DNA from: Malassezia furfur
Taxonomy: Eukaryota
Assembly: GCA_052055015.1 (NCBI GenBank)
Contig: JBQJIT010000003.1
Direction: 5' to 3' (one strand)
Length of the DNA stretch: 64,000 nucleotides
A program made the translations under genes and the position numbers. The notes below the pieces were generated by a model that was given only the letters and a program-made list of their open reading frames with translations, made no database searches and was not told the origin of the DNA. How positions within the stretch are numbered: the first letter of the stretch is position 1; each line of letters starts with the position of its first letter. Below, in pieces: positions 1-64,000 of this stretch.

Positions 1-1994
1 TGCGGCCGGGCCACGGGCGGCACCGCGCCGACACGGTGGGCGCGCTGAGCGGTCCGGATGGGCGTCACCGCACCGAGCTCGAGTTGCACCGCGCCGCGTT
101 CGGTGCGGACCGCCACGCCCACGACGTGGCGGCGACCATGCCCAACCGCCTGCGCAGTCTGACGATGCCCGGGAATGCTTCATTGGCGCACGCCGACCGC
201 AACGTATACATCTCGCAGCTGAGTGCTGAAGCATCGACGCGTGTGCTGCTGCGCCTGTTTGAGCCGTACGGTGTGATCGAGGACATTGTTCTCTTCCCGC
301 ACCACAATGGCGCACTGATCCAGTTCCGCGAGGCGCAACATGCGAGCGATGCGCTGGCCGCGGGTGTAGCGTGCATCGGGCCGTACCTTGTCGAACTGCT
401 CGCCGACCAGCGCGTCGTGCCCCAGTTTTCGCGCGTCGAGGCCGAGTGGGCCAAGCCGCGTGCAGGACCGGCGGCACCGGTGGCCGCTGCTGCGGCCCCG
501 GCCGCGACGCCCGAGGCTGCGGCACCGGCGCCCCGCCTGCGGCACGGTGGCACGGCGAGCATTGTGCCGAGCAGCGACAAGGGCGGTGTGCCACTGCCGC
601 TCGAGCACGTCGTCACGCTGGCGCCCGAGCAGCAGCGTGCGTTTGGCGACGCGCTGCACTTCCGCAGCGGCCCCGATCCGGTGGTGCACGCGCTTGAGAC
701 GCCCGAGGCGCGGCTGTACCACGCGAGCATCCCGCCCGTGCACGACGGCGGGCGCTCGAGTCGGCGCTTTGACAATGCGCGCTTCCGTGAGCTGCGCAAA
801 AACATTGAGAGCGGCCAGCTCGGCCAGGCGCAAGTCGACGCCGTGGCGCTCGACCACCTCGACGTGATCGTGGAGCTGGCGAGCAACTACATTGGCAACA
901 CCGTGGTGCAGCGCTTCTTTGAGCAATGCTCCGAGTCGGTCAAGACGCGGCTGCTCGAGCGCCTTGCACCGCACCTCGCCACGATTGGTTGCCACAAAAA
1001 CGGGACGTGGGCCGCCCAGAAAATCATCGACTGCGCGCACACCGACGCGCAGCAGACGCTCATTGTGGAGCACCTGCAGCCGTACGTGCCCGCGCTGCTC
1101 CTCGACCAGTTTGGCAACTACGTGGTGCAGTGTGTGCTGCCGTTCGGCTTTCCTCGTGCCACGTTTGTGCTCGATGCGATGGTCGACCGGTGCTGGGAGA
1201 TTGCGCAGGGACGCTTTGGCGCGCGCAGCATGCGCACGGTGCTTGAACACCCAGCTGTGCCACGCGTGCACATCAAGCGCGTCGCGATGGCCATTATTCT
1301 TAACTGTGTGCCCCTCGCGACGAGCGCCAACGGTGCACTGCTCCTCACCTGGCTGCTCGAGACGTCCAACCTCGACGGGGTGATGGGCCAGTTGGCGCCG
1401 CGTTTTGTGCCGCACATTGCGCAGCTTGCCACCCACAAACTCGCCTCGGTCACTGTGCTGCGTATCGTCGGGCGGAGTGCCGAGCCGGACGCGGCGCTGC
1501 TCCTCCTTGGCGCCATTTTTGACCTGCCGCAGGCGACGGTGCTCGAAGAGATCCTGCTTGACCTCGTGCACGGCTCGCAGCTCGTGGCCAAGGCGCTGCA
1601 AAGCCCCATGCTGACGCCCGACGCCTACGCCGAATGCGTCGACAAGGTTGCCGAGATTCTGTGCCGCCACGATCTTGTGAACGCGCCGGCGTACCGCCGC
1701 CTCGCGGAGCAGGTCGGCCTCGCCCCGCTCGATGCGCCCCGCGTCTCGCCGCCGCGCCTCGCACACGCCAAGGGCAGCGCGAGCACGCCCGATCGGCTGC
1801 TGAACCCGATGGACGGCATACCCCCTCCCCTGATGCCCCCGTCCTTCGGCATGATGCCGCCGGCACCGTACGAATTTGCCGCGAACGGCGGAATGTATGT
1901 GCCCTATACGGCCGCCCCGCCCGCGTTTGATATCCCACCCGAGCCGCATGCGCGCTCGCTGTATGCGCACGGCGCGCCGCCCCCGCTGTCGTAG
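1..1994 (+). CDS. JSN1: Pumilio (PUF) family RNA-binding protein with an RRM, Jsn1/Puf1-Puf2-like; 5'-partial
   Basis: Frame is open from base 3, so the start lies upstream of the window. RRM (NVYISQLS...GALIQF) followed by PUF repeats (LASNYIGNTVVQRFFE, GCHKNGTWAAQKIID, LLDQFGNYVVQC, AQGRFGARSMR). Confidence 0.8.
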   Translation, partial: RPGHGRHRADTVGALSGPDGRHRTELELHRAAFGADRHAHDVAATMPNRLRSLTMPGNASLAHADRNVYISQLSAEASTRVLLRLFEPYGVIEDIVLFPHHNGALIQFREAQHASDALAAGVACIGPYLVELLADQRVVPQFSRVEAEWAKPRAGPAAPVAAAAAPAATPEAAAPAPRLRHGGTASIVPSSDKGGVPLPLEHVVTLAPEQQRAFGDALHFRSGPDPVVHALETPEARLYHASIPPVHDGGRSSRRFDNARFRELRKNIESGQLGQAQVDAVALDHLDVIVELASNYIGNTVVQRFFEQCSESVKTRLLERLAPHLATIGCHKNGTWAAQKIIDCAHTDAQQTLIVEHLQPYVPALLLDQFGNYVVQCVLPFGFPRATFVLDAMVDRCWEIAQGRFGARSMRTVLEHPAVPRVHIKRVAMAIILNCVPLATSANGALLLTWLLETSNLDGVMGQLAPRFVPHIAQLATHKLASVTVLRIVGRSAEPDAALLLLGAIFDLPQATVLEEILLDLVHGSQLVAKALQSPMLTPDAYAECVDKVAEILCRHDLVNAPAYRRLAEQVGLAPLDAPRVSPPRLAHAKGSASTPDRLLNPMDGIPPPLMPPSFGMMPPAPYEFAANGGMYVPYTAAPPAFDIPPEPHARSLYAHGAPPPLS

Positions 1995-2074
1995 ACCTCA
2001 GCTAGCCGCCGCCGCCGCCGCCGCATGCTTTGTCAGCTTGTCCGTCCGTCCGCCACGGCGCCACACGATGCCCG

Positions 2075-3721
2075 ATGCCGCCCTGTGTATCGCTTGAGCT
2101 GCTCCCTCGTGAGATCCTAACGCACATTGCGCACGACGTCGCCGTGCGGCCGTCACCAGGCAGTGCCGCACCCTTCGCGCCGGGGCCGCCGCGCGATCTG
2201 CTGTGCTTGTTGTGCGCCAGCCGCGCGCTGCACCGCGAACTGAGCACCGACGTCAACACGGCGCTGTACGCGCGCATTTTTGCGAGCGTGTTTGACACAG
2301 GCGCACGCGTGCGTCGCAGGGGGCGCGCCGCGTGCACGCCCGCCCACCTAACCACTGAGCTTGTGCGCCGCTTTGGCGCTCTGAAAACAGTGCGCCGCTA
2401 CGTTCAGTACCACAGCCGCAATCTAGATGCGCCGCGCGCTGCCGACGACGCGGATGCAACACTGGTCGACGCACTCTGGTGCGTGTACGTGATGGCGCTC
2501 GAGCATGACGCACACAACCTCGCGCAGCTGCGCTGGGCACACGTCGACGAACTCGTCGACCTCCATGCGGTCCACTCGCTGTGTGACCACCTCGTGCACC
2601 AACGATACCCTCCCGCGCCGCTCAGTGTGTGCCTCGTGATGCACATCCGGTACACACTCGCTGCGATCCGCGCACCCACTCACGACGACGCGCGGTACAG
2701 CGACGAGCACGACTATCTCTTTCTCCTGCTCAAGCCCTTTGTGTTTGCCGCTCACGAGTACGCCATGTTTTACGGGCCATGGACGGCGCGCACGCTGCCT
2801 TTGGCGCGCACGGTGCGCAATCCACCGGACGCTGATGGCGGCGCGGACGCCGACCGCCTCGCGACACCGCTCGTGAGCCTCGCTGCGACCTCGTTGCTGT
2901 TTGCATGCACCGCGCGTGCGATGCATGCATCCAGCCTCAAGATGCGCCTGGATGCACGCGTCGCTCATGCCGCGCCACGTACACGGACGTCGCGTGACTT
3001 TGATGTGGACTACGCGCGCCTGCATCGCTGCTACGACGCACACGGCGCGCCCGGCTTGCGGCTCGACGATCACGTCGGCCGCTTTGCGGGCGTGTGGGAG
3101 GGGCGTTTTGCGTTTTTTGATCTCGACGCCTACCGCAGTATGCTGGATGGCAGTCCCACTGCGCTGTACGACGGCACGTTTGGCGAGCAGACACAGGTGC
3201 TACGGCTCTCGGAGGCGGTTGTGGGCATGTCGCCCGACGGTGTCGCGCAGTACCACGAGGATATGCTGAGCGACGCTCTGAGCGATGTACCCGGGGCCGA
3301 CAAGGCACGCCGTACCCCGCCACGCACGCCCCCAGCGCCTGCGCGCGACGGACAGCAGCCATTTGTGTCGCACGCGGACGGTGGTCCCCCGCTCGATGCC
3401 GATACGATGCTGCGTGAGTGGCGCCGCCTGCCGTTCTGGAGCGACGACGAGCCGAGCGGTGCGCAGGACGAGCAGCGCGAGCTGCTTCTCTACGGCACCG
3501 GGCACTCGGCGTGGGGCAAGTTTTTTGTCCGGGGGCGTGTGCGTGCCTGGGATGGGCTCGTGGTTTTGTTGAAAGAGTACGGCCCGGGGCGTCAGGGGCG
3601 CTGGCTGTACCGCGGCTACTGTGTCGCGGGCAGCGAACTGGTCGGTCGCTGGCGCGACGCGTATACCCCTTCGGCGCTCCATGGGTACGAGGGTCCTTTT
3701 CTATTGACGCGGCGCTCCTAG
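2075..3721 (+). CDS. F-box-like domain protein (fungal, uncharacterised)
   Basis: First in-frame ATG at 2075; N-terminal LELLPREILTHIA F-box-like motif; Trp/Gly-rich C-terminal domain (HSAWGKFFVRGRVRAWDG...GRWLYRGY...GRWRD). Confidence 0.65.
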   Translation: MPPCVSLELLPREILTHIAHDVAVRPSPGSAAPFAPGPPRDLLCLLCASRALHRELSTDVNTALYARIFASVFDTGARVRRRGRAACTPAHLTTELVRRFGALKTVRRYVQYHSRNLDAPRAADDADATLVDALWCVYVMALEHDAHNLAQLRWAHVDELVDLHAVHSLCDHLVHQRYPPAPLSVCLVMHIRYTLAAIRAPTHDDARYSDEHDYLFLLLKPFVFAAHEYAMFYGPWTARTLPLARTVRNPPDADGGADADRLATPLVSLAATSLLFACTARAMHASSLKMRLDARVAHAAPRTRTSRDFDVDYARLHRCYDAHGAPGLRLDDHVGRFAGVWEGRFAFFDLDAYRSMLDGSPTALYDGTFGEQTQVLRLSEAVVGMSPDGVAQYHEDMLSDALSDVPGADKARRTPPRTPPAPARDGQQPFVSHADGGPPLDADTMLREWRRLPFWSDDEPSGAQDEQRELLLYGTGHSAWGKFFVRGRVRAWDGLVVLLKEYGPGRQGRWLYRGYCVAGSELVGRWRDAYTPSALHGYEGPFLLTRRS

Positions 3722-4566
3722 TCGGCGGTGCCGTACACGACGTGCAGGTGTTGCCCCACGATTGTGCGTCCATCGAGCGCACGCACGACGTGCTCGGCGT
3801 CGTGAGCATCGATGAGCGTCACCTGCGCGGCAAATGTCTCGTCGTTGGCGCGCGGCTCGACCCAGTCGACGTGCGCCACTGCCGCATAAGGTGCCACGAG
3901 CGCACGCACGTCTTCCGCGTCGATCGTTGCGCACGGCAACAGGCCGCTGATGACGACGCGACTGCACGGTCCGTGGGCCGCCTCGGCGGTGCTGCGCTGC
4001 ACGCGCGCATAGCTCACCTCCAGTGAGTAGCCGCACCACACGCGGCCCTGTAGGTGGTGCATCGCGTCGTGCGCCTCGCGCGCTGTGTCCATGTCGACGA
4101 ACCCCCGGCGGCGTGCCTGGCCATCGAGCATCGAGAGGATGACGCAGTGCCGCACGGTGCCGTATGCGGCAAACAACTTTTCTAGCTGTACAGTAGTGAC
4201 GTCCAAGGGGATATTGAGCACGTAGAGGTTCCTGGGGGCGGGCGCTGATGCGGGCGGTGCTGAGGGCGGCGTCGTGGCCGGCGCCGTGGGCTCGGTGGGC
4301 GCGTCGTGGCACACTGGATACACGTGGCTGCGTCAGCGCGCGACGTACAGCTGGAAGCCGGCGTACATGGTGTTGTTGCGCAGGCACGCAAACTCCATAT
4401 CGAGCTGGGTGTAAAGTGCAACGGTCGCCTTGAAGCGGCCGCACTGCTGCGACACGACGACGCTGCGCACCTCGAGCGGCTGGAAGAGCTGCGCGATCTC
4501 GGCGGGCGTCACGGACGGACGGAGTGGCTCAACCACCACACGGAACTTGGGCCTACGGCGTGTCAT
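3718..4566 (-). CDS. Multi-RRM RNA-binding protein (2 exons)
   Basis: ATG 4566; 21-nt intron 4328-4348 (gtacgtcgcgcgctgacgcag) joins the 4333..4962 and 3718..4323 ORFs in frame; central RRM with RNP2 NLYVLNIP and RNP1 RRGFVDM, flanked by two weaker RRM-like segments. Confidence 0.75.
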
Positions 4567-4881
4567 GGCGGAACGGGGCGTCTTGCACCCATGCCCTGGT
4601 ACCCGCCGCGGTTTGCGCGTGTCGCGCCCTGCTCCGCGGTGCCGCCGCCGCAGCGCGGCGTGCGCACGGACGTAGAAAAAACTTGCTCGGCCGACGGCGG
4701 GATCTGAGGAGGGCCCCGCGCTGCGTTGCCCAAACCCGTCGAGTGACTCCGCCCGCGACTCGCTGTTGCGTAGGGCGTGTGTGCAGTTCGAAAGAGCGCG
4801 TGCGTACCCAGCTTGCCTGTGCACGTTTCGCCGCATCGGTATACAGACCCCTGGGCCGCCGATTGCGTGCATCGCTCGAGC

Positions 4882-6924
4882 ATGCAGGCCGACGACTTCG
4901 TCCTCTTCGACGATGGGACGAACCCGGCGGGAACTCCCTCGCAGGGCACCATGTCGTCGCACGATTCACGCACGACTGGATTTAACAAACCTTCCTTCCT
5001 GCAGTACCGCGGGCAACTAAATGATACCTCGCCCGTCCTCGATGAGGCACCGTACAATCACTTTGCGCAACTCGGCCAAGCCGACCCGATGCTGATGCAG
5101 CGCGCGATGCGCGGCGGCGATCCGTACGCTACCGCACCGAATACGGCACATGCACGCACCTCGGCATCGCCCAACACCACCCCGCCCGAGCAGCCGTCGA
5201 GTGGCACGCTCGGCACCCCCCTGACCATGCTATCGCTCCAGGGCGACGATCGCAACCTGCCTGGCGCCCTGTTCCCCGACCTGGGCGGGCGCGAGGCCAA
5301 CGGCCAGATGAAGCCCAACTCGTACCTACCCCCCAAACAGACCCAGGCACAACACCCGCTGGCGCAGGGGTGGCCGTATCCGCCCAACCAGGCGCCGTCC
5401 AAAGACACGCTCGAGCCGGACGTCGACCAGCCATTTCTGTGGAACATGCCCGGCCACGCCCAGGAGCAGTGGAAACCATGGGGTCCGACGCCCCCAGGTG
5501 TTGCCAACGCCGATATGCTGCGCGCTGCCGCGGACCAGGCGGGGCAGGGCGCGCCGCGTCCACAGGGCGACGACCGACTCACTGTCTCGCCGCGCGAGCT
5601 ATATCTCGACGCCGACCGTGCCGCGACGCGCAACGCAGGGCCCAACCTGTTCCCGAGCCAGAATGCCCCGCCGCTGCTGCCGCCGCGCACGGACGACGAT
5701 ACGCTGCTCGCGCCGCCATTCGGCCTGTCAAGCGCCATGGAGGGCGGATCGAGCACCGAGGAAGAGGACGACGAGGACGAGCGACCATTCCCCTCGTCGT
5801 CGTACGCCGGCTCCGTGCTGGGCGCCACGGCGCCCAACGAGCAGCTGCTGGAGCAGTGGAGCCGCTCCATGTACGGCCCTGCCGGCGGCGGCGGCATGCC
5901 GTCCCAGCGGGTACCGCCGCGCGAGTGGGCGGTGACGGGACCGTCGTTCTCGGCGATGTCGACCTCGAGCGAGTCCGAAGAAGATACCCCAGCTCGGCCG
6001 CCACGGATGGGCGAGCGCCTGTCAGGCCACGCCGCGCAGTTTGCGAATACGGTGCCCGGCGCGCTGGGCGGCTACGGGTACATCCCCGGGAGCCAAGAGA
6101 GCGGCATGAGCGTGCAGAGCAACGACCTTGACTCGACTGGCGGCTCGCAGATGTCGGCGAGCATGACGGAGAGTGACACACCGGGTCACAACGACCGCGG
6201 GCGCAGCCCGTCGATCCTCAACACGGCGCAGGCCATTACTCCCGCCCCGAAACGCGCGTCGCGCGTGGGTCGCGACGCGAGCGACGAGGAGGAGGCGACA
6301 GACGCGCATGCGCGGCCATCGCGTGCCTCGGCGGATGCTGAGCGGCCACGCCAGCTACGCTCGTCAAGCAACACACGCCGCAAGTCTAGTGACCAAGACG
6401 TGTCGGGTGCGCGGCTTTCCGCGGGACCCTCGTCCGACTCGAGCAGCCCCGAAAACGACGAGTCGGACTACGAGCAGTCGCAGCTCGCGCACCACACGCC
6501 GCGCGCAGCGAACAAGCGCGGGCGCGCAACACGCGGCGCGGGCGGGCACGCACGCACCGCGTCAGGGCAGCAGTCGCCCACGGGCGCGACCGCCGATGTG
6601 GCCCGAGCGGCACAGGCCTCGTCGTCCTCCAACTCGTCCGCGATCCGGTGCGATTATGTGTCGCCAATCACAGGGCAGCGCTGCGGCACCGTGTTCCACC
6701 GCATGTACGACCTGGCGCGCCACCGCATCACGCTGCACCTGCGCGAGGAGGCGCAGCTCGTCAAGGAGGGCAAGCTCAAAGTGGAGCAATGCGTCGTCCT
6801 GGGCAAGGAAGTCGACGTGAAAAAGGCACTCGCGGAACTCGAGTGGATCTGCCGCGTGTGTGGCGCAAGCTTCTCACGCAAGGACGCCATGCTCCGCCAC
6901 GAGCGGTTGCGGCACCATCGTTAG
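4882..6924 (+). CDS. RPN4: C2H2 zinc-finger transcription factor, Rpn4-like
   Basis: Atypical first finger CDYVSPITGQRCGTVFHRMYDLARHRITLH plus CRVCGASFSRKDAMLRHERLRH at the C-terminus; acidic, low-complexity N-terminal region. This arrangement resembles Rpn4; orthology is inferred. Confidence 0.65.
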   Translation: MQADDFVLFDDGTNPAGTPSQGTMSSHDSRTTGFNKPSFLQYRGQLNDTSPVLDEAPYNHFAQLGQADPMLMQRAMRGGDPYATAPNTAHARTSASPNTTPPEQPSSGTLGTPLTMLSLQGDDRNLPGALFPDLGGREANGQMKPNSYLPPKQTQAQHPLAQGWPYPPNQAPSKDTLEPDVDQPFLWNMPGHAQEQWKPWGPTPPGVANADMLRAAADQAGQGAPRPQGDDRLTVSPRELYLDADRAATRNAGPNLFPSQNAPPLLPPRTDDDTLLAPPFGLSSAMEGGSSTEEEDDEDERPFPSSSYAGSVLGATAPNEQLLEQWSRSMYGPAGGGGMPSQRVPPREWAVTGPSFSAMSTSSESEEDTPARPPRMGERLSGHAAQFANTVPGALGGYGYIPGSQESGMSVQSNDLDSTGGSQMSASMTESDTPGHNDRGRSPSILNTAQAITPAPKRASRVGRDASDEEEATDAHARPSRASADAERPRQLRSSSNTRRKSSDQDVSGARLSAGPSSDSSSPENDESDYEQSQLAHHTPRAANKRGRATRGAGGHARTASGQQSPTGATADVARAAQASSSSNSSAIRCDYVSPITGQRCGTVFHRMYDLARHRITLHLREEAQLVKEGKLKVEQCVVLGKEVDVKKALAELEWICRVCGASFSRKDAMLRHERLRHHR

Positions 6925-6977
6925 GTAGACCCGGCCGCGCGCAGTAGACGTGCGTGTCATAGTGTGGAGGTTTTTCT

Positions 6978-6987
6978 ACGCGTCGCG
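6978..6987. promoter_or_regulatory. MCB-like element (ACGCGTCGCG) immediately upstream of RAD18
   Basis: ACGCGT core followed by CGCG directly before the ATG; the same 10-mer recurs before other G1/S genes. Confidence 0.5.
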
Positions 6988-8104
6988 ATGGACGCGCTGC
7001 TGGACCAGGTGAGCGACCCGAGCGACTGGCCCGAGGCTTGGGCCACGCTTCGGCCGCTTGATGCGAGCTTGCGTTGCGGACTGTGCTATGTATGTGCGGT
7101 GCTGATCCAGGACATTTTCCGCGCGCCCGTTGCCCTGCGCGAATGCGGGCACGTTTTCTGCTCGTCGTGCATCCGCACGCACATCAACCAGCCGGGCGGC
7201 TCAGGGTCGTTCTGCCCCAACTGTCGTCAAAAGAAGGCGTACGACAGTGAGCTGATGCCTCAGCTGGCACTCGAAGCGGCTGCCACGAGCTGGCGCACCG
7301 CACGGTACGTCGTCGCCTAACGCAGCGCCGACCTGGTCACCAAACAAAAGCGGCTCGACACGTTGGAACGCACGCGTGCGGCCACCACCCACGAGATACC
7401 CCCGCCCGTAACCGGCTCAGAGAAGCGCACCGCGGAGCCGGAGCATGGCCGCCGCCTACGCCCGCGCAAGGAGGAGACGGTGGATTACCGCAGCTTGCAG
7501 GGTATGTCGTGCGCGCCTCACGCAGCCGACGACACTGTCCAGTGCCCGATTTGTGCTCGAAGCTTTACTGCTGCCGACCTTAATACGCACCTCGACATGG
7601 GCTGCGACCCGTCGTCATCCTCTCCCTCGCCGGCGCCGGACCCTTTTGCGCACGCCAAACGACTCACACGGCCACAGTACCAGCTCAAATCCGAGAAGGA
7701 CCTACGAAAAATGCTTGGCGTACGTCTCTTCCTGACGCAGTCCCTCGGCCTGCCCACGCAAGGGCCCAAGGACCGCCTGATCGAACGGCACCGGCAGTGG
7801 GTCAACGTGTACAACGCCAACCTCGATGCCTCACCAGCAAATCGCGAATCGCTTGAGAGACTACGGCGCAACCTGCTGGCATGGGACAGGAACCAAGACG
7901 AGGTCGGGGTCCATGCTAAGGACAGGGTGTCCTCCGAGAAACAGTACCGGTCGTGGCTTGTATGTCGCCCTACTTATGCAGCATACCCATCGCAGCCAGT
8001 ATGCGGATCTGGCAGCCAAAGCCCGCGCATCACTTGCACCTGCTCCCAAGGCGGACGCGCCTACGGATGACCCCGACGCATCTTCTTCGACAGAATCGAG
8101 ATAG
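6988..8104 (+). CDS. RAD18: E3 ubiquitin ligase Rad18 (RING, UBZ4, SAP); 6 exons
   Basis: Introns 7090-7110, 7305-7325, 7502-7525, 7720-7740, 7960-7981. Spliced product gives RING CGLCYDIFRAPVALRECGHVFCSSC...CPNC, UBZ VQCPIC...LNTHLD and SAP-like LGSLGLPTQGPKDRLIERHRQW...YNANLD. Confidence 0.9.
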
Positions 8105-8211
8105 GCTCCGAAATACGAAAGGGCGTCGTTCTTGTGGAGGCCGAGTCGTGCATCTCTTGGCAACACACTACTTGGTCCGGACGGTCGGCGAGCGAACGCG
8201 CGAGGGTGGTC

Positions 8212-9699
8212 ATGCCCGATGACGTCGATGCAGAGAAACGCTCGCCACCGCCGTCATTAAGCGGTTCAGACGTTATAGCTCCCAAGCTGGTTATGCTGGA
8301 GCCGGGGCAAGACGCCCAGCAGTGGCCTTTGTACCGTAAAGTGTACACCAATGTGGTGCTTCTGTACATCACCTTGGTCAACACCTACGCATCGGGTGTC
8401 TATTCCCCGGGAGTTAAGGCGATGCTCGTTGACATCCCCATGTCCACCGAGGTTGCGCAGCTCGGCACCAGCTTGTACATGTTTGGGCTCGCGGTGGGGT
8501 CACTGTTTTGGGCGCCGCTCAGTCAGTCGCTGGGTCGCCGGCCCGTGTTCCTCGCATCGCTCATGGGAGTAACACTGTTCAATTTGGGTGTTTGTCTCTC
8601 CTCGCACATTCATTCGTTGATGATCTGCCGCACACTCGCCGGCTTTGCCGGCTCCGCCGCTTTTCCCAACGTCGCCGGCAGCATCGTGGACATGACCACT
8701 GAGCGCAACCGCATCCCATACAACACCATGTTCCGCTACATTACCTTCACTGGTCCCACGCTGTCGGCGTTTCTAGGCGCAGTCGCCGTGCGAGACTCGG
8801 ACTGGCGGTGGAATCTGCGATCAATTCCGATCATGGCGTTTGCAGGATTGGTCGTGTATGCATGCACGATCCCAGAAACGTTTGCACCCGTGCTGCAGCA
8901 ACGCAACGAACGGATTCGCGAGGAAAAGCAAAGACATGAAGACTTACTCCATCGCAGTGAGCATTGGCTCGCGCGATTCTTGCCACGACGCAACGCACTT
9001 CACTTAGTCGCTGCACAGGTCAAACAGTCGATGTATGTGCCGTGGATCCTGCTGGTCGAAGAACCCCTGGTCCTGATTGTGTGTTTCTATACATCAATGC
9101 TCTATGGCCTCTTGTATGGCTCTCTCCTCTTTTTCCCGGAGGTTTGGCACGACATTCGCGGCTTGACTGCTGTCCAAGTGGGATACACTTACGCGGCGGT
9201 GCTCGTTGGTTTTATTGTATCTGCATTGCTGATTGGGTGCATCATCCAGAATTGGGAGTACGGGCGCGCGTATGACAAGGGCACCAATACTCCGGAACTT
9301 CGCTTGCGCTCAGGAGAATGGTCCATCTTGTTCGTCCCGATCGGCCTATTCATCTTTGCATGGACAGCCCCATTTCCTCAAGTGCACTGGTCAGGGCCAA
9401 GTATCGGGGCCTTTCTCTTTGCATTTGGCATGCTGGCCGTATTTAACTCGTGGCTCGCCTACCTCACGGATACCTACAGCAACAATACGGCCGCCGTAGT
9501 GGGGCTCAACACATTTTGCCGCTCGGCAATCGCCGGCACGTTTCCCCTGTTCACGCGGCAGATGATCCACGCCATGACCTTCCAAGGCGCCATGTCCATG
9601 TTTGCCGGGATCTCAATCCCACTGACGTGCATTGGATTTTTGTTTGGCATCTATGGACATCGCCTGCGAAATCGCAGCAAGCATGCCGTCCACAAATAG
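8212..9699 (+). CDS. MFS transporter, DHA1 (drug:H+ antiporter) family
   Basis: About 12 hydrophobic segments; motifs WPLYRK, APLSQSLGRRPV, WRWN and PETFAP typical of DHA1. Confidence 0.85.
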   Translation: MPDDVDAEKRSPPPSLSGSDVIAPKLVMLEPGQDAQQWPLYRKVYTNVVLLYITLVNTYASGVYSPGVKAMLVDIPMSTEVAQLGTSLYMFGLAVGSLFWAPLSQSLGRRPVFLASLMGVTLFNLGVCLSSHIHSLMICRTLAGFAGSAAFPNVAGSIVDMTTERNRIPYNTMFRYITFTGPTLSAFLGAVAVRDSDWRWNLRSIPIMAFAGLVVYACTIPETFAPVLQQRNERIREEKQRHEDLLHRSEHWLARFLPRRNALHLVAAQVKQSMYVPWILLVEEPLVLIVCFYTSMLYGLLYGSLLFFPEVWHDIRGLTAVQVGYTYAAVLVGFIVSALLIGCIIQNWEYGRAYDKGTNTPELRLRSGEWSILFVPIGLFIFAWTAPFPQVHWSGPSIGAFLFAFGMLAVFNSWLAYLTDTYSNNTAAVVGLNTFCRSAIAGTFPLFTRQMIHAMTFQGAMSMFAGISIPLTCIGFLFGIYGHRLRNRSKHAVHK

Positions 9700-9716
9700 G
9701 CGACACGCGTCGGCAT

Positions 9717-10505
9717 TCAGAATTTCCCTGTGTAAATAACAAGGTAGACTTACCCCGAAGCAGATTCTTGATCATCTCACGCGCCGTGATATACGCCGTG
9801 TTGAAAAAGGTGGGGAAGTCGAGCGTAGACGAGATGGTGTCCGCGAAACCGAAAGGAAGCATGGGAGGGATCCAACCTAGACGGTGAGCGATTGACCTAC
9901 CTTGCGCAAGCTCCAATGCCCAGCATCCAGATTCAGGCATCATGTACTGCTTTACCAGACCGCGCGGGAGATAGTGCATCGCACCAGCCGGGTAGCGCTC
10001 GGGGGTCAGATCCCCGGCGCGGAATGCCTGTTGCTCTCCGTAAAGAATGTGGAAGTAGTCGTCCGCAGTGTGACGACCCGTGTGTCCCTCGGTACCAATG
10101 GGCGTACCAAAGAAGATCAGGTACTCCGTGATGGATGCATGGATGATGTACATGGAGCCCATTGCACCGCCGGCATTGTTGAACACCCATTCGGAGTGGT
10201 CCCGGAATGAGTTAGGGTTCAGCGTAGGACCGACCTTGGGGTCCTTGCGCAGCTCCGTAACAATGTGCTCAAAGATCCCATCGGTGTTGTTGCCGTGCTT
10301 GGCGATCGCTTCCTTGGCAATCGCATGCAGCTTGGGCTGGTCAAAGATGTAGAAAGAACGCTGAGTTAGTGCGGAGACGTACAATGTGCGCATCCACGTA
10401 GGTGAAAATGGCGACGAACGCTGCCAGAATGGTCGCAATAATGGCAATGCAGCGCATCCAGGAGCCAGAAGGCTTAGAGGCTTGCACCTTTCGCACACGA
10501 GGCAT
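9717..10505 (-). CDS. ERG2: C-8 sterol isomerase (Erg2/sigma-1 receptor family); 4 exons
   Basis: Introns 10361-10382, 9877-9900, 9728-9753. Motifs EWVFNNAGGAMGSMYIIHASITEYLIFFGT, GHTGRHTADDYF, ELAQGWIPPMLPFG; spliced C-terminus NLLRGKF*. Confidence 0.93.
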
Positions 10506-10651
10506 GGTGATGTTCGTGTGGAAAGAAGACCAAAATCAGCTGAGCGTGCTTAGATTAAATTAAGCGCATTAGGACTTATTCTCCACGTTACGGCCTGACA
10601 CCGGACCAAGTCCTATGCAATGACATAGCTATAATACATGATTTCGGCAGC

Positions 10652-11367
10652 TTAATCGGCTGCTGCCCATAGCTTTTCAGCCAAGTCAAACGAAGTCATA
10701 TCATTTTGCTTGCGCGACTTTTCATCCACATCAAAGGAGACCGCGACGTTGCGACGTGCCGAACGAACCAACAGAGACGTGATGGGGCCGTCTGGATTGG
10801 CTGGGTCACGAAAAGGTACGAATCCCATGCCACGGAACAGCTGCAATGCAAGACTGGATCAGTCACAACTCAATACATACGCGCTGCGGTCCATGCCAAC
10901 CTCTTGCTCGATGTCCCAGTTTTCCACCGCATCGCTTTCTCTCCGCAACTCTTCAATTTCCGTCTCCAGCATTGAGAGCGCTGCTTCTTGCTCGTTAATT
11001 TTCTTGGCCAAATCGAACTTCTCGTTCTCCATCTCCTTCATTGTGGTTTGGTGCGTCTCCAGTGAGTGCCAGTCTGCTGCAGACCGCGTCGAGCTCTCTC
11101 GCAATTCTGCTACAGATGCCTGCAATTCTGAGATTAGTCTTCGTACATACGGTCTAGCATCGCCTGTGTCTTGGCCCGCTCTGCTTCGCGCTCCTCCTTG
11201 GTCTCTTTCATCACGCGCGTATATTCGTTAATACGCGCGATTTCCTCATCGGGGATCAAAACAGAATTGAGTTCCTGAATCATCTCACTGCAAAAAAGGT
11301 CAGGCGTGTTCCACACGTACGGTAGACTTGCTTCCGGAATCGCCGAACTCGACTCGCGACGCGCCAT
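10652..11367 (-). CDS. SPC24: Kinetochore Ndc80-complex subunit Spc24-like; 4 exons
   Basis: Introns 11288-11320 (in frame, less certain), 11128-11150, 10854-10880. Coiled coil followed by LALQLFRGMGF...LLVRS...FDLAEKLW, resembling the Spc24 RWD domain. Confidence 0.7.
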
Positions 11368-11432
11368 GGTGTGAGCGAGCGGAGCGGGGGTGTTGGTCTC
11401 CACGCAAATGGCATCACGTGATTCAACAATGC

Positions 11433-11442
11433 AAAACAAAAA
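11433..11442 (-). terminator. RNA polymerase III oligo-T terminator of tRNA-Leu
   Basis: TTTTTGTTTT on the minus strand starting 3 nt after the tRNA 3' end. Confidence 0.8.
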
Positions 11443-11445
11443 GTG

Positions 11446-11550
11446 TGACAAGAGTGGGATTCGAACCCACGCCCGAAGACAACGGAAGCTAGAAGCTCTT
11501 ATATTAAGGAAACCTTAACGTTGCGCCTTAGACCACTCGGCCATCTTGCC
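11446..11550 (-). tRNA. tRNA-Leu(AAG) with 27-nt intron (11486-11512)
   Basis: Acceptor stem GGCAAGA/TCTTGTC, D-arm GCCGAGTGGTCTAAGGC, anticodon stem CAACG/CGTTG with TT-AAG-G loop interrupted after position 37, extra arm, T-arm GTGGGTTCGAATCCCAC; intron contains CCTTAA complementary to the anticodon loop. Confidence 0.95.
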
Positions 11551-11660
11551 TTGCAGTTGCAAGAATTAGTTACGTTCAACATACTTGAGGAGATACCTAC
11601 TTGACCTACAGGTACAACCGTTTGTTTGCTTGTGCTGCGAACGTGTGCAGGCAAGAGGCG

Positions 11661-13852
11661 TCACTGCGGTGCTACGGAACTATCCAATTGGCCCTGCCAT
11701 TCCGGCTTGATCACCCATTTGGATCCAGGCTTTTTGCTCTCGCGCGTCGCACACTCCTGTAGGCGTGTCTCGATGGCTGCTTTGCTGACGCCTTTTACGA
11801 TGGGACCAAAGTGCTCACGGAGATCCTCAAGGAGCGCGGGCTTTGACCTTGTAGAGCCTTGAATCAGTTTGAGTAGCTCGGGGAGATGGGTATCGGGGAA
11901 GTTGAACTTGGGCGTCCGTGCGGTGGTGGGTGCAGGAGTTGGGTTTGTCGTCGACGTGGGTGCAGCCGACTCGGTGGACTCTTTCGGCACTGTCTTTTCC
12001 TCATTCGACGGTGCCAGCTCGATAGTCGTTGAAGTAAATGTGAAAGGATCGAGGCCCACATAGGCATCATTGAGGAACTGGATGCGGTAGGGTATAAAAC
12101 TGTCGTGAGTTGGCTCGCCGAGGGTCTGTTCCCAGTGAGGTCCTGTGATATAGGGCACAAGCTTCGAGTCAAAGCGGCGCCCCAACAGCTTGATCTTCTT
12201 CTTCGGCTGAAGCACATTCACGTGTTTCTCCGGCTGCTTGCTCTCAGAGGCAAGATCCGGCATCCCATATTCGGCTTCTTCAGGGGGAACCTCCTCAATG
12301 ACTTCCAAGTCGTCTTCGAGCCAGTCATCCATCTCGGAATCGTCGTTGTCCGACCCAGCCATGCTCTCTTCATCCTCGCGATCATCCACCGCATCGACAT
12401 TCTCTCCCTCTTCCTCCTCCCACTCTGCATCGGAGTCGTACGAATAGTCCAGTGCAACGGGGTCTTGGCCAAACGGCTTGCGCGGCGTAATAAACGTCGA
12501 TGCCCGCGACCAAGTACCGACCCAGCCCGGTCGCCGGTCCGTTTGGAAATGCAAGAGCTTGATGGGCAACAAGCGGCGGTTGTTCAGTTTCTCCAGTTCA
12601 TGCTTGGTCTGTTCCTCGGCGTTGCCTCCCAGAACGTCCGACTCTTGCACGCATTTCATGATGTCCCGCACCGAAACAGGTGGATGAATACCACGCGGAT
12701 GTGCCTTGCATTGTGTCCCCATCCGTTTGAACTGCACGAGAAGCTCTTCCTTGTTATGCTCGCGTGCATCCATCTTGTGCAGAAGCGTATCATCAACTTC
12801 GTGATAGAAAGGGTTGAGATTGGCCATATTTTTGTACTCGCATGGTAGGAACGTACGCTGGAAATCGTTCTTCTCTTCTTCCTCCTTCTTGGGTGAGGCG
12901 CGCGTGGTCGGCTGCTGAAAGAAGGAGTTAAACAGACGCACTTGTGCCTGTTTGTCCTTTTCGTTTTTCTGTTCCTTGGCCTGACGTTCCTGTTCTTTGG
13001 CCTGGCGCTCCGCCTTTTTGGACTCGCGCAGCTTACTGCGCTCCGACTTTTCCTTCGGAACGGGCGTCACGGGCGGCGCTGGTGGTTCCGAGTCAGCTTT
13101 TGGCGCAGGGGTTGGGGTCACTGGCGCATCCTTGCCTTTGGCCACCTTTTTTCCATCCAGGAGTGACTGTCGCATGTCTTCGGGAAGTGCATCGAACTGC
13201 TCCAAGGCCTGCGATTTCGCTTGACCACGCTCTTCGCGGCGAGCAAGGAGTTTAGCAAGGTTTTCTTCGGGAAGCAAGCCCACGTCATTGACTTCCCAGC
13301 GCCATAGCTGGAGCGAAGGCACCATGCTCGAATCGGGTGGTGCATCAATACCGTAGTTGACGCGCTGCGCAATCGATTCGATGGTCGTCTGCAGGAGCTG
13401 AACAGGCAGTACGTCCACAACATCGCCATTTTCTGACGTCTTTTCCAACGCCTTATGTCCCTCGGGCAGGAGCGTCGCGCGAATAAGCTTGGCGAGCTCG
13501 GCTGCACTTTTGTCGCTGGGTGAGAAGGGAGGCGTACCTTTCTTGCGTCAGGCTGGCGACCACTGGTATATGTTCTTGCGGAATGGCATCCAGCGGCGCA
13601 TTTGCATGTTCAGCAAGGAACGACTGGAATCCGAGCACGGCTATGGTCAGGCTTACACGTACCGCGCAGCACCGGCATCGTTCGGTCCCAACCCACGCCC
13701 TTTTGGCGGAGGTTCAGGCGAGAGTTGCGTAGGGTGACGAGTGGGGGCGGTGTTCGTGCCTTCTTGGACGACTTGGGCGCCTCCTGTTGCTCGGTCGTCT
13801 TTCGCTTCGGCGTGCCGGGGCTGGGGGCCGCGTCCCCTGCGCGTTCAGCCAT
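11661..13852 (-). CDS. RLF2: Chromatin assembly factor 1 large subunit (Cac1/Rlf2/p150); 3 exons
   Basis: Introns 13641-13662 and 13516-13537 (22 nt each). KER-like charged region, PIP-like QVRLFNSFF, KLLHFQTDRRPGWVGTW, LDYSYDSDAEWEEE and a C-terminal winged-helix-like segment. Start at MAERAG is inferred. Confidence 0.88.
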
Positions 13853-13869
13853 ATCGGCTTCCGGAAAAG

Positions 13870-13891
13870 ACGCGTCGCGCGTTGCACGCGT
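13870..13891. promoter_or_regulatory. Tandem MCB elements in the CAC1/RFC2 divergent promoter
   Basis: ACGCGT at 13870-13875 (followed by CGCG) and 13886-13891 within the 82-nt spacer between two S-phase genes. Confidence 0.6.
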
Positions 13892-13934
13892 GGAATTAAA
13901 GATCGGCTGCCGATCGGCCGCAGGTTTCATCCTC

Positions 13935-15096
13935 ATGTCGGAAGCACGCGCCGAGAACCGGCCGTGGGTCGAGCGCTAGTAGGTGCTATGGCTTACTCAG
14001 TCGACCGAAGAACATTGATGAGGTCGCTTCGCAGCAACATGCGGTGACCATTCTCCGTAATGCGCTCAAAACAGCCAATGTAGGCAGCACGACTTACCCA
14101 GCTCCCGCACATGCTCTTCTATGGCCCGCCCGGCACAGGCAAGACGTCGACCATCCTGGCGCTGGCGCGCCAGCTGTATGGGTACGTGGAGTTTCCTGAC
14201 GCAGACCTGAGCTGATGAAATCGCGTGTCCTGGAGCTAAATGCGTCTGACGAGCGTGGCATTTCCGTGGTGCGCGAAAAAATCAAGTCGTTCGCCAAGAT
14301 GGCCGTCTCTGCGCCGAATCCGTACGTGATACGCTGACCGTGCAGCAACTATCCCTCGCCTCCGTACAAGATCGTGATCCTCGACGAGGCCGACAGCATG
14401 ACCCAAGACGCCCAAGGCGCGCTCCGTCGTATTATGGAGCAGTACAGTCGCACGACACGTTTTTGTCTCATTTGCAACTACGTCACACGGTATGTGGGCT
14501 TCTGATGCAGCATTATTGAGCCGGTCGCATCGCGATGCAGCAAATTCCGGTTCCGCCCGCTGGACCAGGCCAGCACGGAGGAGCGTCTGCGGTTTATTGC
14601 GACCTCCGAGGGCCTCAAGCTCAACGATGACCTAATACCTGCGCTGATTCGGGCATCAGAAGGGGATATGCGCCGTTCTATCACCTACCTGCAGTCTGTC
14701 TCTCGCCTGGCATCGGCGCGCGGCGGTGATGTGCGCGATATGACGGGCGATGCCGTGGCTGAGCTCGCGGGAATTGTGCCTCAGCGCATTATCGAGGCGC
14801 TCGCGCGGAGCGTCGGTATCGACACGGATGAAGACAGCGGACCGTGCGCCCATGGCTCGTCGTTTGACCGGATTTCCTCAGCGGTGCAGCATGTGGTACG
14901 CGAAGGGTATTCGAGCACGCAAGTGGTTCTTCAGCTGCACGACTATGTGATTCTGCATCCCCTGTTGAATGCGCGGCAAAAGACCAAGTGTGCACTGCAG
15001 TTTGGCGAGACAGACAAGGCGCTCATGGACGGCGGCAACGAGGCGCTCCAGCTGCTGCACCTGTGCCTCCAGCTCCACCAAGCCGTAGCCGTGTAG
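13935..15096 (+). CDS. RFC2: Replication factor C small subunit Rfc2; 6 exons
   Basis: Introns 13979-14000, 14080-14101, 14182-14204, 14322-14345, 14490-14510 restore [49 protein letters not shown] and [15 protein letters not shown]. Confidence 0.95.
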
Positions 15097-15126
15097 GATT
15101 AGTCATCTTTGCTTTCTTCGACCGTC

Positions 15127-15569
15127 ATGCCGTACGTGGCTCGCGTGCTAACCCTAGGCTCTACGAGTTGTTCTGCGTGGCGATTGCGTCTGCCGAATCG
15201 GCGCCACTGCGCGACCTGGTGCAGTCGACTTCGCGCCTCGTGCTCGACCACGGCGGTGTCGTGCGCAACGTGCAATATTGGGGCAAGCGGACCCTGCCGC
15301 AACGGGCACGGAGACACCAGCAATACCATACGGCCGGCGAGTAAGTTGCTTGCATTGCTGACCTTAGCTACTGGCTGATGCAGTTTGATACCAATGCACC
15401 GACGCTCAAGGTGCTCAACGACCGTTTCCGCCAGGACCCGCGCGTGGTGAAGTGGAACACCCTCAAGCTCGGCGAGAAGCTCCACGAGCTGGTACCGCCC
15501 GGTGCGAACGGCGGCACGACGCCATCGCAGGCGACGATGGGTGGCAAGTCGGTGGACTACCTGGGGTAA
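15127..15569 (+). CDS. MRP17: Mitochondrial ribosomal protein bS6m; 3 exons
   Basis: Introns 15132-15157 and 15341-15367; MPLYELFCVA...GGVVRNVQYWGKRTLP...GDYWLMQFD...DPRVVKW is the S6 pattern. Confidence 0.88.
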
Positions 15570-15589
15570 CTCGCCTTTGTATCTACACA

Positions 15590-16792
15590 TTACACTTGGC
15601 CGGCGAGCACGATCTGGTCAGTGACGTACTGTGAGTCGGCACACCCCAGTACCTCGTAGATCTGTGCGCTCTGTAGCCCCTTGATCCGCTCGCATTCGAC
15701 CGAGGTATAGTTTGCGAGCGCGCGGCCAACCTCGACGTCTTCTGATGCGCCCATGTCGGTGGTTGGCCGGCGCACAAGCAGGCGCACGGCCTGAAGCCGT
15801 TCCCAGTTGCCCTGCACGCCCACGACGCCGGCCGGAAGCAGCCGCCCGCCTGAGTCGCGGCTGCTGATCCGGTCGTACGCGCCCTGGTCAATAATGAGCG
15901 AGCCAACCGGGTGCATCGCATGCAGGATGCGCCATTTGCGTGCGGGCAGCCGTGACTGGCTCGGGAGGAACATGGTGTGAGCAGGCTCGGCCGCTGCAGC
16001 ATGCGCGCCATCATCCACCGACTTGGGCACGCCACGCTGGACAATGCGGAGGATATTTTCGGGGTGCTCGCCATTGAGAATCACGGTCGCGACGCCCGCG
16101 GCGGTCGCCAGTTCAGCGGCGATGAGTTTGGTCTGCATGCCGCCTGTGCCAAAGGAGGAGCCGAGCGTCTTGACGCTCGCGGCGCGGCGCGCCTCGTCGA
16201 CGCTCCGCACTATACTCAGGCGGCGTGCATCGGGGCACGTCCGTGGGTTGTCGGTGTACAGTCCGTCGACGTCCGTGCACAGGAAGAGGAAGTCGGCGTC
16301 GACGAGGCCCGCGGTGATGGCAGAAAGCGAGTCGTTGTCACCGAAGCGCATTTCGTACACAGAAACAGTGTCGTTTTCGTTGACAATCGGCACGGCGTCG
16401 ATCGTGCTGGACATGAGTGTCTCTAGGGTGGTGCGTGCGTTGTGGTAGCGGTTGCTGTCGGCGAGGTCGGTGCGTGTGACGAGCACCTGTGCGACGTTGA
16501 TGCCCACGACGCCGAACAGATTGTCCCAGAGCGACATGAGGCGCAGCTGGCCGAGTGCCGCGAGTGCTTGGCGCTGCCCGAGCTCCTTGGGCCGCTCCTG
16601 CATACCCATCCGCACGCGGCCGACGCCGATTGCGCCGGAGCACACGAGGATCACGCGGTGCCCAGCGGTGCGGAGATGCAGCACGGTCTCTACAATCGAG
16701 GCCATGATGCGGATCTTAGGCTGCATCGTCGACTCCGACAGGATCGACGACGTGCCGAGCTTGATGACCACCGTCTTGCCGCCTTCGCTCAT
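15590..16792 (-). CDS. PRO1: Glutamate 5-kinase (with PUA domain)
   Basis: VVIKLGTSS, VCSGAIGVG, PIVNENDTVS, FGDNDSLSA, FGTGGMQTKL, LLPAGVVGVQG. Confidence 0.95.
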   Translation of the reverse strand: MSEGGKTVVIKLGTSSILSESTMQPKIRIMASIVETVLHLRTAGHRVILVCSGAIGVGRVRMGMQERPKELGQRQALAALGQLRLMSLWDNLFGVVGINVAQVLVTRTDLADSNRYHNARTTLETLMSSTIDAVPIVNENDTVSVYEMRFGDNDSLSAITAGLVDADFLFLCTDVDGLYTDNPRTCPDARRLSIVRSVDEARRAASVKTLGSSFGTGGMQTKLIAAELATAAGVATVILNGEHPENILRIVQRGVPKSVDDGAHAAAAEPAHTMFLPSQSRLPARKWRILHAMHPVGSLIIDQGAYDRISSRDSGGRLLPAGVVGVQGNWERLQAVRLLVRRPTTDMGASEDVEVGRALANYTSVECERIKGLQSAQIYEVLGCADSQYVTDQIVLAGQV

Positions 16793-16862
16793 GCTGGTCG
16801 GACGCTGGCCGCACGGCCGGCCACGTGACGCCGCCGCACACTTTTTTTCTTGGACTGCTTCG

Positions 16863-19415
16863 ATGAGCGACGCGCCAGAGTCGGGTGCTGCGCGGCCGGT
16901 GTCGCTGCCGCTGCACCGCGTGCGCTTCGTGGACTGGACGCCGTCGTCCATTACTGCGCTCGCATTCTCGCCCGTGCCGCCCGCGGCACAGGCGCGGTGC
17001 GTGCTCGCGGTTGGACGCGAGAACGGCAACATTGACCTGTGCACCTGGTGCGAAGACACCTCGGCAGACGCCTCCGCGGGTGCGCCGCTCGCGCGCGGCT
17101 GGATGATTGAGCACACCTTGTTTGGCGACGTGAACTACAAGATCGAGGCGCTGGCCTTTACGCGCGCGCACGTCGATGGCGCCGAAGTGCTGCGCCTCTT
17201 TAGCACGTCGGGCGGCAGCGTGGTAACAGAACACTTTTTGCCGCCGCACATGGCCCTCGTGGGCGAAGATGTGCGGGCGAAGCCGCGTGTGTCGCATACG
17301 AGCCCGACGCGCACACTGCCGTCGCATGGCGGCGCGATCTGGAGCATGGCCGCCTCGCCGCTCGGCCACTACCTTGCAATCGGGTGTGAGGACGGGATCG
17401 TGCGCCTGGTCGATGTGCGCGGCGACGCATTTGAGCATGTCCATGGTGCGCGCCCGGGTATGCCCGGGGCGGTGGTCGCGCCGCGTATGTCGCGCGTCGC
17501 CTCGCGCATCCTAAGCCTCGCGTGGGGTCCGCCGCGCCGCGTCGTGCGCCAGGCGGCGAACCGTGCGCCGACTGCTCACGACGACGACAGCTCGAGTGAT
17601 GACGACAGTGCGAGCGAGGACGAGGACGAGGAGTGGCGCGAGAGTTTCCTCCTGGGCGGCCTCGGCAACTCGTCCGCGGCGGTGTGGGACGTGGCGACGG
17701 GCCAGCTACGCTCACGTCTCGCGTTGCTCAAGAACCGCAGCGAGCACACGATCGTGTGGTCGGTTGCGGTGCTTAGCGACGGCACGCTGGTGACGGGCGA
17801 CTCGACGGGCCGCGTTACCTTCTTTGACGCGCGCAGCCGTGTGCCGATCCCCGGCGCGACGTTCCAGTGCCACACGAGCGGCGCCGACGTGCTTGCGCTG
17901 TGCATTGGCAGCGACGGACGCGCCGTGTACAGCGCAGGCGTCGACCAAAAAGTCGCCGAGTACACACTCGTCGGCCACACATGGGCGCACACTGCGACGC
18001 GCCGCCTGCACGCGCACGACATCCGCGCGCTGGCAGTGGACCCGCCGTTCGACCCGCGCGGTGCTTCAACGGCGCCCACGCGTCTGCCCGTGCTGGTGAG
18101 CGGCGGGATCGACTTCCACCTCGTGCTGACGCCCGCGGCGCCCGCGCAGCGCACGACGTACGCCAACCCCATTTCGTCGAGTGTGTCGACGCGCTTTGCG
18201 GACACGACACAGCGGCGCGTGCCGTTTGTGCCGCAGAATGCGCGCGCGCCGATTGCGGGCGGCGCGGTGCTGTCGGTGTGCGCGGCGCGACGGTGGCTCG
18301 TGCTGCGCCGTGACACGAGCGTCGCGATCTGGGCGCTCGGCGCGCACGACGACGCCCCATGGTACAAGGTGAGCGAGCTGCAACTCAAGACGCGCTCGAA
18401 CCTGATTGCCGCGGCCGTGTCGCCCGATGGCCGCTATCTCGCGGCATCTGACCTGTACGAGACGAAGCTGTTTGCGCTGACCGAGCGCGACGGTGTGCTG
18501 ACGCCGCGGCGCGTGCGCACGCTCGGCGCGGCAATCCACGGCACGGACGCGCCTGCGCCCGGCGCGAGCGTGCTTACCTTTACGCCGGACAGCACGCGTC
18601 TCGTGCTCGGCACGCTGCATGGCGCGTATGTGCACGTCGTGCAGCTGTCCCATGCCGGCGAAGTGCAGCTCCTGCGCAGCTTTACGCAGCATCGCCAGCG
18701 CCATACCCCCGACGACGGCCGCCACGGCCGCGTGCTCGCCGGCGATGCGCGCGTGCGCGGCAAGGCGGCGCACGCGGACGACACGGCGCGCGACGTCTAT
18801 GCCACGCTTGTTCTTGCGCACGTCTCGCCCGACGGCCAGTGGCTCGTGAGCGTCGACAGCGTGCGGCGGATGCACGTATTCCACCTCGACACGCTGTCGC
18901 ACCAGCGCGTCCTTGCGTCGCCCGCGAGCCTGCCGACCGCTGCGTGCTTCCACCCCGAGCGCCCGCACGTGCTTGTTGTGACGCTGCCCACCAACCAACT
19001 GGCGCTGTACGACATGGACGCGGGCGCCCCCGCAGGCGCATGGGAGCGCGAGCTCCGTGCGCAGTTCGATACCCACCTCGCCAAGGTGCGCGAGCCGGTC
19101 GTCGGCTGCGCGTGGCTGCCCGGCGTGGCGCGCCAGGAGGCCACGCTCGTGCTCTACGGCCCCACGTGGATCACCTCCGCGCGGCACACCTCCACCCCGC
19201 CGGCGCCTGCGGGCACCAAGCGCCGCGGCACCGCGCCGGGCGATGCGGGCGCGGGCTGGGTGGTGCGCTCCACGTTCAAGTACCAGCCGCTCCTCGCAGT
19301 GCATGCGTTCCCGCAGGACACCGCCACCGAGCTGCTCGTCGTGGAGCGGCCTTACTTCGCATTGGCGCAGTCGCTCCCGCCGTCGTTCTACCGCGGCGCC
19401 AAGTACGGCTTCTAG
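16863..19415 (+). CDS. UTP4: U3 snoRNA-associated WD40 protein Utp4
   Basis: LHRVRFVDWTPSSITALAFS, LAVGRENGNI, TGDSTGRVTFFD, RRLHAHDIRAL and C-terminal YQPLL...ELLVVERP...LPPSFYRGAKYG. Confidence 0.9.
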   Translation: MSDAPESGAARPVSLPLHRVRFVDWTPSSITALAFSPVPPAAQARCVLAVGRENGNIDLCTWCEDTSADASAGAPLARGWMIEHTLFGDVNYKIEALAFTRAHVDGAEVLRLFSTSGGSVVTEHFLPPHMALVGEDVRAKPRVSHTSPTRTLPSHGGAIWSMAASPLGHYLAIGCEDGIVRLVDVRGDAFEHVHGARPGMPGAVVAPRMSRVASRILSLAWGPPRRVVRQAANRAPTAHDDDSSSDDDSASEDEDEEWRESFLLGGLGNSSAAVWDVATGQLRSRLALLKNRSEHTIVWSVAVLSDGTLVTGDSTGRVTFFDARSRVPIPGATFQCHTSGADVLALCIGSDGRAVYSAGVDQKVAEYTLVGHTWAHTATRRLHAHDIRALAVDPPFDPRGASTAPTRLPVLVSGGIDFHLVLTPAAPAQRTTYANPISSSVSTRFADTTQRRVPFVPQNARAPIAGGAVLSVCAARRWLVLRRDTSVAIWALGAHDDAPWYKVSELQLKTRSNLIAAAVSPDGRYLAASDLYETKLFALTERDGVLTPRRVRTLGAAIHGTDAPAPGASVLTFTPDSTRLVLGTLHGAYVHVVQLSHAGEVQLLRSFTQHRQRHTPDDGRHGRVLAGDARVRGKAAHADDTARDVYATLVLAHVSPDGQWLVSVDSVRRMHVFHLDTLSHQRVLASPASLPTAACFHPERPHVLVVTLPTNQLALYDMDAGAPAGAWERELRAQFDTHLAKVREPVVGCAWLPGVARQEATLVLYGPTWITSARHTSTPPAPAGTKRRGTAPGDAGAGWVVRSTFKYQPLLAVHAFPQDTATELLVVERPYFALAQSLPPSFYRGAKYGF

Positions 19416-19419
19416 ACAC

Positions 19420-21789
19420 CTATGTACGCCGCCGCTTGTTTTTTGCCGATAGATCCGCATGCGCCGTCGAGCGCTTGATGCCCAACACCTCCTTGTCGCC
19501 ACGTAGCAGCCGCTGTACCACATCGGGGCGCACGCCGCTCGTGAGGTACTTTTGGCTGACGCCGCGCGGCGTGATGGGGCGCGCCAGCTGCGCACGCAGC
19601 TCGGCACGCAGCGCCGCGAGACGCGCGTCCGACTTGGACGGCGGGCGCTTGGCGTGCGCACGGTCGCGCTGTTCCTCGGCGTCGCTGTCGCTCTCGAGCT
19701 CCAGGTCGGCCTCGTTGGCCAGCTTGCGGATCCAGGCGTCCTCGTGCGAGGCCTTGTCGTGCCGGTGCTGCAGCTGGTCGATCTCCTTGGCGAGCGCGAG
19801 GCGCGCCCGGATCGCGTCCAGCAGCGTGTACTCGATCGGGAGCGTGGCAAGCGCGTCGGTGCGCTGCAGCGCTTTCCAGATCGCCTGCAGCATGTGCTGC
19901 TCGCTCGGCTCGACCAGCAACACCGCGATGCCGTGGTGCCCGGCACGCGCCGTGCGCCCGGAACGGTGCACGTAGGCGTCCGCGGTGCGCGGCACCTGGA
20001 AGTGTACGACGTGGTCGATGCCCTCGACGTCGATGCCGCGCGCCGCGACGTCGGTCGCAAGCAGCACCTTGGACCGCCCACGCAGCTCGCTGCGGAAGCG
20101 GTCAAGGTTGCGCAGGCGCTGCTGCTGCTGGAGCTGGCCGTGAAGCGCGTATACGTCCAGGTCAAGCGCGCTCAGAATCGGCGTCAGGCGGCGCACGCCG
20201 TCGATCGAGTTGAGAAAGACGAGTGTGCGTCCAGGGTAGCGCATCAGCAAGTAGTACAGGTAGGTATCTTTCTCCTTGTTCACACACTCGATCTTGGCCT
20301 CGAGCAGGTTCGCCGCCACGCGGCGTTCGGGCACCAGCTCCACGACCGCCGGCTCGGCGTCACGGAAGTCGACGCGGCTCAGCAGGTCGTCGAGCGTGTT
20401 GGTGGGCTCGACAGCGCGGCGCTTCTTGCGCCACTGCTTCTTCCGCACGTTTTGCTGGAGCGCCTTGGCCATCGTCGCGGAAAAGACGAGCGTTTGCATT
20501 GCGTCGTTGGCCGGAAGCGGTCCGGGCGTGCGCTGTACCATGCGCAGGATCGCATCCATCTCGGCAAAGTGGCCCGTCTCCACCATGCGGTCCGCCTCGT
20601 CGATCACCAGGAAGCGCGCCTGCCGCACGCGGCGCGCAAACGCATCGTCCTGCTTCAGCACATCCCATAGGCGACCGGGCGTCGCGACGACGATGTGCGC
20701 ACCGCCGCGCTGCTCGAGCAGCCGCTGCTGCTTCTGCACCGACATACCACCACAAACGGTCGCGACGTGCGCAAAGTGGCCGCCCGCCGCGGACACGGCG
20801 CGTAGGTGCTGCGTGACCTGCAGCGCCAGCTCGCGCGTCGGCGTCAGGATAAGCGCCTCAAGCGGGCGGTCGGGTCCGGCGTCCGAGTCGGCAGTGTGGC
20901 AGATGTACTGCAGGACCGGCAGGCCGTACGCCAGCGTCTTACCCGAACCGGTCTCGGCGACGCCGACCACGTCGCGCGGCGGGCCATCCAGGCCGAGGGA
21001 CAGAGGCAGCGTCTTGGCCTGCACGTCCGTTGGCTTCGCAAACGACAGCGCATGCAGCGCACGCTTGATGGGCGCGAGCAGCGGGAAGTCGCGCCAGCCA
21101 GGCAGCTGCGCATCCGCGCGCTCCTGCCCATCGTCGCCCGAGTCGTCGTCGAGCAAGAGGCCCTGTGCACGTGCTTGGCCCAGCGCGGCGTTCACGTCCA
21201 GGTCGGCGGCCTCGTGCAATGCGGCGCGGCGCGCCTTGGCGGAGAGCGGTGCGGAGCGTGGCTCGGGCGCCGCGGGCTCGGACGCTTCGTCGGAGCCGTC
21301 GAGCGACTCTGCGTCCTCGTTGGTGGTCTCGGGTTCCTCGTCGGCAGTCACGCTTCCCTCCCCCACATCGTGCTCGCTGCTGTCCGATTGCGGCGCGGGA
21401 GCTGCGCGCTGTGCTGGTTCGGCCCTGGCATCCGCCGACGCCTTGGCCTTCTTGGACTTGGCAGTGGGCTTCTCCTTGGGTGCTGCTGGAGTCTCGGCGT
21501 CCGACGGCCGGGCGGCCGCCGCCTTGCCTTTTTTCCCTTTCCCCTTGGGCTTGGCCTCAACGATCCGCACCGTTTTGTTGCGCCCCGACGCGTCGGGTTC
21601 GTATTCGACGTCGTAGCCCTCCACGGCCTGGAGACCCATAAAGTCGTCGTCGTTCATATCGAGCATGTCAAACCCCTCGTCCGTCGTCTCATTCACGTTC
21701 TCTGCCTGCGAGCTGAGCGGCACATTTTTCCAGGGCACCGCGCTCGCGCGCACGGGCGCCGGCGCCGCTGCTGCACGCCGCTTGCCCAT
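19420..21789 (-). CDS. MAK5: DEAD-box RNA helicase Mak5/DDX24
   Basis: AETGSGKTLAYGLP, PTRELA, DEAD, FSAT, LRNLDRF, ARGID, HRSGRTAR; N-terminal W...FMGLQAVEGYDV and C-terminal QKYLTSG features of Mak5. Start at MGKRR is inferred. Confidence 0.88.
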   Translation of the reverse strand: MGKRRAAAAPAPVRASAVPWKNVPLSSQAENVNETTDEGFDMLDMNDDDFMGLQAVEGYDVEYEPDASGRNKTVRIVEAKPKGKGKKGKAAAARPSDAETPAAPKEKPTAKSKKAKASADARAEPAQRAAPAPQSDSSEHDVGEGSVTADEEPETTNEDAESLDGSDEASEPAAPEPRSAPLSAKARRAALHEAADLDVNAALGQARAQGLLLDDDSGDDGQERADAQLPGWRDFPLLAPIKRALHALSFAKPTDVQAKTLPLSLGLDGPPRDVVGVAETGSGKTLAYGLPVLQYICHTADSDAGPDRPLEALILTPTRELALQVTQHLRAVSAAGGHFAHVATVCGGMSVQKQQRLLEQRGGAHIVVATPGRLWDVLKQDDAFARRVRQARFLVIDEADRMVETGHFAEMDAILRMVQRTPGPLPANDAMQTLVFSATMAKALQQNVRKKQWRKKRRAVEPTNTLDDLLSRVDFRDAEPAVVELVPERRVAANLLEAKIECVNKEKDTYLYYLLMRYPGRTLVFLNSIDGVRRLTPILSALDLDVYALHGQLQQQQRLRNLDRFRSELRGRSKVLLATDVAARGIDVEGIDHVVHFQVPRTADAYVHRSGRTARAGHHGIAVLLVEPSEQHMLQAIWKALQRTDALATLPIEYTLLDAIRARLALAKEIDQLQHRHDKASHEDAWIRKLANEADLELESDSDAEEQRDRAHAKRPPSKSDARLAALRAELRAQLARPITPRGVSQKYLTSGVRPDVVQRLLRGDKEVLGIKRSTAHADLSAKNKRRRT

Positions 21790-21945
21790 GCCGTCGTGGA
21801 GGAACTTTTTTTCCGGCGGCCACATGGAAGGCATGTGCCTCCACAAGCCGCGGCGCGTCGCGCGTGGCCAAACAAACACCCGATCACGTTGGTTCGGGCG
21901 AGGCGCTTGCTTGTGACCGCGAGGGGTCCCGAAATTGCGCGCAGC

Positions 21946-23273
21946 ATGGCCAGCGTCGCGGACGTGCATGGAGCGCCGGGCGACTCACACCGGCCTCCTG
22001 CCATGCCCAATCCGCCCGAGATGCGCGAAAAGAAGCGCCGGCGCCGTACGCGCCCGCACGAGGTCGACATCCTGATGTCGGCCTACTTGCAGAACGCGTT
22101 TCCCAACGAAAAGACGCGCGAGCGTCTCGCGCAGACCGTCGGGATGACACCGAGGTACGTCGATTGCACTCACGCAGAGCCGTATCGGTCTGGTTCCAGA
22201 ACCGGCGCCAGGCGGAAAAGAAGCGCTCACAGCGCTACGGCGGGTCCGGCGCGTCGCCCGCGCTGAGCGGCGCGCAACGCCTGCCTGTGCAGACGTTCGA
22301 CTTGGCCCACCTGCACGGTCTGCGCGACCTGCACGAGCTCGTGGGGCCGCTGCCCGGTGCAGCGCGCCAGGGCGCGATGCGCCGCGCGACGAGTTCGCCG
22401 TGTATTTCGCTCACCACCGACGCTGCGGGCCATGCACAGCTCGGCCCGAGCGCACCGGCGCCGGAGCCTGTGGGTGACATCGACATCTGGCAGCGCATGG
22501 AAAGCTCGAGTGCGGTGAACAGTTCGAGCGATGTCGAGGATGCCGACGCCGATGCTCGCGGGTCGCAGGACGAAGACGAGGAGGAAATGACGCTGCGTCG
22601 CCTCGCGCAGCGCCGCGCCCGAAAGCGCGATGCGCCCGAAGCATCGGACGCGCGCAACATGATGCACGCACGCCGCCCATCGGCCGCACGCCCGCTCAAG
22701 CGGCAGGCGTCGCTCAGCCTCGAGTTTGCCGCCGCGCGTGAAACGTCTCCGCCGTCCTCCGCCAAGCCGCTGCGGCGCACTGAAAGCATGCCTGTGCGTG
22801 CACCGTTGCAGCCGGTGCAGCCGCCAGCCGCGGCGCCCGTTGCCCCGATGGCGCGTCCGCTGCACGTGCCGCGCAAGCCCACCGCGCTCGATGCGCTGCG
22901 GCTTGCGCAGGACAAGGAGAATGCGCCGCCACGCCTGCCGCGCGCGTGGCCGCTCTCGGCATTCCGGCGCGTGGCGTCGGCCGGCTCGCGGGCGCCGCGC
23001 GAGTGTGCGCTGTGGCCGCGTACGCCATCGATCCCGGTGACGCGGCGCGAGTCGAGTGCGCGGAGCGATGCGGCGCCCGTGCGTGTCGTTGCGCCGCTCA
23101 AGGCCGAGGAACACGATGACAGTGGCTTCTTTGAGGAAGAGTCACAGGCGCACTCGTCGCCAGCATCGCAATCCAGTGCTAAGTCCATGCCGGTGGGGCA
23201 CTTTACCGAGCACGACCGCCAGGCCGTGGAACTGTTGCTGGGTCTCGGCTCGATCCCGGTTGGACATGCATAG
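21946..23273 (+). CDS. YOX1: Homeodomain transcription factor, Yox1/Yhp1-like; 2 exons
   Basis: 23-nt intron 22155-22177 joins KRRRRTRPHEVDILMSAY...VGMTPR to AVSVWFQNRRQ, completing the homeodomain; C-terminal AVELLLGL motif. Orthology is inferred. Confidence 0.7.
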
Positions 23274-23291
23274 CTACATACCCCTACCCCA

Positions 23292-24510
23292 TTACTCGGA
23301 TGCGCGGTACAGTGCGTTTTGTTCAATGTACTGAATCACACTGTTAGGCAGCAGGTACTTGATCGAGTAGCCGCGGCGCACAAACAGGCGGACCTTGGAC
23401 GAGCTGATATCGTTGTAGATGGTCTGCTTGACCACGATCAAGTTGCGACGGTACATCCACAGCAGGTCGTGCGACAGCAAAAACGACCACACGTCCGCCC
23501 CGGTGCGCTCCACAATCAGGCAGCCATACCGGCCCAGGATGTGGTGCAGATCCGAGTCGGCCCACACGCCGGGCTCACCCATGCTCTGGATCAGATCGCC
23601 GCCGGCCAGCAGCATGATCTTGATTGGCTTGCGTGTGCCATCGGAGAGCAACAGGCCCTTTTCGTTGTGTTTGCCGTTGATCTCCTCGTTAAAGTGGTCG
23701 AGCACCACAGCGGTCCGTTGGTACTCGCCCTGCAGTGACTCCCACGCATCCACCATGAGCCAGTTGGACGAGCGCTCCACGGCGAGCCTGGGTCAGCGCA
23801 CTTCGGCAACGTACTCGCACATGCGCACGCGATGCGTCGCCTTAGCCAGGCCGGCCTTCTTGTACTGGTCCGACACGGGGCTATAATAGCCGGCGACCAG
23901 CTCGTAGTCGCCGTTCTCAATCACCTGGTCCTTGGCCATCTCAAACATGCGCCTATCGTCAGCCGTCGTCCACGTACAGGTGCAGGTAAGTGGGCGGGGA
24001 AAAACTGCCGCACGCGACGACAACGAGCGGCTGCTTGCGCTCGTCACGCATTTGCGTCGCGAACCGGTGCCGCGGAAACGTGTATGTGTCCATCGACTCA
24101 CCCTGCCGCGGTACGGGCGCAGTATGCGGGGAGCGCAGCGCGTGAAAGGTCTCGTCGACCACCTGCGACGCGTCGAGCTCTTCGTCGAGCTCCTCGGTCT
24201 CGTCGATCTCGCCGCTATCGTCAGCATGGCGCGCATCAAGCGCCCATTTCGGCACATCGCCATCCCGTCGCTTGTGCTGCAGCTTCGACCGCGCGTGTAC
24301 GCCGCCCTCGGCGCGCGTCGTCGTGTTGGGGACCTGCTGCTCGAGGCCCTGCGTGACGGGCCCTGCCCCGGTCACTGCAGCGCCCGTGAACGGCGGCGAG
24401 TCGAGGCGATACGAGTCGCGGTTCAGTGCCTGGTAGCGCAGCGAGGTAAACCCGTCGGCGTTCTGCACTCCGGACGCGCTCGCGGCATCGCCCCGGGGCT
24501 TGGAAGCCAT
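23292..24510 (-). CDS. NMA1: Nicotinamide/nicotinate mononucleotide adenylyltransferase; 3 exons
   Basis: Introns 23953-23977 and 23788-23814 restore GSFSPPTYLHLRMFE and HRVRMCELAVER; LLAGGDLIQSM, NDISSSKVRLF. Confidence 0.95.
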
Positions 24511-24549
24511 GGTCCGTGGAAGGAAACGCAGGTGGAGGTCGGGAAACGG

Positions 24550-27125
24550 CTATGGCGTGCGCTTCGTCCAGCGGACGAGCGTGGGCATTTGATTCGCTTT
24601 GAGCTGGGTTAGAGGTTAGGAACGTACCGCACCCTGCTCTGCGAGGTGCACGGCCTCGCCGTTGGCCGATTTGGGCAGATGCCAGAACCGACAGTTGCCG
24701 CTGGGGTCAGTGGTATCACGTACTCGACATCCTCCCATTGCCGCACGAGATAATCGAGTAGCTCCCACAGATCGCGGTTGGGCACGGACTCACCGGGCAT
24801 GCCCTGCGGTGTCTCGCGCGTGAGCACCCAGCCATTCTGGCGCCACGTCCAGATATCGTGCGAAATGCCACGCACGATCCACGCGTTGTGCACCGCAATG
24901 ACCACCTTATCAAAGCCCTCCTTCTCCCAGTGCACGTACTCCAGCGCGGCAATCACGCTGCGCAGCGCCGCGCGCTGCGTCGTCGTGCGGTTCGGGAACT
25001 CGGGGCGCTCCAGCCGGCGCGATACGTTCTTCTCGGCGCGCGCCGCATCGAACGACTCGCCCAGCGCCGCACACAGCGACGCCGTCGGCGAGTACACCAC
25101 ACCGATGCCGCCCTGCACCTTGGTGTTTTCCGTGGTACCAAAGTGGCTCGCAAGGGAGCGCAGCTTCTCTTCACTCACCTTACCGGAACCGTCGGCGGCG
25201 CGCTTGGCGGCCTGCACCGCCTGCACCTGCGCCCCGGTCAGCGACGAGCCGGCAGCAAAGAGGAGCACCTGGCGGGGGTCGGTGCGGCGCACAAAGCGAT
25301 ACGGGTGCCACGAGCGGGGGTCTGGCACAAACAATGCACGCACCGTCTCCAGCGAGGTCTGCGCGGCGCTGTCGTGTGCCGCCGGGCGCGCTTGTCCGTA
25401 GCCACTCACGCGCTCCCACTGCGAGCCGGCGTCCATACCGATCGGCTGCTGCGCAAGCGTCTCGGTGGAGCGCAACGTGTTGTACTTGGGTGCGTCCCAG
25501 ACGTGCGTGCCAAACTTGGGGTTTGACTGACTCGGAGGGGGCTGGTATTTGTACTCGCGGAAGTTGGTGCGCACCGGCTTAGGCATCGCCTCGGGCCGAT
25601 CGTACTTCATGTTCGACAAGAGCGTCATTTGGCTGATCGTCGGTGCAGTCGACGGTGCAAGACTAGCAGCATGGGACTGGGCCGTTCGGATCGACGCCGT
25701 ATCCGCAATCGGGATATGGTGCTTCTTGGGCATCGTCCAGGTGTCGACGGTGTGCTCCGATACGGCATCGGCGAATGCAACCGTCTTTGTGTCGTCTGCA
25801 CCAGCCTCACACACCGGCTCAGCACGCGGCTCCGGGACATCGCCAGCCTGCGCATCCTCGGGCGCTGCTTTGGTCACACTGTTGGACTCGGCCTCGGCCT
25901 TGGGCTCCACTTCAGCCTTGGGCTCGGCATCGGCCTTGGGCTCAACCTCGGCCTTGGGCTCGGCGTTGGCCTTGGACTCGGCGTCGGCTGCAACCTCTGA
26001 ATCGGCTTTCGCCTCCGGTTCGGCATTCGCCTCCCGCTCAGGTTCAGCTTCGGCCTTAGGTGTTGGCTTAGGCTCCTCGACCGGCTCGGCATCGTTGTCC
26101 GCCTTGCCCTGGGCCTCGGCTGCGGCTTGGTCTGTCTCGGGGTCGTCGCCGCTCTGGGCCTTCTTTGCCGCCTTCTTAGCCTGCTTCTTGGCCTTCTTCT
26201 TGGCAGCCTTTGAAGGCTTCTCGGCCGTCTCTTCAGGCTGCTTGGCCGCGTCCTTGGCCTCGGTAGACGCCTCGGCGTCGGGCGGCTGGTCCGCTGGCCC
26301 CTCGGGCTGCTTCGTTGCCTTGGACTCTTTGGACTCTTCGGACCCCTTCGTATCTTTCGCGTCCTCTGTGTCCTGCTCCTCGAAGGCCTCGGCAAATGCA
26401 GGCTCGTGCGATGCTGAGGTGCTGTGCGATTTGGCGTCGGCATCGTCTGCCGCCGGCATAGTGTCTTTGGTTTCACTCGCCTTGTCCGACACGCTGGGAG
26501 GCGCAGCACTCGACTCGCGCGACCTGAGCACTGACTCCCAGACATTCTCGGTGGCGTTTTCGTCCGCGTCGTCCGTGGAGAAGGCAAAGCCACCGCGCTC
26601 GACGTCCTCCGCATCTGTGGGCAATTCGTCGGCATTACTCGGCGCAAGGTGCACGTCGCGCACACGTTCGGCCAGCGCCTCTGGCTCATCCGTCTTCGAT
26701 GAAGTGGCAGTGGCAGCTCCGACGCGTGTGTCGGTCTGCTCATCGGCGCTTGCGTGGTCCTTGGCGACGCGGGTCTCGTCGCGCTGAACGTCCTGCTTAA
26801 CGGGCTCTTTGTCGCGGTACTCTGCGGCAAGCATCTGTGCAGGTGTCATAGCATCCGTATCTTCATCTCCAAGCACAAATGTCGGCTCGCGTCGGGTGGC
26901 GCGCTCGTATCCGATGATTTCGTCCTCAAAGTCGTACAACAGCTCGGGAGGCTCGGGAAGCTTGGGCACCGCAAATAACCGGCGCGAGGCGGTGTGCGGA
27001 TCGGTCTGGTCAGGTGCATACGTGATGCCCGACGGCGCGTCGAGGCGTACTTGCAGCGAGCCCGACGCCTTGGGCGCGGGCCGCGACGCCAGCCAGGTGT
27101 CCAGGAACCGGGGATCGGCGCTCAT
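24550..27125 (-). CDS. Acidic low-complexity protein with a C-terminal degenerate RNase H-like domain; 3 exons
   Basis: Introns 24701-24723 and 24604-24627. C-terminal segment QVLLFAAGS...GGIGVVY...TTQRAALRSVIAAL...WIVRGI...W...W...NRDLWE...RFWHLP follows the RNase HI pattern. Confidence 0.75.
25891..25980 (-). repeat. 18-nt coding tandem repeat (about 5 copies, EPKAxx)
   Basis: gccttgggctc recurs at 25897, 25915, 25933, 25951, with a variant at 25969. Confidence 0.8.
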
Positions 27126-27192
27126 GTGGAAGATGCACACGCCACCTTCGCGGCTGAGTCAGCCGCCAAAAATTCTCAGCCCTTTCTTCCAC

Positions 27193-29181
27193 ATGTGGTG
27201 GCGAGGTGCATGGATGCGCCAAGCGGCTGCACCGCTTGCGCATGCCCGTGCCTTGGCCCGCACACTGACCACCTCGCGGTGCGCACGACAAGACGCCGTG
27301 CTGGACACGGCGATCGAGTCGCTGCGTGCCAATGTCCAGCCGGAAACCTACCGCGCGCTGACGCAGGCGCCGTTCCGCTTCACGCAGATGACCGACGTGC
27401 AGAGCCGCGTGCTCTCGCTGCTGCCCGAGCTGGGACAGGCCGGACTGGTTGACACCGGTGTGCCCCTCTCTGATGCTGAGGGCCGCGACCTGCTGGTCAA
27501 GGCGCGCACGGGTACGGGCAAGACGGTCGCGTTCCTCGTGCCGGCGATCGAGTCGCGCCGGCGCGCGCTTGACGCGGCTGATCACGGCCAGTGGACGGAC
27601 GCGTTCCAGAAGTTTGTGGAAGCGTCAGGCGAAGGCAAGCTGCTCGCGAGTGACGCGCCGCGCTCGTCGGCCCGGCTCCTGAACCTCTTCCAGAAGCGCT
27701 CCGTGGGCGCGCTGATCCTTTCGCCGACGCGTGAGCTCGCGACACAGATTGCGAACGAGGCACGCAAGCTGCTGTCGCATCAGTCGCACCTGAATGTGCA
27801 CCTGCTCGTCGGTGGCAACGACCGGCGTGCGCAGTGCGACGCGTGGCGCAAGTTGTCGCGCGACGTGGTGGTGGCGACACCCGGCCGCCTGATGGATTTG
27901 ATGAACGATGCCGAGTTCCGTGCGCCGCTGTCTACGACGCAGACGCTCGTGCTCGACGAGGCCGACATGCTGCTCGAGCTCGGCTTCCGTGAGGACATTC
28001 AGCACATCATCCAGGCGCTGCCCCCCGCGTCGAAGCGTGCGACGATGCTCTTTAGCGCGACGATCAACCCCAACATTGAGGCAATTGCACGCGCGACGCT
28101 GCACCGCAACCACCGCTTCATCGACTGTGTGCCGCCTGGCGAGGACGCCGTGCACACGCGCATCCCCCAATACGTCACAACGCTCACCGACCCCGCCGAG
28201 GTGTACAGCCACGTGCTGCGTGTCGTGGCGCGCGACCAACTCGTGCACGGCGTGCAGAGCAAGGTGATGGTCTTTTTCTCCACGACGCGGCAGACGCGCG
28301 CCGCGTCGCAGGTCTTGCGCAAGGCGAGCGACACTTTGCCGTTTGAGCAGGCGACGCGCGTGTTTGACATCCACAGCGACATGGACCAGTCGAAGCGCAA
28401 CAAGGTCGCGACCCGCTTCCGCACGTGCACCACTGCCCCAAGTGTGCTGGTGACGAGCGACGTGAGTGCGCGCGGCGTCGACTACCCCGGCGTGACCCAG
28501 GTGGTGCAGGTCGGCATCCCGTCCTCACCGGAGATCTACGTGCACCGCGTTGGGCGCACGGGGCGTGGCAACCGCGATGGGCGCGCCGATCTGGTGCTGA
28601 TGGACTGGGAGGATGCGTTCGTGACATGGGACCTGCAGGACATGCCGCTGCAGCGCCTCGCGCCTGCGGACCTCGCGCGCGAGGTCGAGCAGCGCGCGGC
28701 GGATGCCGACGCGGCCGATGTCCCACCCGAGCCTCAGCAGCGCGGGCGCGGCGCGCGCAGTGTGCGTCCCCGGCGCGAGGAGCGCCTCGCTGACCACCGC
28801 CCGACGGCGCCGCGCCTCACCGCCACGTCGCTGGGCGCCGCCGTGGCGCACGCGTGCGCAGGCATCGACGCAGAGCTGTCACACGGCGTGTTTACAAGCC
28901 TCATTGGGTTCTATGCTTCGCGTGCATCGACGCTGCGTCTGCACAAGGGCGAGCTGGTGGAGTGTGTGGCGTCGCTGGCCCACGCCACCACGGGCGCCAC
29001 CGAGCGCCCGCGCCTGTCGCCATACATGCAGCGCCAGCTCGGCGTGCACGGCAAGCCGCGGACCGAGGCACGGGACGCGCGGCGTAGTAGGTCGCGTGGC
29101 GCATCGCGCGACAAGCCGTGGAGCGACGCACGCGGTGCGTCGCGCTCTGCTACGCAGCGTCCCCGCCGTCGTGCATTCTAA
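27193..29181 (+). CDS. MSS116: Mitochondrial DEAD-box RNA helicase, Mss116-like
   Basis: Arg/Ala-rich presequence-like N-terminus; MTDVQ, KARTGTGKTVAFLVP, SPTRELATQIA, DEAD, FSAT, TSDVSARGVDYPGVT, HRVGRTGR; basic tail. Confidence 0.8.
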   Translation: MWWRGAWMRQAAAPLAHARALARTLTTSRCARQDAVLDTAIESLRANVQPETYRALTQAPFRFTQMTDVQSRVLSLLPELGQAGLVDTGVPLSDAEGRDLLVKARTGTGKTVAFLVPAIESRRRALDAADHGQWTDAFQKFVEASGEGKLLASDAPRSSARLLNLFQKRSVGALILSPTRELATQIANEARKLLSHQSHLNVHLLVGGNDRRAQCDAWRKLSRDVVVATPGRLMDLMNDAEFRAPLSTTQTLVLDEADMLLELGFREDIQHIIQALPPASKRATMLFSATINPNIEAIARATLHRNHRFIDCVPPGEDAVHTRIPQYVTTLTDPAEVYSHVLRVVARDQLVHGVQSKVMVFFSTTRQTRAASQVLRKASDTLPFEQATRVFDIHSDMDQSKRNKVATRFRTCTTAPSVLVTSDVSARGVDYPGVTQVVQVGIPSSPEIYVHRVGRTGRGNRDGRADLVLMDWEDAFVTWDLQDMPLQRLAPADLAREVEQRAADADAADVPPEPQQRGRGARSVRPRREERLADHRPTAPRLTATSLGAAVAHACAGIDAELSHGVFTSLIGFYASRASTLRLHKGELVECVASLAHATTGATERPRLSPYMQRQLGVHGKPRTEARDARRSRSRGASRDKPWSDARGASRSATQRPRRRAF

Positions 29182-29203
29182 ATAGTCTGTACAGTACACA
29201 GCC

Positions 29204-31387
29204 TTACCCCGACTCGGGCACGCCGTCGATCGGCAAATCCCACACGGTGCGGCACAGATGCTCGACCTTTCGCCCCGTCGGGCCAAGCAAGCCGAGATAC
29301 GCGAGCTCGTTGATCGCGAGCGCAAAGCGGACCTGGGTGTGCGCCGCCGAGGCCTCGAGCACCGTGTGCCGCGCGCGTGCGTCTGCCTCGAGCGCATGTA
29401 CAAACGCGTCGTACCAGTCGGCAAGGTTGATAAACTTGCCCGAGTCCTTGTACAGCGCATACAGCCGGCACACGTCGGGCACCTGTGCGTCGTGCGTCTC
29501 GGCGAGCGTTGCACGCAGCTCGTCCACGTCCGACACACCCATCGCACGCTCAGGCCAGTCGGCTGCGGCACTCGCGAGACGCGGCCCTGCAGGCGTCGCG
29601 GACGATGCAACCATCGACGCCAGCGCCTCGCTCGGCGCATCCAGCGCGAGCAGCACACCAGCGCGCGCCGCACCGTCGAGCGCTGCGGCGATCGGCTCCG
29701 CAAAGTCGTACGTCCAGATCGCCGCACCAACGCCGCTCATTGGCAGATCGCACATCGCCGCCCAGCGCTCGGCAAGCCACGCAAGAAACGCAGCACGTAG
29801 CTCGTCGGGGGGGCGCTGCGTGAGTTTGTGCAGCGCGGCACACGACGCCTCGACCCCCGCGGCGGTCGGCGCATCGAGGTCGGCGCACGAGGCCAGCGAC
29901 GCCTGCAGGCGTGCAAGCAACGCCGGCACCTCGTGCGCGGGCACCGTGCCAGCAAGGTGCGCAAGCAGCGCGTACAGCGGACGCGCGCTCGGCGTCGTGG
30001 CCGTGTGCCCGAACGCCGGCGCCCGCGCCGCGTTCCAGTCTGTAAAGGGCACGCGCAACTGCAGCGACACGGCGAGGCACGCCGTGTGGCTCAGCCGCGT
30101 GCCGTGCATGTCGGCCATGTGCGTGTGCTCGAGCAGCGCGTCGACGGCGGCCAGCATCACGATGCGTGTTGCGGCAGCGGCCGCAATGTCGGCGCGCGCC
30201 TGCGGCAGCGTGCTGCGCACGCTGCTCGCCTCCTGGACATGCGCACGCACCTCTACGGGCAGCGACTCACCTTGCGCCGCGTATGGCGCGACGAGCGCAA
30301 GACGCAGCGCGTCGTACACCTCGGGCGTCCAGTACGCCGCGAGCTCTTTGTCGGTCGGCGTCGTGTCGACGAACGCGGCGAGCGGCTGCGTCGTGGCATG
30401 GTGCAGGTAACACAGGCGCACGACCTGTGCGACGCTCTCCCAGCTTGGCTCGATGTGCCAAAAGCGCCTCCGCACCAGCTCCAACACGCTGCGTCCCAGC
30501 ACAATGGGCGCGGCCGGCCGCACGAAGAAGGGGCAGACGACCTGTTTCCAAAACGCGCGCTTGTCGGGGAACGCGAGCGGCGCGACGTCCATGCCTTGGA
30601 GCACACGTGGGGAGAGCACCGGCACGAGCCACGACGTCGGCTGGTGCACGTCGGCAGGCATGCGCGTGCGAGGCAGCACCGCAATCGGCGCGGTGTACAC
30701 CACGACGAGCCGCAGTGTCGGTGCGTGCGCCCAGCGGAAGAGGGCCTGGAGGAAGTCGTTGAGCGGCGCCGCGGCAAACTGCTCGAGGCCGTACACCACG
30801 AGCTGGACTCGGGGTGCGGTGGGCAGCGCCGCATACTGCGCGTCGAGCTGTGCAAGGTCGTTGGCGTCGAATTCAGCGGCCAGCTCCTCGAGGCCAGCGT
30901 CGGGGTGCGCCGCAGCGAGCTGTTCGCCGACCTCGGAGATGAATGCGGTGAGCGCCGATGCCAGGTTCGCGCACTGCACAGCGCGCATCGTGACGCACAG
31001 CGCGTCGTCCGCGTGATGCTGGACAAGGTGGGGTATCCGTTCGTAGGCGGCGCCGCCGCTGGCTGCGTGTGAGCGGCCGACGTACCATCTACTGCGACCG
31101 TGGGCACGCCAAGTCCAGGAGGCGGCATGCACGCGGCGATTTGTGCACAGCACGGCGCATACAGCGCGTCGGCGAGGCGCGTGAGCTGTGCGCGTGCACG
31201 GTCCCAGGCATGCCCGAATGCGTCCCAGCGCCAGTGGGCCGGTGTGTCATCCGCCTCGACCGCTTCAATGCGGGCGAGTGGCGGGCGCGACGCGCGTCCC
31301 GGGACGTACGCGCGTACCGAAATCGGCTGGGGCGTGAGCCGCGCGTCGCGCACGTACCTCGGTGTCCAGGGCGGCCGAACTCGTCAT
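29204..31387 (-). CDS. ORC3: Origin recognition complex subunit 3-like; 3 exons
   Basis: Introns 31327-31357 and 31063-31085. C-terminal winged helix PDVCRLYALYKDSGKFINLADWYDAF...RFALAINELAYLGLLGPTGRKVEH matches the Orc3 pattern; the rest is divergent. Confidence 0.8.
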
Positions 31388-31427
31388 CGTCGTGCGCTCG
31401 GCCGAGCTTCTCACGACGACGACTGCG

Positions 31428-32246
31428 ATGGCCCCGAAGCGCGGGAAGCAGGCGGTACGCCGCCAGGCGAGCAACCTTGCGGAGAAGGTCAACATGCAGA
31501 CCGAGAACGTCTTCCTGTTCGTGCCGAACTTGATCGGCTATGCACGCGTGATCCTCGCGGCGATCTCGCTGTACTATATGCGCAACAACCCCAAGGTATG
31601 CACGGTGCTGTACTGCATTTCGTGTCTGCTCGACGCCTTCGACGGGATGTTTGCACGACGCCTGGACCAGAGCACGCGGTTCGGTGCGGTGCTCGATATG
31701 GTCACGGATCGATGCACGACATCGTGCCTGCTGTGCTTCTTGACCGCGGCCTATCCGCGCTGTGCACTGCTCTTCCAGTTCCTGGTGACGCTCGACTTTA
31801 GCAGCCACTACATCCACATGTACAGCACGCTGGTGTCTGGCTCGCAATCGCACAAGGTGGTCGACTCCTCGCGCTCGCGCATCCTCAACCTGTACTATAC
31901 CGACACCCGTGTGCTGTTCCTCTTCTGCGCCTGCAACGAGATTTTCTTCGTGTGCCTGTACCTGATGGACTTTTACAAGCAGCCGCTTGGCCTCGACCTG
32001 CTCGCATTTGTGCCGCGCGGCATCGTCGAGGTGCTGCCGCTGCACAAGGGCTCGGCGCTGTACCATGCGCTGCACGTCTACTTCCCGACGCTCACCTGGC
32101 CGCAGATCCTCGGCGCTTTGACGCTGCCCTGGTGCATTGGCAAGCAGATCATCAACGGCGTCCAGTTCTGGAAAGCAGCCAAGGTGCTCGTCGACCTCGA
32201 CCTCGAAGACCGCCGTCGCCGCCGGCAACACACCAAGCGCGCATAA
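31428..32246 (+). CDS. PIS1: Phosphatidylinositol synthase (CDP-alcohol phosphatidyltransferase)
   Basis: VFLFVPNLIGYARV and LLDAFDGMFARRLDQSTRFGAVLDMVTDRC signature; LDFSSHYIHMY. Confidence 0.95.
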   Translation: MAPKRGKQAVRRQASNLAEKVNMQTENVFLFVPNLIGYARVILAAISLYYMRNNPKVCTVLYCISCLLDAFDGMFARRLDQSTRFGAVLDMVTDRCTTSCLLCFLTAAYPRCALLFQFLVTLDFSSHYIHMYSTLVSGSQSHKVVDSSRSRILNLYYTDTRVLFLFCACNEIFFVCLYLMDFYKQPLGLDLLAFVPRGIVEVLPLHKGSALYHALHVYFPTLTWPQILGALTLPWCIGKQIINGVQFWKAAKVLVDLDLEDRRRRRQHTKRA

Positions 32247-32276
32247 AAATAAGCGAACGTGGTCGCGAGGTATCGT

Positions 32277-33403
32277 CTACTGGTAGTCCAGGTAGTCTAA
32301 AAGAGCGTCCGGGACCGGCGGTGATGACCGCTTGGTCTCTTGCAAGTGCGACGAAATGGTCTCGATCAGCATCCACGTAATGCCGTGCGACAAAAAGCTG
32401 CGCACCGCACTGATGCCAAGCCCGCGGTAGAGCCGCGCGATGTGGTTCAGCGGCACGCCCGCGATCGTGAAGCGTGACGGCGGCGCTGTCGGCTGCGCAT
32501 GCACCAATTTCTTGAACACGCGCACGGCGTTGAGGCGCGGCGCCCCCGCCAATGCATCGCGCTGGATCTGCGTCTTGAGCAAATCCACCGGGTACACCAG
32601 CAGCCACGAGAGCATCCCGGCCGACGAGCCGATCAAAAACGACAGCACGGGGCTCGGCACTCCTAGCGTCTGCTGCCGCGCCTCGAGCTGGTTGCCCACA
32701 GCACGCAGCGTGTCGTAAATGCCAAAGTAGAGTGCGGAGCCGAGCGTGTCGCGGCACAGGTGGAGCGGGAAGCCCAGGTAGAAGCCGCGCACGCCGCCGT
32801 GCGTGCGGTAGATGTCGAGTGCTGCGCGGAAGCCCGACTGCGGCTTGAATGGCGTACTCGGCTCGCCGCGCGCCTTTTGGCGCTGTGCGGCGATGAGAAA
32901 TTCGAGTTGGCGCTGCACCTTGACCAGCTCGAACGGCGCCGAGCCGCAACTGATCACGGTACCGCTCGTCATGCCGCCGAGCGCGCCGTACATCCCAGTG
33001 CGCCACAGCTGGCTGCCGTCGTTGGGGCTGACGTGTGCATCGAGCCAGGATTTCGTGCCGGTGTAAATGCTGAACGACGACGTGCGCACAAAGGTGATGG
33101 TGATCAGCGGGATTGAGGCACCGCGGAAGAGGCCGCGTACGCCTTCCTCGCGTACGACGGCACGGGCACATGCCCATGCACTTGGGTAGTCCTTCACCTG
33201 GAGGCGACTTTTGATGCTGTCAAACTGGCGATCAGGCGTCTACACGTACCGGAAAGGACGCCAGGGTCGACACGAGCGATGCCGGGCCCGCCGATGCCAG
33301 TGTCGGATGCGCTGCCAGTCAGTCGGTCACACATACCATGTAAATACTCGTACAGCTGGTGTACTTGCCGCGCATACGGCGACTCCCGGCGCTGCTCCGG
33401 CAT
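32277..33403 (-). CDS. Mitochondrial carrier (SLC25) protein; 3 exons
   Basis: Introns 33312-33336 and 33225-33249 restore the first signature FPFDSIKSRLQ; second and third signatures PFELVKVQRQ and YPVDLLKTQIQ. Substrate not assignable. Confidence 0.9.
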
Positions 33404-33480
33404 CGTGCGGAGGCGAGCGTGCACGGCGCGCCGCGAACGCCGCGCACAATTGCGCGCACGCCGATTGGCCGCTCGGCCGA

Positions 33481-35664
33481 CTACAGGGCTATCAGCTTCA
33501 CGCGGCTCGGCACTTCGCGCGTTGCAAACGGGTCCGTAGGCCCGTGCGTCACAGCGTTGTCATGGGACGAGCCGGGCCGCGGGATGGCGGGACGCGTGCG
33601 CCCAGGCACGGGCGTAAAGTAGCTGCCTGAGTCGTGGCTGCGCGCGTGACCCGCGCGTGCCCACGGCATCCGCAGCTCAGACAGATTCCAAGTCGATTGC
33701 CCGCCGCCGCCGCTGCTGCTGCTCGACTCCTCGAGGATGCGGCTCACGTCGGTCGCCGCGTACGGCGAGCCGATCCACTGTAGCATGCGGTTCAGCTCCG
33801 ACCAGCTCACGCCGAACCGCACACATAGCTCGTCGTCACAGTGCAGTCCGTCTAGCAGCCCAGGGAGCTCCGGCGGGATCGGAATCGAGACGCCCGCGCG
33901 CGGCGACCGCAACGGCGTGCGCGCCCACCCAGACTCGTCCCGGAACGATGCGGGTTCTGCGGCGCCGTACGCGAGGCTCGCGACGTCGATTGCCGTCGCC
34001 GTCGGCCGATGGGCTGTCGCGCGCGCAGATGGCCGCGATTCGAGCGCGTTGCGCCGCGGCACTTCCGCACGCGCTGAAGTGCTCAGTGAAAAGAGCGAGT
34101 CGTGGTCGGCGTGAAGCATGTCGCCCGTCGGCACAGGGATCGCGCCCGCGCCCGCAAACTGCAGCCATGAGGAGACGGCGGAGCGCGCGGACGCCGAGCT
34201 GGCATACTGGATTGCGCTCGCGAACGACGTCGGCGCGACAACCTCAGCGTTGCGCCGCGGCCAGTCCGCCTCGACCTCGGCGGTGCGGTCTTCGCTCGCA
34301 TACACGAGCGTGGGGTATCGGTGGATGCGGCGCAAGAATCCCTTGATGATGCCAAACGTGACAAAGCGGCGGATGTCGACGCGCTGCGCACATTCGCCGA
34401 GCTCGTCGGCCCACTCGTACAGCGTGCGCCCCGGCTCCAGCTTGGAGTACATGCGCCACAGGTCCGGCGCAGCCAGCGGCTCTTGGTGCGGCAGGGTGAC
34501 ATACGCCGCACACTCAGGGCCCATCGCCTTGTCGTCGAGCATGCGCGCCATCTGCGGGCGCACGGCGTACATGTTGGAGAACTGGAAAATGTCAATCAGG
34601 ATTGCGTAGGAGTAGTACAGCAGGTGCTCGATGCACTGCTTCACCAGCGCCAGGTCCGTATCGGCGAGCTGCGCAATGCGTTTCGCATGATTCACGCCGT
34701 TGATGTGCGGCAGCAGCTTCATGAGCGTCAGGTCCCAGCTGCCATTTGCATGCTTCTCGAGGTCAATCAGAAGCACGGGCACGTCCCAGTCGTTCACACT
34801 CGGAGGGTTTGCGTACGACGGGAAGAGCTTCAGGTTGATCGCATCGCGCACAGTCCGCCCGAGCCCATGTGGCGGCGGCGACTTGGATCGCGCGCGCGCG
34901 GCACTCGTGCCGCGTGCGCTGGACCGCCCAGGCTCCGATGCGCCGGCCAGGGTGGGCGACGTCGGATCGGGCGGCCACGCGCGGCTGTGCGTGCGTTGGC
35001 GCACGCGCGCCAGGGGCCCCGAGGCCTGGGCGATCATGGCGTCCAGCTCCGCGGGGCTCACGAGCGTCAGATTCGACTCGCGCGCCGACGGCGGCTCGTA
35101 CGGCGTGGGGTCGAGGGCCGAGGCCTCGGGCAGCGCGATAAACGTCTCGTAGTACGCGTTGAGGTCCTCGTATAGCTGCTCCACGAGCATGTACAGCCTC
35201 GGCAGGTTTTCGAGGCGCGACACGAACGAGCTTTCCTCCTCGAGCAGGCGCAGTGAGCGCCCGCACTTGCGCACGATTGGCTCGTATGCACTGACGGACG
35301 CGCGGCTGTCAAACACAAAGCACAAATTGAAGATAAAGTAGTTGCGCTGGTACTTTTCCGACTGCTCGAGTAGCACGGGGAAGCCCATCACCTTGTAGCT
35401 GCGTGGAACATGCTGCGACGGATTGTGCGAGCGGACCTCGCTCGTGATCAGCCGGCCACACAGCGGCGCCTTGGGAATCACGTACTCGGACAGTGACGCA
35501 AAGTCGAGCATCGGGTGCCGCTGCGGCTCCGCCGAGGCGTCCGCATTCCGTTGGTCCACAAAGATGTTCTCAGGCACCTGGAAGAGCACCTTGGGCCCAT
35601 CGAATGGGTGAAAGATGGCCAGAAACGCGGCCTCGAGGCGCGGCAGGAACGACGACGCGCCCAT
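33481..35664 (-). CDS. NPR2: Nitrogen permease regulator 2 (GATOR1/SEACIT subunit)
   Basis: FHPFDGPKVLFQVP, SEYVIPKAPLCGRL, KYQRNYFIFN, WDLTLMKLLPHINGVNH, IDIFQFSNMY, DIRRFVTFGIIKGFL, LDGLHCDDELC. Confidence 0.92.
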   Translation of the reverse strand: MGASSFLPRLEAAFLAIFHPFDGPKVLFQVPENIFVDQRNADASAEPQRHPMLDFASLSEYVIPKAPLCGRLITSEVRSHNPSQHVPRSYKVMGFPVLLEQSEKYQRNYFIFNLCFVFDSRASVSAYEPIVRKCGRSLRLLEEESSFVSRLENLPRLYMLVEQLYEDLNAYYETFIALPEASALDPTPYEPPSARESNLTLVSPAELDAMIAQASGPLARVRQRTHSRAWPPDPTSPTLAGASEPGRSSARGTSAARARSKSPPPHGLGRTVRDAINLKLFPSYANPPSVNDWDVPVLLIDLEKHANGSWDLTLMKLLPHINGVNHAKRIAQLADTDLALVKQCIEHLLYYSYAILIDIFQFSNMYAVRPQMARMLDDKAMGPECAAYVTLPHQEPLAAPDLWRMYSKLEPGRTLYEWADELGECAQRVDIRRFVTFGIIKGFLRRIHRYPTLVYASEDRTAEVEADWPRRNAEVVAPTSFASAIQYASSASARSAVSSWLQFAGAGAIPVPTGDMLHADHDSLFSLSTSARAEVPRRNALESRPSARATAHRPTATAIDVASLAYGAAEPASFRDESGWARTPLRSPRAGVSIPIPPELPGLLDGLHCDDELCVRFGVSWSELNRMLQWIGSPYAATDVSRILEESSSSSGGGGQSTWNLSELRMPWARAGHARSHDSGSYFTPVPGRTRPAIPRPGSSHDNAVTHGPTDPFATREVPSRVKLIAL

Positions 35665-35729
35665 CGACCGGCCGTGCATGCTGGTGACGCGATCGGGGCG
35701 ATCGGGTGCGGAGGGTGCGTCCTCCTGCG

Positions 35730-36878
35730 ATGCGGCTTGCGAGCGTGGGGCGCTGGGTCGTCTGCGCGATCGCTGCGGCGGCGGCGCGCGCGACAGCGGC
35801 CACCGCCGAAGAACGCGGGTCGTCGCTTAGCGACGCGGCCGTGGCGGCGCTCGTTGCGCCGGACCCCGCCCCGATCCTCGACCATCACAAAGCCGATTCG
35901 CTGCTCGCGCGCATCCTGATCCCGCGCGTGGCCGGCACGGAGAACAGCACGCGGGTGCGTAACGCACTGATCGAGGCTCTTGAGTCGCCCAAAGATGCGC
36001 ATGGCCAGAGCAAATGGCACATTGAGACGCAATCCTTTGACGCCGAGACGCCGGTGGGCGTGCGTCGGATGACCAACATCATCGCGACGCGCGATCCGCA
36101 CGCGTCACGTCACCTCGTGCTCGCCGCGCACTACGACTCCAAATACTTTCCGCCTGGCCCACTCGAGGCATTTGTTGGTGCGACCGACAGCGCTGCACCA
36201 TGCGCGATGCTCGTCGACGTCGCCTTGGCGCTCGATGCCCAGCTTGACGCGCACGTCGCACAGCAGGCGGACTGGCGCGCGACGCACCCCTACGCAGACG
36301 GCAACAACGACACTACTCTGCAGCTTGTCTTCCTCGACGGCGAAGAGGCCTTTCAGGTGTGGACCGCGACCGACTCGGTGTACGGTGCACGGCAGCTCGC
36401 ACAGACGCTTGCCCAAACATGGGTCGCGCCGAACCAAACGCTGCAAGCGCGACATATGACTGGCCGCGGACGTGCAATGCGCGCAATCCAAAGGATGGAG
36501 CACTTTGTGCTGCTCGATCTGCTCGGCGCGCCGAATCCACGCGTGCCCTACTATTTCCCCGATACCAAATGGATGCATGCGCGGCTGCAGGACATCGAGG
36601 CGCGTCTTGCGTCGCTGCAGCTGCTGTACCCGCGCGGCGACACCCAGAAACGTATGCCGATGCTTGATCCGCGGCGCGGGCCGTCGGGCATCGGCGACGA
36701 CCACCTACCGTTCCTGGCCGAGGGCGTGCCGATATTGCACCTAATCCCCGTGCCGTTCCCCAACGTGTGGCACCGCATCAGCGACGACGCATCCGCCCTG
36801 GACTATGCGGTGGTGCACGCATGGGCCAAGTTGCTCCGTGTGTTTGTCGCCGAAGTACTTGATCTGCCGGTGTTGTAA
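35730..36878 (+). CDS. Glutaminyl-peptide cyclotransferase-like (peptidase M28 family), signal peptide
   Basis: LAAHYDSK, GATDSAAPCA, FLDGEEAF, LLDLLG, DDHLPF, FPNVWH metal-binding motifs; hydrophobic N-terminus. Confidence 0.9.
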   Translation: MRLASVGRWVVCAIAAAAARATAATAEERGSSLSDAAVAALVAPDPAPILDHHKADSLLARILIPRVAGTENSTRVRNALIEALESPKDAHGQSKWHIETQSFDAETPVGVRRMTNIIATRDPHASRHLVLAAHYDSKYFPPGPLEAFVGATDSAAPCAMLVDVALALDAQLDAHVAQQADWRATHPYADGNNDTTLQLVFLDGEEAFQVWTATDSVYGARQLAQTLAQTWVAPNQTLQARHMTGRGRAMRAIQRMEHFVLLDLLGAPNPRVPYYFPDTKWMHARLQDIEARLASLQLLYPRGDTQKRMPMLDPRRGPSGIGDDHLPFLAEGVPILHLIPVPFPNVWHRISDDASALDYAVVHAWAKLLRVFVAEVLDLPVL

Positions 36879-36884
36879 CGTAGA

Positions 36885-39800
36885 CTACTTCAGCAGCTGC
36901 CACAGCACACGCGCGCGCACCGGCGCAAGCGCAGCATATCCCGCACGCTCCAGCGTCGTGTGGGCGCCCCGCGACGAATCCACAAGCCAGCTCGCGACGA
37001 GCAGCCGCTCCAGCCGGTTGGCCTCGTCGGGGGCATCCAGGGCCTGGAGCGCGTCGCGCGGAAGGTGCGCCTCGAGCGCGGCACACGCCGCGTCGCGGTC
37101 GTCGGGCACATCGGCGGTCGCCTGGCGCAGCTGCTTGGCCGCAGCGTCGGACACGGCGCCGTGCGCCTCCCAATGCGCCGCAAGCGTCGCGAGCGCCGCA
37201 AACTGCGCAGGCGCCGTACCGAGGTGTGTGAGCGTGAGCTTCGATGCCGCGTCGTGCACGAGGCCGAGACGCTGGGCACGCATGAGCACCTCGTCGACCA
37301 CACACGAGAGCGCCGCAGCGACTTCGGCACGCGGCGCCGTCTGCTGCGCACATGCCACGCCATAGTACACCGGGTTTGCTGCGATGCGGTGCGCCAGCAG
37401 CGACGTGCCGAGCCACGCCACGAGCGCATTGCGTGTCGTGCGCTGACCCTCGCCGAGGCTGCGGCACACGGCGTCAAGCAGCGCAGGGCTCGATGCCAGC
37501 GCCGACTCGAGTACGTACGGCTGGCGTACCTGCCGGGCCAACGCCGGCGCGCGCGTCGGCTGGCACAGCACAACGCACTGCCCACCGCTCGGCGCGTCGG
37601 CGCGCGAGGCAAGCGCGTGCATCTGCAGCATGTCGACGATGGGGTATTCGGCCACCGTGCCACGGCCCTCGGATGGGACGTAGTACTGCGTTCCCAGCAC
37701 CAGGACGAGGTGCGCACGCAGCGGCACCGCGTATACCGCCGCACGCGGCAACACGACAAAGCGCACGAGGCGTGCGGCATACAACTCTTCGACCAGCGCG
37801 CGGTCGGACGGCGCGAGCGACGTGTGCCACACCGCGACGCCTTGGCGCAGAAGCTGCCCCAGCTCGGCGTCGCGCGCACGCACGGCCAGGCCCGCACCGT
37901 CGGTGAGCTGCATCGCGCTCGCATCGGTCGCGAGGCGCGCGACCAACTCGCGCGCCGCCGCGAGGCACTGGGCGCGCGACGACACGACGAGCAGCGTCGG
38001 TGCGTAGTTGGCGCCCTGGATCCGGTCGTACGCAGGCTTGACAAACACGCGCACCATCGCCTCCGAGTATGCCACGTCGACGGTCGCCACCTCGAGCGTC
38101 GCGGGGTACGGCGCATCGCCCGGCTGGAAGGTGTAGGTGTGCTTCGGTGCGACACGCAGCCACGCCGCGACGCTCGGCGCGGTGGCGAGGCAGGCGGACG
38201 TCGCAACGACGCGTGCGGCTGTGTGCTGCAGCGCGCGCATCACCGCAAGCTCGTAGGCGGCGTCCATGCGGTGCACGTCAAGCACAACGACAAGCGTCGG
38301 CACGTCCTCGGTCGTGTCCGGCACGTCAGCCGGCGTCAGGACCCACACGTCCGACGACGCGCCGCCCACAGTGCGTCCGCGCGGCGCATACGCGCGCAGC
38401 GGCGCAGCGGCCGCCTCGGCGCCCGCCGCGTCCGGCACAAGCACCCACACCTTGCGCTGTGCCCACACGGCGGCCGCCACGACGGTGCGCTTTCCGGCAC
38501 CGATCGGCGCACACAGCAGCACGTTGGACGTCGTGTGCGCGAGCGTGTGAAAGACTTGCGTCTGCAGCGCATTGAACGTCGTGATGCCGCTCCGTGCGTA
38601 CGCTGCGGCGATGCCCGGCGCAAGGCACGTCTCGAGCGGCAGCAGCGGCAAGTCGAGTACGGGCGTCGGTGGCGCCGCCGATGGTGGCCACACGTCGTCG
38701 AGCGAGACGACGACGGCGCCCTCGGCGCCGAGCCAGTGCACCGACGTCCACGCCACCGTGTACGTCGCCTGGCTCACAGGACGCTCGGCGGGCGTGCCGC
38801 ATGGCACGTCGACCTCGAGCGTGCGGTCGGCGCCGAGCACCGGCGGCGTGCGCCGGCGCAGCGTGAGGGTCTCGGCGTACGCAATGCGCTGCGCGCCGTC
38901 CTCCACGTACACCACGATCGGCAGCGACGCGCCGTGCACGCGCTCGCTCCACACAAACGCCTGCGTGACGTCGATGAGGAGGCGCACGTAGCCGTCCGGC
39001 CGCGGGCGCACGCGCACAGCGAGGTCCACCTGCGGGAAGTGCGATGCGGCGTCGTGCACGGCACTGGCGGTGCGCTCGTTGGTGTGCAGCACGCCGGCGA
39101 GGTCCGGCAGGGCGAGCGCACGAATTTGGGCGACCTCGAGCTCGTCCGCATACTGCGTCACCTTGTGGATGACGTCGCGGTGGAGCGTCGTCATCTGGCG
39201 AAGCGGGTGCTCGTACGGCCAGATGCGGTGCTCGACGGCCTTGGCGAGGCTCAGGAACGCAAACGCCGCCGTCGCATAGCCGCGGTCCAGCGCGAGATCA
39301 AAAAGCGACTGCAAAATGCGCCCCGCGTTCTGCGCAATGTACCGCATGTCGCTCACCAGGGCAAAGTCGTCGACATACAGATTGGAAATGTGCGCCTGGA
39401 GCAGGATGTTGACCTTGCCCTGCTGCGTCTTGGCGCCGCCGGGCACCTCGCACGGGATGCGGTCGAGGAGCGCGTCGAGTTCCGCCTCCTCGCTGTCGCG
39501 CATCGCAATCTGTCCAAAGTCGGTCGCGCGGCTCATCAGGTCGAGTGCGTCGGCCTCGCGCAGGTTGTTGCGCAGGCGCTCCTGGAAAATGCTGACCGTC
39601 TTGTAGTGCAGGTAGTAGCGCGACGCAATGCGGCCCACGGCCGTCGTGTGCAGCCGCCCGGTGGAGTCCATCACCACCATCTCGTGCTCGACCAAGATGC
39701 GCGCCGCGTTCATAATCCAGTGCTCGCGCCGCGTCGTCAGCGACGGGTCCGCGGCAAGGTCCGCGAGGTCGATGCCGTACACGAGCGGCGCCTTGTTCAG

Positions 39801-41852
39801 GCGCGTGTACAGGTAGGTAAAGCCCAGCCACGACACGCCGTCCGCCACACTCGACACCGAGCCAAGGGCCACCTCGGCGTTGAGCGCATCCACAATCCCG
39901 CTCAGGAAGCGCGACTCGATCGGGTGCGACGAGGTGATCGCCTCAATGTAGTGCGGCACCTTTTCGCCCGACGTGCAGATGTAGCCCACACCCACATCCT
40001 CGTACTGCGGACGGCCTGCACGACCGAAAATCTGCAGCACATCGAGGATGCCCAGGTCGACAAACTTGCCCGCCTCGGCGTTGTACACGTCGGTGCCCTT
40101 GATGATGACCGCGTATGCAGGTAGGTTGACACCCCAGGCGAGCGTCGCCGTACAGCAGAGCACGCGCGTTGCACCGGCGGCAAACGTGCGTTCCGCGAGG
40201 TCGCGGTCGCTGCGCAGCATACCGGCATGGTGGATACCGATGCCGTGGTCGTACAGCTCGCGCAGCTCGCGGTTGCGGCTCGCTGCCATGTCGCGGTCAA
40301 AGCGCGTGTCCTCGCGGTCGTCGGTCAGTAGCCCACTCAGGCCGTCCTCCTTGCCGAGCTCAAGCAGCGCCTGTGCGGTCTTGACGGTATCTTTACGGGT
40401 ATGCACAAACACCATCACAGGGTGCCGCTGCTCGGCCAGGGCAAGCACTTTTTCATACACCACGCGGTCGAGATGGCCGCGCGCGAGCGCCGACCCATTC
40501 TTGCCCCGCACGCCCACAAAGTGCTGCTCGAGCGGCACAGGGCGGAACGAGGAGCCAAAGTAGAACAGGCCGCGCCACCGGTTCACCCCAAGAAAGTCGG
40601 CCACATCGACATAGTTGGGCAGCGTCGCACTCAGGCCCACAATGCGGATCATGGTCTGCGCCGACTCGACGAGGCGCTGTGTGCGGGCAACGATCGTCTC
40701 GATCACCGCACCACGGTCCTCGTGTAAGAGATGCACCTCGTCGATGATGAGCAGCCGGACAGACAGCGCTAGCTCGCCATCGCCCACCGGCCGACGTGTC
40801 ACCACATCCCACTTTTCCGGCGTAGTGACAATCATCTGCGTCTCGGCAATTTCGCGGCGCGTGAGCTGCATATCACCCGTCAATTCGCGCACGCGGATCC
40901 CAATGTATTGTAGACGCTTGGAAAACTTGGCGACAACCTCGGACACGAGCGCCTTCATGGGCGCCACGTACACAATCTTGAAAGCATCGCGGTCCACATG
41001 GATTTTGCTGCCCTGGACAGTGGAGAAGCGCGAGATGCACCGCAGCACGGAGAGCATCGCGACGTCCGTCTTGCCTGCACCTGTCGGCGCACACACCAGC
41101 ATGTTCTCGTTCGACTGATACGCAACGGGGTACACGGCGCTCTGCAGCCGATTCAGGCTCTCGTACGAGCGAAAGGCGCCCTGGCACAGCGTGTCCATCT
41201 CCGACAGCGGCACGAGGCGCTCCGTCGCGCGGAAGGGCAGCGGCTTGCTGGGCGGCACGGTGACCTCCTCGTAGTACGACTCATGCACGCGAGTCGTGCC
41301 CATCGGCAGCGCAAAACGCGAGCCACCGGCCGTCACGACGCGATTCTGTTCGCCACTCGCAAATACGTTGGGGTATTGCTCTTCCTCGGCTGCCGGTGCA
41401 AGCTGCAGCGGATCCGCGCTGGAGCCCACGCCCGCAGCGCGCTGCGTCAGCTCGCGGTTCACAGCGGCGAGCGCCGCGCCGCGGTCGCCCATAACGCCCG
41501 TCACGAGTTCGAGCTCGTCGAGGCCCAGCAGTTCGGCCAGGTCCTCGGCTGCGCGCTCTGCATCGCTGCGTCCCAGGGCATCGCGAAGACCCTCCAGAAT
41601 GTGGCTCTGTGTTGCACGGTCCGAAAACCGACCCTCGACATGATGCACGAGCCGGTCGCCGACGCTTGACGTGGGCGGAGGCCGCGTGGCGGTCTGTTCG
41701 CTCAGTGCCAAATTTGCCCAGATGGTGGCGCGCGGCGCCGGGGGCAAGGTATCTTGCGGCTCATCCAGCACCTGAAACTCAGGCGGGATGTCCGTCAAAG
41801 GCGGCACTGTGCCGTCTACGAGCCCCGCGGCCAACTGCGGCCATTCGTCCAT
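36885..41852 (-). CDS. SLH1: Ski2-like helicase Slh1/ASCC3 (Rqt2) with a degenerate second cassette
   Basis: First cassette intact (APTGAGKT, DEVH, LSATLPN, QIFGRAGRPQ) followed by a Sec63 domain; YPNVF...FALPMGT N-terminal features of Slh1/ASCC3. Start chosen at ccaccATGG (41852). Confidence 0.85.
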   Translation of the reverse strand: MDEWPQLAAGLVDGTVPPLTDIPPEFQVLDEPQDTLPPAPRATIWANLALSEQTATRPPPTSSVGDRLVHHVEGRFSDRATQSHILEGLRDALGRSDAERAAEDLAELLGLDELELVTGVMGDRGAALAAVNRELTQRAAGVGSSADPLQLAPAAEEEQYPNVFASGEQNRVVTAGGSRFALPMGTTRVHESYYEEVTVPPSKPLPFRATERLVPLSEMDTLCQGAFRSYESLNRLQSAVYPVAYQSNENMLVCAPTGAGKTDVAMLSVLRCISRFSTVQGSKIHVDRDAFKIVYVAPMKALVSEVVAKFSKRLQYIGIRVRELTGDMQLTRREIAETQMIVTTPEKWDVVTRRPVGDGELALSVRLLIIDEVHLLHEDRGAVIETIVARTQRLVESAQTMIRIVGLSATLPNYVDVADFLGVNRWRGLFYFGSSFRPVPLEQHFVGVRGKNGSALARGHLDRVVYEKVLALAEQRHPVMVFVHTRKDTVKTAQALLELGKEDGLSGLLTDDREDTRFDRDMAASRNRELRELYDHGIGIHHAGMLRSDRDLAERTFAAGATRVLCCTATLAWGVNLPAYAVIIKGTDVYNAEAGKFVDLGILDVLQIFGRAGRPQYEDVGVGYICTSGEKVPHYIEAITSSHPIESRFLSGIVDALNAEVALGSVSSVADGVSWLGFTYLYTRLNKAPLVYGIDLADLAADPSLTTRREHWIMNAARILVEHEMVVMDSTGRLHTTAVGRIASRYYLHYKTVSIFQERLRNNLREADALDLMSRATDFGQIAMRDSEEAELDALLDRIPCEVPGGAKTQQGKVNILLQAHISNLYVDDFALVSDMRYIAQNAGRILQSLFDLALDRGYATAAFAFLSLAKAVEHRIWPYEHPLRQMTTLHRDVIHKVTQYADELEVAQIRALALPDLAGVLHTNERTASAVHDAASHFPQVDLAVRVRPRPDGYVRLLIDVTQAFVWSERVHGASLPIVVYVEDGAQRIAYAETLTLRRRTPPVLGADRTLEVDVPCGTPAERPVSQATYTVAWTSVHWLGAEGAVVVSLDDVWPPSAAPPTPVLDLPLLPLETCLAPGIAAAYARSGITTFNALQTQVFHTLAHTTSNVLLCAPIGAGKRTVVAAAVWAQRKVWVLVPDAAGAEAAAAPLRAYAPRGRTVGGASSDVWVLTPADVPDTTEDVPTLVVVLDVHRMDAAYELAVMRALQHTAARVVATSACLATAPSVAAWLRVAPKHTYTFQPGDAPYPATLEVATVDVAYSEAMVRVFVKPAYDRIQGANYAPTLLVVSSRAQCLAAARELVARLATDASAMQLTDGAGLAVRARDAELGQLLRQGVAVWHTSLAPSDRALVEELYAARLVRFVVLPRAAVYAVPLRAHLVLVLGTQYYVPSEGRGTVAEYPIVDMLQMHALASRADAPSGGQCVVLCQPTRAPALARQVRQPYVLESALASSPALLDAVCRSLGEGQRTTRNALVAWLGTSLLAHRIAANPVYYGVACAQQTAPRAEVAAALSCVVDEVLMRAQRLGLVHDAASKLTLTHLGTAPAQFAALATLAAHWEAHGAVSDAAAKQLRQATADVPDDRDAACAALEAHLPRDALQALDAPDEANRLERLLVASWLVDSSRGAHTTLERAGYAALAPVRARVLWQLLK

Positions 41853-41901
41853 GGTGGGACCTTCGCGGGTTAGGTAAGCAGGTTGCCTCCTACTTCGATC
41901 G

Positions 41902-42033
41902 GTACGTTGGAAAACGGGCGCGAAGGATGAACCTCCTTCGTAAATCAATCTGTCAATCCACTGAGATTCGTCCATGATTGCACACAGGACTCCTGAACGC
42001 GCCCACACATCCCGATACAGTGCTGACTGCTAG
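41902..42033 (+). other. 5'-UTR spliceosomal intron A (132 nt) hosting a snoRNA
   Basis: Donor GTACGT at 41902, branch GCTGAC 42022-42027, acceptor TAG ending 42033. Confidence 0.7.
41916..42004 (+). ncRNA. Box C/D snoRNA guiding SSU rRNA Um at the yeast U1231 / human U1288 equivalent (SNORD110-like)
   Basis: Terminal stem GGGCGCG/CGCGCCC; box C variant AGGATGA 41924-41930; D' CTGA 41961; C'-like ATGATT 41974; box D CTGA 41993. Guide TCAATCTGTCAATCC (41945-41959) is complementary to the conserved 18S GGAUUGACAGAUUGA (rRNA sequence recalled, not aligned). Confidence 0.85.
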
Positions 42034-42168
42034 GTATGTTTTGCTGCCGCCACCATGATGAGCATTTCAACAGACTCGAAAGCGACACACCGAAAGGTGG
42101 TGGGCGACCAAAATGCGTTATTGTCCTGAGTGGCCGGACACGCGATGTGACTAGGTACTGACTTTTAG
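42034..42168 (+). other. 5'-UTR spliceosomal intron B (135 nt) hosting a snoRNA
   Basis: Donor GTATGT at 42034, branch ACTGAC 42157-42162, acceptor TAG ending 42168, 2 nt before the ATG at 42171. Confidence 0.75.
42049..42134 (+). ncRNA. Box C/D snoRNA, snR68-like (LSU rRNA Am2640 equivalent)
   Basis: Terminal stem GCCAC/GTGGC; box C ATGATGA 42055-42061; box D CTGA 42126-42129. Guide TGCGTTATTGT (42114-42124) is complementary to LSU AC(A/G)AUAACGCA; the D+5 rule selects the A equivalent to yeast A2640 (rRNA sequence recalled, not aligned). Confidence 0.8.
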
Positions 42169-42170
42169 AG

Positions 42171-42722
42171 ATGCATGCGGTCGAAAAGGACATGGCCGTT
42201 TTCCACCTGCCGGGGCATCCGCTCCCGGCGGTGACAATGTTGCAAAGCACCGATGGTACGCAGCCGCAGATCGACTTGTTCATGCTGTCGCTCAGTCGTC
42301 CCGTACTGCTGTGCGCATTTTCTTTTCCTACGCGTATCACGGCGCAAGGCGAGGAGGTGGACTGCGGCCCGACACAGCCCAGCAGCCTGCAGCTGGCGTC
42401 CTTCAAAGAACACATGGATACCCTCAAAAAGTGGGAGCCTGACCTGCTCGTGTTTGGGCTCAGCACGTACTCGCCTGCGTGTCAGTCGCGCATCCACGCC
42501 ACTCTCGGCCTGCCGTTCCCGCTGCTGAGCGATGCCAAGCGCGAGTTTAGCGATAAGCTCGAGCTTCCCATGCGCGAGGACGGCGGGATGCAGGTACTGC
42601 AGCGGTGCACGCTGCTCTTGCGCGAGGGGCAAGTGACGCGCATCGATTACCCCCTGTCGGACCCGACGCAGGCCGCGGTGCGGGCCGAGTACATGTTCCA
42701 GCGCGATGCCGGGCATGACTGA
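42171..42722 (+). CDS. Redoxin/AhpC-TSA (peroxiredoxin BCP-like) fold protein, apparently lacking the peroxidatic Cys
   Basis: LPAVTMLQSTDG...RPVLLCAFSFP...VFGLST...LGLPFPLLSD...RCTLLLREGQV...YP pattern of BCP-like redoxins. Confidence 0.7.
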   Translation: MHAVEKDMAVFHLPGHPLPAVTMLQSTDGTQPQIDLFMLSLSRPVLLCAFSFPTRITAQGEEVDCGPTQPSSLQLASFKEHMDTLKKWEPDLLVFGLSTYSPACQSRIHATLGLPFPLLSDAKREFSDKLELPMREDGGMQVLQRCTLLLREGQVTRIDYPLSDPTQAAVRAEYMFQRDAGHD

Positions 42723-42801
42723 CCGGTGCGCACGCATGATTCCCCTGTAGTATTTGTACTGTAGCCGGCGCACTCAGTCACGCCATGACGCCTATGACTC
42801 T

Positions 42802-43704
42802 CTACTTCCACGAGGCGTTAATCTCCTTCTCCTCGGCCGCGACCGCGTTCTTGTCATGGAGCTTGCGGAAGCGCCCGAGGTACTCGTCGCGGTGCTGCTT
42901 CACGGCCGCCTTGCCCTTGGAGCCGGCAAAGTCGGAGCCGAGCACCTTGCGGCGCGACGCGAGCAGACGCGTGTACAAGTAGAACAGACCAGGGATGTAC
43001 ACGGGCAGCAGTGCCAGGAACACAAGGTCGCGCACGCTCCAGCCGGTCGCATCCACCCACGGCCATGCGAGGTGATGCGGCAGCGAGGCCCAGATGAGCT
43101 GCATCTCGCCAAGCACACCCATAGGGTACAGAACGATGAAGAACGAGTAGCGTGCCCAGAGCGCCATGTACGACGGCGAGCCAAGCAGCTGGTTCACGTA
43201 AAAGGGGTAGCGAGCCACCTCGGAGAGCGACCAGGCGAACACCATCACCGCGTAGTACGGGCTTGTAGCCGCCGCGCGGTACTGCTCAGAAACACCCCAC
43301 ACGATGATCAGGCGCGAGGCAACCTGGACGGCGGTGACGAGCGGGTTGGCCTTGACCCAGCCGAACGCCGAGTGCACCACCTCGAGCACGGCAAGCGACT
43401 GCACCAGGACGACGAGCGGGCCAATGTAGTCGTGCACTTCCGTCATACGCTGCAGCACCGTCGCGAAGTACGGGTGGTGCTGTGCGAAGGACAGGCTCGG
43501 CGACGCAATGGCCTGGGGGGTGTATTTGTGCACAAACTCCCTCACCGAGTCGTACACCATGCTGCGCGCAGCCGAGCCGTGCACCATGTACAGCACGACG
43601 CCGATAAAGACGCGCAGCCAGCCAACAAAGCTGAGCAAATTGTACACAACGAGGTACAACGTCAGTTTCGACTTGGGCGGCGCCGCAAACGTGTTGGCAC
43701 TCAT
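42802..43704 (-). CDS. PHS1: Very-long-chain 3-hydroxyacyl-CoA dehydratase
   Basis: YLVVYN, QSLAVLEVVH, VQVASR, AWSLSEVARYPFY, WARYSFFIVLYPMGVLGE. Start could be 43704 or 43731. Confidence 0.92.
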   Translation of the reverse strand: MSANTFAAPPKSKLTLYLVVYNLLSFVGWLRVFIGVVLYMVHGSAARSMVYDSVREFVHKYTPQAIASPSLSFAQHHPYFATVLQRMTEVHDYIGPLVVLVQSLAVLEVVHSAFGWVKANPLVTAVQVASRLIIVWGVSEQYRAAATSPYYAVMVFAWSLSEVARYPFYVNQLLGSPSYMALWARYSFFIVLYPMGVLGEMQLIWASLPHHLAWPWVDATGWSVRDLVFLALLPVYIPGLFYLYTRLLASRRKVLGSDFAGSKGKAAVKQHRDEYLGRFRKLHDKNAVAAEEKEINASWK

Positions 43705-43759
43705 GATGGTTTGGAAGAACCCGCGCGCCATTCACATGCCTCCACTTCCCCGCCTCCGC

Positions 43760-45346
43760 ATGTGGGAAACGTTGGGGGCCGCGGCGCTCGGCGCCGGCTT
43801 GGGCGTGCCGGTGTGGCTCGCGCCCTACACAAAGGTTGAGGAGAGTTTTACACTTCAGGCAGTGCACGATATATTGACGCACGGCGTCGCGCACGGCGTC
43901 CGGTCTTATGATCATGTCCAATTCCCGGGCGCTGTGCCGCGCTCGTTTCTCGGACCGCTCCTCGTCGCCGCACCGTGCGCACCGCTTGTCGCGCTTGCGC
44001 GCCTCGTCGGTCTCGACACGTCAGCTGACATACAGTGGGTGATGCGCGCCGTGCTGGCGCTTGCGGCGTGGGTGTCTCTCGTGCTCTTTGCGCACGCCGT
44101 GCTCCGGACTCCAGGCGTACGGCCGTTCTTCTACGTGGTGTGTGCGACGCAATTCCACCTCGTGTTCTGGGCATCACGCACGACTCCAAATGGTGTCGCC
44201 TTTCCACTTGTGGTCGCGGCACTCGCCGGCGTACTCGGCCCTGGCGACCGGACCCGCATGGCAGGCCTTGCGGCGCTGGCCTTGGTTGCATGCACGCTGC
44301 GCCTCGAAGTCGTGGGCCTGGCGGCGCCGGCGTACCTGTGGACATGGACCAGCGGGCGTCTTTCCCTGCCGCGGTGCATCGCACTCGGCGCAGCCTCGTG
44401 CGCGGTTGGTGCTGCAGTCTCCATCGTCATCGATTCGTACTTTTGGCACGCCGTCAACCGCACGCGCCTGCCCGGCCTCGGCACATACGTTTGGCCCGAA
44501 GTGCACGCACTTCTGTTTAATGTCGTCGAGGGGCACAGCGCTGAGTGGGGTGTTGCGCCGTGGCACGCGTACTTTACCAAGGAGCTCCCCCGACTGCTCG
44601 CGCCCACGGTGCCATTGCTCATTGCAGGTCTTGGGGCACGGCCGACGCGGGGTCAGCAGCGTATGCCGCTCGTCGCCTTGGCCGTATTTCACACCTGCCT
44701 TCTGAGTGCACTGGCGCACAAAGAGTGGCGCTTCCTCATGTACACGCTGCCGCTCTGGAATGCGCTGAGTGCGTATGGTGCCTGGGCCTGTGTGCGGCGC
44801 GCACCGTGGGCGGGGCGCGCCCTGGTGGCCGCGTGCATCGGTGCAGGGGCACTGCTTCTTGTGCTGTACACCTATGTGAGTGCACACAACTACCCTGGTG
44901 GTGCGGCGCTGCGTGCGGCACACGAGCGCATCCAGGCGCCCGAAGTCAACCTTCATATCGACACGCTGGCGGCCATGACCGGCGTGTCGCTATTCCAGTG
45001 TACGCACTTGCCCCGCCCGCGTGCGTCTTGGGTGCCGAGCCGTGCGCCGGTGTGGCACTACAACAAAAGCGAAGGGCTCGGTGCGGACGCGCCGTGGTGC
45101 GACTTTACGCATCTCGTCACCGAATCGGCCAACTGCCGCGTCGCGGGCGACGCCCCCCTCTTTACACCGCTCGGCGCACCCGTCCCGGGTCTTGAGCGCG
45201 TACGCCGCAAATCGGTACGCGCATACGTCCAAGACCTGCTCGGCATCTATCGCGCACGCTCGCTTGCGGGCGCCTGGCGCGCCGTTGTCCCGATCCAGGT
45301 CGACACGGCGCCGATGCTCTACGTTTGCGAGCGTACAGGATGCTAG
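43760..45346 (+). CDS. ALG12: Dol-P-Man:Man7GlcNAc2-PP-Dol alpha-1,6-mannosyltransferase
   Basis: [77 protein letters not shown]. Start could be 43736 or 43760. Confidence 0.92.
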
Positions 45347-48313
45347 TCAAATAGCATTGCAAGGTTCTCGAGTGCCTCGGACGGCGCGTCGCGTGTAGGT
45401 TGCGAGAGTGCGTGGTGCACAAGCGCCTTTTTCCGCCGCTGAATGGCCAAGATGCGGTCCTCGATCGTGTCTTCGACGAGCAGGCGGTGCACCGTGACGG
45501 GCCGCGTCTGGCCCACACGGTGGATGCGGTCCACGGCTTGGTCCTCGCTGCGTGAGTGGGGCGACGTACATGCTGCTGTTCCACCAGCAGTCCATGAGCC
45601 ATACGTGGTTGGCGGCCGTCACTGAATGAGTGGAATGACGTACAATTTAATCCGACGCCGCCCGCGCGCAGCGAAATGAGCAGGAGCAGCGGCTCGCGGC
45701 TCTCGTCAAACGTACGAAGTACCTTGGCACGGTCGGCTTGCGACGTGCTGCCGTCCAGGCGCACGTATTTGTACCCTGCGTGGTCCAGTGTCGCCTGGAT
45801 CAGGTCGAGGAAGCCCGTGAATTGGGACTGTGTCAGTTCAGCACGTACAAAGATGACGCCTTTGAGCGCCGGGTCCTGCGCAGTCAGCTCGCGCAGCTGT
45901 GCCATCAGTGCATCGAGCTTCGTGCTGCTCCGCGGCACACCACGCACCACAGGTGCCGAGGGTTTGGCTGCACGCACCGACTCAACGAGGTCAGCGACCT
46001 GCACGGGCCCTTTGCGGCACACGGGGCAGTGCGGCTCCTCGCCGCGGTCCTCACACGCCTGCAGGTACTGCACGAGGCAGTCACGGCACCCGTGGTGCAT
46101 GCATAGTGGCAGAAAGCACTTGGACATCTTAGTCTCCATACAGAACGGGCATTCTTCACCCTCCTCAGACGGCGCGTCGCTCTGCACCAGCTCGTCAAGG
46201 ACCTGCAGCGCGTACTGTGCATTTCCGTTGTTGTCGCCCGTCTGGAACCGTGCAATGAGTTTTTGCAGATGTGCATTGTATTGGGACTCGTCCATCTCCT
46301 CTGCCTGCAGCGGCTCAGGAAGCGCCGCGCCGCGGTCCGAATGCATCACCAGCAACGGATGACACACGGCCTGGCGCAGGCGCATCAGCACGGAGAAGAT
46401 CAGACTAAAGTTGCGGCCGATAAGGCCCTGCGCCGCAAGCCGCTTGTAACGCATGCGTGCGCGCTCATACACACTGAGGTAAATCTCGCGCTCCGTCTCG
46501 GAGAAGCGCAGATGCTGCGTATCGAGTGTTTTCTCAGGCAAGTCGACAATCGGACGCCCGTTGCGGTCGCGTGTGCTCTTTTCCCGGCGTAGCAAGATGC
46601 TCGAGAGAATGGCCTGTACAATGTCGAGCGCCTTGGCATTCTGGCTCGCAAACGGCTTCGCAAGAAAGCTGTTGAAGAAGCTCACATCGCCCCATGGTTC
46701 CACGTGCAGAAAGCGCAGCAGGCTGTACAAATCCGTGAGCCGATTTTGGATCGGTGTGCCGGTTAGCGCCCACCGCCGGTCGGCTTGCAACAGGCACGCG
46801 GCGCGCGCCGCGACCGTCGCGCGGTTTTTGATGGTATGCGCCTCGTCAAGAATCACACGGTGCCACGCATGGCGGAACAGCAGCGCACTGCCGCGCCGCT
46901 CCGACTCGCGGCGATACTCGCTGGTGAGCGTGCCGTACGACGTGATCACCACGTCGGCACGCTGCTGATCGAGCGCCGCAGCGAGTTGGTCGCGCGCTTC
47001 GCCATAGTACACATGTACGGCCAGCGTACCAGGTCGACTGGCCCGTTCTAGCTCGCTTTGCCACTGGCTCAGCAGGCTCATGGGCGCTACCACAAGCGTC
47101 GCGTGCGACTTGGATGTCTTGGGCACCGCGCCAAACGCCGAGGTCAGCGACGCCTGTTTCAGTGTCTTGGTGCGCTTGGGCGGTGGCGGTGCATGCGCAT
47201 CGACAGTGCGGTTCGCGTGGATGAGACTTGCAAGCATGATTGTCTTACCGAGACCCATCTCGTCCGCGAGGATGCCGCCACGCGCGCCGCGGCTCGCGGG
47301 CTGGAAGGTGAGACTCAGGTCGCCAATGTACGGACTGGGTTAGTTGGGGCACACACTTGTAGTAGAAGGGCTCGGTCCCGGCATCCGGGTCGTCGGCCAC
47401 CGGAAACATGTATGCCTCCCACAAGGGGTGCAAGCTCGCTTCGCGTGAAGACGAAGCTTGCGTCGATTCCATCTCCTGCATCCACGCAAGCGCCTGCTTC
47501 TGGTACGGCCGCAGCGCCAAGGCAAAGGTATCGGGCGCTTCTGCCTCGGGTAATGATGCGTCATTCTGCTGCGCGCGGGCATAGATGTCGTTCAGTCGCG
47601 AGTCAGACACTTCAGTGCCGTCGTTATCGCCTTCGGCTTGTGGAGCTTCCGCCGCAGGTTTCGTCTCCTTCTCGTTTTCGTCGTGGGCCGTCGCACCCTG
47701 GGTCGGCGACAGATCGCATGCACGGAACAAGCGTTGAAGCGCCACCTTTCGGTGCCGCAGGTGCCGCTCATGGGCACTCTCTTCGGCAAGCGGCGGGCTG
47801 ACGTCGTCCGACTGGAGATTCACGAGGTTCGTGATGCTCTCTCGAAATGCATCGCGCTTGACGTACGCCTTGATCTCAAGAAGAATATCACTTCCTACAC
47901 TTAATGGCGTAGGACAGTCGACGACCGTACCGTCAAACTCCACGAGACCGTCGTCCAACAGACGTGACATCCAACCGCCCACGTCCACGGGGATGCGGCC
48001 AATTTCGAACCCTGCGTAAGCGCAAGCACGTACCGCGCAGATCGCTGAACCGAACGACATAGTCGGGACGCTCACGCGCGCGGGCCCCGCCACGACCAGA
48101 TACCTTGGCCGGTTTCTTCTTGCGCTGGATGAGCACGCGGTCGCCGGGCTGGATGTAGTCGCTGCCCTTGGTCATGGAGTAGGCCGACAGCACAAAGGTG
48201 CCCAGGTATCGTCGCTTCCATGATTTGGATGGCTGTACCAATCCGGTGCTGCGACCTGTACCGCCCTCGCCCTCGTCTCCGTCCAGGAAGAACAGCGGCG
48301 CGCTCTCGCTCAT
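45343..48313 (-). CDS. RAD5: DNA repair helicase/E3 ligase Rad5 (HIRAN, SNF2, RING); 6 exons
   Basis: Introns 48012-48033, 47335-47356, 45828-45848, 45622-45643, 45548-45569 restore [47 protein letters not shown] and [13 protein letters not shown]; embedded RING CPFC...CMHHGCRDC...CPVC. Confidence 0.95.
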
Positions 48314-48318
48314 GGTCG

Positions 48319-48334
48319 ACGCGTCGCGTCGCGT
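48319..48334. promoter_or_regulatory. MCB-like cluster upstream of RAD5
   Basis: ACGCGTCGCGTCGCGT within the 35-nt spacer between the SLD2 stop and the RAD5 ATG. Confidence 0.55.
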
Positions 48335-48348
48335 TCCTACCTCCACAT

Positions 48349-49632
48349 CTACAGAATGTCGTCCGAGTCCATTTCGCCGTCGCCCAGGCCGTATTCGCCC
48401 TCGCTTGCCTCACTCGCCCAGTCGTCGTCAGAGCCCGCAGCATGCAAGGTCTCGTCTGGATCGATGTCTGCGCGCGCATGAATGGACGAAGGGATCTGCA
48501 CCTCTTCATGGAAAAGTGCATGCGTCAACTCCTCGTTACGTTGTCTTCGCGCCGCATCGGCACGCTGTGTGTGATGCGCGGGGGAAACAAGCGACAGATG
48601 GTCCATAGTCAGTGGCGAGGAAGGCGTCGCCGTGCCTGCTGTGTGTCGTGCGGAAGGGAATTCAAGCGCGTCCAGTTCGTCCCATTCGTCGTGGGCAGCG
48701 CGGCGTGCGGAGCCATAGCGCTGGTAGGGAAGGACATGGACCGTGCGCGCCTCGTCATCGTCTTCAAGCTCCAGCGTGTGAGCGCCAGGTGCGATGGGCG
48801 GCACCTGCGTTGTGGCCGACGTCTGGGACGTGGCGGGGGTCGGAGAAAGGGTCGCGTGCGAGTTCTGCGACGAGGCCGGCGGCTGAGCGGGCGACTTTTC
48901 GGGCGTACGTAGTACGGTATCTTGCGCACTGGTCGTGCGGAAGAGCGGCCGGAAATTGCGCTCGTGGGGTTTCGGCTTGCGCGGTGATGGACCGAGAATC
49001 TCGTCATCGGCGGGGGGTATCGAGTCGAGAGACGCCTCGGGCGCCGAAAAGATGCGCCGCTTTGCCTGCGGACTTCGCGCCAAGAGCGCTGAGCGGATCT
49101 GCGAGTCGGTGCGCTGTAGCCCCGGGCGCGGCGGCGTCCGTACGTCTTCGCCGCGAAGCCGTTTGCGGGCTTTGGTACGAGGCGTAAATGCCGCGAAGAT
49201 GGGCTGGGGCTGAGCCTTGGAGGGCGTGCGCTGCTGGGGCATGGGTGGGGCAGCGGCCTCGTCGTCGCTCATGTCCGAATCGTAGGGCGCTTCCTGCACG
49301 ACCTTGGAGGGAAACGACGGAGACTTGGTGTAAGACGGCGTAGGCTTCTGTGGCGATCGGAAGGGATTATCAGAGGTAGACATGGGTATCGTTTTTTGTC
49401 GTTTTTGTGGTGTAGTTGGCGGTGCACGCGTTGACGCGTCCGCAGGAGGTCCACTGGACGACGCCTTGGACGTTCGCGCCGAGCTAGTTGCTGCTGACAT
49501 TGCACGCCAAGTGTCATACGTAGAAGCAATCTCTGCATTCTGCATTACATCCGACTTTGACGGTTCACGGCCGTGCTGGGCACGGAATTCGCGCTGCCAT
49601 TGCTTCAGCTGCCTCCGCAAGATGGCCTCCAT
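48349..49632 (-). CDS. SLD2: DNA replication regulator Sld2/Drc1-like
   Basis: N-terminal LRRQLKQWQREFRAQHGREPSKSDV...IASTY matches the Sld2/RecQL4 N-terminal domain; many S/T-P CDK sites; TPRTKARKRLRGEDV. Confidence 0.75.
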   Translation of the reverse strand: MEAILRRQLKQWQREFRAQHGREPSKSDVMQNAEIASTYDTWRAMSAATSSARTSKASSSGPPADASTRAPPTTPQKRQKTIPMSTSDNPFRSPQKPTPSYTKSPSFPSKVVQEAPYDSDMSDDEAAAPPMPQQRTPSKAQPQPIFAAFTPRTKARKRLRGEDVRTPPRPGLQRTDSQIRSALLARSPQAKRRIFSAPEASLDSIPPADDEILGPSPRKPKPHERNFRPLFRTTSAQDTVLRTPEKSPAQPPASSQNSHATLSPTPATSQTSATTQVPPIAPGAHTLELEDDDEARTVHVLPYQRYGSARRAAHDEWDELDALEFPSARHTAGTATPSSPLTMDHLSLVSPAHHTQRADAARRQRNEELTHALFHEEVQIPSSIHARADIDPDETLHAAGSDDDWASEASEGEYGLGDGEMDSDDIL

Positions 49633-49675
49633 CGAGGCTGCGAGCGTGTGGAGGATTACGTGAGTGTTGGAAGCA

Positions 49676-50506
49676 CTACCGAAGGGTGTTGGTCAGCGCC
49701 GAGTGCCGTGCGGGGGCGCGCGCGGCCACGGCGGGGTGGGCAGGGCTGTGGGTATGCTGCTGCATGATACGCTCGAGCTGCGCGGCGGCACGGTCAAAAC
49801 CGACGCGCGCGACCTGCCGCCGGAAGGCTTCGGTGCGCATTCCCTGCTGGACGAGGCGCTCGACGGGTGCCTTGGACGCGGCCTGCGGCGCAGCGGGCAC
49901 CGTGCCGGGTGCCGGCGGACCAAACACCTTCATGCCGCGGATGTGGGTATCTTTTCCGTTAAGGTGGTTGCTCAGAATGCACACCTGCAGCACAAACACC
50001 TCGATCGGCTCGAGAGGGAAGGCGACCGACTGCTCCTCAGGAACGTCGGGGTCGGGTTTGTCTAGGACAAAGTGGTACCAGCCCTGCGGCTCAACAAAGT
50101 CGCTGCATCAGAATGCAGAGCGTACCGGTAGCGGACCTCGACGAGGTCGTAAGGGTGCGTGCCGGCCTTGACAAGAATTTTGGTGGGGGTATACGAGTCG
50201 TCGCGGCGGCAGTCGAGATAAATGGAGACATGCTGTGTGAAAGGAAAAGACGTACTGTGACTTCGGTGCGTTTCGGAAAGTGGATGGTGACGGTGTGCGG
50301 CTGGCTGCCTTCGCTCCTGCGGGTGAGCTGCGAAACGCACTGCCATAGCGTGTTGAGGTCGTCATCCATGAGCTGGGCAACGCCATGGCGCGCCTTGGCA
50401 GAGCTGAGAGCCCACGTCGTACCCTCGATGCTCCCCACGTCCGTCTTGCTCGTGTGGTCTGGGTCAGCCGGCGTCACGCCGACGCACCGTACGGGTCCAG
50501 CGACAT
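49676..50506 (-). CDS. DOC1: Anaphase-promoting complex subunit 10; 5 exons
   Basis: Introns 50459-50487, 50317-50340, 50233-50255, 50103-50125 restore WALSSAK, LWQSEGSQPH, DDSYTPTKI, EPQGW and NHLNGKDTHIR; C-terminal LR tail. Confidence 0.92.
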
Positions 50507-50599
50507 GGCGTGGAGGTGGAGGGAGTGGGGTTCGCGCGCGCAAGGCCTAGGAAATACGCGGGGGCGCGCGCTGCTCGGACCAACGACGTTCTCGTGGGC

Positions 50600-52554
50600 A
50601 TGGAGTGTGACCATCCCATCCAGGTGGGCGGGCTCTGTGCCGTATGTGGAAAAGAGATTGACGAGTGCGTGACCCAAATTGACGCAGGGAATCGTTCGGG
50701 GAGCAGACCTATGCAACGCTGCACTCCAGTGCGAGTGTCAAAGTGTCGCGCGCCGAGGCCGAGCGCATCGACCGCGAGAGCACCACACGGCTGCTCGAGG
50801 AACGCAAACTGGCGCTGATTGTCGACCTGGACCAAACCATCATCCATGTCACGGTTGATCCCACCGTGCGTGAGTGGGCGCAGGACGTGACAAACCCGAA
50901 CTGGGAGGCACTCAGTGACATCGTTGCGTTCCAGCTGGGCGCCGACGGCAAGACGGTGTCGCACGCGCCCGAGGCACTGCACAAGGACGAAGCCAAGTCA
51001 TTTGCAACCGGTGGTGATGAGGACGGGTGCTGGTACTTTGTCAAGTTACGTCCGCAACTCGCGAGCTTTCTTGCGGCGCTCGCGACCAAGTTTGAGTTGC
51101 ACGTCTACACGATGGGTACGCGGTCGTATGCCGACTGCATCTGCCGGATTGTGGATCCCACTGGTAAACTGTTTGGTGCGCGCATTTTGTCTCGCGATGA
51201 GAACGAGAGCATGGCTCAAAAGAGCCTCTCGCGCCTCTTCCCGGTTAACACGTCCATGGTGGTGATCATCGATGACCGCGCCGACGTGTGGTCGTGGTCG
51301 CCGAACCTAATCAAAGTCGAGCCATGTATGTGGTGTACTGACGCAGACGAGTTCTTTGTAGGCATTGGTGACATCAATGCGGGCCATCTGGGCCCTAGTG
51401 TGCCGACGCCGGCGGTGCCGGCGCCCGAGAAGGAGGCCAGTGCGCCGCTCGCCGAGCAGCAGCGGCAGACGATCCACGAACAGGTGGATGCGCGCCCGCT
51501 CGCGCGTCTCCAGGAGGAGAAGAATGCGGTGCAGGACGAGGGCAAAGCGGCGGCCGTCGCTGCGCCGGCGCAACAGCAGGCGGTGCTGCACAACGACGAT
51601 ACCAACCTGGACCTGATCCAGTCCGTACGTGTCCTGCGGCTCATCCAGCTTCTTGAACAGATCCACGATGAGTGGTATCGCGCGCACGACGCGCATAAGG
51701 ACGTTGACGTGAAGGACATCATCACGCGCATGAAACGCACAGTACTCCAGGGATGCGTGCTGGCATTCTCGGGGCTGATCCCGCTGAACGAGCAGCCAGA
51801 GCGGTACGTGGTGTGCTGACCCAGCTCCGCCATCTGGACCGCCGCGGAAGAGTTTGGCGCACAGTGCCGCCGCGACTTGGCCAAGGACGTCACGCACATG
51901 GTCGCTGCCAGCGCCGGCACCGCCAAGGCCGAGGAGGCGTTCCGGCGCGGCGGTGTGCACGTCGTGTTCCCCGCGTGGCTCAACGACTCGCTATGCCAGT
52001 GGGTGCGCCAGAGCGAGGAGCTGTACTGCGTGCCGCGCAGCGACCGACTCGCAACCCTCGACGCAGGTGCGCTGCAGGATTTGGCGTCGAGCGTGCACGC
52101 GGACCCCGAGAATGCCGATGAGGTCGCACTCGATGACCTGGCGAACATGGACTGGGGCGAGGCCGAGGATGAGGTGGAAGCCTTCCTCGACGACGACGAC
52201 GACGACGACACGAACAGCGAGCTGAGTCAGTCGCAGCACAGCGATGTGTCGGAGGCGCCGAGCGAGGTGGGCGACAGCGCCGATGATCTGCTGGGCTCGC
52301 CGCTGAGCCGCCGGCGGCACGCAGCGGCTCAGCGTGGCGGCCCCTCGAAGCTGCGGCAGAGCATCCTCGCGGAGGACGCCGAGGAGGGCAGCAGCGACAG
52401 CGATGCCTCGGCCGCACCGAGCCCCAAACGCGCACGCACGCAGGACCGCGTCGCGTCGCTGCGGGACGAGCGCTCGCCGCCCGAGAGTGAGGACGAAGGG
52501 TTTCTCGACGAGCTCGCACACGAGATGGAGCGCGAGCTCGGGGACGATCTATAG
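50600..52554 (+). CDS. FCP1: RNA polymerase II CTD phosphatase Fcp1; 5 exons
   Basis: Introns 50665-50687, 51326-51346, 51625-51648, 51804-51824. LIVDLDQTIIH catalytic motif, YTMGTRSYA, IIDDRADVW, EPYEFFVGIGDIN, BRCT domain, acidic tail. Confidence 0.95.
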
Positions 52555-55248
52555 CTACGTGGAGGTACGTCGCTTGCCTTTGGACTTGGGCGCCGCAGCA
52601 GGCGCCGCGGGTGGTTCCGCCGGCTGGAGCAGTGCATCGAACGCCGCGGTGAGGTAGTCGAGGTCCGCACGACGCGCCTCGCGGATCTGGTCCTCGTCGC
52701 GCACCGGTGGCGTCGTGTGCGGCGTCACAGGCGCCGGGGTCTCGTCGCTCGGCGCACGAGCCTCGGTGGCCGCCGGCGCGGCCGGTGTGGCGCGCGGCAG
52801 CAGCGCATCGAAGTACGCGTCAGCCAGCGTCGTGACTGGCGGCAAGAGGTGCGGCGGCGCGCTGAACAGCGCTAGCGCCTCGCCCAGGCCCGCGTCCGTA
52901 GCGGCCGCCGCTTGCTGCGCGCGCGCCTGGTCGGCCTCGAGTAGCTCGGCGATCTGTGCATGCTCGGCAGCGTCCACGCCGAACAGCTCGTCAAAGAGCG
53001 TCGCGCGTGTGTCGCCGAGCGCCGCAGCGTGTAGCGAGGCCGACGGGTGCGCCCGCGCGGCACCGAGCGCTACGAGTGCACCGCGGTCGTTGAGCGCAAC
53101 GAGCCGCGGTTCGTGCGCGTCCGGCGCGAGGTTGCGCAGCGTGTCGGGGAGCAGGCGTGGTACGCGGTAGGTGTGCGTGCGCTGCCCATCGGGACGGAGC
53201 GCGTGCAGCGCTGTGCCGTCCGCATCGAGCGCCAGCAGCCCGTCGCGGTGCGGCACAAAGCCCGGCACGGCGTCGGGCGCCGCATACACCAGGTGCTGCC
53301 CCACCAAGTCCCACACGAGCAAGCGTGCCGCGCCGAGCGCCGCGAGGTAGCGACCGTGTCGGCCCACGAACGCGCACCGCTCGGCCGCACGCAGCTCGGG
53401 TGCGGCAAGGCGCGCCTGCATCACGAGCGTGTGAGGGTCCCATAGCGTCACAAACACGCCCTGCGCGACCGCAAACAGTGAGCCGTCGGGCGCCCACGAA
53501 ATATCGCGCGGCGTTGTCCCGCGGTATGCCAGCGCCGAGCGGCACACCCACGACGTCTCGGCGCGTGCGCCCTTGAGCGTGCGCGTGGCGATGCGCCACG
53601 TCTTGATCTGCCCCTCGTCGCCGGCGGTCACCAGAAGAAACTCGGCGTTAGGCAGGCGCGGCGAAAAGCTCACCGCGGTGATGCCGCGCTCGTGCGGGTG
53701 GTCGATCCGGGTATTCAGCACGTACGTCTGGTGGTGCGCGTCCCACGCCCAGAGCTTCAGCGACAGCTCGCTGGTATAGGTGCCGCCGTCGCGCCCGTCG
53801 ACGGTCGCCATCCACGCGGCGTGCGTCGCGCCGGCAAGCGGCTCAGAAAACGCGACGTGCTGCACGCGCAGCGGCGTCAGTGCCTCGTCCTCGGGGCGCG
53901 ACACGCGGTTCGACGGCGCGACTTCAACGTCGCGGATGTGCTGCCGCGCGCCGATGTCGACAAACTGCAGCGTCGAGGGGTGGCCCGCGGTGAGCGCGAC
54001 CTGCCCTGCGGCGCGGTCGAGCGCGAGCGGGTGCGGCAGTGCCGCACGGCCCGGCGCATCGAGCAGTGCGCGTGTCGCGTCGCACTTGACCGTGGCAAAG
54101 GTGCGCGCAACGCGCAGCGACAGACTCGCGACAAAGGCCACACTACCGTCCGCGAGGCACACGACGTACTCTTGCTCGCTCTTCTCAAAGCTGTGCGCCA
54201 CCGCCACCGCCACAATCCCAGCGCCGAGGCGCGGCACAAACTCGCGCGCATCTGCACCCACAGCGTTGCCGCTGCTCAGCTTCCACACGACCAACACGCC
54301 TTCCTCGCCACCGGACAGCAGCTGCGCGCCGTCCCACGTGAACTGCAGCGCGGCGACGGCATGCGCGTGCCAGTGCAGCGTCGTGGTCGGCACCGCGTCT
54401 GTTGCATGCTCAGGCACCCGACCTGCGGCGGCGAACTGCTCGAGGCAGTACCAGATGCGAATCTTGCCGTTCGCCTCGCCCGTCGCGAACCGCGGCGTAG
54501 TCGCATCGGGGTGGAAGGCGAGCGCGGTAAGGCGCGACTCGGACGCATACTTGACGAATCCCGCGCTGGTATCATGCAAGGACAGAATGTGCACACGGCT
54601 CGCGCCGAGCGCCACGAGCCAGGCGCCGTCGGGCGACACGCCGAGGTGCGTCACCTGTCGCGCCTTGCCGAGCCGCACCTGTTTGACGGCCTTGTGTGCG
54701 TGCGCCGAGGCGCGCCCAAGCTGTACCGAGTACACGGTGGTGCTCCGCCGCGACGACGCAGCGTCCGCCTCGTCGCCGTCTTTGCTCACCGCGACAAATA
54801 GGCGGTGCTTCCAGTGGGCGTGCGCAGCCATGGCGCACACCGCATATCCGACGTGCATGTCGTCGTGCAGTTCGGAATCCAAATAGTCCCATGTCTTGAT
54901 CGTGCCGTCCAACGAGCAGGTGAGCAGCTGCAAAGGATTGAACGGACTCAGCAGCATGCCCGTGATCGGCGCCGTGTGCCGCTGCTCCACGCGGGACGAT
55001 TCACCCGAGAGCGTCGCAACGACCTGGTTCGTCGCACGCGACACAATCAGCACCGCGCAGTGCTGCACCACAAACACATAGCTTCCGTCCTTGGTAAAGA
55101 CGGGCGGCACCGACGACGCAGCCTCGTCCTGCAGCACCGTCACAGGCAGGTCGGTGGTGGACTCCGGCTGAGGCACAGCCGCTTTGGCCTCGACGCCCTT
55201 CGCCGCCTGGGCACCCGCCTTCTTGGCGTCCTTCTTGCGCGCGGGCAT
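52555..55248 (-). CDS. NAN1: U3 snoRNA-associated WD40 protein Utp17/Nan1 (WDR75)
   Basis: PPVFTKDG, LHWHAHAVAAL...LLSGGEEGVLVVW, FVPRLG, LNTRIDHPH, HLLPPV. Confidence 0.85.
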   Translation of the reverse strand: MPARKKDAKKAGAQAAKGVEAKAAVPQPESTTDLPVTVLQDEAASSVPPVFTKDGSYVFVVQHCAVLIVSRATNQVVATLSGESSRVEQRHTAPITGMLLSPFNPLQLLTCSLDGTIKTWDYLDSELHDDMHVGYAVCAMAAHAHWKHRLFVAVSKDGDEADAASSRRSTTVYSVQLGRASAHAHKAVKQVRLGKARQVTHLGVSPDGAWLVALGASRVHILSLHDTSAGFVKYASESRLTALAFHPDATTPRFATGEANGKIRIWYCLEQFAAAGRVPEHATDAVPTTTLHWHAHAVAALQFTWDGAQLLSGGEEGVLVVWKLSSGNAVGADAREFVPRLGAGIVAVAVAHSFEKSEQEYVVCLADGSVAFVASLSLRVARTFATVKCDATRALLDAPGRAALPHPLALDRAAGQVALTAGHPSTLQFVDIGARQHIRDVEVAPSNRVSRPEDEALTPLRVQHVAFSEPLAGATHAAWMATVDGRDGGTYTSELSLKLWAWDAHHQTYVLNTRIDHPHERGITAVSFSPRLPNAEFLLVTAGDEGQIKTWRIATRTLKGARAETSWVCRSALAYRGTTPRDISWAPDGSLFAVAQGVFVTLWDPHTLVMQARLAAPELRAAERCAFVGRHGRYLAALGAARLLVWDLVGQHLVYAAPDAVPGFVPHRDGLLALDADGTALHALRPDGQRTHTYRVPRLLPDTLRNLAPDAHEPRLVALNDRGALVALGAARAHPSASLHAAALGDTRATLFDELFGVDAAEHAQIAELLEADQARAQQAAAATDAGLGEALALFSAPPHLLPPVTTLADAYFDALLPRATPAAPAATEARAPSDETPAPVTPHTTPPVRDEDQIREARRADLDYLTAAFDALLQPAEPPAAPAAAPKSKGKRRTST

Positions 55249-55570
55249 CCCTGCTGAACACACGCTCGCCAGCTCGACGGTGCACGGCGGAAGAAAAATT
55301 TCGCGCGCTCGGCCGATCGACTCCACACCGGACGCCAGGGGGCTCGTGCGCGGACGCACAGGGCCTTGAGCCGTGGAAAACAAAAGCCACTTACAAACTA
55401 GCAACGTATCGAAAAGACGGTCAAGGCGCCAGATCACTGGCAGTCGAAACAAACAGGTATGAAACAAACAAGTGTATGGATACGGGCACAACTCAATGGG
55501 TGGCTAGGGTAGACGGACACCGTGCCACAAATGCAGGTCGACGTGCGCGCTGCGGGTGCGCAGCCGGGAC

Positions 55571-57877
55571 TCAGTAGTCGCCGTCATAGTTTCCACCCAA
55601 GTCGCCGTCATCCATGCCCCCGTCAAAACCGCCGTCATAGCCCCCGTCCATGCTTCCGTCGTAGCCTCCGTCAAAGCCCCCATCGTCGACACCGCCGTCC
55701 CCCTCCTCACACTCGATGCACGGGCCATCGGACGTGTCGGGGACGGTGTCTTGGCACTCGGGGCAGTCTTGCGTGTCAGGGAACGTAGGCGCCTCTTCAC
55801 ACTCGGGACAGTCTTGCGTATCGGGGAACGTCGAAGGCTGGTCTGCATCGGGGCAGTCCCCTTCAGGGTAGTCGGGCACGCTCGGACCCTCTTCACATTC
55901 GGGGCAGTCGCCTTCAGGGTAATCGGGTACGCTTGGGCCCTCGTCGCATTCGTGGCAGTCGCCCTCAGGGTAATCGGGCACGCTTGGGCCCTCGTCACAT
56001 TTGGGGCAGTCGGGTACGATGGGGCCCTCGTCGCAGTCAGGGCAGTCGCTACCGCCAGTCGACGGCGACTGTGGTTGCGGCTGGCTGGGGACGATGGGGG
56101 AATTGGGCGTCGGCGTACCGCCACCTTGCGATGGCCACGTCGGCTGGGAGGGGCTCGGACCGCGGGGACCACTCGGGCCGCTCGGACCTGCAGGGCCAGG
56201 AGGGCCTTGCGGACCCTGAGGACCGCGAGGACCGCTCGGCGCTGGACCCGAAGGATAGGGCGTGTATGGCTGGCTGCCGCCAGAGCCGCCCGGTCCTCCC
56301 GGTCCTCCTGGGCCGCCCGGGCCGCCCGGACCCCCCGGAGCTCCAGGTCCGCTGGGCCCATGCGAGCTGGGCCCAATTGGAATCCAGGGGATCGATGGTG
56401 AGCCGCTGCCACTGCCGCTGCCACTGCCGCCGGGGCCACCAGAACCGCCAGGGCCTCCGGGGCCACCAGAACCGCCAGGGCCTCCGGGACCTCCCGGACC
56501 TCCCGAGCCTCCCGGACCATATGGCGTCGAAGGGCTGTATGGATTTGTGCCCGAACCTCCCGGTCCACCAGGGCCACCGGGACCACCAGGCCCACCAGGA
56601 CCTCCTGGACCACCAGAGCCGACCGGTCCACGAGGACCGGACGTAGGGACGGTCGACGTAGGCGTAGGCTTGGGACCTCGGGGAGAGCCACTCGAGCCGC
56701 CGGAACTGCCGGAGCCACCAGAGCCCCCGGGGCCACCATTGCCGCCCCTACCACCAGAGCCACCAGAGCCACCAGAGCCACCAGAACCACCAGAGCCTCC
56801 GGAGCCTCCGGAGCCACCACGGCCACCATTGCCGCCGCTACCGCCGTTGCCTCCATTCCCGCCAGAGCTACCAGGTGAGCCACTGCCCGGCCAACCAGGT
56901 GATCCGGGACGACCAGGGCTACCGGGAGCACCAGGCTGCCCAGGCGCACCGGGCTGTCCAGGCTGCCCACGAGATCCTGGGCCTTTGCCACCGGAGCTGC
57001 CGGGGCCGCCAGAACCACCAGGCCCACCAGGCCCACCAGGCCCACCAAGCCCACCAGAACCACCAGGACCGCCCTTGCCGCCGTGGCCACCCTTGCCACC
57101 ATGACCACCCTTCCCGCCGTGGCCACCCTTGCCACCATGACCACCCTTCCCGCCGTGGCCGCCCTTCCCGCCGTGGCCGCCAGAACCGCCGGAGCCGCCA
57201 GAACCGCCAGAACCGCCGGAGCCCCCGTGGCCGCCTTTCCCACCGTGATGTCCATGACCCTTGTGGCCACCCTTATGGCCGTGACCACCGCTGCCACTAG
57301 GACCGCCAGGACCGCCAGAACCGCCAGAGCCACCAGAGCCGCCGGAACCGCCGGAACCACCAGAGCCACCAGAGCCACCAGAGCCACCAGAGCCACCAGA
57401 GCCACCAGAGCCGCCAGAGCCGCCAGAGCCGCCAGAGCCGCCAGAGCCGCCGGAACCGCCGGAGCCGCCGGAACCGCCAGAGCCGCCGGAACCACCCGCA
57501 CCGCCAGCACCGCCGTTTCCTCCTTTACCACCGTTCCCGCCATCACCACCATCTCCTCCGTCACCACCTTTACCGCCCTTGCCGCCCTTGCCGCCCTTGC
57601 CGGAACCGCTGTCTCCACCTTGTGGGAACGGGCTGTCAGGGTGGTCTTCCGGCTCGTCACAGTCTGCGCTTAGTTGGGTTGCTGCAACGTCTTGCTTGTC
57701 AGCAGAGCGAGCGTGGATAGGCGTCGAGGCAATGCCATCGTTAGGAGTGCGCAGGTCGCGCACAGAAAGAGCGTGGGATTCCTCACGAGGAAAATTGGTT
57801 GGCAGAGCAACCACACCAGCAGCGAGGTTCGCCAGATAGATGGCCAGCGCAACCCGAGAAGTGCTGATGAACTTCAT
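55571..57877 (-). CDS. Secreted glycine-rich collagen/silk-like protein with acidic CxxC repeats
   Basis: Signal peptide [27 protein letters not shown]; long (GGS)n, (GGHGGK)n, (GGP)n and GQP/GAP triplet tracts; C-terminal [21 protein letters not shown] repeats. Confidence 0.8.
57320..57495 (-). repeat. 9-nt coding tandem repeat encoding (GGS)n
   Basis: Run of ccagagcca/ccagagccg/ccggaaccg units on the + strand. Confidence 0.9.
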
Positions 57878-57980
57878 CAGAGGAACGTATTGACGTTGAA
57901 GGTGTTGAGGCGGGGTCAATCACACAGACCCAGGGTCTGCGCAGAGAGTGTTGAGCAAGTACTTCCCGAAATGCAAGGCT

Positions 57981-57987
57981 TCTTATA
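57981..57987 (-). promoter_or_regulatory. Candidate TATA box (TATAAGA) of the Gly-rich secreted gene
   Basis: About 105 nt upstream of the ATG at 57877; TATA-like words are rare in this GC-rich window. Confidence 0.4.
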
Positions 57988-58174
57988 GTCGAGTATATCT
58001 TTTGCACGCTGGCCTGAGCATCTGTTCAGATTGGATTGCAGAACGATCGCCGCATTGCTACCATACACGGAGGACCTCAAAATCCGTCTAGTCCCTAGCG
58101 TTTATGTCGCCCCCTCGTCGCAGTTTGGCCGATAACGCCGTTGCATCGTATGGCCTGTGCACGCTTCAATGCCA

Positions 58175-59348
58175 CTATGCGGCAAAATGAGTGGTGGCGC
58201 AATCACGCAAGCGCGCCGCGGCACTCTCTGCGGTAATATCGCGCTGTGGTTCGGCCATCATCTCAAACCTGTGTCAGCACTCGATCCACGTACCCGACCA
58301 GGAACTTGCGCACGGTGGCACTGCGCAACAATGGCGGGTAATAATGGACATGGAGCAGGGCGTAATCGCTGTCTCCGTCGTGCCCGTGTGGGGCATCGGC
58401 GGGAATAGGACGCTGGTGTAGGCCCATGGAGTAGGGGAAAGAGGTCTGGAACAAATTGTCAAACCGGCAAGCAACTTCACCCAGGATCGCCGCAAACGAC
58501 CCGACTTCACTCGTACTCAGTTCGGCCACCGACGAAACAAACCGCTGGTGCGGAACGACGAGTACCTCGAACGGCCAAACTGCCCAGTAGGGTACCAGCG
58601 CCACAAAGTCATCGTTGACTGTCACCACACGCGGCCTGCCTGGTGCATTTAGTTCGAGGTGCGCGTATTCTAGCAACAATGACGGACGGCCGTGGCTGTC
58701 GCGTGCGGACGCGGCGCTCGCGTTACGTGGATCCAGTGCAAATTTGCGCATACTCTCCATTTCTTTGGCAGGTTCATTCGGAATGTAATCCAAGCTCCAA
58801 ATTTGACCGTGTGGGTGCGGGTTACTGCACCCCATTGCGCTGCCTTTGTTCTCAAAGAACTGGATGTACCGCACAAACGGATTCTCTTTCGAAATCTTTT
58901 CGAACAAGTTCTGCCATGCCGTAACAACCGGTACAATGTTTTCCTGTGCAGAGAAGGGAGGAGTCGTCAGCTGTGCGAGGGTGAGATCGTGCCGTGGGTT
59001 GAAGCACAACACGTAGCAGCGGCCGCGGGCAGGCTCGATACGGAAGAGCCTCGACGCAATACTGTCGGACTCCTGCGGATTTTGATCGACCTCATCCGGT
59101 TTCAGTGCTGCATAATCATTTTCAAATACAAAGGTGGACGTGTACGCTTCGTTATGGGCGCCTGTCGCACGAGCATTGCCTGGGCAGAGGTAGCATTTTT
59201 CATCGTACTGCGGCAACTTGGTGATCTGTGAGGATTCCTGTGCACCCTGCCATGGCCTCTGCGTGCGGTGAGGCGAACATAGCACGAACGACTCTTGCAA
59301 CGGGTTCCAGCGTCGGTGCGGATGCTGTGTGGGGTCCAAGACGGTCAT
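58175..59348 (-). CDS. GAL7: Galactose-1-phosphate uridylyltransferase; 2 exons
   Basis: HRRWNPL, SPHRTQRPWQG, CYLCPGN, FENKGSAMGCSNPHPHGQIW; 25-nt intron 58269-58293 restores RKFLVGFEMMAEPQRDIT. Confidence 0.95.
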
Positions 59349-59725
59349 CGTCGTAGGTTCTGACTAAGCTACGAAGAGGGGCTCCACCCCAGACAGCACG
59401 CAAGCGAGACCTTCGTAGACCATTAGGGCCTACCAAACATTGCATATGCCTGCATCTAGCGAAAACCGGGAGACAAGAGCACTTCGTACTATGTCGGTTG
59501 TAGACGATAACTTGCACTATAGGCGATCCGCAGGTATTCTGGCAAGTTTGTCAAGGCAGTTTCTTGGAGTATATTGCCACTGCAGTCGACCAAGCATCCC
59601 CATTCGGCCTGATCTTCCTTCAGCATGGGTGCGCCCACGTCCGGTCTGGGTATCGAGGAGTTCAGCGGGCGCGAAATGGCACGCAAGACCAACTTGGCCC
59701 ATGCGAGACTCCACGTGGCTTCACC

Positions 59726-60462
59726 ATGGAGGGGCACGAAGGGCATGCGATGCAGATGCATGAAGGCCATTCCATGCCAGGACACGACGGTAATGGCACC
59801 GATGCGTGTATCATGACGATGAGCTGGAACTCTCATACTCGTAATGTATGCATTATAACCCCTGCCTGGCATATTCGATCATCACAGGGTTTTGTGTTGT
59901 CGATGTTGGTGATTCTGGGGATCAGTGTCGCGTACGAGTACCTCAAGTGGGCCATGCGGTGCCTCGATGTGGCGATTGTGCGACTTGAAGATGCACAATC
60001 CAACCTGGGTCCGCGCGGAGCTGGAGACAGCGATGCGGACCCTCTCAGTACGACCGCTTCTCTTCGGCGGCCGCGGACACGCAATGCCAAACGAATCATC
60101 CCCATGACGTACGCCGATCTGGTTGCGAACGATTCGGCAGAGCGTGGGGAAGATACCGGTTCCTTATCGCCGAAGCGTACGACCAAGTCGACTTCGTGTG
60201 CGCTATTGCGCCTGTTGTACGTGACCCACTCTAACCCAGACCGCTTGGGCTACAGACGCCGTCGCGGCTTCATGGTGTGCGGTCTCTGCTGTATGGCCTA
60301 CAAGTATCGATTGCGTGCTTTTTGATGCTCGTTATGATGACCTATAATTCATGGATGATCGGCGCCATTGTGGCCGGTGCGATCCTGGGCGCGTTTTTCT
60401 ACAGTCGTGCGCCCATCGGTGCTGCCGTGGCATTGGACGACAAGAGCACCGCATGCCACTAG
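59726..60462 (+). CDS. Ctr-family copper transporter (Ctr2-like); 2 exons
   Basis: His/Met-rich N-terminus, CIMTMSWN...CII...WHI, YEYL; 23-nt intron 60217-60239; MLVMMTYN (MxxxM) and GxxxG motif; ends ACH*. Confidence 0.9.
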
Positions 60463-61532
60463 AAGGGAGGCTCGTACTTGCGAAACACGACGCCGGCCTC
60501 GGCAAAGATCTGGGCACTGCGGTCATCCATGCTGTACTCGAGCTGGTATACGACCTCCATCACACCGGTCTGGACGATCTTTACGGCACATCGTAGACAT
60601 GGACATCTGCGTTAGTCAAACACATACGTGTTGCAATAGATAAGTGTGCCTTCCGCGCCGCCGCGATCACGGCCCAGTTCCAGGAGCGCGTTTTCTTCAG
60701 CGTGCAGACAAAGGCACTCGTCCAGGTTGCTTCCGCATGACGCGCTTTCGTTGCACCGAGCACACCCGCCCTCGTTGCAATTCGTGAGCCCCCGAGGCGT
60801 TCCATTATACCCCGTTGAAAGCACGCGGTTCTTACGCACAATTACGGCCCCGACGCGACGCTTCATGCAATTGGATCGCAAGGAGGCGAGAGAGCACAGT
60901 GACACAAAGTAAGCATCCCACGTTGGACGCAAGCGATGCATGGATGTGAGCGAGAGGGTGTCGAGGTGCGCGTACAGTTCCGGAAGTGTGCGCATGGTAT
61001 TAGCGATCCGCAGCTGACTCCGCGAGAGCAGAGCAGCAAGAGCGCCGTTGCCTGACGGCATGGAAGCCGAGATAAGCGACCCACTTTGGTGCAAGAACGA
61101 CAGGTTTGAGACGTCCTTGGAAAGGTGCTGTGCATCTGCATCACTCGTGTGCGTCGTGCCATACATCACGCTGTCGTCGTGCGCCACGAACGAGGCAAGG
61201 TCCAAGGTGTCGCGTGCATCAGAGGCAGACGCGTCGAGTCGCGCCTTGGCGCGCGTCCAACGCAGCATCATCGGCGCCTCGATTCCGACGAGCAGGAAGA
61301 AGGGTCGCTTGTCGAACATGCCCACCAGTTCCGTTGTATCAAGATCCAGCGTCACATAGTTGGTCCGCCAGTGGGCCGTGACGTGATGGAGCATCGCTTC
61401 GGGTGAATCGAAATGCAATACACCCGGCGACTTGGGTGCTAATGTGATCTGCGTAAAATCATGCTTGTCTATAAGGTAGTTGGCGACCGAAGATTTGCCG
61501 GCACACGCCAGACCCACCAAGGCGACGAGCAT
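60459..61532 (-). CDS. DCD1: dCMP deaminase with an N-terminal P-loop kinase-like domain; 2 exons
   Basis: RPTWDAYF, SNCMKRRVGA, TGYNGTPRG, CLHAEENAL; 21-nt intron 60607-60627 restores YCNTCPCLRCAVKI. Confidence 0.95.
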
Positions 61533-61543
61533 CGAGGAGCAGG

Positions 61544-61566
61544 ACGCGTCGCGAGACGCGTCGCGT
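61544..61566. promoter_or_regulatory. Duplicated MCB-like element upstream of DCD1
   Basis: ACGCGTCGCG at 61544 and again at 61556 within a 49-nt spacer. Confidence 0.6.
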
Positions 61567-61581
61567 TACTTATTTCCCCGA

Positions 61582-62600
61582 TCATGGCTCGAGCACGTCG
61601 AGATCGCCAAGGCCTTTGGTGATGTACGTAGGTACCGCCGGAGTGTTCTCCTCGTGCACCTCTTCCTTCTTGGAAATTCCAGTAAGCACCAGGAGGGTAT
61701 CCAATCCACCATGGGTGCCAAATGCAATGTCTGTGTTGAGGCGATCCCCTACCATGAGCGTGCGTGACCTGTCGAACGAATGACTAGCGAGAATAGCATC
61801 GAGCATGGGCTGGTTGGGCTTGCCAATCACCGTCGGTTCACGCTTGCTCGCTTCACGGATGCCTATCCAGCAAGAGCCCGCGCCGGGCCATGCGCCAGAT
61901 TGGGACGGGAAGGTAGTGTCATCATTCGAGCACAAGAAGTAACATCCACCACCCTTCTGTCCGCTTTGGACGTCCTCGGTAGCATTTTCCCGGGTCAGGT
62001 AGCGAAATGCCTTGGCCAGCTTGGCGTAGTTCAGGTCTGTATCGATGCCACAAAGTACAGCTGCGACGCTGTCATCCATAGCTCCGGGTTCGAGCAGGGG
62101 GGCAAAGTCGGTGCCCTCGATCTTGACCTGCTCCTTGGGATCCTGCGTCAGTATTGGGACGTACCGTTCCGCCAATGTGCTGAATGCCGACGGCATCAAG
62201 TTCGTCCTCCAGTCCGGCCATGCCGACCACGTACACTTTGCGGTCCGAGGGAAACTTTAGCACTTCCTTCAGATACAGAGCGGACGCCGACGCTGAGGAG
62301 AATACCTCGTTCTCGGAGGCCTGGATCCCGAGGTCCTTGAATCGCTTGAGCAAGGTTGCCCGGCTCTTGCTTGCGTTGTTCGTTACGAACAGCACACGCT
62401 TGTTGCGCTTGCGAAGTTTCTCGAGCACTGAAACAACGCCAGGCAGTGCCTCAGTACCGAACCAGAGCACACCATCACAGTCTGTGTCAGACTGGAAACC
62501 TACCGAATAGAAAGTTGTCGTAGCGGTCGACGAGATCCTTGTAATCCGAGGGCTCTTCAAGGTGGCGGTAGGTCCCCCGGGGTACGGTATGCTCAGTCAT
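61582..62600 (-). CDS. PHO13: HAD-IIA phosphatase (4-nitrophenylphosphatase/phosphoglycolate phosphatase); 3 exons
   Basis: Introns 62482-62503 and 62143-62164 restore FLFDCDGVLW and GGTDP; FVTNNASKSR, GKPNQPM, MVGDRLNTDIAFG. Confidence 0.93.
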
Positions 62601-62643
62601 GGTGGTGGGGATGTATGCGCGCACGGGTCACCTACCCGGGAGG

Positions 62644-63408
62644 CTACAATTCGCTCTCGTCGTCTACGGCAATGATGGTATCTTGAGGCTGCGCCTTGTT
62701 CACTGGTCGCTGCGGCACCCACCCCATCCCTTGTGAACCAGAGTCACCGCCGTCGCGCATGCGCTGACGCGCCAGGGAGCCCTCTTCCTCAAAGTCAAGG
62801 TCGAGGTTGAAGTCGTGAGCGTCGCTCAGATCGATCGCAGTGACGCGTGAGGCGACATTGTAGCCGCTGCGCCGGATGACGCTCAGTAGCCGCGTGCATT
62901 GCACAATGTTACGCACGATCAGTAGCACACTGTCCAGTAGTTCTTCGCCGCGACCTGGGCGCTGCGCATACGGGGAGCATCCATGACCCAAGAGCATCAC
63001 CACGAGCGTCAGCACACACAATGCGACGAGGCACAAGTCAAGGATGTTGAATGTCGATTTCCAGAAATGTTTTCCAAACGCGACGAAACGGATTGACACT
63101 TCAGCGACCAAAGCAAGGTTGACGATCAGTTCGAGCACGTAAAACGTGGGGCCTGGGCAGGTGAACAGGAGTGAAAGAACCACGGTGACTAGCGAGAGAG
63201 AGGCCATGGTCGCGTAGAGGTATAAGTAGGTGGTCGAGTGCACGAAGCGGTTAGCAAGGCCCTTGAGAATTTCTTCACGCGACAGGGTGTAGCCTTGTCC
63301 GTTGGGCGTGGGCAGGGCAAATGCGGGCGCAAGGACATCGATTCCGAACGTGTCGTTGCGCGCAGCGTCACCCGTTTCGTGACCGGGAGCGAGTTGCGCC
63401 GAGGCCAT
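62644..63408 (-). CDS. Four-TM Ion_trans (voltage-sensor-like) domain protein
   Basis: Four hydrophobic segments with ELIVNLALVAEVSIRF, FWKSTFNILD and RNIVQCTRLLSVIRR; no pore region. Start at MASAQ is inferred. Confidence 0.65.
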   Translation of the reverse strand: MASAQLAPGHETGDAARNDTFGIDVLAPAFALPTPNGQGYTLSREEILKGLANRFVHSTTYLYLYATMASLSLVTVVLSLLFTCPGPTFYVLELIVNLALVAEVSIRFVAFGKHFWKSTFNILDLCLVALCVLTLVVMLLGHGCSPYAQRPGRGEELLDSVLLIVRNIVQCTRLLSVIRRSGYNVASRVTAIDLSDAHDFNLDLDFEEEGSLARQRMRDGGDSGSQGMGWVPQRPVNKAQPQDTIIAVDDESEL

Positions 63409-63923
63409 GGTGCGGTACGGCGAGTGAACTGCTGGATTGACGTGGTGTTGGTAGGCGCTGGTACTAGCAAGGCTTGGTTTTACCGATCCATCCGATCCTG
63501 GGGACCGCGGCGCTGCAAAGACGGCCGGGCGAGCGGCGCGTGATCGGTGCGTGTAAATGGTGGGCAGAGGCAAGATGCATGCGCTACCGACATCCGTCTA
63601 GATGGCTACCTGCGTGGCAACAGCGCAGGGCCCTTGAAAGATACTATAGTGCTACAATTGTCCACCAGCTGCCCCACACGTCGTGCGCGCGACGCGTTGG
63701 GGCCGCTGTGCCACCGTGGCAGGGGTCATGGTGTCACGTGGCGGTACCCCCCCTCCTCGATTGGCTGCAGGGTCCGGCAGTGCGCGCCTACCAGGCCTCC
63801 CGGCATTCCGCGCGTGGCAACTCCGCAGACAAGGGATCCGACGCTTGCTCTTGCCCGTGTTGCAATACGACTCGTGCGGACTGATATTGACCTGTGTCGA
63901 TTCAGGAGAAGTATCGAGCCGCC

Positions 63924-63946
63924 ATGGATCTACGCGTGGGCGGAAA
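63924..63946 (+). CDS. HRR25: First coding exon of a casein kinase I (Hrr25-like); 3'-partial
   Basis: gccgccATG then MDLRVGGK, followed by donor GTACGT at 63947; matches the N-terminus of fungal CK1. Only 8 codons are visible. Confidence 0.7.
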
Positions 63947-64000
63947 GTACGTATCTATCGTGTCTGTGAAGAGCCATACTGACACACGGCCGCCACTTGT

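Follow-up and report, generated by a model that had tools for sequence, protein, structure and literature searches.

The question raised by this locus is whether the many segments of little more than 20 nt that interrupt reading frames in a 64-kb window of Malassezia furfur DNA (the whole stretch analysed here) are spliceosomal introns and, if so, whether such a size regime is new. A preliminary description had counted 48 introns in 19 genes; the curated list holds 46 GT-AG micro-introns in 19 genes (Table 1), one 23-nt intron and the sole 33-nt intron not having been recovered, and the segments lie where they had been placed, from the first (4328-4348) to the last (62482-62503). Their assignment as spliceosomal-type introns is upheld: 19 are proven by their collinearity with orthologous or structurally solved proteins (five in RFC2, five in RAD5, four in FCP1, four in APC10 and one in ERG2), 21 more are required, since keeping them in would shift the frame or introduce an in-frame stop, and the other six of the 46, called from their splice signals, count as unproven. 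Judged from these data, the segments are very probably U2-type GT-AG spliceosomal introns from nuclear genes of M. furfur, ordinary in kind but extremely small.

Table 1. Micro-introns and candidate micro-introns of the window, in order of position
Gene	Position	Strand	Length (nt)	Evidence
RRM-protein gene	4328..4348	-	21	multiple of 3 with in-frame stop; phase-consistent coding on both flanks
gene ~6963-8104	7090..7110	+	21	candidate, signals only; multiple of 3, no stop
gene ~6963-8104	7305..7325	+	21	in-frame stop if retained; phase-consistent
gene ~6963-8104	7502..7525	+	24	candidate, signals only; multiple of 3, no stop
gene ~6963-8104	7720..7740	+	21	candidate, signals only; multiple of 3, no stop
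gene ~6963-8104	7960..7981	+	22	retention shifts frame; flank coding scores weak
near ERG2 3' end	9728..9753	-	26	weak candidate, good signals; downstream exon just 11 nt
ERG2	9877..9900	-	24	sigma-1 receptor gaps, 8 residues in total, exactly here
ERG2	10361..10382	-	22	frameshift if retained; strong phase-consistent coding on both flanks
gene 10652-11367	10854..10880	-	27	in-frame stop if retained
gene 10652-11367	11128..11150	-	23	frameshift if retained
CAF-1 subunit A	13516..13537	-	22	frameshift if retained
CAF-1 subunit A	13641..13662	-	22	frameshift if retained
RFC2 intron 1	13979..14000	+	22	junction restores PWVERYRPK, collinear with 16 orthologs; stop at aa 15 if retained
RFC2 intron 2	14080..14101	+	22	junction restores Walker A; 16 orthologs
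RFC2 intron 3	14182..14204	+	23	junction restores 16-letter protein stretch; 16 orthologs
RFC2 intron 4	14322..14345	+	24	stop at aa 112 if retained; junction precedes 12-letter protein stretch
RFC2 intron 5	14490..14510	+	21	junction restores 19-letter protein stretch; 16 orthologs
5' region of gene after RFC2	15132..15157	+	26	candidate, signals only; upstream coding score negative
gene after RFC2	15341..15367	+	27	in-frame stop if retained
gene 22003-23273	22155..22177	+	23	frameshift if retained
gene 23292-24510	23788..23814	-	27	in-frame stop; phase-consistent
gene 23292-24510	23953..23977	-	25	frameshift; phase-consistent
gene 24550-27125	24604..24627	-	24	in-frame stop if retained
gene 24550-27125	24701..24723	-	23	frameshift if retained
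ORC-subunit gene, 5' end	31327..31357	-	31	longest of set; frameshift if retained
mitochondrial-carrier gene	33225..33249	-	25	frameshift if retained
mitochondrial-carrier gene	33312..33336	-	25	frameshift if retained
RAD5	45548..45569	-	22	frame change with continuous protein coordinates, 11/11 orthologs tested; 16-letter junction
RAD5	45622..45643	-	22	frame change in 11/11 orthologs; junction GGVGLNLTAANHVW
RAD5	45828..45848	-	21	multiple of 3, no stop; 7-residue gap exactly here in 15/15 orthologs
RAD5, between HIRAN and SNF2 parts	47335..47356	-	22	frame change 11/11; junction FYYNPYIGDLS
RAD5	48012..48033	-	22	frame change 11/11; 14-letter junction
APC10	50103..50125	-	23	intron-removed model matches conserved DOC segment in 5 Malassezia proteins; Pfam ANAPC10 continuous in matching protein P0392
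APC10	50233..50255	-	23	missed by deposited model; deposited P0391 reads through
APC10	50317..50340	-	24	multiple of 3, no stop; absent from deposited CDS; orthologs contiguous across junction
APC10	50459..50487	-	29	frameshift if retained; absent from deposited CDS
FCP1 intron 1	50665..50687	+	23	joins first exon encoding CDHPIQVGGLCAVCG, N-terminal conserved Cys motif of 13 orthologs
FCP1	51326..51346	+	21	multiple of 3, no stop; these 7 residues missing in 14/14 orthologs
FCP1	51625..51648	+	24	multiple of 3, no stop; these 8 residues missing in 14/14 orthologs
FCP1	51804..51824	+	21	in-frame stop if retained; junction collinear with 14 orthologs
GAL7	58269..58293	-	25	frameshift if retained
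Ctr copper-transporter gene region	60217..60239	+	23	candidate, signals only; flank coding scores ~0
dCMP/cytidine deaminase gene	60607..60627	-	21	in-frame stop if retained
PHO13-like HAD hydrolase gene	62143..62164	-	22	frameshift; strong phase-consistent coding on both flanks
PHO13-like HAD hydrolase gene	62482..62503	-	22	frameshift; phase-consistent

In the 19 homology-anchored introns, GT..AG are the only boundaries that restore collinearity. Retention of any one of the five introns of RFC2 (CDS 13935-15096, plus strand) leads to a premature stop, and their lengths sum to the 112 nt whose removal from this gene had been expected. The same five RAD5 junctions recur in all five annotated Malassezia RAD5 proteins, and a RAD5 exon is 95 % identical to that of M. 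brasiliensis and 81 % to that of M. yamatoensis. For ERG2, four distinct solved sigma-1 receptor sequences were matched, the gaps being those of the two alignments listed. For APC10 (CDS 50506-49676) the supporting Malassezia proteins are predictions in their turn, with which the Pfam profile agrees independently; its last exon is 100 % identical to a deposited M. furfur APC10 protein. These RAD5 and APC10 identities place the DNA in Malassezia, the genus that the preliminary description had named.

The motif itself is far commoner than chance would allow. A loose version gave 43 matches against 11.1 +/- 3.5 in 50 dinucleotide shuffles, and a strict scan, in which a strict donor was paired with the nearest CTNAY-N1-4-YAG module and compared with 40 shuffles, gave 31 matches at 21-24 nt (0.3 expected) and 11 at 25-31 nt (0.6 expected); across the 64-kb window there were no matches at 20 nt or below, and from 32 to 400 nt the counts equalled expectation, without excess. 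The curated lengths likewise form a narrow, single-peaked distribution against a lower bound, with none at or below 20 nt and no excess above 31 nt: 21 (9 introns), 22 (12), 23 (8), 24 (6), 25 (4), 26 (2), 27 (3), 29 (1) and 31 (1), that is, a range of 21-31 nt with median 23, mode 22 and mean 23.3 nt.

It is possible, if rather unlikely, that the intron class is real while at least one of the six signal-only candidates is coding or leader sequence that matches by chance. Three of the six are multiples of 3 without a stop, so that retention is compatible with the frame, and in three the coding scores of the flanks are weak or negative; moreover, two similar gene-finder candidates in RAD5 (47895-47930, and calls such as 45897-45977) were refuted by orthologs, and thus signal and coding score alone can mislead. 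Both refuted candidates, however, were without a proper branch box and acceptor, chance predicts fewer than one strict-motif match per window at these lengths, and all five testable stop-free, multiple-of-3 candidates with good signals (45828, 50317, 51326, 51625 and 9877) proved true.

That the segments are not removed at all, being pseudogene lesions or small assembly insertion errors with coincidental GT..AG ends, is extremely improbable. Indels arising at random would not share GTAYGT, CTNAY and YAG in a fixed register throughout, nor would a single size class be enriched 100-fold. Five conserved genes regain invariant motifs once the segments are taken out, the codon bias of the flanking sequence is undisturbed, and sister-species introns of the same size are supported by RNA-seq in the M. 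sympodialis annotation (PMC5389616). The frame test points the same way: of the 16 candidates flanked on each side by coding signal, 15 stay in phase only if removed, the sole miss being an overlapping alternative donor of the same intron, while only 9 of 430 control GT..AG segments of a length not divisible by 3 passed.

What kind of intron these are can be read from their signals, computed over 39 strongly supported introns. The extended 5' splice-site consensus GTRNGT, able to pair with U1/U6, was found in the strong introns, with A (35/39) or G (4/39) at +3, C (27/39) or T (8/39) at +4, G at +5 in all 39 and T (36/39) or C (3/39) at +6. A YTNAY branch box is present in every one (CTNAY in 37, CTGAC in 16), its adenosine lying 5 nt from the 3' end in 29 introns, 6 nt in five, 7 nt in three and 8 nt in two, and mostly at intron position 16-18; only 0-3 nt separate the box from YAG, and the acceptor has C at -3 in 36/39. 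The consensus given in the preliminary description is thereby confirmed (+5 G 39/39, YTNAY 39/39, -3 C 36/39), as is its claim that no polypyrimidine tract is present: the pyrimidine fraction in the 39 introns is 0.47-0.51 (0.47 where a tract between branch point and AG was looked for), which is no bar to U2-type membership, such a tract not being defining for fungal introns. The architecture is GTAYGT followed by a spacer of 6 nt or more, then CTNAY and, as a rule, NYAG; these elements add up (6+6+5+4) to a strict minimum of 21 nt, just above which the lengths pile up. The introns have 56 % GC in a 65 % GC genome.

Removal without a spliceosome, either by DNA-level excision as for ciliate internal eliminated sequences or by endonuclease cleavage of the tRNA or HAC1/XBP1 type, is a question that the very small size invites, with nothing specific beyond that, and its probability is negligible, since GT..AG bounds, together with an extended donor of the U1/U6 type and a constantly spaced branch box of the U2 type, are a spliceosomal signature, TA-bounded ends and bulge-helix-bulge or stem-loop cleavage motifs were not found as judged from the GT..AG ends and the donor and branch consensus, and the sole tRNA-type intron seen lies in a tRNA gene.

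Each segment comprises little beyond three signals, a GTAYGT donor, a CTNAY branch box and usually an NYAG acceptor, and as a spliceosomal intron it would be removed from the pre-mRNA via a lariat at the CTNAY adenosine. The spliceosome acting on them would need no polypyrimidine tract and would tolerate a 5' splice site and a branch point 15 nt apart, and it may have become adapted to micro-introns. Eight of the 18 introns whose length is a multiple of 3 carry no in-frame stop, a count that is small and comes from biased detection; in Paramecium, stop-free introns of such lengths are reportedly under-represented.

The size regime is not new, being the state already known for the genus Malassezia (PMC5389616, PMC9241646, PMC7426719); the preliminary description had itself left novelty to a literature check, and that caveat, the regime being already published, decides the matter. 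The curated annotation of M. sympodialis lists 5,350 introns in 4,493 genes with a mean of 30 bp and 99 % RNA-seq support (PMC5389616, Table 2), and reports peptide support for 87 % of genes (PMC5389616); for M. restricta the tabulated average is 37.2 and the median 30 (PMC9241646 Table 1, PMC6473144), with a minimum intron length of 15-20 in the prediction set (PMC9241646, PMC6473144). Annotators of these species had to lower the minimum intron length to 10-20 nt (PMC5389616, PMC9241646, PMC6473144), and 'very short introns' are stated for Malassezia (PMC7426719). The M. furfur introns resemble those of M. sympodialis and M. restricta in being very small (PMC5389616, PMC9241646, PMC6473144), and their density, with 46 introns in 19 intron-bearing genes, is similar to that of M. 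sympodialis (PMC5389616). The window set is tighter and shorter (median 23, 21-31 nt) than the figures given for M. sympodialis (mean 30) and M. restricta (median 30); its mean of 23.3 nt lies below published genus means of about 30, within a scope of 64 kb and with coding-based detection, which cannot pick up introns in UTRs or a long tail, either of which would raise it. The signal architecture, with its 21-nt floor and a branch A 5 nt from the 3' splice site, is not described in the available portions of the M. sympodialis and M. restricta annotation accounts (PMC5389616, PMC9241646, PMC6473144).

Other lineages offer partial parallels. Papers on intron evolution overlook Malassezia. The ciliates Paramecium and Nyctotherus share a narrow single peak, at about 25 nt, near the physical minimum, of GT-AG spliceosomal introns, but theirs are described as AT-rich in AT-rich genomes, in contrast to the GC-rich composition found here (10.1101/2021.08.05.455221, PMC5014332), and the window introns, unlike those of ciliates, bear a strong explicit branch box. 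Microsporidia, of the fungal lineage, likewise have introns below 30 nt in compact genomes (PMC13644364); these are spliced inefficiently, with a median of about 25 % (PMC13644364), whereas 99 % of M. sympodialis introns have RNA-seq support (PMC5389616). Malassezia, as against microsporidia, is a free-living, culturable basidiomycete with about one intron per gene. Trichomonas and Giardia have a fused branch-point/3' splice-site motif, and common to it and the introns described here is a branch box whose spacing from AG is fixed and very short, so that branch and acceptor act as one composite signal; the branch A lies 7 nt from the 3' end in Trichomonas versus 5 nt in 29/39 here, and the lineages are unrelated. 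Chlorarachniophyte nucleomorph introns, at 18-21 nt, are shorter still and share a length near the minimum of the spliceosome.

Micro-introns still cause errors in public gene models, and the view that gene predictors miss some of them holds at two of the genes studied. The deposited APC10 CDS uses two of the four introns, while the protein of another M. furfur strain matches all four; the deposited M. furfur APC10 protein at this locus skips the 23-nt intron at 50233-50255 and uses a wrong 34-nt intron instead, and the Pfam ANAPC10 match in the deposited P0391 is broken into two stretches (100 bits vs 160 bits). Similarly, a Malassezia sp. FCP1 model is without exon 1. Beyond the micro-intron size class, two long leader candidates, putative introns, were seen at 41902-42168.

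The micro-introns are a real, well-defined and non-random feature of the window. The curated list comprises 46 GT-AG candidates in 19 genes, with lengths of 21 (9 introns), 22 (12), 23 (8), 24 (6), 25 (4), 26 (2), 27 (3), 29 (1) and 31 nt (1); the histogram of 48 introns given in the preliminary description was thus nearly reproduced, one 23-nt intron and the 33-nt intron being the ones not recovered. The loose motif GT[AG]NG[TC]..YTRAY..YAG, with its length capped at 40 nt, has 43 occurrences in the window, against 11.1 +/- 3.5 in 50 dinucleotide shuffles. In a stricter test with 40 shuffles as null, each good donor was paired with the nearest downstream CTNAY-N1-4-YAG module, which gave 31 pairs of 21-24 nt versus 0.3 expected and 11 pairs of 25-31 nt versus 0.6. 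Above 31 nt no excess of strict pairs was found (32-45 nt, 1 vs 1.4 expected; 46-80 nt, 1 vs 3.3; 81-150 nt, 6 vs 5.8; 151-400 nt, 20 vs 20.2), and the window holds none of 20 nt or less. A homology-free frame test, relying on a codon log-odds model trained on 13 long ORFs taken from the window, could be applied to 16 candidates flanked on both sides by coding signal; in 15 of them phase is kept only with the segment removed, while 9 of 430 control GT..AG segments (20-27 nt, length not a multiple of 3) passed. The sole miss is an overlapping alternative donor lying 2 nt inside the same RAD5 intron, where a GTGTGT tandem offers two 5' splice sites; since the frame is preserved by the 22-nt version alone, splicing could be error-prone or alternative at this tandem donor.

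Homology anchors 19 of the 46 introns, retention of a further 21 leads to a frameshift or an in-frame stop, and six are supported by their signals only. In RFC2, removal of five introns (22+22+23+24+21 = 112 nt, the figure that had been predicted from the sequence) yields a 349-aa protein collinear with 16 full-length orthologs across PWVERYRP, Walker A, the DEAD-like box and SRC, and retention of any one of them introduces a premature stop. At the four 22-nt introns of RAD5 the frame changes with continuous protein coordinates in 11/11 orthologs searched by tblastn (six from other genera and five annotated Malassezia), and the 21-nt intron, a multiple of 3 without a stop, corresponds to a 7-residue gap in 15/15 aligned orthologs; deposited Malassezia RAD5 proteins have the same five junctions. 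In FCP1, two introns encode 7 and 8 residues that are absent from 14/14 orthologs, another junction is collinear with the orthologs, and a 23-nt intron links the first exon, which bears the conserved CxHPxQxxGxCAxCG motif. The ERG2 intron falls at gaps totalling 8 residues in the alignment with solved sigma-1 receptor sequences (four distinct sequences matched, alignments shown for two). For APC10, a four-intron model yields the stretch of the DOC domain that is conserved among five other Malassezia proteins, and the protein of another M. furfur strain that agrees with this model (P0392) matches Pfam ANAPC10 without interruption at 160.5 bits.

Coordinates of micro-introns, doubtful or rejected candidates and other features (window positions)
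Feature	Position	Strand	Remark
RFC2 CDS	13935-15096		
RFC2 introns	13979-14000, 14080-14101, 14182-14204, 14322-14345, 14490-14510		
RAD5 21-nt intron	45828-45848		
RAD5 tandem donor	47354-47356	-	alternative 5' splice sites 47354 and 47356
FCP1 first-exon intron	50665-50687		23 nt
FCP1 introns coding for absent residues	51326-51346, 51625-51648		
FCP1 collinear junction	51804-51824		
ERG2 intron	9877-9900		
APC10 CDS	50506-49676	-	
APC10 introns removed in P0391	50459-50487, 50317-50340	-	
APC10 intron read through in P0391	50233-50255	-	23 nt
Wrong APC10 intron of P0391	50103-50136	-	34 nt
Candidates supported by signals only	7090, 7502, 7720, 9728, 15132, 60217		
AhpC/TSA leader candidates	41902-42033, 42034-42168	+	132 and 135 nt
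RAD5 gene-finder introns, rejected	47895-47930, 45897-45977		36 and 81 nt
Other gene-finder introns, dropped	33638-33664, 40866-40892, 44006-44035, 3879-3905		
tRNA gene	11446-11550	-	Rfam 47 bits
Low-GC stretch	8001-16000		GC 0.54-0.59

The anatomy of these introns was derived from 39 strong ones, classed before the ERG2 intron joined the list. In their donors G1 and T2 are invariant, followed by A3 (35/39), C (27/39) or T (8/39) at position 4, G5 (39/39) and T6 (36/39). A branch box of the form YTNAY is present in all 39 (CTGAC 16, CTAAC 5, CTCAC 5, CTGAT 4, CTTAC 3, others 6), separated from the donor by a spacer of 6 nt (9 introns), 7 (14), 8 (7) or longer, never less than 6. The branch A lies 5 nt from the 3' end in 29 introns, 6 in five, 7 in three and 8 in two, and position -3 is C in 36/39. 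Pyrimidines make up a fraction of 0.47 downstream of the box and 0.51 within the spacer, the GC content is 0.56, and a single T-run of at least 4 was found. The micro-intron thus consists of three signals plus a minimal spacer, and the hard floor is accounted for by 6+6+5+4 = 21.

Sequence signals, size restriction and the restoration of frame and motifs, all of them observed, form the basis of the splicing reading, and they support in substance the interpretation that these are micro-introns spliced by a U2-type mechanism. By analogy with established U2-type splicing, GTAYGT would be read by U1 and later by U6, and CTNAY would pair with U2, leaving the branch A bulged; the second step would use the AG located 3 nt past the box. 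As there is no room for a pyrimidine tract, the choice of the 3' splice site would have to rest on a composite box-plus-YAG signal, and a stretch of about 15 nt from the 5' splice site to the branch A would have to be tolerated by the spliceosome.

Tiny introns are already established for the genus Malassezia, given that the size regime has been published and that the junctions are present in deposited RAD5 proteins; the result in the window is therefore a confirmation and refinement, not a discovery. In the manually curated M. sympodialis genome, 5,350 introns with a mean of 30 bp were reported in 4,493 genes, 99 % of them supported by RNA-seq, and the intron ranges used by the annotators went down to 10 nt (PMC5389616). 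M. restricta introns average 37.2 with a median of 30 (PMC9241646), the lower length limits for predicted introns in this species being 20 and 15 (PMC9241646, PMC6473144), and a review mentions the "very short introns" of Malassezia genes (PMC7426719). Older annotations missed the tiny introns, as in M. globosa, for which an average intron of 76-79 nt and a junction support of 76-85 % were given (PMC4634964). The median in the window is 23 nt, in contrast to the 30 published for M. restricta, a gap that may reflect either a bias of detection by coding context or a real clade difference.

Malassezia has been overlooked by the intron-evolution field: a 2026 paper that surveys lineages whose introns fall below 30 bp lists ciliates, Microsporidia and Dicyemida and leaves Malassezia out (PMC13644364), and a fungal survey classes M. 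sympodialis as intron-poor (PMC8476143). In the Creative-Commons PMC/bioRxiv literature no paper was found that explicitly describes the floor at 21 nt or the branch-to-AG distance of 5 nt, or that analyses the Malassezia spliceosome, which constitutes weak evidence of absence. It is conceivable, if somewhat doubtful, that Malassezia, and M. furfur in particular, has the shortest introns known in Dikarya, with a minimal architecture (21-nt floor, about 15 nt from 5' splice site to branch point, branch A 5 nt from the 3' splice site, no pyrimidine tract) that has gone unanalysed in print. If so, a culturable and transformable yeast would become a model system for the processing of minimal introns by a full spliceosome, and U2AF, SF1 and the U1 5' end may carry matching changes. 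Steric limits of a fungal spliceosome are read out directly by the sharp floor at 21 nt and by the 5 nt from branch point to 3' splice site, and they could be probed in an organism with genetic tools in place. The remaining value of the analysis lies in the precise intron architecture and in demonstrated annotation errors.

The expectation that standard gene predictors would miss such introns was borne out by deposited proteins, and Malassezia models of RAD5, FCP1 and APC10 appear truncated or broken near micro-introns. The structure of P0391, the deposited M. furfur APC10 protein of this locus, was read from its exact spliced match to the window: two introns are removed, the 23-nt intron is read through, and the frame is regained by a wrong 34-nt intron. 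As a consequence, the conserved HVSIYLDCRRDDSYTPTKILVKAGTHPYDLVEVRY segment is swapped for unrelated residues, about 40 out-of-frame residues lie inside the DOC domain, and the ANAPC10 match is broken in two, with 100.2 bits versus the 160.5 bits of P0392. Other Malassezia APC10 entries (P0396, P0397, P0399 and P0407) are also disrupted in this faulty region, the Malassezia sp. FCP1 model P0271 is without its first exon, and annotated RAD5 lengths within the genus vary between 887 and 1034 aa (P0002, P0005, P0007, P0008, P0020). For recent Malassezia genomes the annotation tool was funannotate, with M. sympodialis proteins and, if available, RNA-seq as guides (PMC10410736); an earlier M. furfur set came from the Augustus web server after training on M. 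restricta (PMC9040865). Public Malassezia proteomes are still corrupted by micro-introns, and the errors pass to proteomic, phylogenomic and drug-target studies of these skin commensals and opportunists; they will persist unless predictors permit introns down to 21 nt together with the composite CTNAY-NYAG signal. Many database relatives of the RFC2 last exon (P0121-P0270) are fragments of 180-260 aa that start just ahead of the query-matched region; these short relatives are probably ORFs the size of an exon, predicted from fungal contigs with no intron model. When metagenomes were scanned with a RAD5 alignment made at genus level, 79 loci came up, none of them from Malassezia, the best identity being 48 %, and these loci were set aside.

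The gene finder recovered the micro-introns, but also invented many "introns" of 40-150 nt at gene edges or in antisense models, none of which was kept. Two gene-finder introns in RAD5 were refuted by orthologs, and four others were dropped for poor signals alone. Since detection rests on coding context, UTR introns and a tail of long introns are invisible to the search. Two adjoining GT..AG candidates with a good donor and CTGAC-N-YAG sit upstream of the AhpC/TSA gene, in its putative 5' leader; their size class has no excess over shuffles, and if real they would be UTR introns far longer than the micro-introns. A missing 5' exon of AhpC was suspected and discarded, the CDS beginning at an ATG within the ORF.

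Pfam matches in the window correspond to typical fungal housekeeping genes, including the RFC small subunit, RAD5, FCP1, APC10, a PHO13-like HAD hydrolase, ERG2, CAF-1 subunit A, GAL7 and others, and agree with the gene names initially proposed. The long exon of RAD5 shares 95 % identity with the M. brasiliensis protein and 81 % with that of M. yamatoensis, and the last exon of APC10 matches a deposited Malassezia furfur protein at 100 % identity; the assignment to Malassezia, at first a guess, is therefore correct. The window is GC-rich, at 54-69 % per 4-kb bin, with a lowered stretch, compared with 0.62-0.69 elsewhere in the window, that carries the MFS transporter, ERG2, tRNA, CAF-1A and RFC2 genes. 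An Rfam scan of the window detected a single tRNA and no snRNA. This tRNA gene, not called by ARAGORN in its bacterial setting, carries about 27 inserted nt in its anticodon loop, which are an ordinary nuclear tRNA intron.

What the first reader, a model, noticed from the sequence alone, without database searches (positions are those of the whole stretch)
13979..14510. Hard geometric floor: branch adenosine at intron position 16 or later
Seen: in the 21-nt introns the branch A is nt 16, followed by 5 nt (e.g. gtatgtgggcttctgAtgcag, 14490-14510). Several longer introns keep the A at nt 16 and lengthen only the tail (14322-14345, 9877-9900, 13641-13662, 31063-31085). No intron I indexed has it earlier, and none is below 21 nt. 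Inference: a 16-nt lariat loop plus a 5-nt tail is the steric minimum of this spliceosome. U1 and U2 footprints would nearly touch, suggesting a non-standard assembly order.
Basis: partly seen in the sequence, partly recalled or inferred. Interest (0 to 1): 0.75.

Follow-up and report, generated by a model that had tools for sequence, protein, structure and literature searches.

The report
Minimal 21-base introns of Malassezia yeast
This stretch of a Malassezia skin-yeast chromosome carries real introns squeezed to 21-31 bases, and none places its branch adenosine before base 16 or has fewer than 5 bases after it, a sharp lower limit that is a new example of the tiny-intron rules already known from a few other organisms.

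Summary
The window is nuclear DNA of a Malassezia of the furfur clade. I built 19 intron-containing gene models that each close into one ORF running to a stop codon, 17 of them from an ATG. They hold 46 GT-AG introns of 21-31 nt. The inferred branch A (in C/T-T-N-A-Y) lies at position 16 (13 introns), 17 (14), 18 (8) or 19-24 (11), and never earlier. The tail is 5 nt (33 introns) or 6-8 nt (13), never shorter. No intron is under 21 nt.

All five introns of the flagged RFC2 gene fall at ungapped, conserved positions in 14 homologues. Loop and tail lengths are uncorrelated. A floor on total length alone is rejected (p about 3e-5).

The steric-minimum reading is plausible but untested, because no RNA or lariat data could be used. 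The 5-nt tail minimum also appears in Yarrowia and Stentor. Stentor branches at position 10, so 16 is specific to this lineage. "Non-standard assembly order" rests on no evidence here.

Very short Malassezia introns are already published (mean 30 bp). My searches found no description of this branch geometry. I class it as a new member of a known kind, of moderate interest.

The parts
13979..14000 (+). RFC2 intron 1, 22 nt, GTAGGT..CTTAC..TCAG, A17, tail 5
   Evidence: Frame-required. The junction PWVERY|RPK is ungapped in 14 homologues.
14080..14101 (+). RFC2 intron 2, 22 nt, A17, tail 5
   Evidence: Frame-required. The junction [14 protein letters not shown] is ungapped.
14182..14204 (+). RFC2 intron 3, 23 nt, A18, tail 5
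   Evidence: Frame-required. The junction QLYG|PE is ungapped.
14322..14345 (+). RFC2 intron 4, 24 nt, CTGAC, A16, tail 8
   Evidence: In-frame stop if retained. The junction lies between conserved blocks.
14490..14510 (+).
   Evidence: In-frame TGA if retained. The junction CNYVTR|IIEP is ungapped.
4328..4348 (-). 21-nt intron in an RRM-protein gene, A16, tail 5
   Evidence: Frame-required; the model closes to an ORF. Pfam RRM_1.
7090..7110 (+). RAD18-like intron 1, 21 nt, A16, tail 5
   Evidence: Frame-neutral. The RING profile resumes at profile position 6 right after the 7 read-through residues. The match spans 67 query residues against 60 in human RAD18.
7305..7325 (+). RAD18-like intron 2, 21 nt, CTAAC, A16, tail 5
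   Evidence: In-frame stop if retained.
7502..7525 (+). RAD18-like intron 3, 24 nt, A19, tail 5
   Evidence: Frame-neutral. Supported by motif and gene model only; not tested by homology.
7720..7740 (+). RAD18-like intron 4, 21 nt, A16, tail 5
   Evidence: Frame-neutral. The SAP profile match starts at profile position 15 directly after the read-through residues.
7960..7981 (+). RAD18-like intron 5, 22 nt, CTTAT, A17, tail 5
   Evidence: Frame-required.
10361..10382 (-). ERG2/sigma-1-like gene intron, 22 nt, A17, tail 5
   Evidence: Frame-required. Pfam ERG2_Sigma1R.
9877..9900 (-). ERG2-like gene intron, 24 nt, CTCAC, A16, tail 8
   Evidence: Frame-neutral. The read-through gives an 8-residue gap against the sigma-1 receptor 7w2b_A.
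9728..9753 (-). ERG2-like gene intron, 26 nt, TTTAC, A21, tail 5
   Evidence: Frame-required.
11128..11150 (-). Spc24-like gene intron, 23 nt, CTAAT, A17, tail 6
   Evidence: Frame-required; the model closes.
10854..10880 (-). Spc24-like gene intron, 27 nt, A22, tail 5
   Evidence: In-frame stop if retained.
13641..13662 (-). CAF1A-like gene intron, 22 nt, CTGAC, A16, tail 6
   Evidence: Frame-required.
13516..13537 (-). CAF1A-like gene intron, 22 nt, CTCAC, A17, tail 5
   Evidence: Frame-required.
15132..15157 (+). Mitoribosomal S6-like gene intron 1, 26 nt, A20, tail 6, after a 5-nt first coding exon (ATGCC)
   Evidence: Frame-required; the spliced product starts MPLYELF. The S6 name is my own reading; Pfam gave no hit on its largest exon.
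15341..15367 (+). Mitoribosomal S6-like gene intron 2, 27 nt, A21, tail 6
   Evidence: In-frame stop if retained.
22155..22177 (+). 23-nt intron, CTCAC, A18, tail 5
   Evidence: Frame-required.
23953..23977 (-). 25-nt intron, A19, tail 6
   Evidence: Frame-required.
23788..23814 (-). 27-nt intron, A22, tail 5
   Evidence: In-frame stop if retained.
24701..24723 (-). 23-nt intron, A17, tail 6
   Evidence: Frame-required.
24604..24627 (-). 24-nt intron with two CTAAC boxes (A12 and A19); A19 has the 5-nt tail
   Evidence: In-frame stop if retained; the gene ends at a stop 18 codons downstream.
31327..31357 (-). ORC-subunit-like gene intron, 31 nt, A23, tail 8 (the longest in the catalogue)
   Evidence: Frame-required.
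31063..31085 (-). ORC-subunit-like gene intron, 23 nt, CTCAC, A16, tail 7
   Evidence: Frame-required.
33312..33336 (-). Mitochondrial-carrier gene intron, 25 nt, A18, tail 7
   Evidence: Frame-required.
33225..33249 (-). Mitochondrial-carrier gene intron, 25 nt, A18, tail 7
   Evidence: Frame-required. A 10-nt in-frame alternative from the branch-blind run has no branch box.
48012..48033 (-). RAD5-like SNF2 gene intron, 22 nt, A17, tail 5
   Evidence: Frame-required.
47335..47356 (-). RAD5-like gene intron, 22 nt, A17, tail 5; the overlapping donor that would give A15 and 20 nt breaks the frame
   Evidence: Frame-required; only the 22-nt form closes the ORF.
45828..45848 (-). RAD5-like gene intron, 21 nt, A16, tail 5
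   Evidence: Frame-neutral. The read-through gives a 7-residue gap against yeast Rad5 6l8n_A inside the conserved VF|SQF block.
45622..45643 (-). RAD5-like gene intron, 22 nt, CTCAT, A17, tail 5
   Evidence: Frame-required.
45548..45569 (-). RAD5-like gene intron, 22 nt, A17, tail 5
   Evidence: Frame-required.
50459..50487 (-). APC10-like gene intron, 29 nt, A24, tail 5
   Evidence: Frame-required.
50317..50340 (-). APC10-like gene intron, 24 nt, CTCAC, A17, tail 7
   Evidence: Frame-neutral. The read-through gives an 8-residue gap against human APC10.
50233..50255 (-). APC10-like gene intron, 23 nt, TTCAC, A18, tail 5
   Evidence: Frame-required.
50103..50125 (-). APC10-like gene intron, 23 nt, A18, tail 5
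   Evidence: Frame-required.
50665..50687 (+). FCP1-like gene intron, 23 nt, TTGAC, A18, tail 5
   Evidence: Frame-required.
51326..51346 (+). FCP1-like gene intron, 21 nt, A16, tail 5
   Evidence: Frame-neutral. The read-through gives a 7-residue gap against S. pombe Fcp1 3ef1_A inside NLIKV.PY|EFFVGIGDIN.
51804..51824 (+). FCP1-like gene intron, 21 nt, A16, tail 5
   Evidence: In-frame stop if retained.
58269..58293 (-). GAL7-like (galactose-1-P uridylyltransferase) gene intron, 25 nt, A20, tail 5
   Evidence: Frame-required. Pfam GalP_UDP_transf and GalP_UDP_tr_C.
60217..60239 (+). Ctr copper-transporter gene intron, 23 nt, A18, tail 5
   Evidence: Frame-required.
60607..60627 (-). dCMP-deaminase gene intron, 21 nt, CTAAC, A16, tail 5
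   Evidence: In-frame TAA if retained; splicing gives CNT|CPCLRC.
62482..62503 (-). HAD phosphatase (PHO13-like) gene intron, 22 nt, A17, tail 5
   Evidence: Frame-required.
62143..62164 (-). HAD phosphatase gene intron, 22 nt, A17, tail 5
   Evidence: Frame-required.
15614..15629 (-). Sub-floor decoy GTACGTCACTGACCAG (16 nt, A12, tail 4) inside coding sequence; not an intron
   Evidence: It lies in the conserved C-terminus ...SQYVTDQIVL of glutamate 5-kinase, which is kept in the M. furfur, M. brasiliensis and Ustilago-group proteins.

Best explanation
The window is a gene-dense stretch of a Malassezia (furfur-clade) nuclear chromosome. Its ordinary U2-type GT-AG introns have been compacted to near their smallest workable size. 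Each intron consists of a 6-nt donor (GTAYGT-like), an unconstrained spacer of at least 6 nt, a 5-nt branch box C/T-T-N-A-Y, then at least 'Y-N-Y-A-G'. This gives two independent minimum spacings: the branch A at position 16 or later, and at least 5 nt after it. Shown: the introns are real, the two lower edges are sharp, and they are independent of each other. Inferred: genome compaction pushes both segments against limits set by the splicing machinery. The 5' limit would be the shortest link that lets the donor (paired to U1, later U6) and the branch box (bound by the branch-point protein, later paired to U2) be held at once and brought together for branching. The 3' limit would be the shortest tail that lets the AG reach the catalytic centre for exon ligation. 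The 5-nt tail is the same minimum as in other lineages. The 16-nt loop is specific to this spliceosome, which keeps full-length donor and branch signals.
For: Organism: the glutamate 5-kinase ORF is 97% identical to the M. furfur protein and 96% to the M. brasiliensis protein. Reality of the introns: all 19 gene models close into one ORF ending in a stop codon, 17 of them starting at an ATG (the g23 and Ctr models were cut upstream of their ATG). 39 of the 46 introns are frame-required, meaning their length is not a multiple of 3 or they carry an in-frame stop if retained. All 5 RFC2 junctions are ungapped against 14 homologues. Of the 7 frame-neutral introns, 4 show exact 7- or 8-residue gaps against solved homologues, 2 show domain-profile breaks at the exact place, and 1 is untested. 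Geometry: A position 16x13, 17x14, 18x8, 19x3, 20x2, 21x2, 22x2, 23x1, 24x1. Tail 5x33, 6x6, 7x4, 8x3. Length 21x9, 22x12, 23x9, 24x5, 25x4, 26x2, 27x3, 29x1, 31x1. Sub-16 motif matches are at chance level: 11 non-nested against 10.6 expected. Independence of the two floors: Spearman 0.013, p 0.93; a length-only floor gives p = 3.4e-5. Conservation: positions 1-6 and the box at -3..+1 around the A are near-invariant, while positions 7-12 have no dominant base (at most 21 of 46). Natural negative control: a perfect-signal 16-nt pseudo-intron (A12, tail 4) sits unspliced in conserved coding sequence. Comparative: the modal Y. lipolytica branch-to-AG spacing of 2 nt after CTAAC equals a 5-nt tail (PMC2483917, passages). 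Stentor has its branch A at 10 of 15 and at 11 of 16, again a 5-nt tail (PMC9505925, passages).
Against: Splicing is therefore inferred from reading frames and homology, and the branch nucleotide from the consensus alone. The sample is 46 introns from one window, so rare shorter introns elsewhere in the genome cannot be excluded. The catalogue was built with a donor matrix and a branch motif, so introns with unusual signals, and introns in untranslated regions, would be missed. A branch-blind run made three calls under 21 nt. I judged them artefacts: two lie in a false fusion across the antisense of neighbouring genes, and one is an in-frame 10-nt alternative to the 25-nt intron 33225-33249. 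The last was not settled by homology. One extra candidate (51625-51648, 24 nt, A19, tail 5) is unresolved. That sterics rather than some other requirement sets the limits is inference.
Confidence: 0.72

Rival explanations
1. The floor is soft. 16 and 5 are the edge of a steep but continuous fitness decline. Genome-wide, a minority of introns would lie below them (for example A14-15, or 19-20 nt), and the window is simply too small to contain any.
For: There are only 46 introns. Annotators of M. restricta set minimum intron lengths of 20 and then 15 nt (PMC6473144, passage), so they did not assume 21 as a hard limit. Sub-floor motif matches do exist at chance level, and some lie in untranslated or intergenic DNA where I cannot test them (59353-59368 +, 59411-59433 -).
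Against: The edge is abrupt: 0 of 46 at 15 or below against 13 at 16 and 14 at 17. None of the 13 longer-tailed introns dips below 16 (p = 3.4e-5 under a length-only model). Where two overlapping donors compete (47335-47356), only the A17 form keeps the frame.
Confidence: 0.25
2. The 16-nt limit is set at early recognition, not by the lariat loop in the catalytic centre. U1 snRNP on the donor, and the branch-point-binding protein and then U2 snRNP on the branch box, need about 6 free nucleotides between them to bind the same intron at once.
For: The minimum spacer between the two conserved elements is 6 nt of unconstrained sequence. In human extracts, shortening the 5'SS-to-branch distance blocks assembly and activation rather than chemistry (PMC6692369, passages). 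Stentor, which conserves only GUA at the donor and has a weak branch region, tolerates a 10-nt loop (PMC9505925, passages), so catalysis itself does not need 16.
Against: Nothing in the sequence tells an assembly limit from a catalytic limit, and both predict the same geometry. The footprint sizes of U1, SF1/BBP and SF3 are recalled from general knowledge and were not measured in this organism.
Confidence: 0.35
3. One reading: because the U1 and U2 footprints collide, the spliceosome assembles in a non-standard order on these introns, for example with U1 leaving before U2 binds stably, or with recognition across exons.
For: The human B complex holds the U6/5'SS and U2/branch helices 15 nm apart and needs about 52 intron nt to span that distance without altering the structure. 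About 50 nt is the measured minimum in human extracts (PMC6692369, passages). Sixteen nt is far below that, so some pre-catalytic geometry must differ.
Against: No data from this organism bear on the order of events. A more compact version of the standard pathway would explain the same facts. [quoted passage not shown] Exon flanks here carry almost no signal (G at -1 in 21 of 46), which gives no support to recognition across exons.
Confidence: 0.15
4. The assumed branch adenosine is wrong. The conserved C/T-T-N-A-Y box is a protein- or U2-binding signal, but branching occurs at another nucleotide, so '16' and '5' do not measure the lariat.
For: No lariat mapping exists here. Two introns have a second candidate box (24604-24627 at A12, 60607-60627 at A12).
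Against: The A is invariant (46 of 46), T at -2 is invariant (46 of 46), C at -3 occurs in 43 of 46 and Y at +1 in 46 of 46. This matches the WCTRAYN branch consensus found across eukaryotes (PMC2483917, passages). The spacing regularities hold whichever nucleotide of the box reacts.
Confidence: 0.08

Closest known systems
Very short introns of Malassezia genomes (M. sympodialis annotation, Zhu et al. 2017, PMC5389616; review PMC7426719)
   Same: Same genus and the same phenomenon. The curated M. sympodialis annotation has 5350 introns with a mean size of 30 bp, 99% supported by RNA-seq (passages and Table 2). The review states that Malassezia genes contain 'very short introns' (passage).
   Different: The main text of that paper contains neither 'branch' nor 'lariat' (0 occurrences each). 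Its supplement, as held, gives only a cumulative size plot. The two-segment minimum (A16 or later, tail 5 or more) is not stated in anything I could search.
Constrained branch-to-AG distance in intron-poor eukaryotes (Yarrowia lipolytica, Trichomonas, Giardia; Irimia & Roy 2008, PMC2483917)
   Same: A strong branch consensus of the WCTRAYN type, no polypyrimidine tract, and a branch box anchored a fixed few nucleotides from the AG. The modal Y. lipolytica spacing of 2 nt after CTAAC equals the 5-nt tail seen here in 33 of 46 introns (passages).
   Different: Y. lipolytica introns are long (median about 204 nt in their table) with no 5' floor at issue. Here the whole intron is minimal and the middle base of the box is free (CTGAC 17, CTCAC 8, CTAAC 7).
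Tiny introns of the ciliate Stentor coeruleus (Nuadthaisong et al. 2022, PMC9505925)
   Same: A fixed geometry at the minimum size: branch A at position 10 of 15-nt introns (90.9%) and at 11 of 16-nt introns, so again a 5-nt tail. The authors also invoke steric clash around a sharply looped lariat (passages).
   Different: The loop is 10-11 nt, not 16. Only GUA is conserved at the donor and the branch region has no strong consensus. Malassezia keeps a full 6-nt donor and a 5-nt branch box.
Ultra-short introns of myxozoans and dicyemids (MBE 2026, PMC13644364)
   Same: A median of 22 bp.
   Different: The branch signal there is only a weakly conserved run of As. In Malassezia most longer introns (33 of 46 have tail 5) lengthen the 5' segment instead. 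That paper's list of lineages with introns under 30 bp does not mention Malassezia.
Minimum 5'SS-to-branch distance in human splicing (Keiper et al. 2019, PMC6692369)
   Same: The limiting quantity is the 5'SS-to-branch distance, not total intron length, and the explanation offered is physical constraint (passages).
   Different: The human minimum is about 50 nt and is tied to a 15-nm separation of helices in the B complex. Here it is 16 nt.

Membership tests
U2-type (GT-AG) spliceosomal introns | GT at the 5' end and AG at the 3' end | tested here: met
   46 of 46.
U2-type (GT-AG) spliceosomal introns | Extended donor consensus complementary to U1/U6 (GTRNGT type) | tested here: met
   GTACGT 25, GTATGT 9, GTAGGT 3, GTGCGT 3, GTAAGT 2, others 4. 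G at +5 in 46 of 46 and T at +6 in 43 of 46. Partly circular, because a donor matrix was used to find them.
U2-type (GT-AG) spliceosomal introns | Branch-site consensus (CTRAY type) upstream of the AG | tested here: met
   C/T-T-N-A-Y in 46 of 46, with C at -3 in 43 of 46. The finder rewarded such a box but did not require it, and it put no preference on the box's position from 10 onward.
U2-type (GT-AG) spliceosomal introns | Removal restores a continuous, homologous coding sequence | tested here: met
   19 of 19 models close into one ORF ending in a stop, 17 from an ATG. 39 of 46 are frame-required. 5 RFC2 junctions are ungapped. 4 frame-neutral introns appear as exact gaps against solved homologues.
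U2-type (GT-AG) spliceosomal introns | Observed absence from mature RNA | not testable with these tools
U2-type (GT-AG) spliceosomal introns | Lariat formed at the box adenosine | not testable with these tools
   No lariat data; the branch nucleotide is inferred from the consensus.
Constrained branch-to-AG introns (Irimia & Roy 2008 class) | Branch box anchored at a fixed, very short distance from the AG | tested here: met
   Tail 5 in 33 of 46 and 5-8 in 46 of 46. Tail-5 motif matches number 49 against 5.3 expected.
Constrained branch-to-AG introns (Irimia & Roy 2008 class) | No polypyrimidine tract | tested here: met
   Only 2-5 nt lie between the box and the AG, and position -4 is G or C in 34 of 46.
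Constrained branch-to-AG introns (Irimia & Roy 2008 class) | Intron-poor genome | tested here: inconclusive
   46 introns in 64 kb, spread over 19 of about 38 gene models. That is not intron-poor by the standard of that paper. PMC8476143 counts M. sympodialis among intron-poor fungi (passage).
Tiny-intron regimes (ciliates, myxozoans, dicyemids, nucleomorphs) | Modal intron length under 30 nt with a narrow distribution | tested here: met
   Mode 22, range 21-31, and 45 of 46 are under 30 nt.
Tiny-intron regimes (ciliates, myxozoans, dicyemids, nucleomorphs) | Branch adenosine at a fixed position counted from the 5' end | tested here: not met
   The position varies from 16 to 24. There is a floor, not a fixed place, and the tail is the more constant segment.

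The most novel reading that the evidence does not exclude
A transformable basidiomycete yeast splices introns with full-strength donor and branch signals only 6 nt apart. Its 5'SS-to-branch distance (16 nt) is about a third of what the human B complex can span. Its pre-catalytic spliceosome must therefore be built or ordered differently, for example by U1 hand-off before stable U2/SF3b docking, or by a collapsed A/B architecture. Two separable hard limits (16 and 5) would then report the minimal geometry of the first and second catalytic steps.
Probability: 0.22. Interest if true: 0.7.

Novelty: new member of a known kind. Interest (0 to 1): 0.4.

Why it matters
How small a spliceosomal intron can be, and which step sets the limit, is an open question usually discussed for ciliates, nucleomorphs and parasitic animals, whose splice signals are weak and whose genetics are difficult. 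Malassezia offers the same extreme (21 nt) with strong, easily read donor and branch signals. Gene-deletion and insertional-mutagenesis tools exist for M. furfur and M. sympodialis (PMC5654937, abstract seen in the listing). If the two limits hold genome-wide, each could be tested one nucleotide at a time. In practical terms, the rule (A at 16 or later, tail of 5 or more, first AG after the box) would improve gene models. Some public Malassezia proteins already look mis-annotated in a way that missed tiny introns or gene boundaries could explain: one RFC2 record also carries a ribosomal S6 domain, and another lacks a conserved N-terminal block. The finding does not change the established picture that Malassezia introns are very short.

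Tried and rejected
1. Whole-genome distribution: no genome is held for this window.

3. Orthologous loci from other Malassezia: one scan of metagenome contigs with RFC2 exon 6 matched 279 pattern stretches, and none was confirmed. I did not use the second scan.

4. Gene finders:
- A flat GT..AG gene finder with no signal models gave mostly spurious long introns and was discarded.
- A version with donor and acceptor matrices but no branch model gave three calls under 21 nt. 16435-16448 and 19403-19415 lie in a false fusion running through the antisense of the glutamate kinase and DEAD-box genes. 33240-33249 is a 10-nt in-frame alternative to the 25-nt intron. I rejected all three.
- The final finder still fused neighbouring genes through false introns of 65 nt (15093-15157) and 78 nt (24550-24627), made a false +-strand fusion at 16863-20670 with two false introns, and proposed dubious introns of 120 nt (6843-6962) and 92 nt (56027-56118). 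These six calls were removed by hand after reading the frames. The hand-curated model list also added seven introns that the finder had not chosen: 7090-7110, 7720-7740, 11128-11150, 15132-15157, 24604-24627, 60217-60239 and 60607-60627.

5. Sub-floor candidates examined and rejected as chance:
- 7247-7263 (+), in a RAD18 exon, would shift the frame.
- 27006-27021 (-), in an 849-codon open frame, would shift the frame.
- 15614-15629 and 15629-15644 (-) lie in conserved coding sequence.
- 37438, 46457, 59915, 44872 and 44012 are antisense to genes.
- 59353-59368 and 59411-59433 are intergenic or in untranslated regions and are untestable.

6. Extra candidates not counted: 51625-51648 (24 nt, frame-neutral; the alignment to Fcp1 is not decisive), 35955-35975 (21 nt, GAG acceptor) and 8957-9007 (51 nt).

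7. A test for depletion of above-floor decoys in exons has no power at window scale: 13 extras against 10.8 expected, my tally.

8. Splicing factors in the window: none was identified. The 1655-aa helicase matches ASCC3/Slh1 best, not Brr2, and the 801-aa DEAD-box protein could not be assigned.

9. Earlier notes of this scan: nothing on this genome or on Malassezia.
Full report
**What the window is.** The 64-kb window is GC-rich (0.53-0.71 in 2-kb steps) and gene-dense. The translated ORF 15593-16900(-) is a glutamate 5-kinase, 97% identical to the M. furfur protein and 96% to the M. brasiliensis protein. Identity falls to 88% and lower for the other Malassezia species and to 69% or less for the other basidiomycetes listed. 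The DNA is therefore nuclear DNA of a Malassezia of the furfur clade. Everything below rests on this window, on homologous proteins and on papers.

**The observation at the stated place.** The range 13979-14510 lies in an RFC2 (replication factor C small subunit) gene. Its five introns are:

| Intron | Length (nt) | Branch A | Tail (nt) |
|---|---|---|---|
| 13979-14000 | 22 | 17 | 5 |
| 14080-14101 | 22 | 17 | 5 |
| 14182-14204 | 23 | 18 | 5 |
| 14322-14345 | 24 | 16 | 8 |
| 14490-14510 | 21 | 16 | 5 |

. Spliced this way, the gene encodes a 349-aa protein. In an alignment with 14 RFC2 homologues fetched, all five junctions lie in ungapped, strongly conserved columns. Examples are [27 protein letters not shown] and CNYVTR|IIEP. 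The homologues were 3 Malassezia proteins, 9 from other basidiomycetes and 2 from Saccharomycetaceae.

**A catalogue for the whole window.** I wrote a small Viterbi gene finder. It used codon usage trained on the window's own long ORFs, a donor matrix, an acceptor base and a branch-box term. The branch-box term had no preference for position from 10 onward, and introns from 10 nt were allowed. I then curated its output by reading frames. Curation removed six finder calls:
- two false introns of 65 and 78 nt that fused neighbouring genes;
- two false introns inside a false +-strand fusion at 16863-20670;
- two dubious introns of 120 and 92 nt.

It added seven introns that the finder had not chosen: 7090-7110, 7720-7740, 11128-11150, 15132-15157, 24604-24627, 60217-60239 and 60607-60627. 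Nineteen intron-containing gene models resulted. All 19 close into a single ORF ending in a stop codon. Seventeen start at an ATG; the g23 and Ctr models were cut a few codons upstream of theirs. Most carry recognisable domains, including RRM, ERG2/sigma-1, CAF1A, RFC, ORC, mitochondrial carrier, SNF2, APC10, GalT, Ctr, dCMP deaminase and HAD.

The models hold 46 introns, and the support for them is as follows.
- 39 of the 46 are frame-required. Their length is not a multiple of three, or they carry an in-frame stop if retained.
- Of the 7 frame-neutral ones, 4 were checked by searching the unspliced read-through translation against solved structures. Each shows a gap of exactly the intron's codons inside a conserved block: 51326-51346 against S. 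pombe Fcp1 (7 residues), 45828-45848 against yeast Rad5 (7), 9877-9900 against the sigma-1 receptor (8) and 50317-50340 against human APC10 (8).
- 2 more (7090-7110 and 7720-7740) split a RING profile and a SAP profile exactly where the read-through residues lie.
- 1 (7502-7525) is untested.

**The geometry.** I took the 3'-most C/T-T-N-A-Y with no AG before the acceptor as the branch box. The distributions over the 46 introns are:

| Feature | Distribution (value x count) |
|---|---|
| Branch A position | 16x13, 17x14, 18x8, 19x3, 20x2, 21x2, 22x2, 23x1, 24x1 |
| Tail (nt) | 5x33, 6x6, 7x4, 8x3 |
| Length (nt) | 21x9, 22x12, 23x9, 24x5, 25x4, 26x2, 27x3, 29x1, 31x1 |

So 46 of 46 have A at 16 or later, a tail of 5 or more and a length of 21 or more. 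Counting only the 39 frame-required introns, A16 still has 8 and the 21-nt class has 5. The conserved positions are 1-6 (GTACGT 25, GTATGT 9) and the box (T at -2 in 46 of 46, A in 46 of 46, C at -3 in 43 of 46, Y at +1 in 46 of 46). C at -3 from the AG occurs in 41 of 46. Positions 7-12 have no dominant base, and exon flanks are weak (G at -1 in 21 of 46). At the floor, the donor hexamer and the branch box are therefore separated by six unconstrained nucleotides.

**Is it more than chance?** A motif scan of both strands (GT[AG]NG[TC], CTNAY with A anywhere from position 8, first AG 2-12 nt after the A) was compared with 40 second-order Markov simulations of the window.

| A position | Observed | Expected |
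|---|---|---|
| 16 | 17 | 1.43 |
| 17 | 15 | 1.18 |
| 18 | 6 | 1.15 |
| 19 | 6 | 1.12 |
| 9-15 together | 18 | 10.6 |

Of the 18 matches at A=9-15, 7 are nested inside real introns because of a second GT within the spacer. That leaves 11, which is chance level. Tail 5 gave 49 matches against 5.3 expected. The non-nested sub-floor matches were examined one by one.
- Five are antisense to genes.
- Two are intergenic or in untranslated regions and cannot be tested.
- Four lie on the sense strand of coding sequence, where splicing would destroy the frame.

The clearest of these is GTACGTCACTGACCAG at 15614-15629(-), with a perfect donor, a perfect box, A12 and tail 4. It encodes part of the C-terminal ...SQYVTDQIVL of glutamate 5-kinase, which is conserved in Malassezia and in Ustilago-group proteins. 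It is a natural example of good signals at sub-floor spacing that are evidently not used. In intron 47335-47356, two overlapping donors would give A17 with 22 nt or A15 with 20 nt, and only the former closes the ORF.

**The floor is on the 5' segment, not on total length.** The 13 introns with tails of 6-8 nt have A at 16 (4), 17 (3), 18 (2), 19, 20, 21 and 23. This is the same distribution as for the tail-5 introns (Mann-Whitney p 0.81). Loop and tail lengths are uncorrelated (Spearman 0.013, p 0.93). Suppose only total length had a floor of 21, and the excess length followed the distribution seen in tail-5 introns. The chance that none of the 13 would have A before 16 is then 3.4e-5. Only 4 of the 37 introns longer than 21 nt keep A at 16. 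The commoner way to be longer is to keep the 5-nt tail and lengthen the spacer.

**How it most likely works.** Shown: the introns are real, the signals are strong, and there are two sharp and independent lower limits. Inferred: compaction of this genome has driven both intron segments against limits set by the machinery. For the 5' segment, the donor must be paired (first to U1, then to U6) while the branch box is bound and then paired to U2. The two must also be brought together for branching. Six free nucleotides would be the shortest linker that allows this. For the 3' segment, the AG must reach the catalytic centre after branching, and three nucleotides plus AG would be the shortest tail. 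The sequence cannot say whether the 5' limit acts at early recognition or at catalysis.

Published comparisons help here.
- In Y. lipolytica the modal spacing is 2 nt between CTAAC and AG, which is a 5-nt tail (PMC2483917, passages).
- In Stentor the branch A is at 10 of 15 and at 11 of 16, again a 5-nt tail, but with a loop of only 10-11 nt (PMC9505925, passages).

The tail minimum therefore looks general. The loop minimum of 16 is specific to this spliceosome, which, unlike that of Stentor, keeps a six-base donor and a five-base box.

**The 'assembly order' idea.** In human extracts about 50 nt between donor and branch are needed. In the human B complex the two RNA helices are 15 nm apart, which the authors equate to a minimum of about 52 intron nucleotides if the structure is not to change (PMC6692369, passages). 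Sixteen is far below that, so some pre-catalytic geometry must differ in Malassezia. A more compact standard pathway explains this as well as a changed order of events does. The same puzzle is discussed for other tiny-intron lineages, where authors conclude that conventional U2-dependent splicing is compatible (PMC13644364, passages). Nothing in the window bears on order. I looked for splicing factors among the window's genes and found none that could be assigned.

**What is known and what is new.** That Malassezia introns are very short is in print. The curated M. sympodialis annotation has 5350 introns with a mean of 30 bp, 99% with RNA-seq support (PMC5389616, passages and Table 2). A review says the same in words (PMC7426719, passage), and annotators of M. 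restricta set minimum intron lengths of 20 and 15 nt (PMC6473144, passage). I ran five full-text searches combining Malassezia with intron, branch point, spliceosome, intron length and tiny or ultra-short introns. None turned up a description of branch-site position in this genus. The main text of the M. sympodialis paper contains neither 'branch' nor 'lariat', and its held supplement shows only a cumulative size plot. A 2026 paper listing lineages with introns under 30 bp names ciliates, microsporidia and dicyemids but not Malassezia (PMC13644364, passage). Subscription journals and bioRxiv supplements were not searchable, so this is not proof of absence. The rule itself is of a known kind: fixed or floored branch geometry in minimal introns, and a constrained branch-to-AG distance. 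I therefore class the finding as a new member of a known kind.

**Limits.** There are no RNA data and no lariat data. There is one window and 46 introns. The catalogue was built with signal models, so unusual introns and introns in untranslated regions are invisible. One 10-nt in-frame alternative (33240-33249) was rejected for lacking any branch box and not by homology. One further 24-nt candidate (51625-51648, A19, tail 5) is unresolved, and it would not change any conclusion.

Noticed in passing
15127-15157 (+): The mitoribosomal S6-like gene appears to start with a 5-nt coding exon (ATGCC) followed at once by a 26-nt intron. The spliced product begins MPLYELF. The start lies only about 30 nt after the RFC2 stop codon. 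The S6 name is my own reading.
   Followed up: partly
protein records P0125, P0126: Public Malassezia RFC2 records look mis-annotated in ways that missed tiny introns or gene boundaries could explain. The M. cuniculi record (390 aa) also carries a ribosomal S6 Pfam domain, suggesting fusion with the neighbouring gene. The Malassezia sp. CBS 17886 record lacks the conserved VERYRPK..DEV block.
   Followed up: partly
24604-24627 (-): This 24-nt intron has two CTAAC boxes, at A12 and A19. Only A19 fits the floor and the 5-nt tail, so it would be a natural substrate for testing which box is used.
   Followed up: no
15614-15644 (-): Two overlapping perfect-looking pseudo-introns (16 nt each, A12 and A13) lie inside the conserved C-terminal coding sequence of glutamate 5-kinase.
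   Followed up: yes
11446-11550 (-): Rfam finds a tRNA of 105 nt (47.2 bits, full model), which implies a tRNA intron. ARAGORN reported no tRNA in the window.
   Followed up: no
51625-51648 (+): This is a possible 47th intron in the FCP1-like gene (24 nt, GTACGT..CTCAT..CCAG, A19, tail 5). It is frame-neutral, and the alignment to S. pombe Fcp1 is too weak there to decide.
   Followed up: partly
whole catalogue: The commonest donor is GTACGT (25 of 46), with C at +4. The middle base of the branch box is free (CTGAC 17, CTCAC 8, CTAAC 7, CTTAC 3). Intron GC is 0.56 against 0.64 for the window. Intron phase 2 is over-represented (23 of 46).
   Followed up: no
3718-3721; 8000-14000; 58000-64000: Convergent genes 2075-3721(+) and 3718-4566(-) overlap by 4 nt at their stop codons. 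Two regions of lower GC (0.53-0.59 against 0.65-0.71) coincide with the most intron-rich genes.
   Followed up: no
36888-41852 (-): A single-exon helicase of 1655 aa matches ASCC3/Slh1 (the RQC-trigger helicase) better than Brr2, at 1179 and 1145 bits against 997 bits.
   Followed up: partly

Follow-up and report, generated by a model that had tools for sequence, protein, structure and literature searches.

The Locus and Its Host Gene

The locus lies within a 64,000-nt stretch of Malassezia furfur DNA (the window; G+C content 64%), between two divergent protein-coding genes. On the minus strand a gene for a Brr2/Sec63-type helicase occupies positions 36885–41852, with its start codon at 41852–41850, and its product scores 214 bits against the Pfam Sec63 model and 116.9 bits against DEAD. 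On the plus strand follows a gene for a protein of 183 amino acids with similarity to the AhpC/TSA family, the open reading frame of which runs from an ATG at 42171 to a stop codon ending at 42722. The protein scores 27.6 bits against the Pfam AhpC-TSA model, the cut-off of which is 26. From 78 candidate homologs, 20 with E-values up to 0.001 were retained, and the best named proteins among these 20 are from Malassezia species, including one from M. obtusa with 80% identity. Two Malassezia homologs that are themselves 183 amino acids long span 100% of the query, indicating that the identical start codon is used elsewhere.

According to the layout of open reading frames, the gap between the helicase gene and the AhpC/TSA-like gene is 318 nt, of which 267 nt are filled by two intron-like units, so that just 49 nt remain for a first exon. 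This putative exon 1 (41853–41901, plus strand) would belong to the untranslated 5′ leader of the AhpC/TSA-like transcript, and a scan of its sequence found no ATG. Exon 1 would be at most 49 nt long unless transcription begins within the helicase coding region, an unusual arrangement. Exon 2 (42169–42722, plus strand), assigned from its open reading frame and Pfam match, would contribute two further UTR bases, AG, directly ahead of the coding sequence. The 5′-UTR location originally predicted for both introns is supported. The introns themselves contain upstream ATGs, two in the first and five in the second.

Two Abutting Introns and Their Splice Signals

The two units, referred to here as introns A and B, were located on the plus strand by a motif script. 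Intron A (41902–42033, 132 nt) begins with the donor GTACGT at 41902–41907, carries the branch motif CTGAC at 42023–42027 with the predicted branch adenosine at 42026, and ends in TAG at 42031–42033. Intron B (42034–42168, 135 nt) begins with GTATGT at 42034–42039, carries CTGAC at 42158–42162 with its branch adenosine at 42161, and ends in TAG at 42166–42168. In each case 7 nt separate the branch adenosine from the end of its intron. Each unit contains one candidate box C/D snoRNA (described below), and the placement of these is closely matched: box C follows the donor by 22 nt in intron A and 21 nt in intron B, and the branch adenosine follows box D by 30 and 32 nt, respectively. A direct reading of the sequence together with the script reproduced exactly all of the motifs, coordinates, distances, and lengths in the original prediction. 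The central observation also stands, in that no base separates intron A from intron B. The junction falls between 42033 and 42034, within the sequence CTGAC-TGCTAG/GTATGT at 42023–42039, and the intervening exon is 0 nt long.

The splice signals of other introns in the window provide a standard against which these can be judged. A scan of both strands with the pattern GTRNGT, CTRAY, and YAG found 30 mini-intron motifs of 21–33 nt, compared with a mean of 2.3 and a maximum of 6 in 30 first-order-Markov simulations. The donor is GTACGT in 19 of these and GTATGT in 7; the branch motif is CTGAC in 18; the acceptor is CAG in 26 and TAG in 4. The distance from branch adenosine to intron end is 5 nt in 20 of the 30, 6 nt in another 6, 7 nt in 2, and 8 and 12 nt in one each. 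For 19 of the 30, the reading frame is open once the motif is removed and closed when it is retained, and 8 of the 30 pass a stricter form of this test that additionally required a GC3 of at least 0.75. Six motifs are in-frame and free of stop codons, which makes the reading-frame test uninformative for them, and a further five lie too near a neighboring intron for the test to be applied. The Malassezia genus is described as having ‘very short introns’ in one review (PMC7426719). That the Malassezia spliceosome routinely handles introns of 21–33 nt serves as a premise for one interpretation of the junction considered below.

Introns A and B use splice signals typical of this genome, conforming to the local GTAYGT, CTGAC, and YAG consensus. 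Judged by its motifs, each of the two looks like a local mini-intron into which one snoRNA has been placed between donor and branch point. The earlier claim that they are the only complete long introns in the window is consistent with the motif scan as far as it covered longer motif combinations; all remaining introns that look convincing measured 21–33 nt. The segment 42023–42039 has the sequence expected of a recursive splice site, namely an AG followed directly by a GT and preceded by a branch point of its own, and may be regarded as a candidate for one.

Such an arrangement might in principle be a chance cluster of short motifs, favored by intergenic sequence that is richer in AT, with neither introns nor snoRNAs present. 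GTAYGT alone occurs 80 times on the two strands of the window, and 26 of these occurrences start a mini-intron motif. The junction as a composite is far rarer. The combination of CTRAY, 1–8 nt, YAG, 0–1 nt, and GTAYGT was found a single time when the two strands of the window were scanned, against an expectation of 0.02 per window (2 matches in 100 first-order-Markov windows). The snoRNAs and their conservation, described in the following sections, bear on the same question.

Two Box C/D snoRNAs

Each intron contains a sequence with the box C, box D, and terminal stem that characterize box C/D snoRNAs. A crude search of the window returned seven box C/D candidates, and the two at this locus are the only ones flanked both by an upstream donor at a distance of at most 60 nt and by a downstream branch motif at a distance of at most 90 nt. 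At gathering thresholds, Rfam finds an intron-bearing tRNA as its sole match in the whole window.

The candidate in intron A, snoRNA A (41916–42004, plus strand, about 89 nt), was delimited by its boxes, stem, and guide. Its terminal stem pairs GGGCGCG (41916–41922) with CGCGCCC (41998–42004), a duplex of −16.7 kcal/mol. Box C is AGGATGA (41924–41930), with a single departure from RUGAUGA at position 2. A D′ box CTGA (41961–41964), a C′-like ATGATT (41974–41979), and a box D CTGA (41993–41996) complete the set. The predicted guide, 41945–41959, lies upstream of D′ and forms 15 contiguous pairs (−25.7 kcal/mol) with a eukaryotic SSU rRNA. This rRNA sequence, partial and scoring 534.5 bits, was recovered by scanning the viral_contigs collection with the 15-nt guide. 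The scan returned 48 loci; an Rfam search of 13 of them found SSU rRNA in one (L020), and inspection of the sequence context of all 48 revealed no rRNA besides this one.

The guide and D′ box of snoRNA A are identical to those of SNORD110 and snoR14, two families placed together in Rfam clan CL00076, and the guide is perfectly complementary to a conserved stretch of 18S rRNA. Outside this element the resemblance fades. snoRNA A scores 16.9 bits against SNORD110 (E = 1.3) where the gathering score is 64, its ortholog in the relative described below (L001) scores 14.6 bits against snoR14 where the gathering score is 40, and box C is the atypical AGGATGA. Because guide and D′ alone are shared, snoRNA A is best described as a functional equivalent of these snoRNAs and not as a family member by the Rfam criterion. 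It would direct 2′-O-methylation at the conserved 18S site. We take its equivalent in yeast to be snR55, and the site to be the 18S-Um target of snR55.

snoRNA B (42046–42138, plus strand, about 90 nt, ends approximate) was delimited in the same way. Box C is ATGATGA (42055–42061), box D is CTGA (42126–42129), and the terminal stem lies within 42045–42054 and 42130–42139, with a duplex of −10.9 to −11.5 kcal/mol. A conserved internal hairpin segment spans 42082–42106. The snoRNA appears to have one conserved guide, the 12-nt sequence TGCGTTATTGTC at 42114–42125, just upstream of box D. Searches with both the window sequence and its L001 ortholog matched no Rfam family to this snoRNA at E-values up to 10. 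Weak matches to COG2908 and snoZ5 arose on the opposite strand in these searches and were dismissed. The guide has no convincing partner in the partial SSU rRNA of L020, and literature searches with the 12-nt guide or its complement returned nothing related. A tentative lead, to which no weight is given, is that the guide may fit a site in large-subunit rRNA, the one methylated in yeast by snR68. Identification of snoRNA B as snR61, the partner of snR55 in a fungal snoRNA cluster, was considered and is unsupported, as neither the window nor L001 gave such an Rfam match.

Conservation in a Relative

A metagenome collection was scanned for the guide of snoRNA A with its D′ box, followed after 135–165 nt by the guide of snoRNA B with box D; the pattern specified neither box C nor any splice signal, although the gap allowed could favor relatives of similar geometry. 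Two loci were found, L001, on a 235-kb contig, and L002. They are 99.6% identical over 1379 nt and so represent the same species, leaving one independent relative. Scans of the genome_contigs collection, with the tandem pattern and with a pattern for snoRNA B only, returned no further relative. Gene order around L001 matches the window: a helicase gene, the snoRNA region, the AhpC-like gene, a PTPLA gene, and the same fourth gene. The AhpC-like proteins of the two are 46% identical (72 of 157 aligned positions), a divergence at which neutral sequence is expected to be scrambled. In a feature-anchored comparison the five spacers of the locus are indeed only 40–54% identical.

Against this background the functional elements stand out. 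Both donors are identical at all six positions (GTACGT in intron A, GTATGT in intron B). The branch motif of both introns is CTGAC in the window and CTAAC in L001, within the consensus CTRAC, and the acceptor is TAG in the window and CAG in L001, so that YAG is kept. The guide of snoRNA B is identical at 12 of 12 positions and the region of guide A at 27 of 33. The terminal stems of both snoRNAs have diverged in sequence but retain their pairing, with L001 duplexes of −8.4 kcal/mol for A and −10.8 kcal/mol for B. The box C of snoRNA A is GAGATGA in L001 and the canonical GTGATGA in L002, and that of snoRNA B is TTGATGA. The geometry is also similar. In L001, box C follows the donor by 23 nt (A) and 26 nt (B), the branch adenosine follows box D by 34 and 30 nt, and the intron ends 9 and 8 nt beyond the branch adenosine, giving intron lengths of 144 and 140 nt. 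The ATG of the AhpC-like gene immediately follows the acceptor of intron B in L001 (0 nt), compared with 2 nt in the window.

One feature of the junction differs. In L001 and L002 a single G stands between the CAG of intron A and the GTATGT of intron B, forming a 1-nt exon (AG-G-GT). In this one independent relative, the conservation proposed as a check on the original prediction is found for the internal branch motif, the YAG, and the GTATGT, but not for the exact abutment of AG and GT. What appears to have been kept, on this comparison, is a pair of introns with essentially no exon between them, and not zero length as such.

With the relative in hand, the chance explanation introduced above can be weighed in full. 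The imperfect box C of snoRNA A and Rfam scores under threshold would be compatible with spurious snoRNA calls. Pairing of the terminal stems through sequence divergence, however, and the conservation of guides, boxes, and splice signals in a locus retrieved without specifying box C or splice signals are not expected of a fortuitous motif cluster, nor is perfect complementarity between guide A and 15 nt of 18S rRNA. Taken as sequence evidence, the 18S pairing, the conservation in L001, and the composite-motif count effectively refute this explanation, and its residual probability is negligible.

A Proposed Route of Intron Removal and snoRNA Release

Intronic snoRNAs are generally produced by splicing of the host transcript, debranching of the lariat, and exonucleolytic trimming down to the assembled snoRNP, and it is for this reason that an intron typically carries one snoRNA. 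The locus can be interpreted in these terms. Two touching spliceosomal introns, each with one C/D snoRNA, would split the 5′ leader of the AhpC/TSA-like transcript, and since each intron amounts to a mini-intron enclosing a snoRNA, a single pre-mRNA would double as mRNA precursor and snoRNA host. Introns A and B would each be excised as a separate lariat; each lariat would then be debranched and degraded by exonucleases as far as the snoRNP, so that each snoRNA would acquire free ends with no need for an endonuclease. The branch adenosine of intron A (42026) lies just 8 nt 5′ of the intron B donor (42034), so that simultaneous engagement of both introns is hardly possible and sequential removal is expected. 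Removal of one intron leaves the signals of the other intact, and either order is therefore formally possible. Intron A is probably removed first, as has been reported for comparable clusters in ascomycetes. Its removal would join exon 1 to the donor of intron B and rebuild a junction of the form ...TCG/GTATGT, constituting recursive splicing at a zero-length exon, after which intron B would be removed. Complete splicing would yield a short leader without an upstream ATG, where the unspliced introns contain seven. From the arrangement and conservation of these signals, we assign a probability of roughly 0.8 to the reading that the two introns are removed as two separate lariats, each releasing one snoRNA.

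The principal competing explanation is a single intron of 267 nt, extending from the donor at 41902 through the branch adenosine at 42161 to the acceptor at 42168 and carrying both snoRNAs. The internal signals would then be idle remnants of an exon since lost, and an endonuclease would separate the snoRNAs after debranching. The final mRNA is identical whether one intron of 267 nt or two introns are removed, and a study of comparable ascomycete loci itself offers one functional donor with several acceptors as an alternative account of its ESTs (PMC3596301). In the relative, however, where the flanking spacers are only 40–54% identical, the internal GTATGT is unchanged at all six positions and neither the internal CTRAC nor the internal YAG has been lost. 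The internal branch point has furthermore remained 7–9 nt from its AG, like those of genuine local introns, and catalysis at an internal site of this kind has been reported in fission yeast (bioRxiv 10.1101/226894). A single intron accordingly appears unlikely, though it is the most serious competitor.

Production of the snoRNAs from one or more promoters of their own has also to be considered. In that case a mono- or dicistronic snoRNA precursor would be cut by nucleases, the splice-like signals would be idle, and the AhpC-like mRNA would start downstream. In budding yeast, snoRNAs are commonly transcribed independently or as polycistrons, a point echoed in PMC5033589, and the intergenic gap is so small that the placement of any promoter is hard to assign. 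Such transcription leaves unexplained why each snoRNA, in two distant species, is bracketed by a full set of genome-typical splice signals at matching distances. In both species the ATG lies 0–2 nt past the acceptor of intron B, so that an mRNA starting downstream of the introns would be nearly leaderless. Separate promoters are on these grounds highly improbable, considerably more so than a single long intron.

If separate removal of the two introns is accepted, a further question is whether the junction is itself a product of selection. In Malassezia the exon of 0 or 1 nt might be a selected device and not a passive relic, enforcing an ordered two-step removal, giving each snoRNA its own lariat with box D at about 30–34 nt from the branch adenosine, and coupling translation of the redoxin-like mRNA to snoRNA release. 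The coupling follows from the seven upstream ATGs held by the introns, if translation requires that both be gone and both snoRNAs thus fully released. This is a tentative proposal, somewhat doubtful as it stands. Were it true, no such junction would have been described before from any basidiomycete or from any host that codes for protein, and if exon length varies freely between 0 and 1 nt within the genus, this would show that the spliceosome can do entirely without an exon between two introns.

Apart from the question of selection, the locus has a practical implication for annotation. Malassezia gene models probably miss both snoRNAs, and may show either one UTR intron of 267 nt or none.

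Comparison with Known Systems

Juxtaposed acceptor and donor sites are well known from the ratchet points of long introns in Drosophila and vertebrates, where a YAG/GTRNGT provides a new 5′ splice site once the first splicing step is complete. Those sites divide introns that are tens to hundreds of kilobases long, and they release no RNA cargo, whereas the introns here measure 132 and 135 nt and carry one snoRNA each, and a relative tolerates a 1-nt exon. The original prediction took it as established that AG/GT junctions are found mainly in very long animal introns. This premise was wrong, since such junctions have been published for the snoRNA introns of several fungal groups, and the high novelty attached to the locus on that basis is not upheld.

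Stwintrons and related cases of nested splicing, in which the exon can be considered to have negative size, provide a second point of comparison (PMC6616335, PMC8469720, and PMC5033589). As in stwintrons, the two introns here are so close that ordered removal is needed. In a stwintron, though, one of the outer intron's splice signals is interrupted by the internal intron. At the Malassezia junction the AG (42032–42033) and the GT (42034–42035) share no base, and the three signals of each intron are intact. The locus is consequently neither a stwintron nor a nested intron, and these classes were rejected.

A further parallel is the S. pombe host SPNCRNA.445 (snoRNA61). Catalysis at a zero-length exon inside this host has been demonstrated by spliceosome profiling, and sister species retain the splice-site sequences that flank it (bioRxiv 10.1101/226894). 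Here as there, a 3′ splice site directly adjoins a 5′ splice site inside what could pass for one snoRNA host ‘intron’. The two differ in that internal cleavage in SPNCRNA.445 is documented biochemically in a non-coding host, whereas the Malassezia junction is known from its sequence and the host is coding.

Close parallels are also found in the juxtaposed snoRNA introns of the Ascomycota. Introns of this kind, with no exon or a one-base exon between them, are described from Candida, Debaryomyces, Yarrowia, filamentous ascomycetes, and fission yeast (PMC3596301; PMC5033589; bioRxiv 10.1101/226894), and an earlier account is that of Mitrovich et al. (2010, as cited in PMC3596301 and PMC5033589). 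Exon loss is listed for Hemiascomycetes, Euascomycetes, and Archiascomycetes, and the three basidiomycetes surveyed in the same study are not among the groups so listed (Luo et al., 2013; PMC3596301). ESTs and RT-PCR indicate that these introns are removed stepwise from 5′ to 3′. Among 42 EST products, the first intron had been removed in 18, the first two in 14, and all three in 10, with no case of a downstream intron removed first (PMC3596301). One-base and zero-size exons are likewise seen in RNA-seq of Candida clusters, and the same work also reports protein-coding genes with snoRNAs in their UTR introns (Donovan et al., 2016; PMC5033589). Among the matches listed, literature searches found no report of such a junction in Malassezia, although the supplements of PMC3596301 might contain exon sizes for basidiomycetes, and Malassezia, snR55, snR61, and snR68 are absent from the main text of ‘The fungal snoRNAome’ (PMC5824354).

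The Malassezia locus resembles these ascomycete arrangements in having one C/D snoRNA per intron and an intervening exon of 0 nt (the window) or 1 nt, a G (L001 and L002). Cluster II of the fungal hosts also carries an snR55-type snoRNA, corresponding to snoRNA A. Removal of the ascomycete introns is stepwise or recursive, and the need to release snoRNAs is the explanation given for their conservation. The present case opens no new mechanism, since experiments in other yeasts have already established recursive splicing at junctions of this kind. It differs in several respects. The hosts of clusters I to III are non-coding, whereas here a protein-coding mRNA acts as the host, with its coding sequence beginning 2 nt past the acceptor. 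The organism is a basidiomycete, unlike those of the documented clusters, and one with normal introns of only 21–33 nt. The partner of the snR55-type snoRNA, moreover, is not identifiable as the snR61 of cluster II. What is new is the lineage, the protein-coding 5′-UTR host, the contrast with standard introns of 21–33 nt, and the difference in exon length, 0 nt in one species and 1 nt in the other. The 0- and 1-nt exons of the two species constitute a natural experiment and support the view that the introns are recognized as units, with no intervening exon needed. With separate removal of the two introns, exon-less snoRNA intron junctions, documented in non-coding ascomycete hosts, would also be known from a skin yeast among the basidiomycetes and from a leader that precedes a coding sequence.

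Sequence elements of the paired snoRNAs

Box C of snoRNA A, the first of the two intronic box C/D snoRNAs, differs between two metagenome loci of one species, L001 (a syntenic relative of the snoRNA region) and its 99.6% identical copy L002, position 2 of the box being the site of one of their five mismatches. The box reads GAGATGA in L001 (2724-2718), the canonical GTGATGA in L002, and AGGATGA in the window, and the differing second position in all three indicates free variation there among these yeasts. Within snoRNA B, carried by the abutting second intron, a 25-nt segment (42082-42106) forms a hairpin with a GAAA cap and is the same as in the relative at 24 positions. This conserved hairpin sits between the boxes, where a guide is not expected, and might serve for accessory pairing or as a protein site.

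Upstream of the first intron (window 41850-41907, start codon and donor included), only 49 nt separate the start codon of a divergent Brr2/Sec63-type helicase gene (36885..41852, minus strand) from the first donor (GTACGT at 41902, plus strand). With so short a gap, each of the two divergent transcripts must begin within the 5' end of the other or run across it, and the promoter of the helicase gene must share sequence with the snoRNA introns. Shortly upstream of the donor lies a pyrimidine-rich run in both species, CCTCCTACTTC in the window and TTTTTCCTACCACTC in L001.

The L020 contig, filed among viral sequences, has at its end an incomplete gene for eukaryotic small-subunit rRNA (3632-4543, 534.5 bits); it is probably of cellular origin and wrongly classed as viral.

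A tRNA intron and intron-like motifs elsewhere in the window

A tRNA gene on the minus strand (11446-11550, 47.2 bits) is interrupted by an extra 32 nt where the model has its anticodon loop, and this insertion is a eukaryote-type tRNA intron. A motif scan of both strands of the window returned 30 intron-like motifs that are no longer than 21-33 nt, including nine with a length of exactly 21 nt; examples lie at 7090-7110, 14490-14510, 23788-23814 and 51804-51824. In 29 of the 30, the branch A lies 5-8 nt before the 3' end, which leaves a donor-to-branch-point spacing of ~15 nt. Very short introns are already known from Malassezia, as described in PMC7426719; what is striking in the mini-introns of the window, beyond that known shortness, is the tight geometry of donor, branch point and 3' end.
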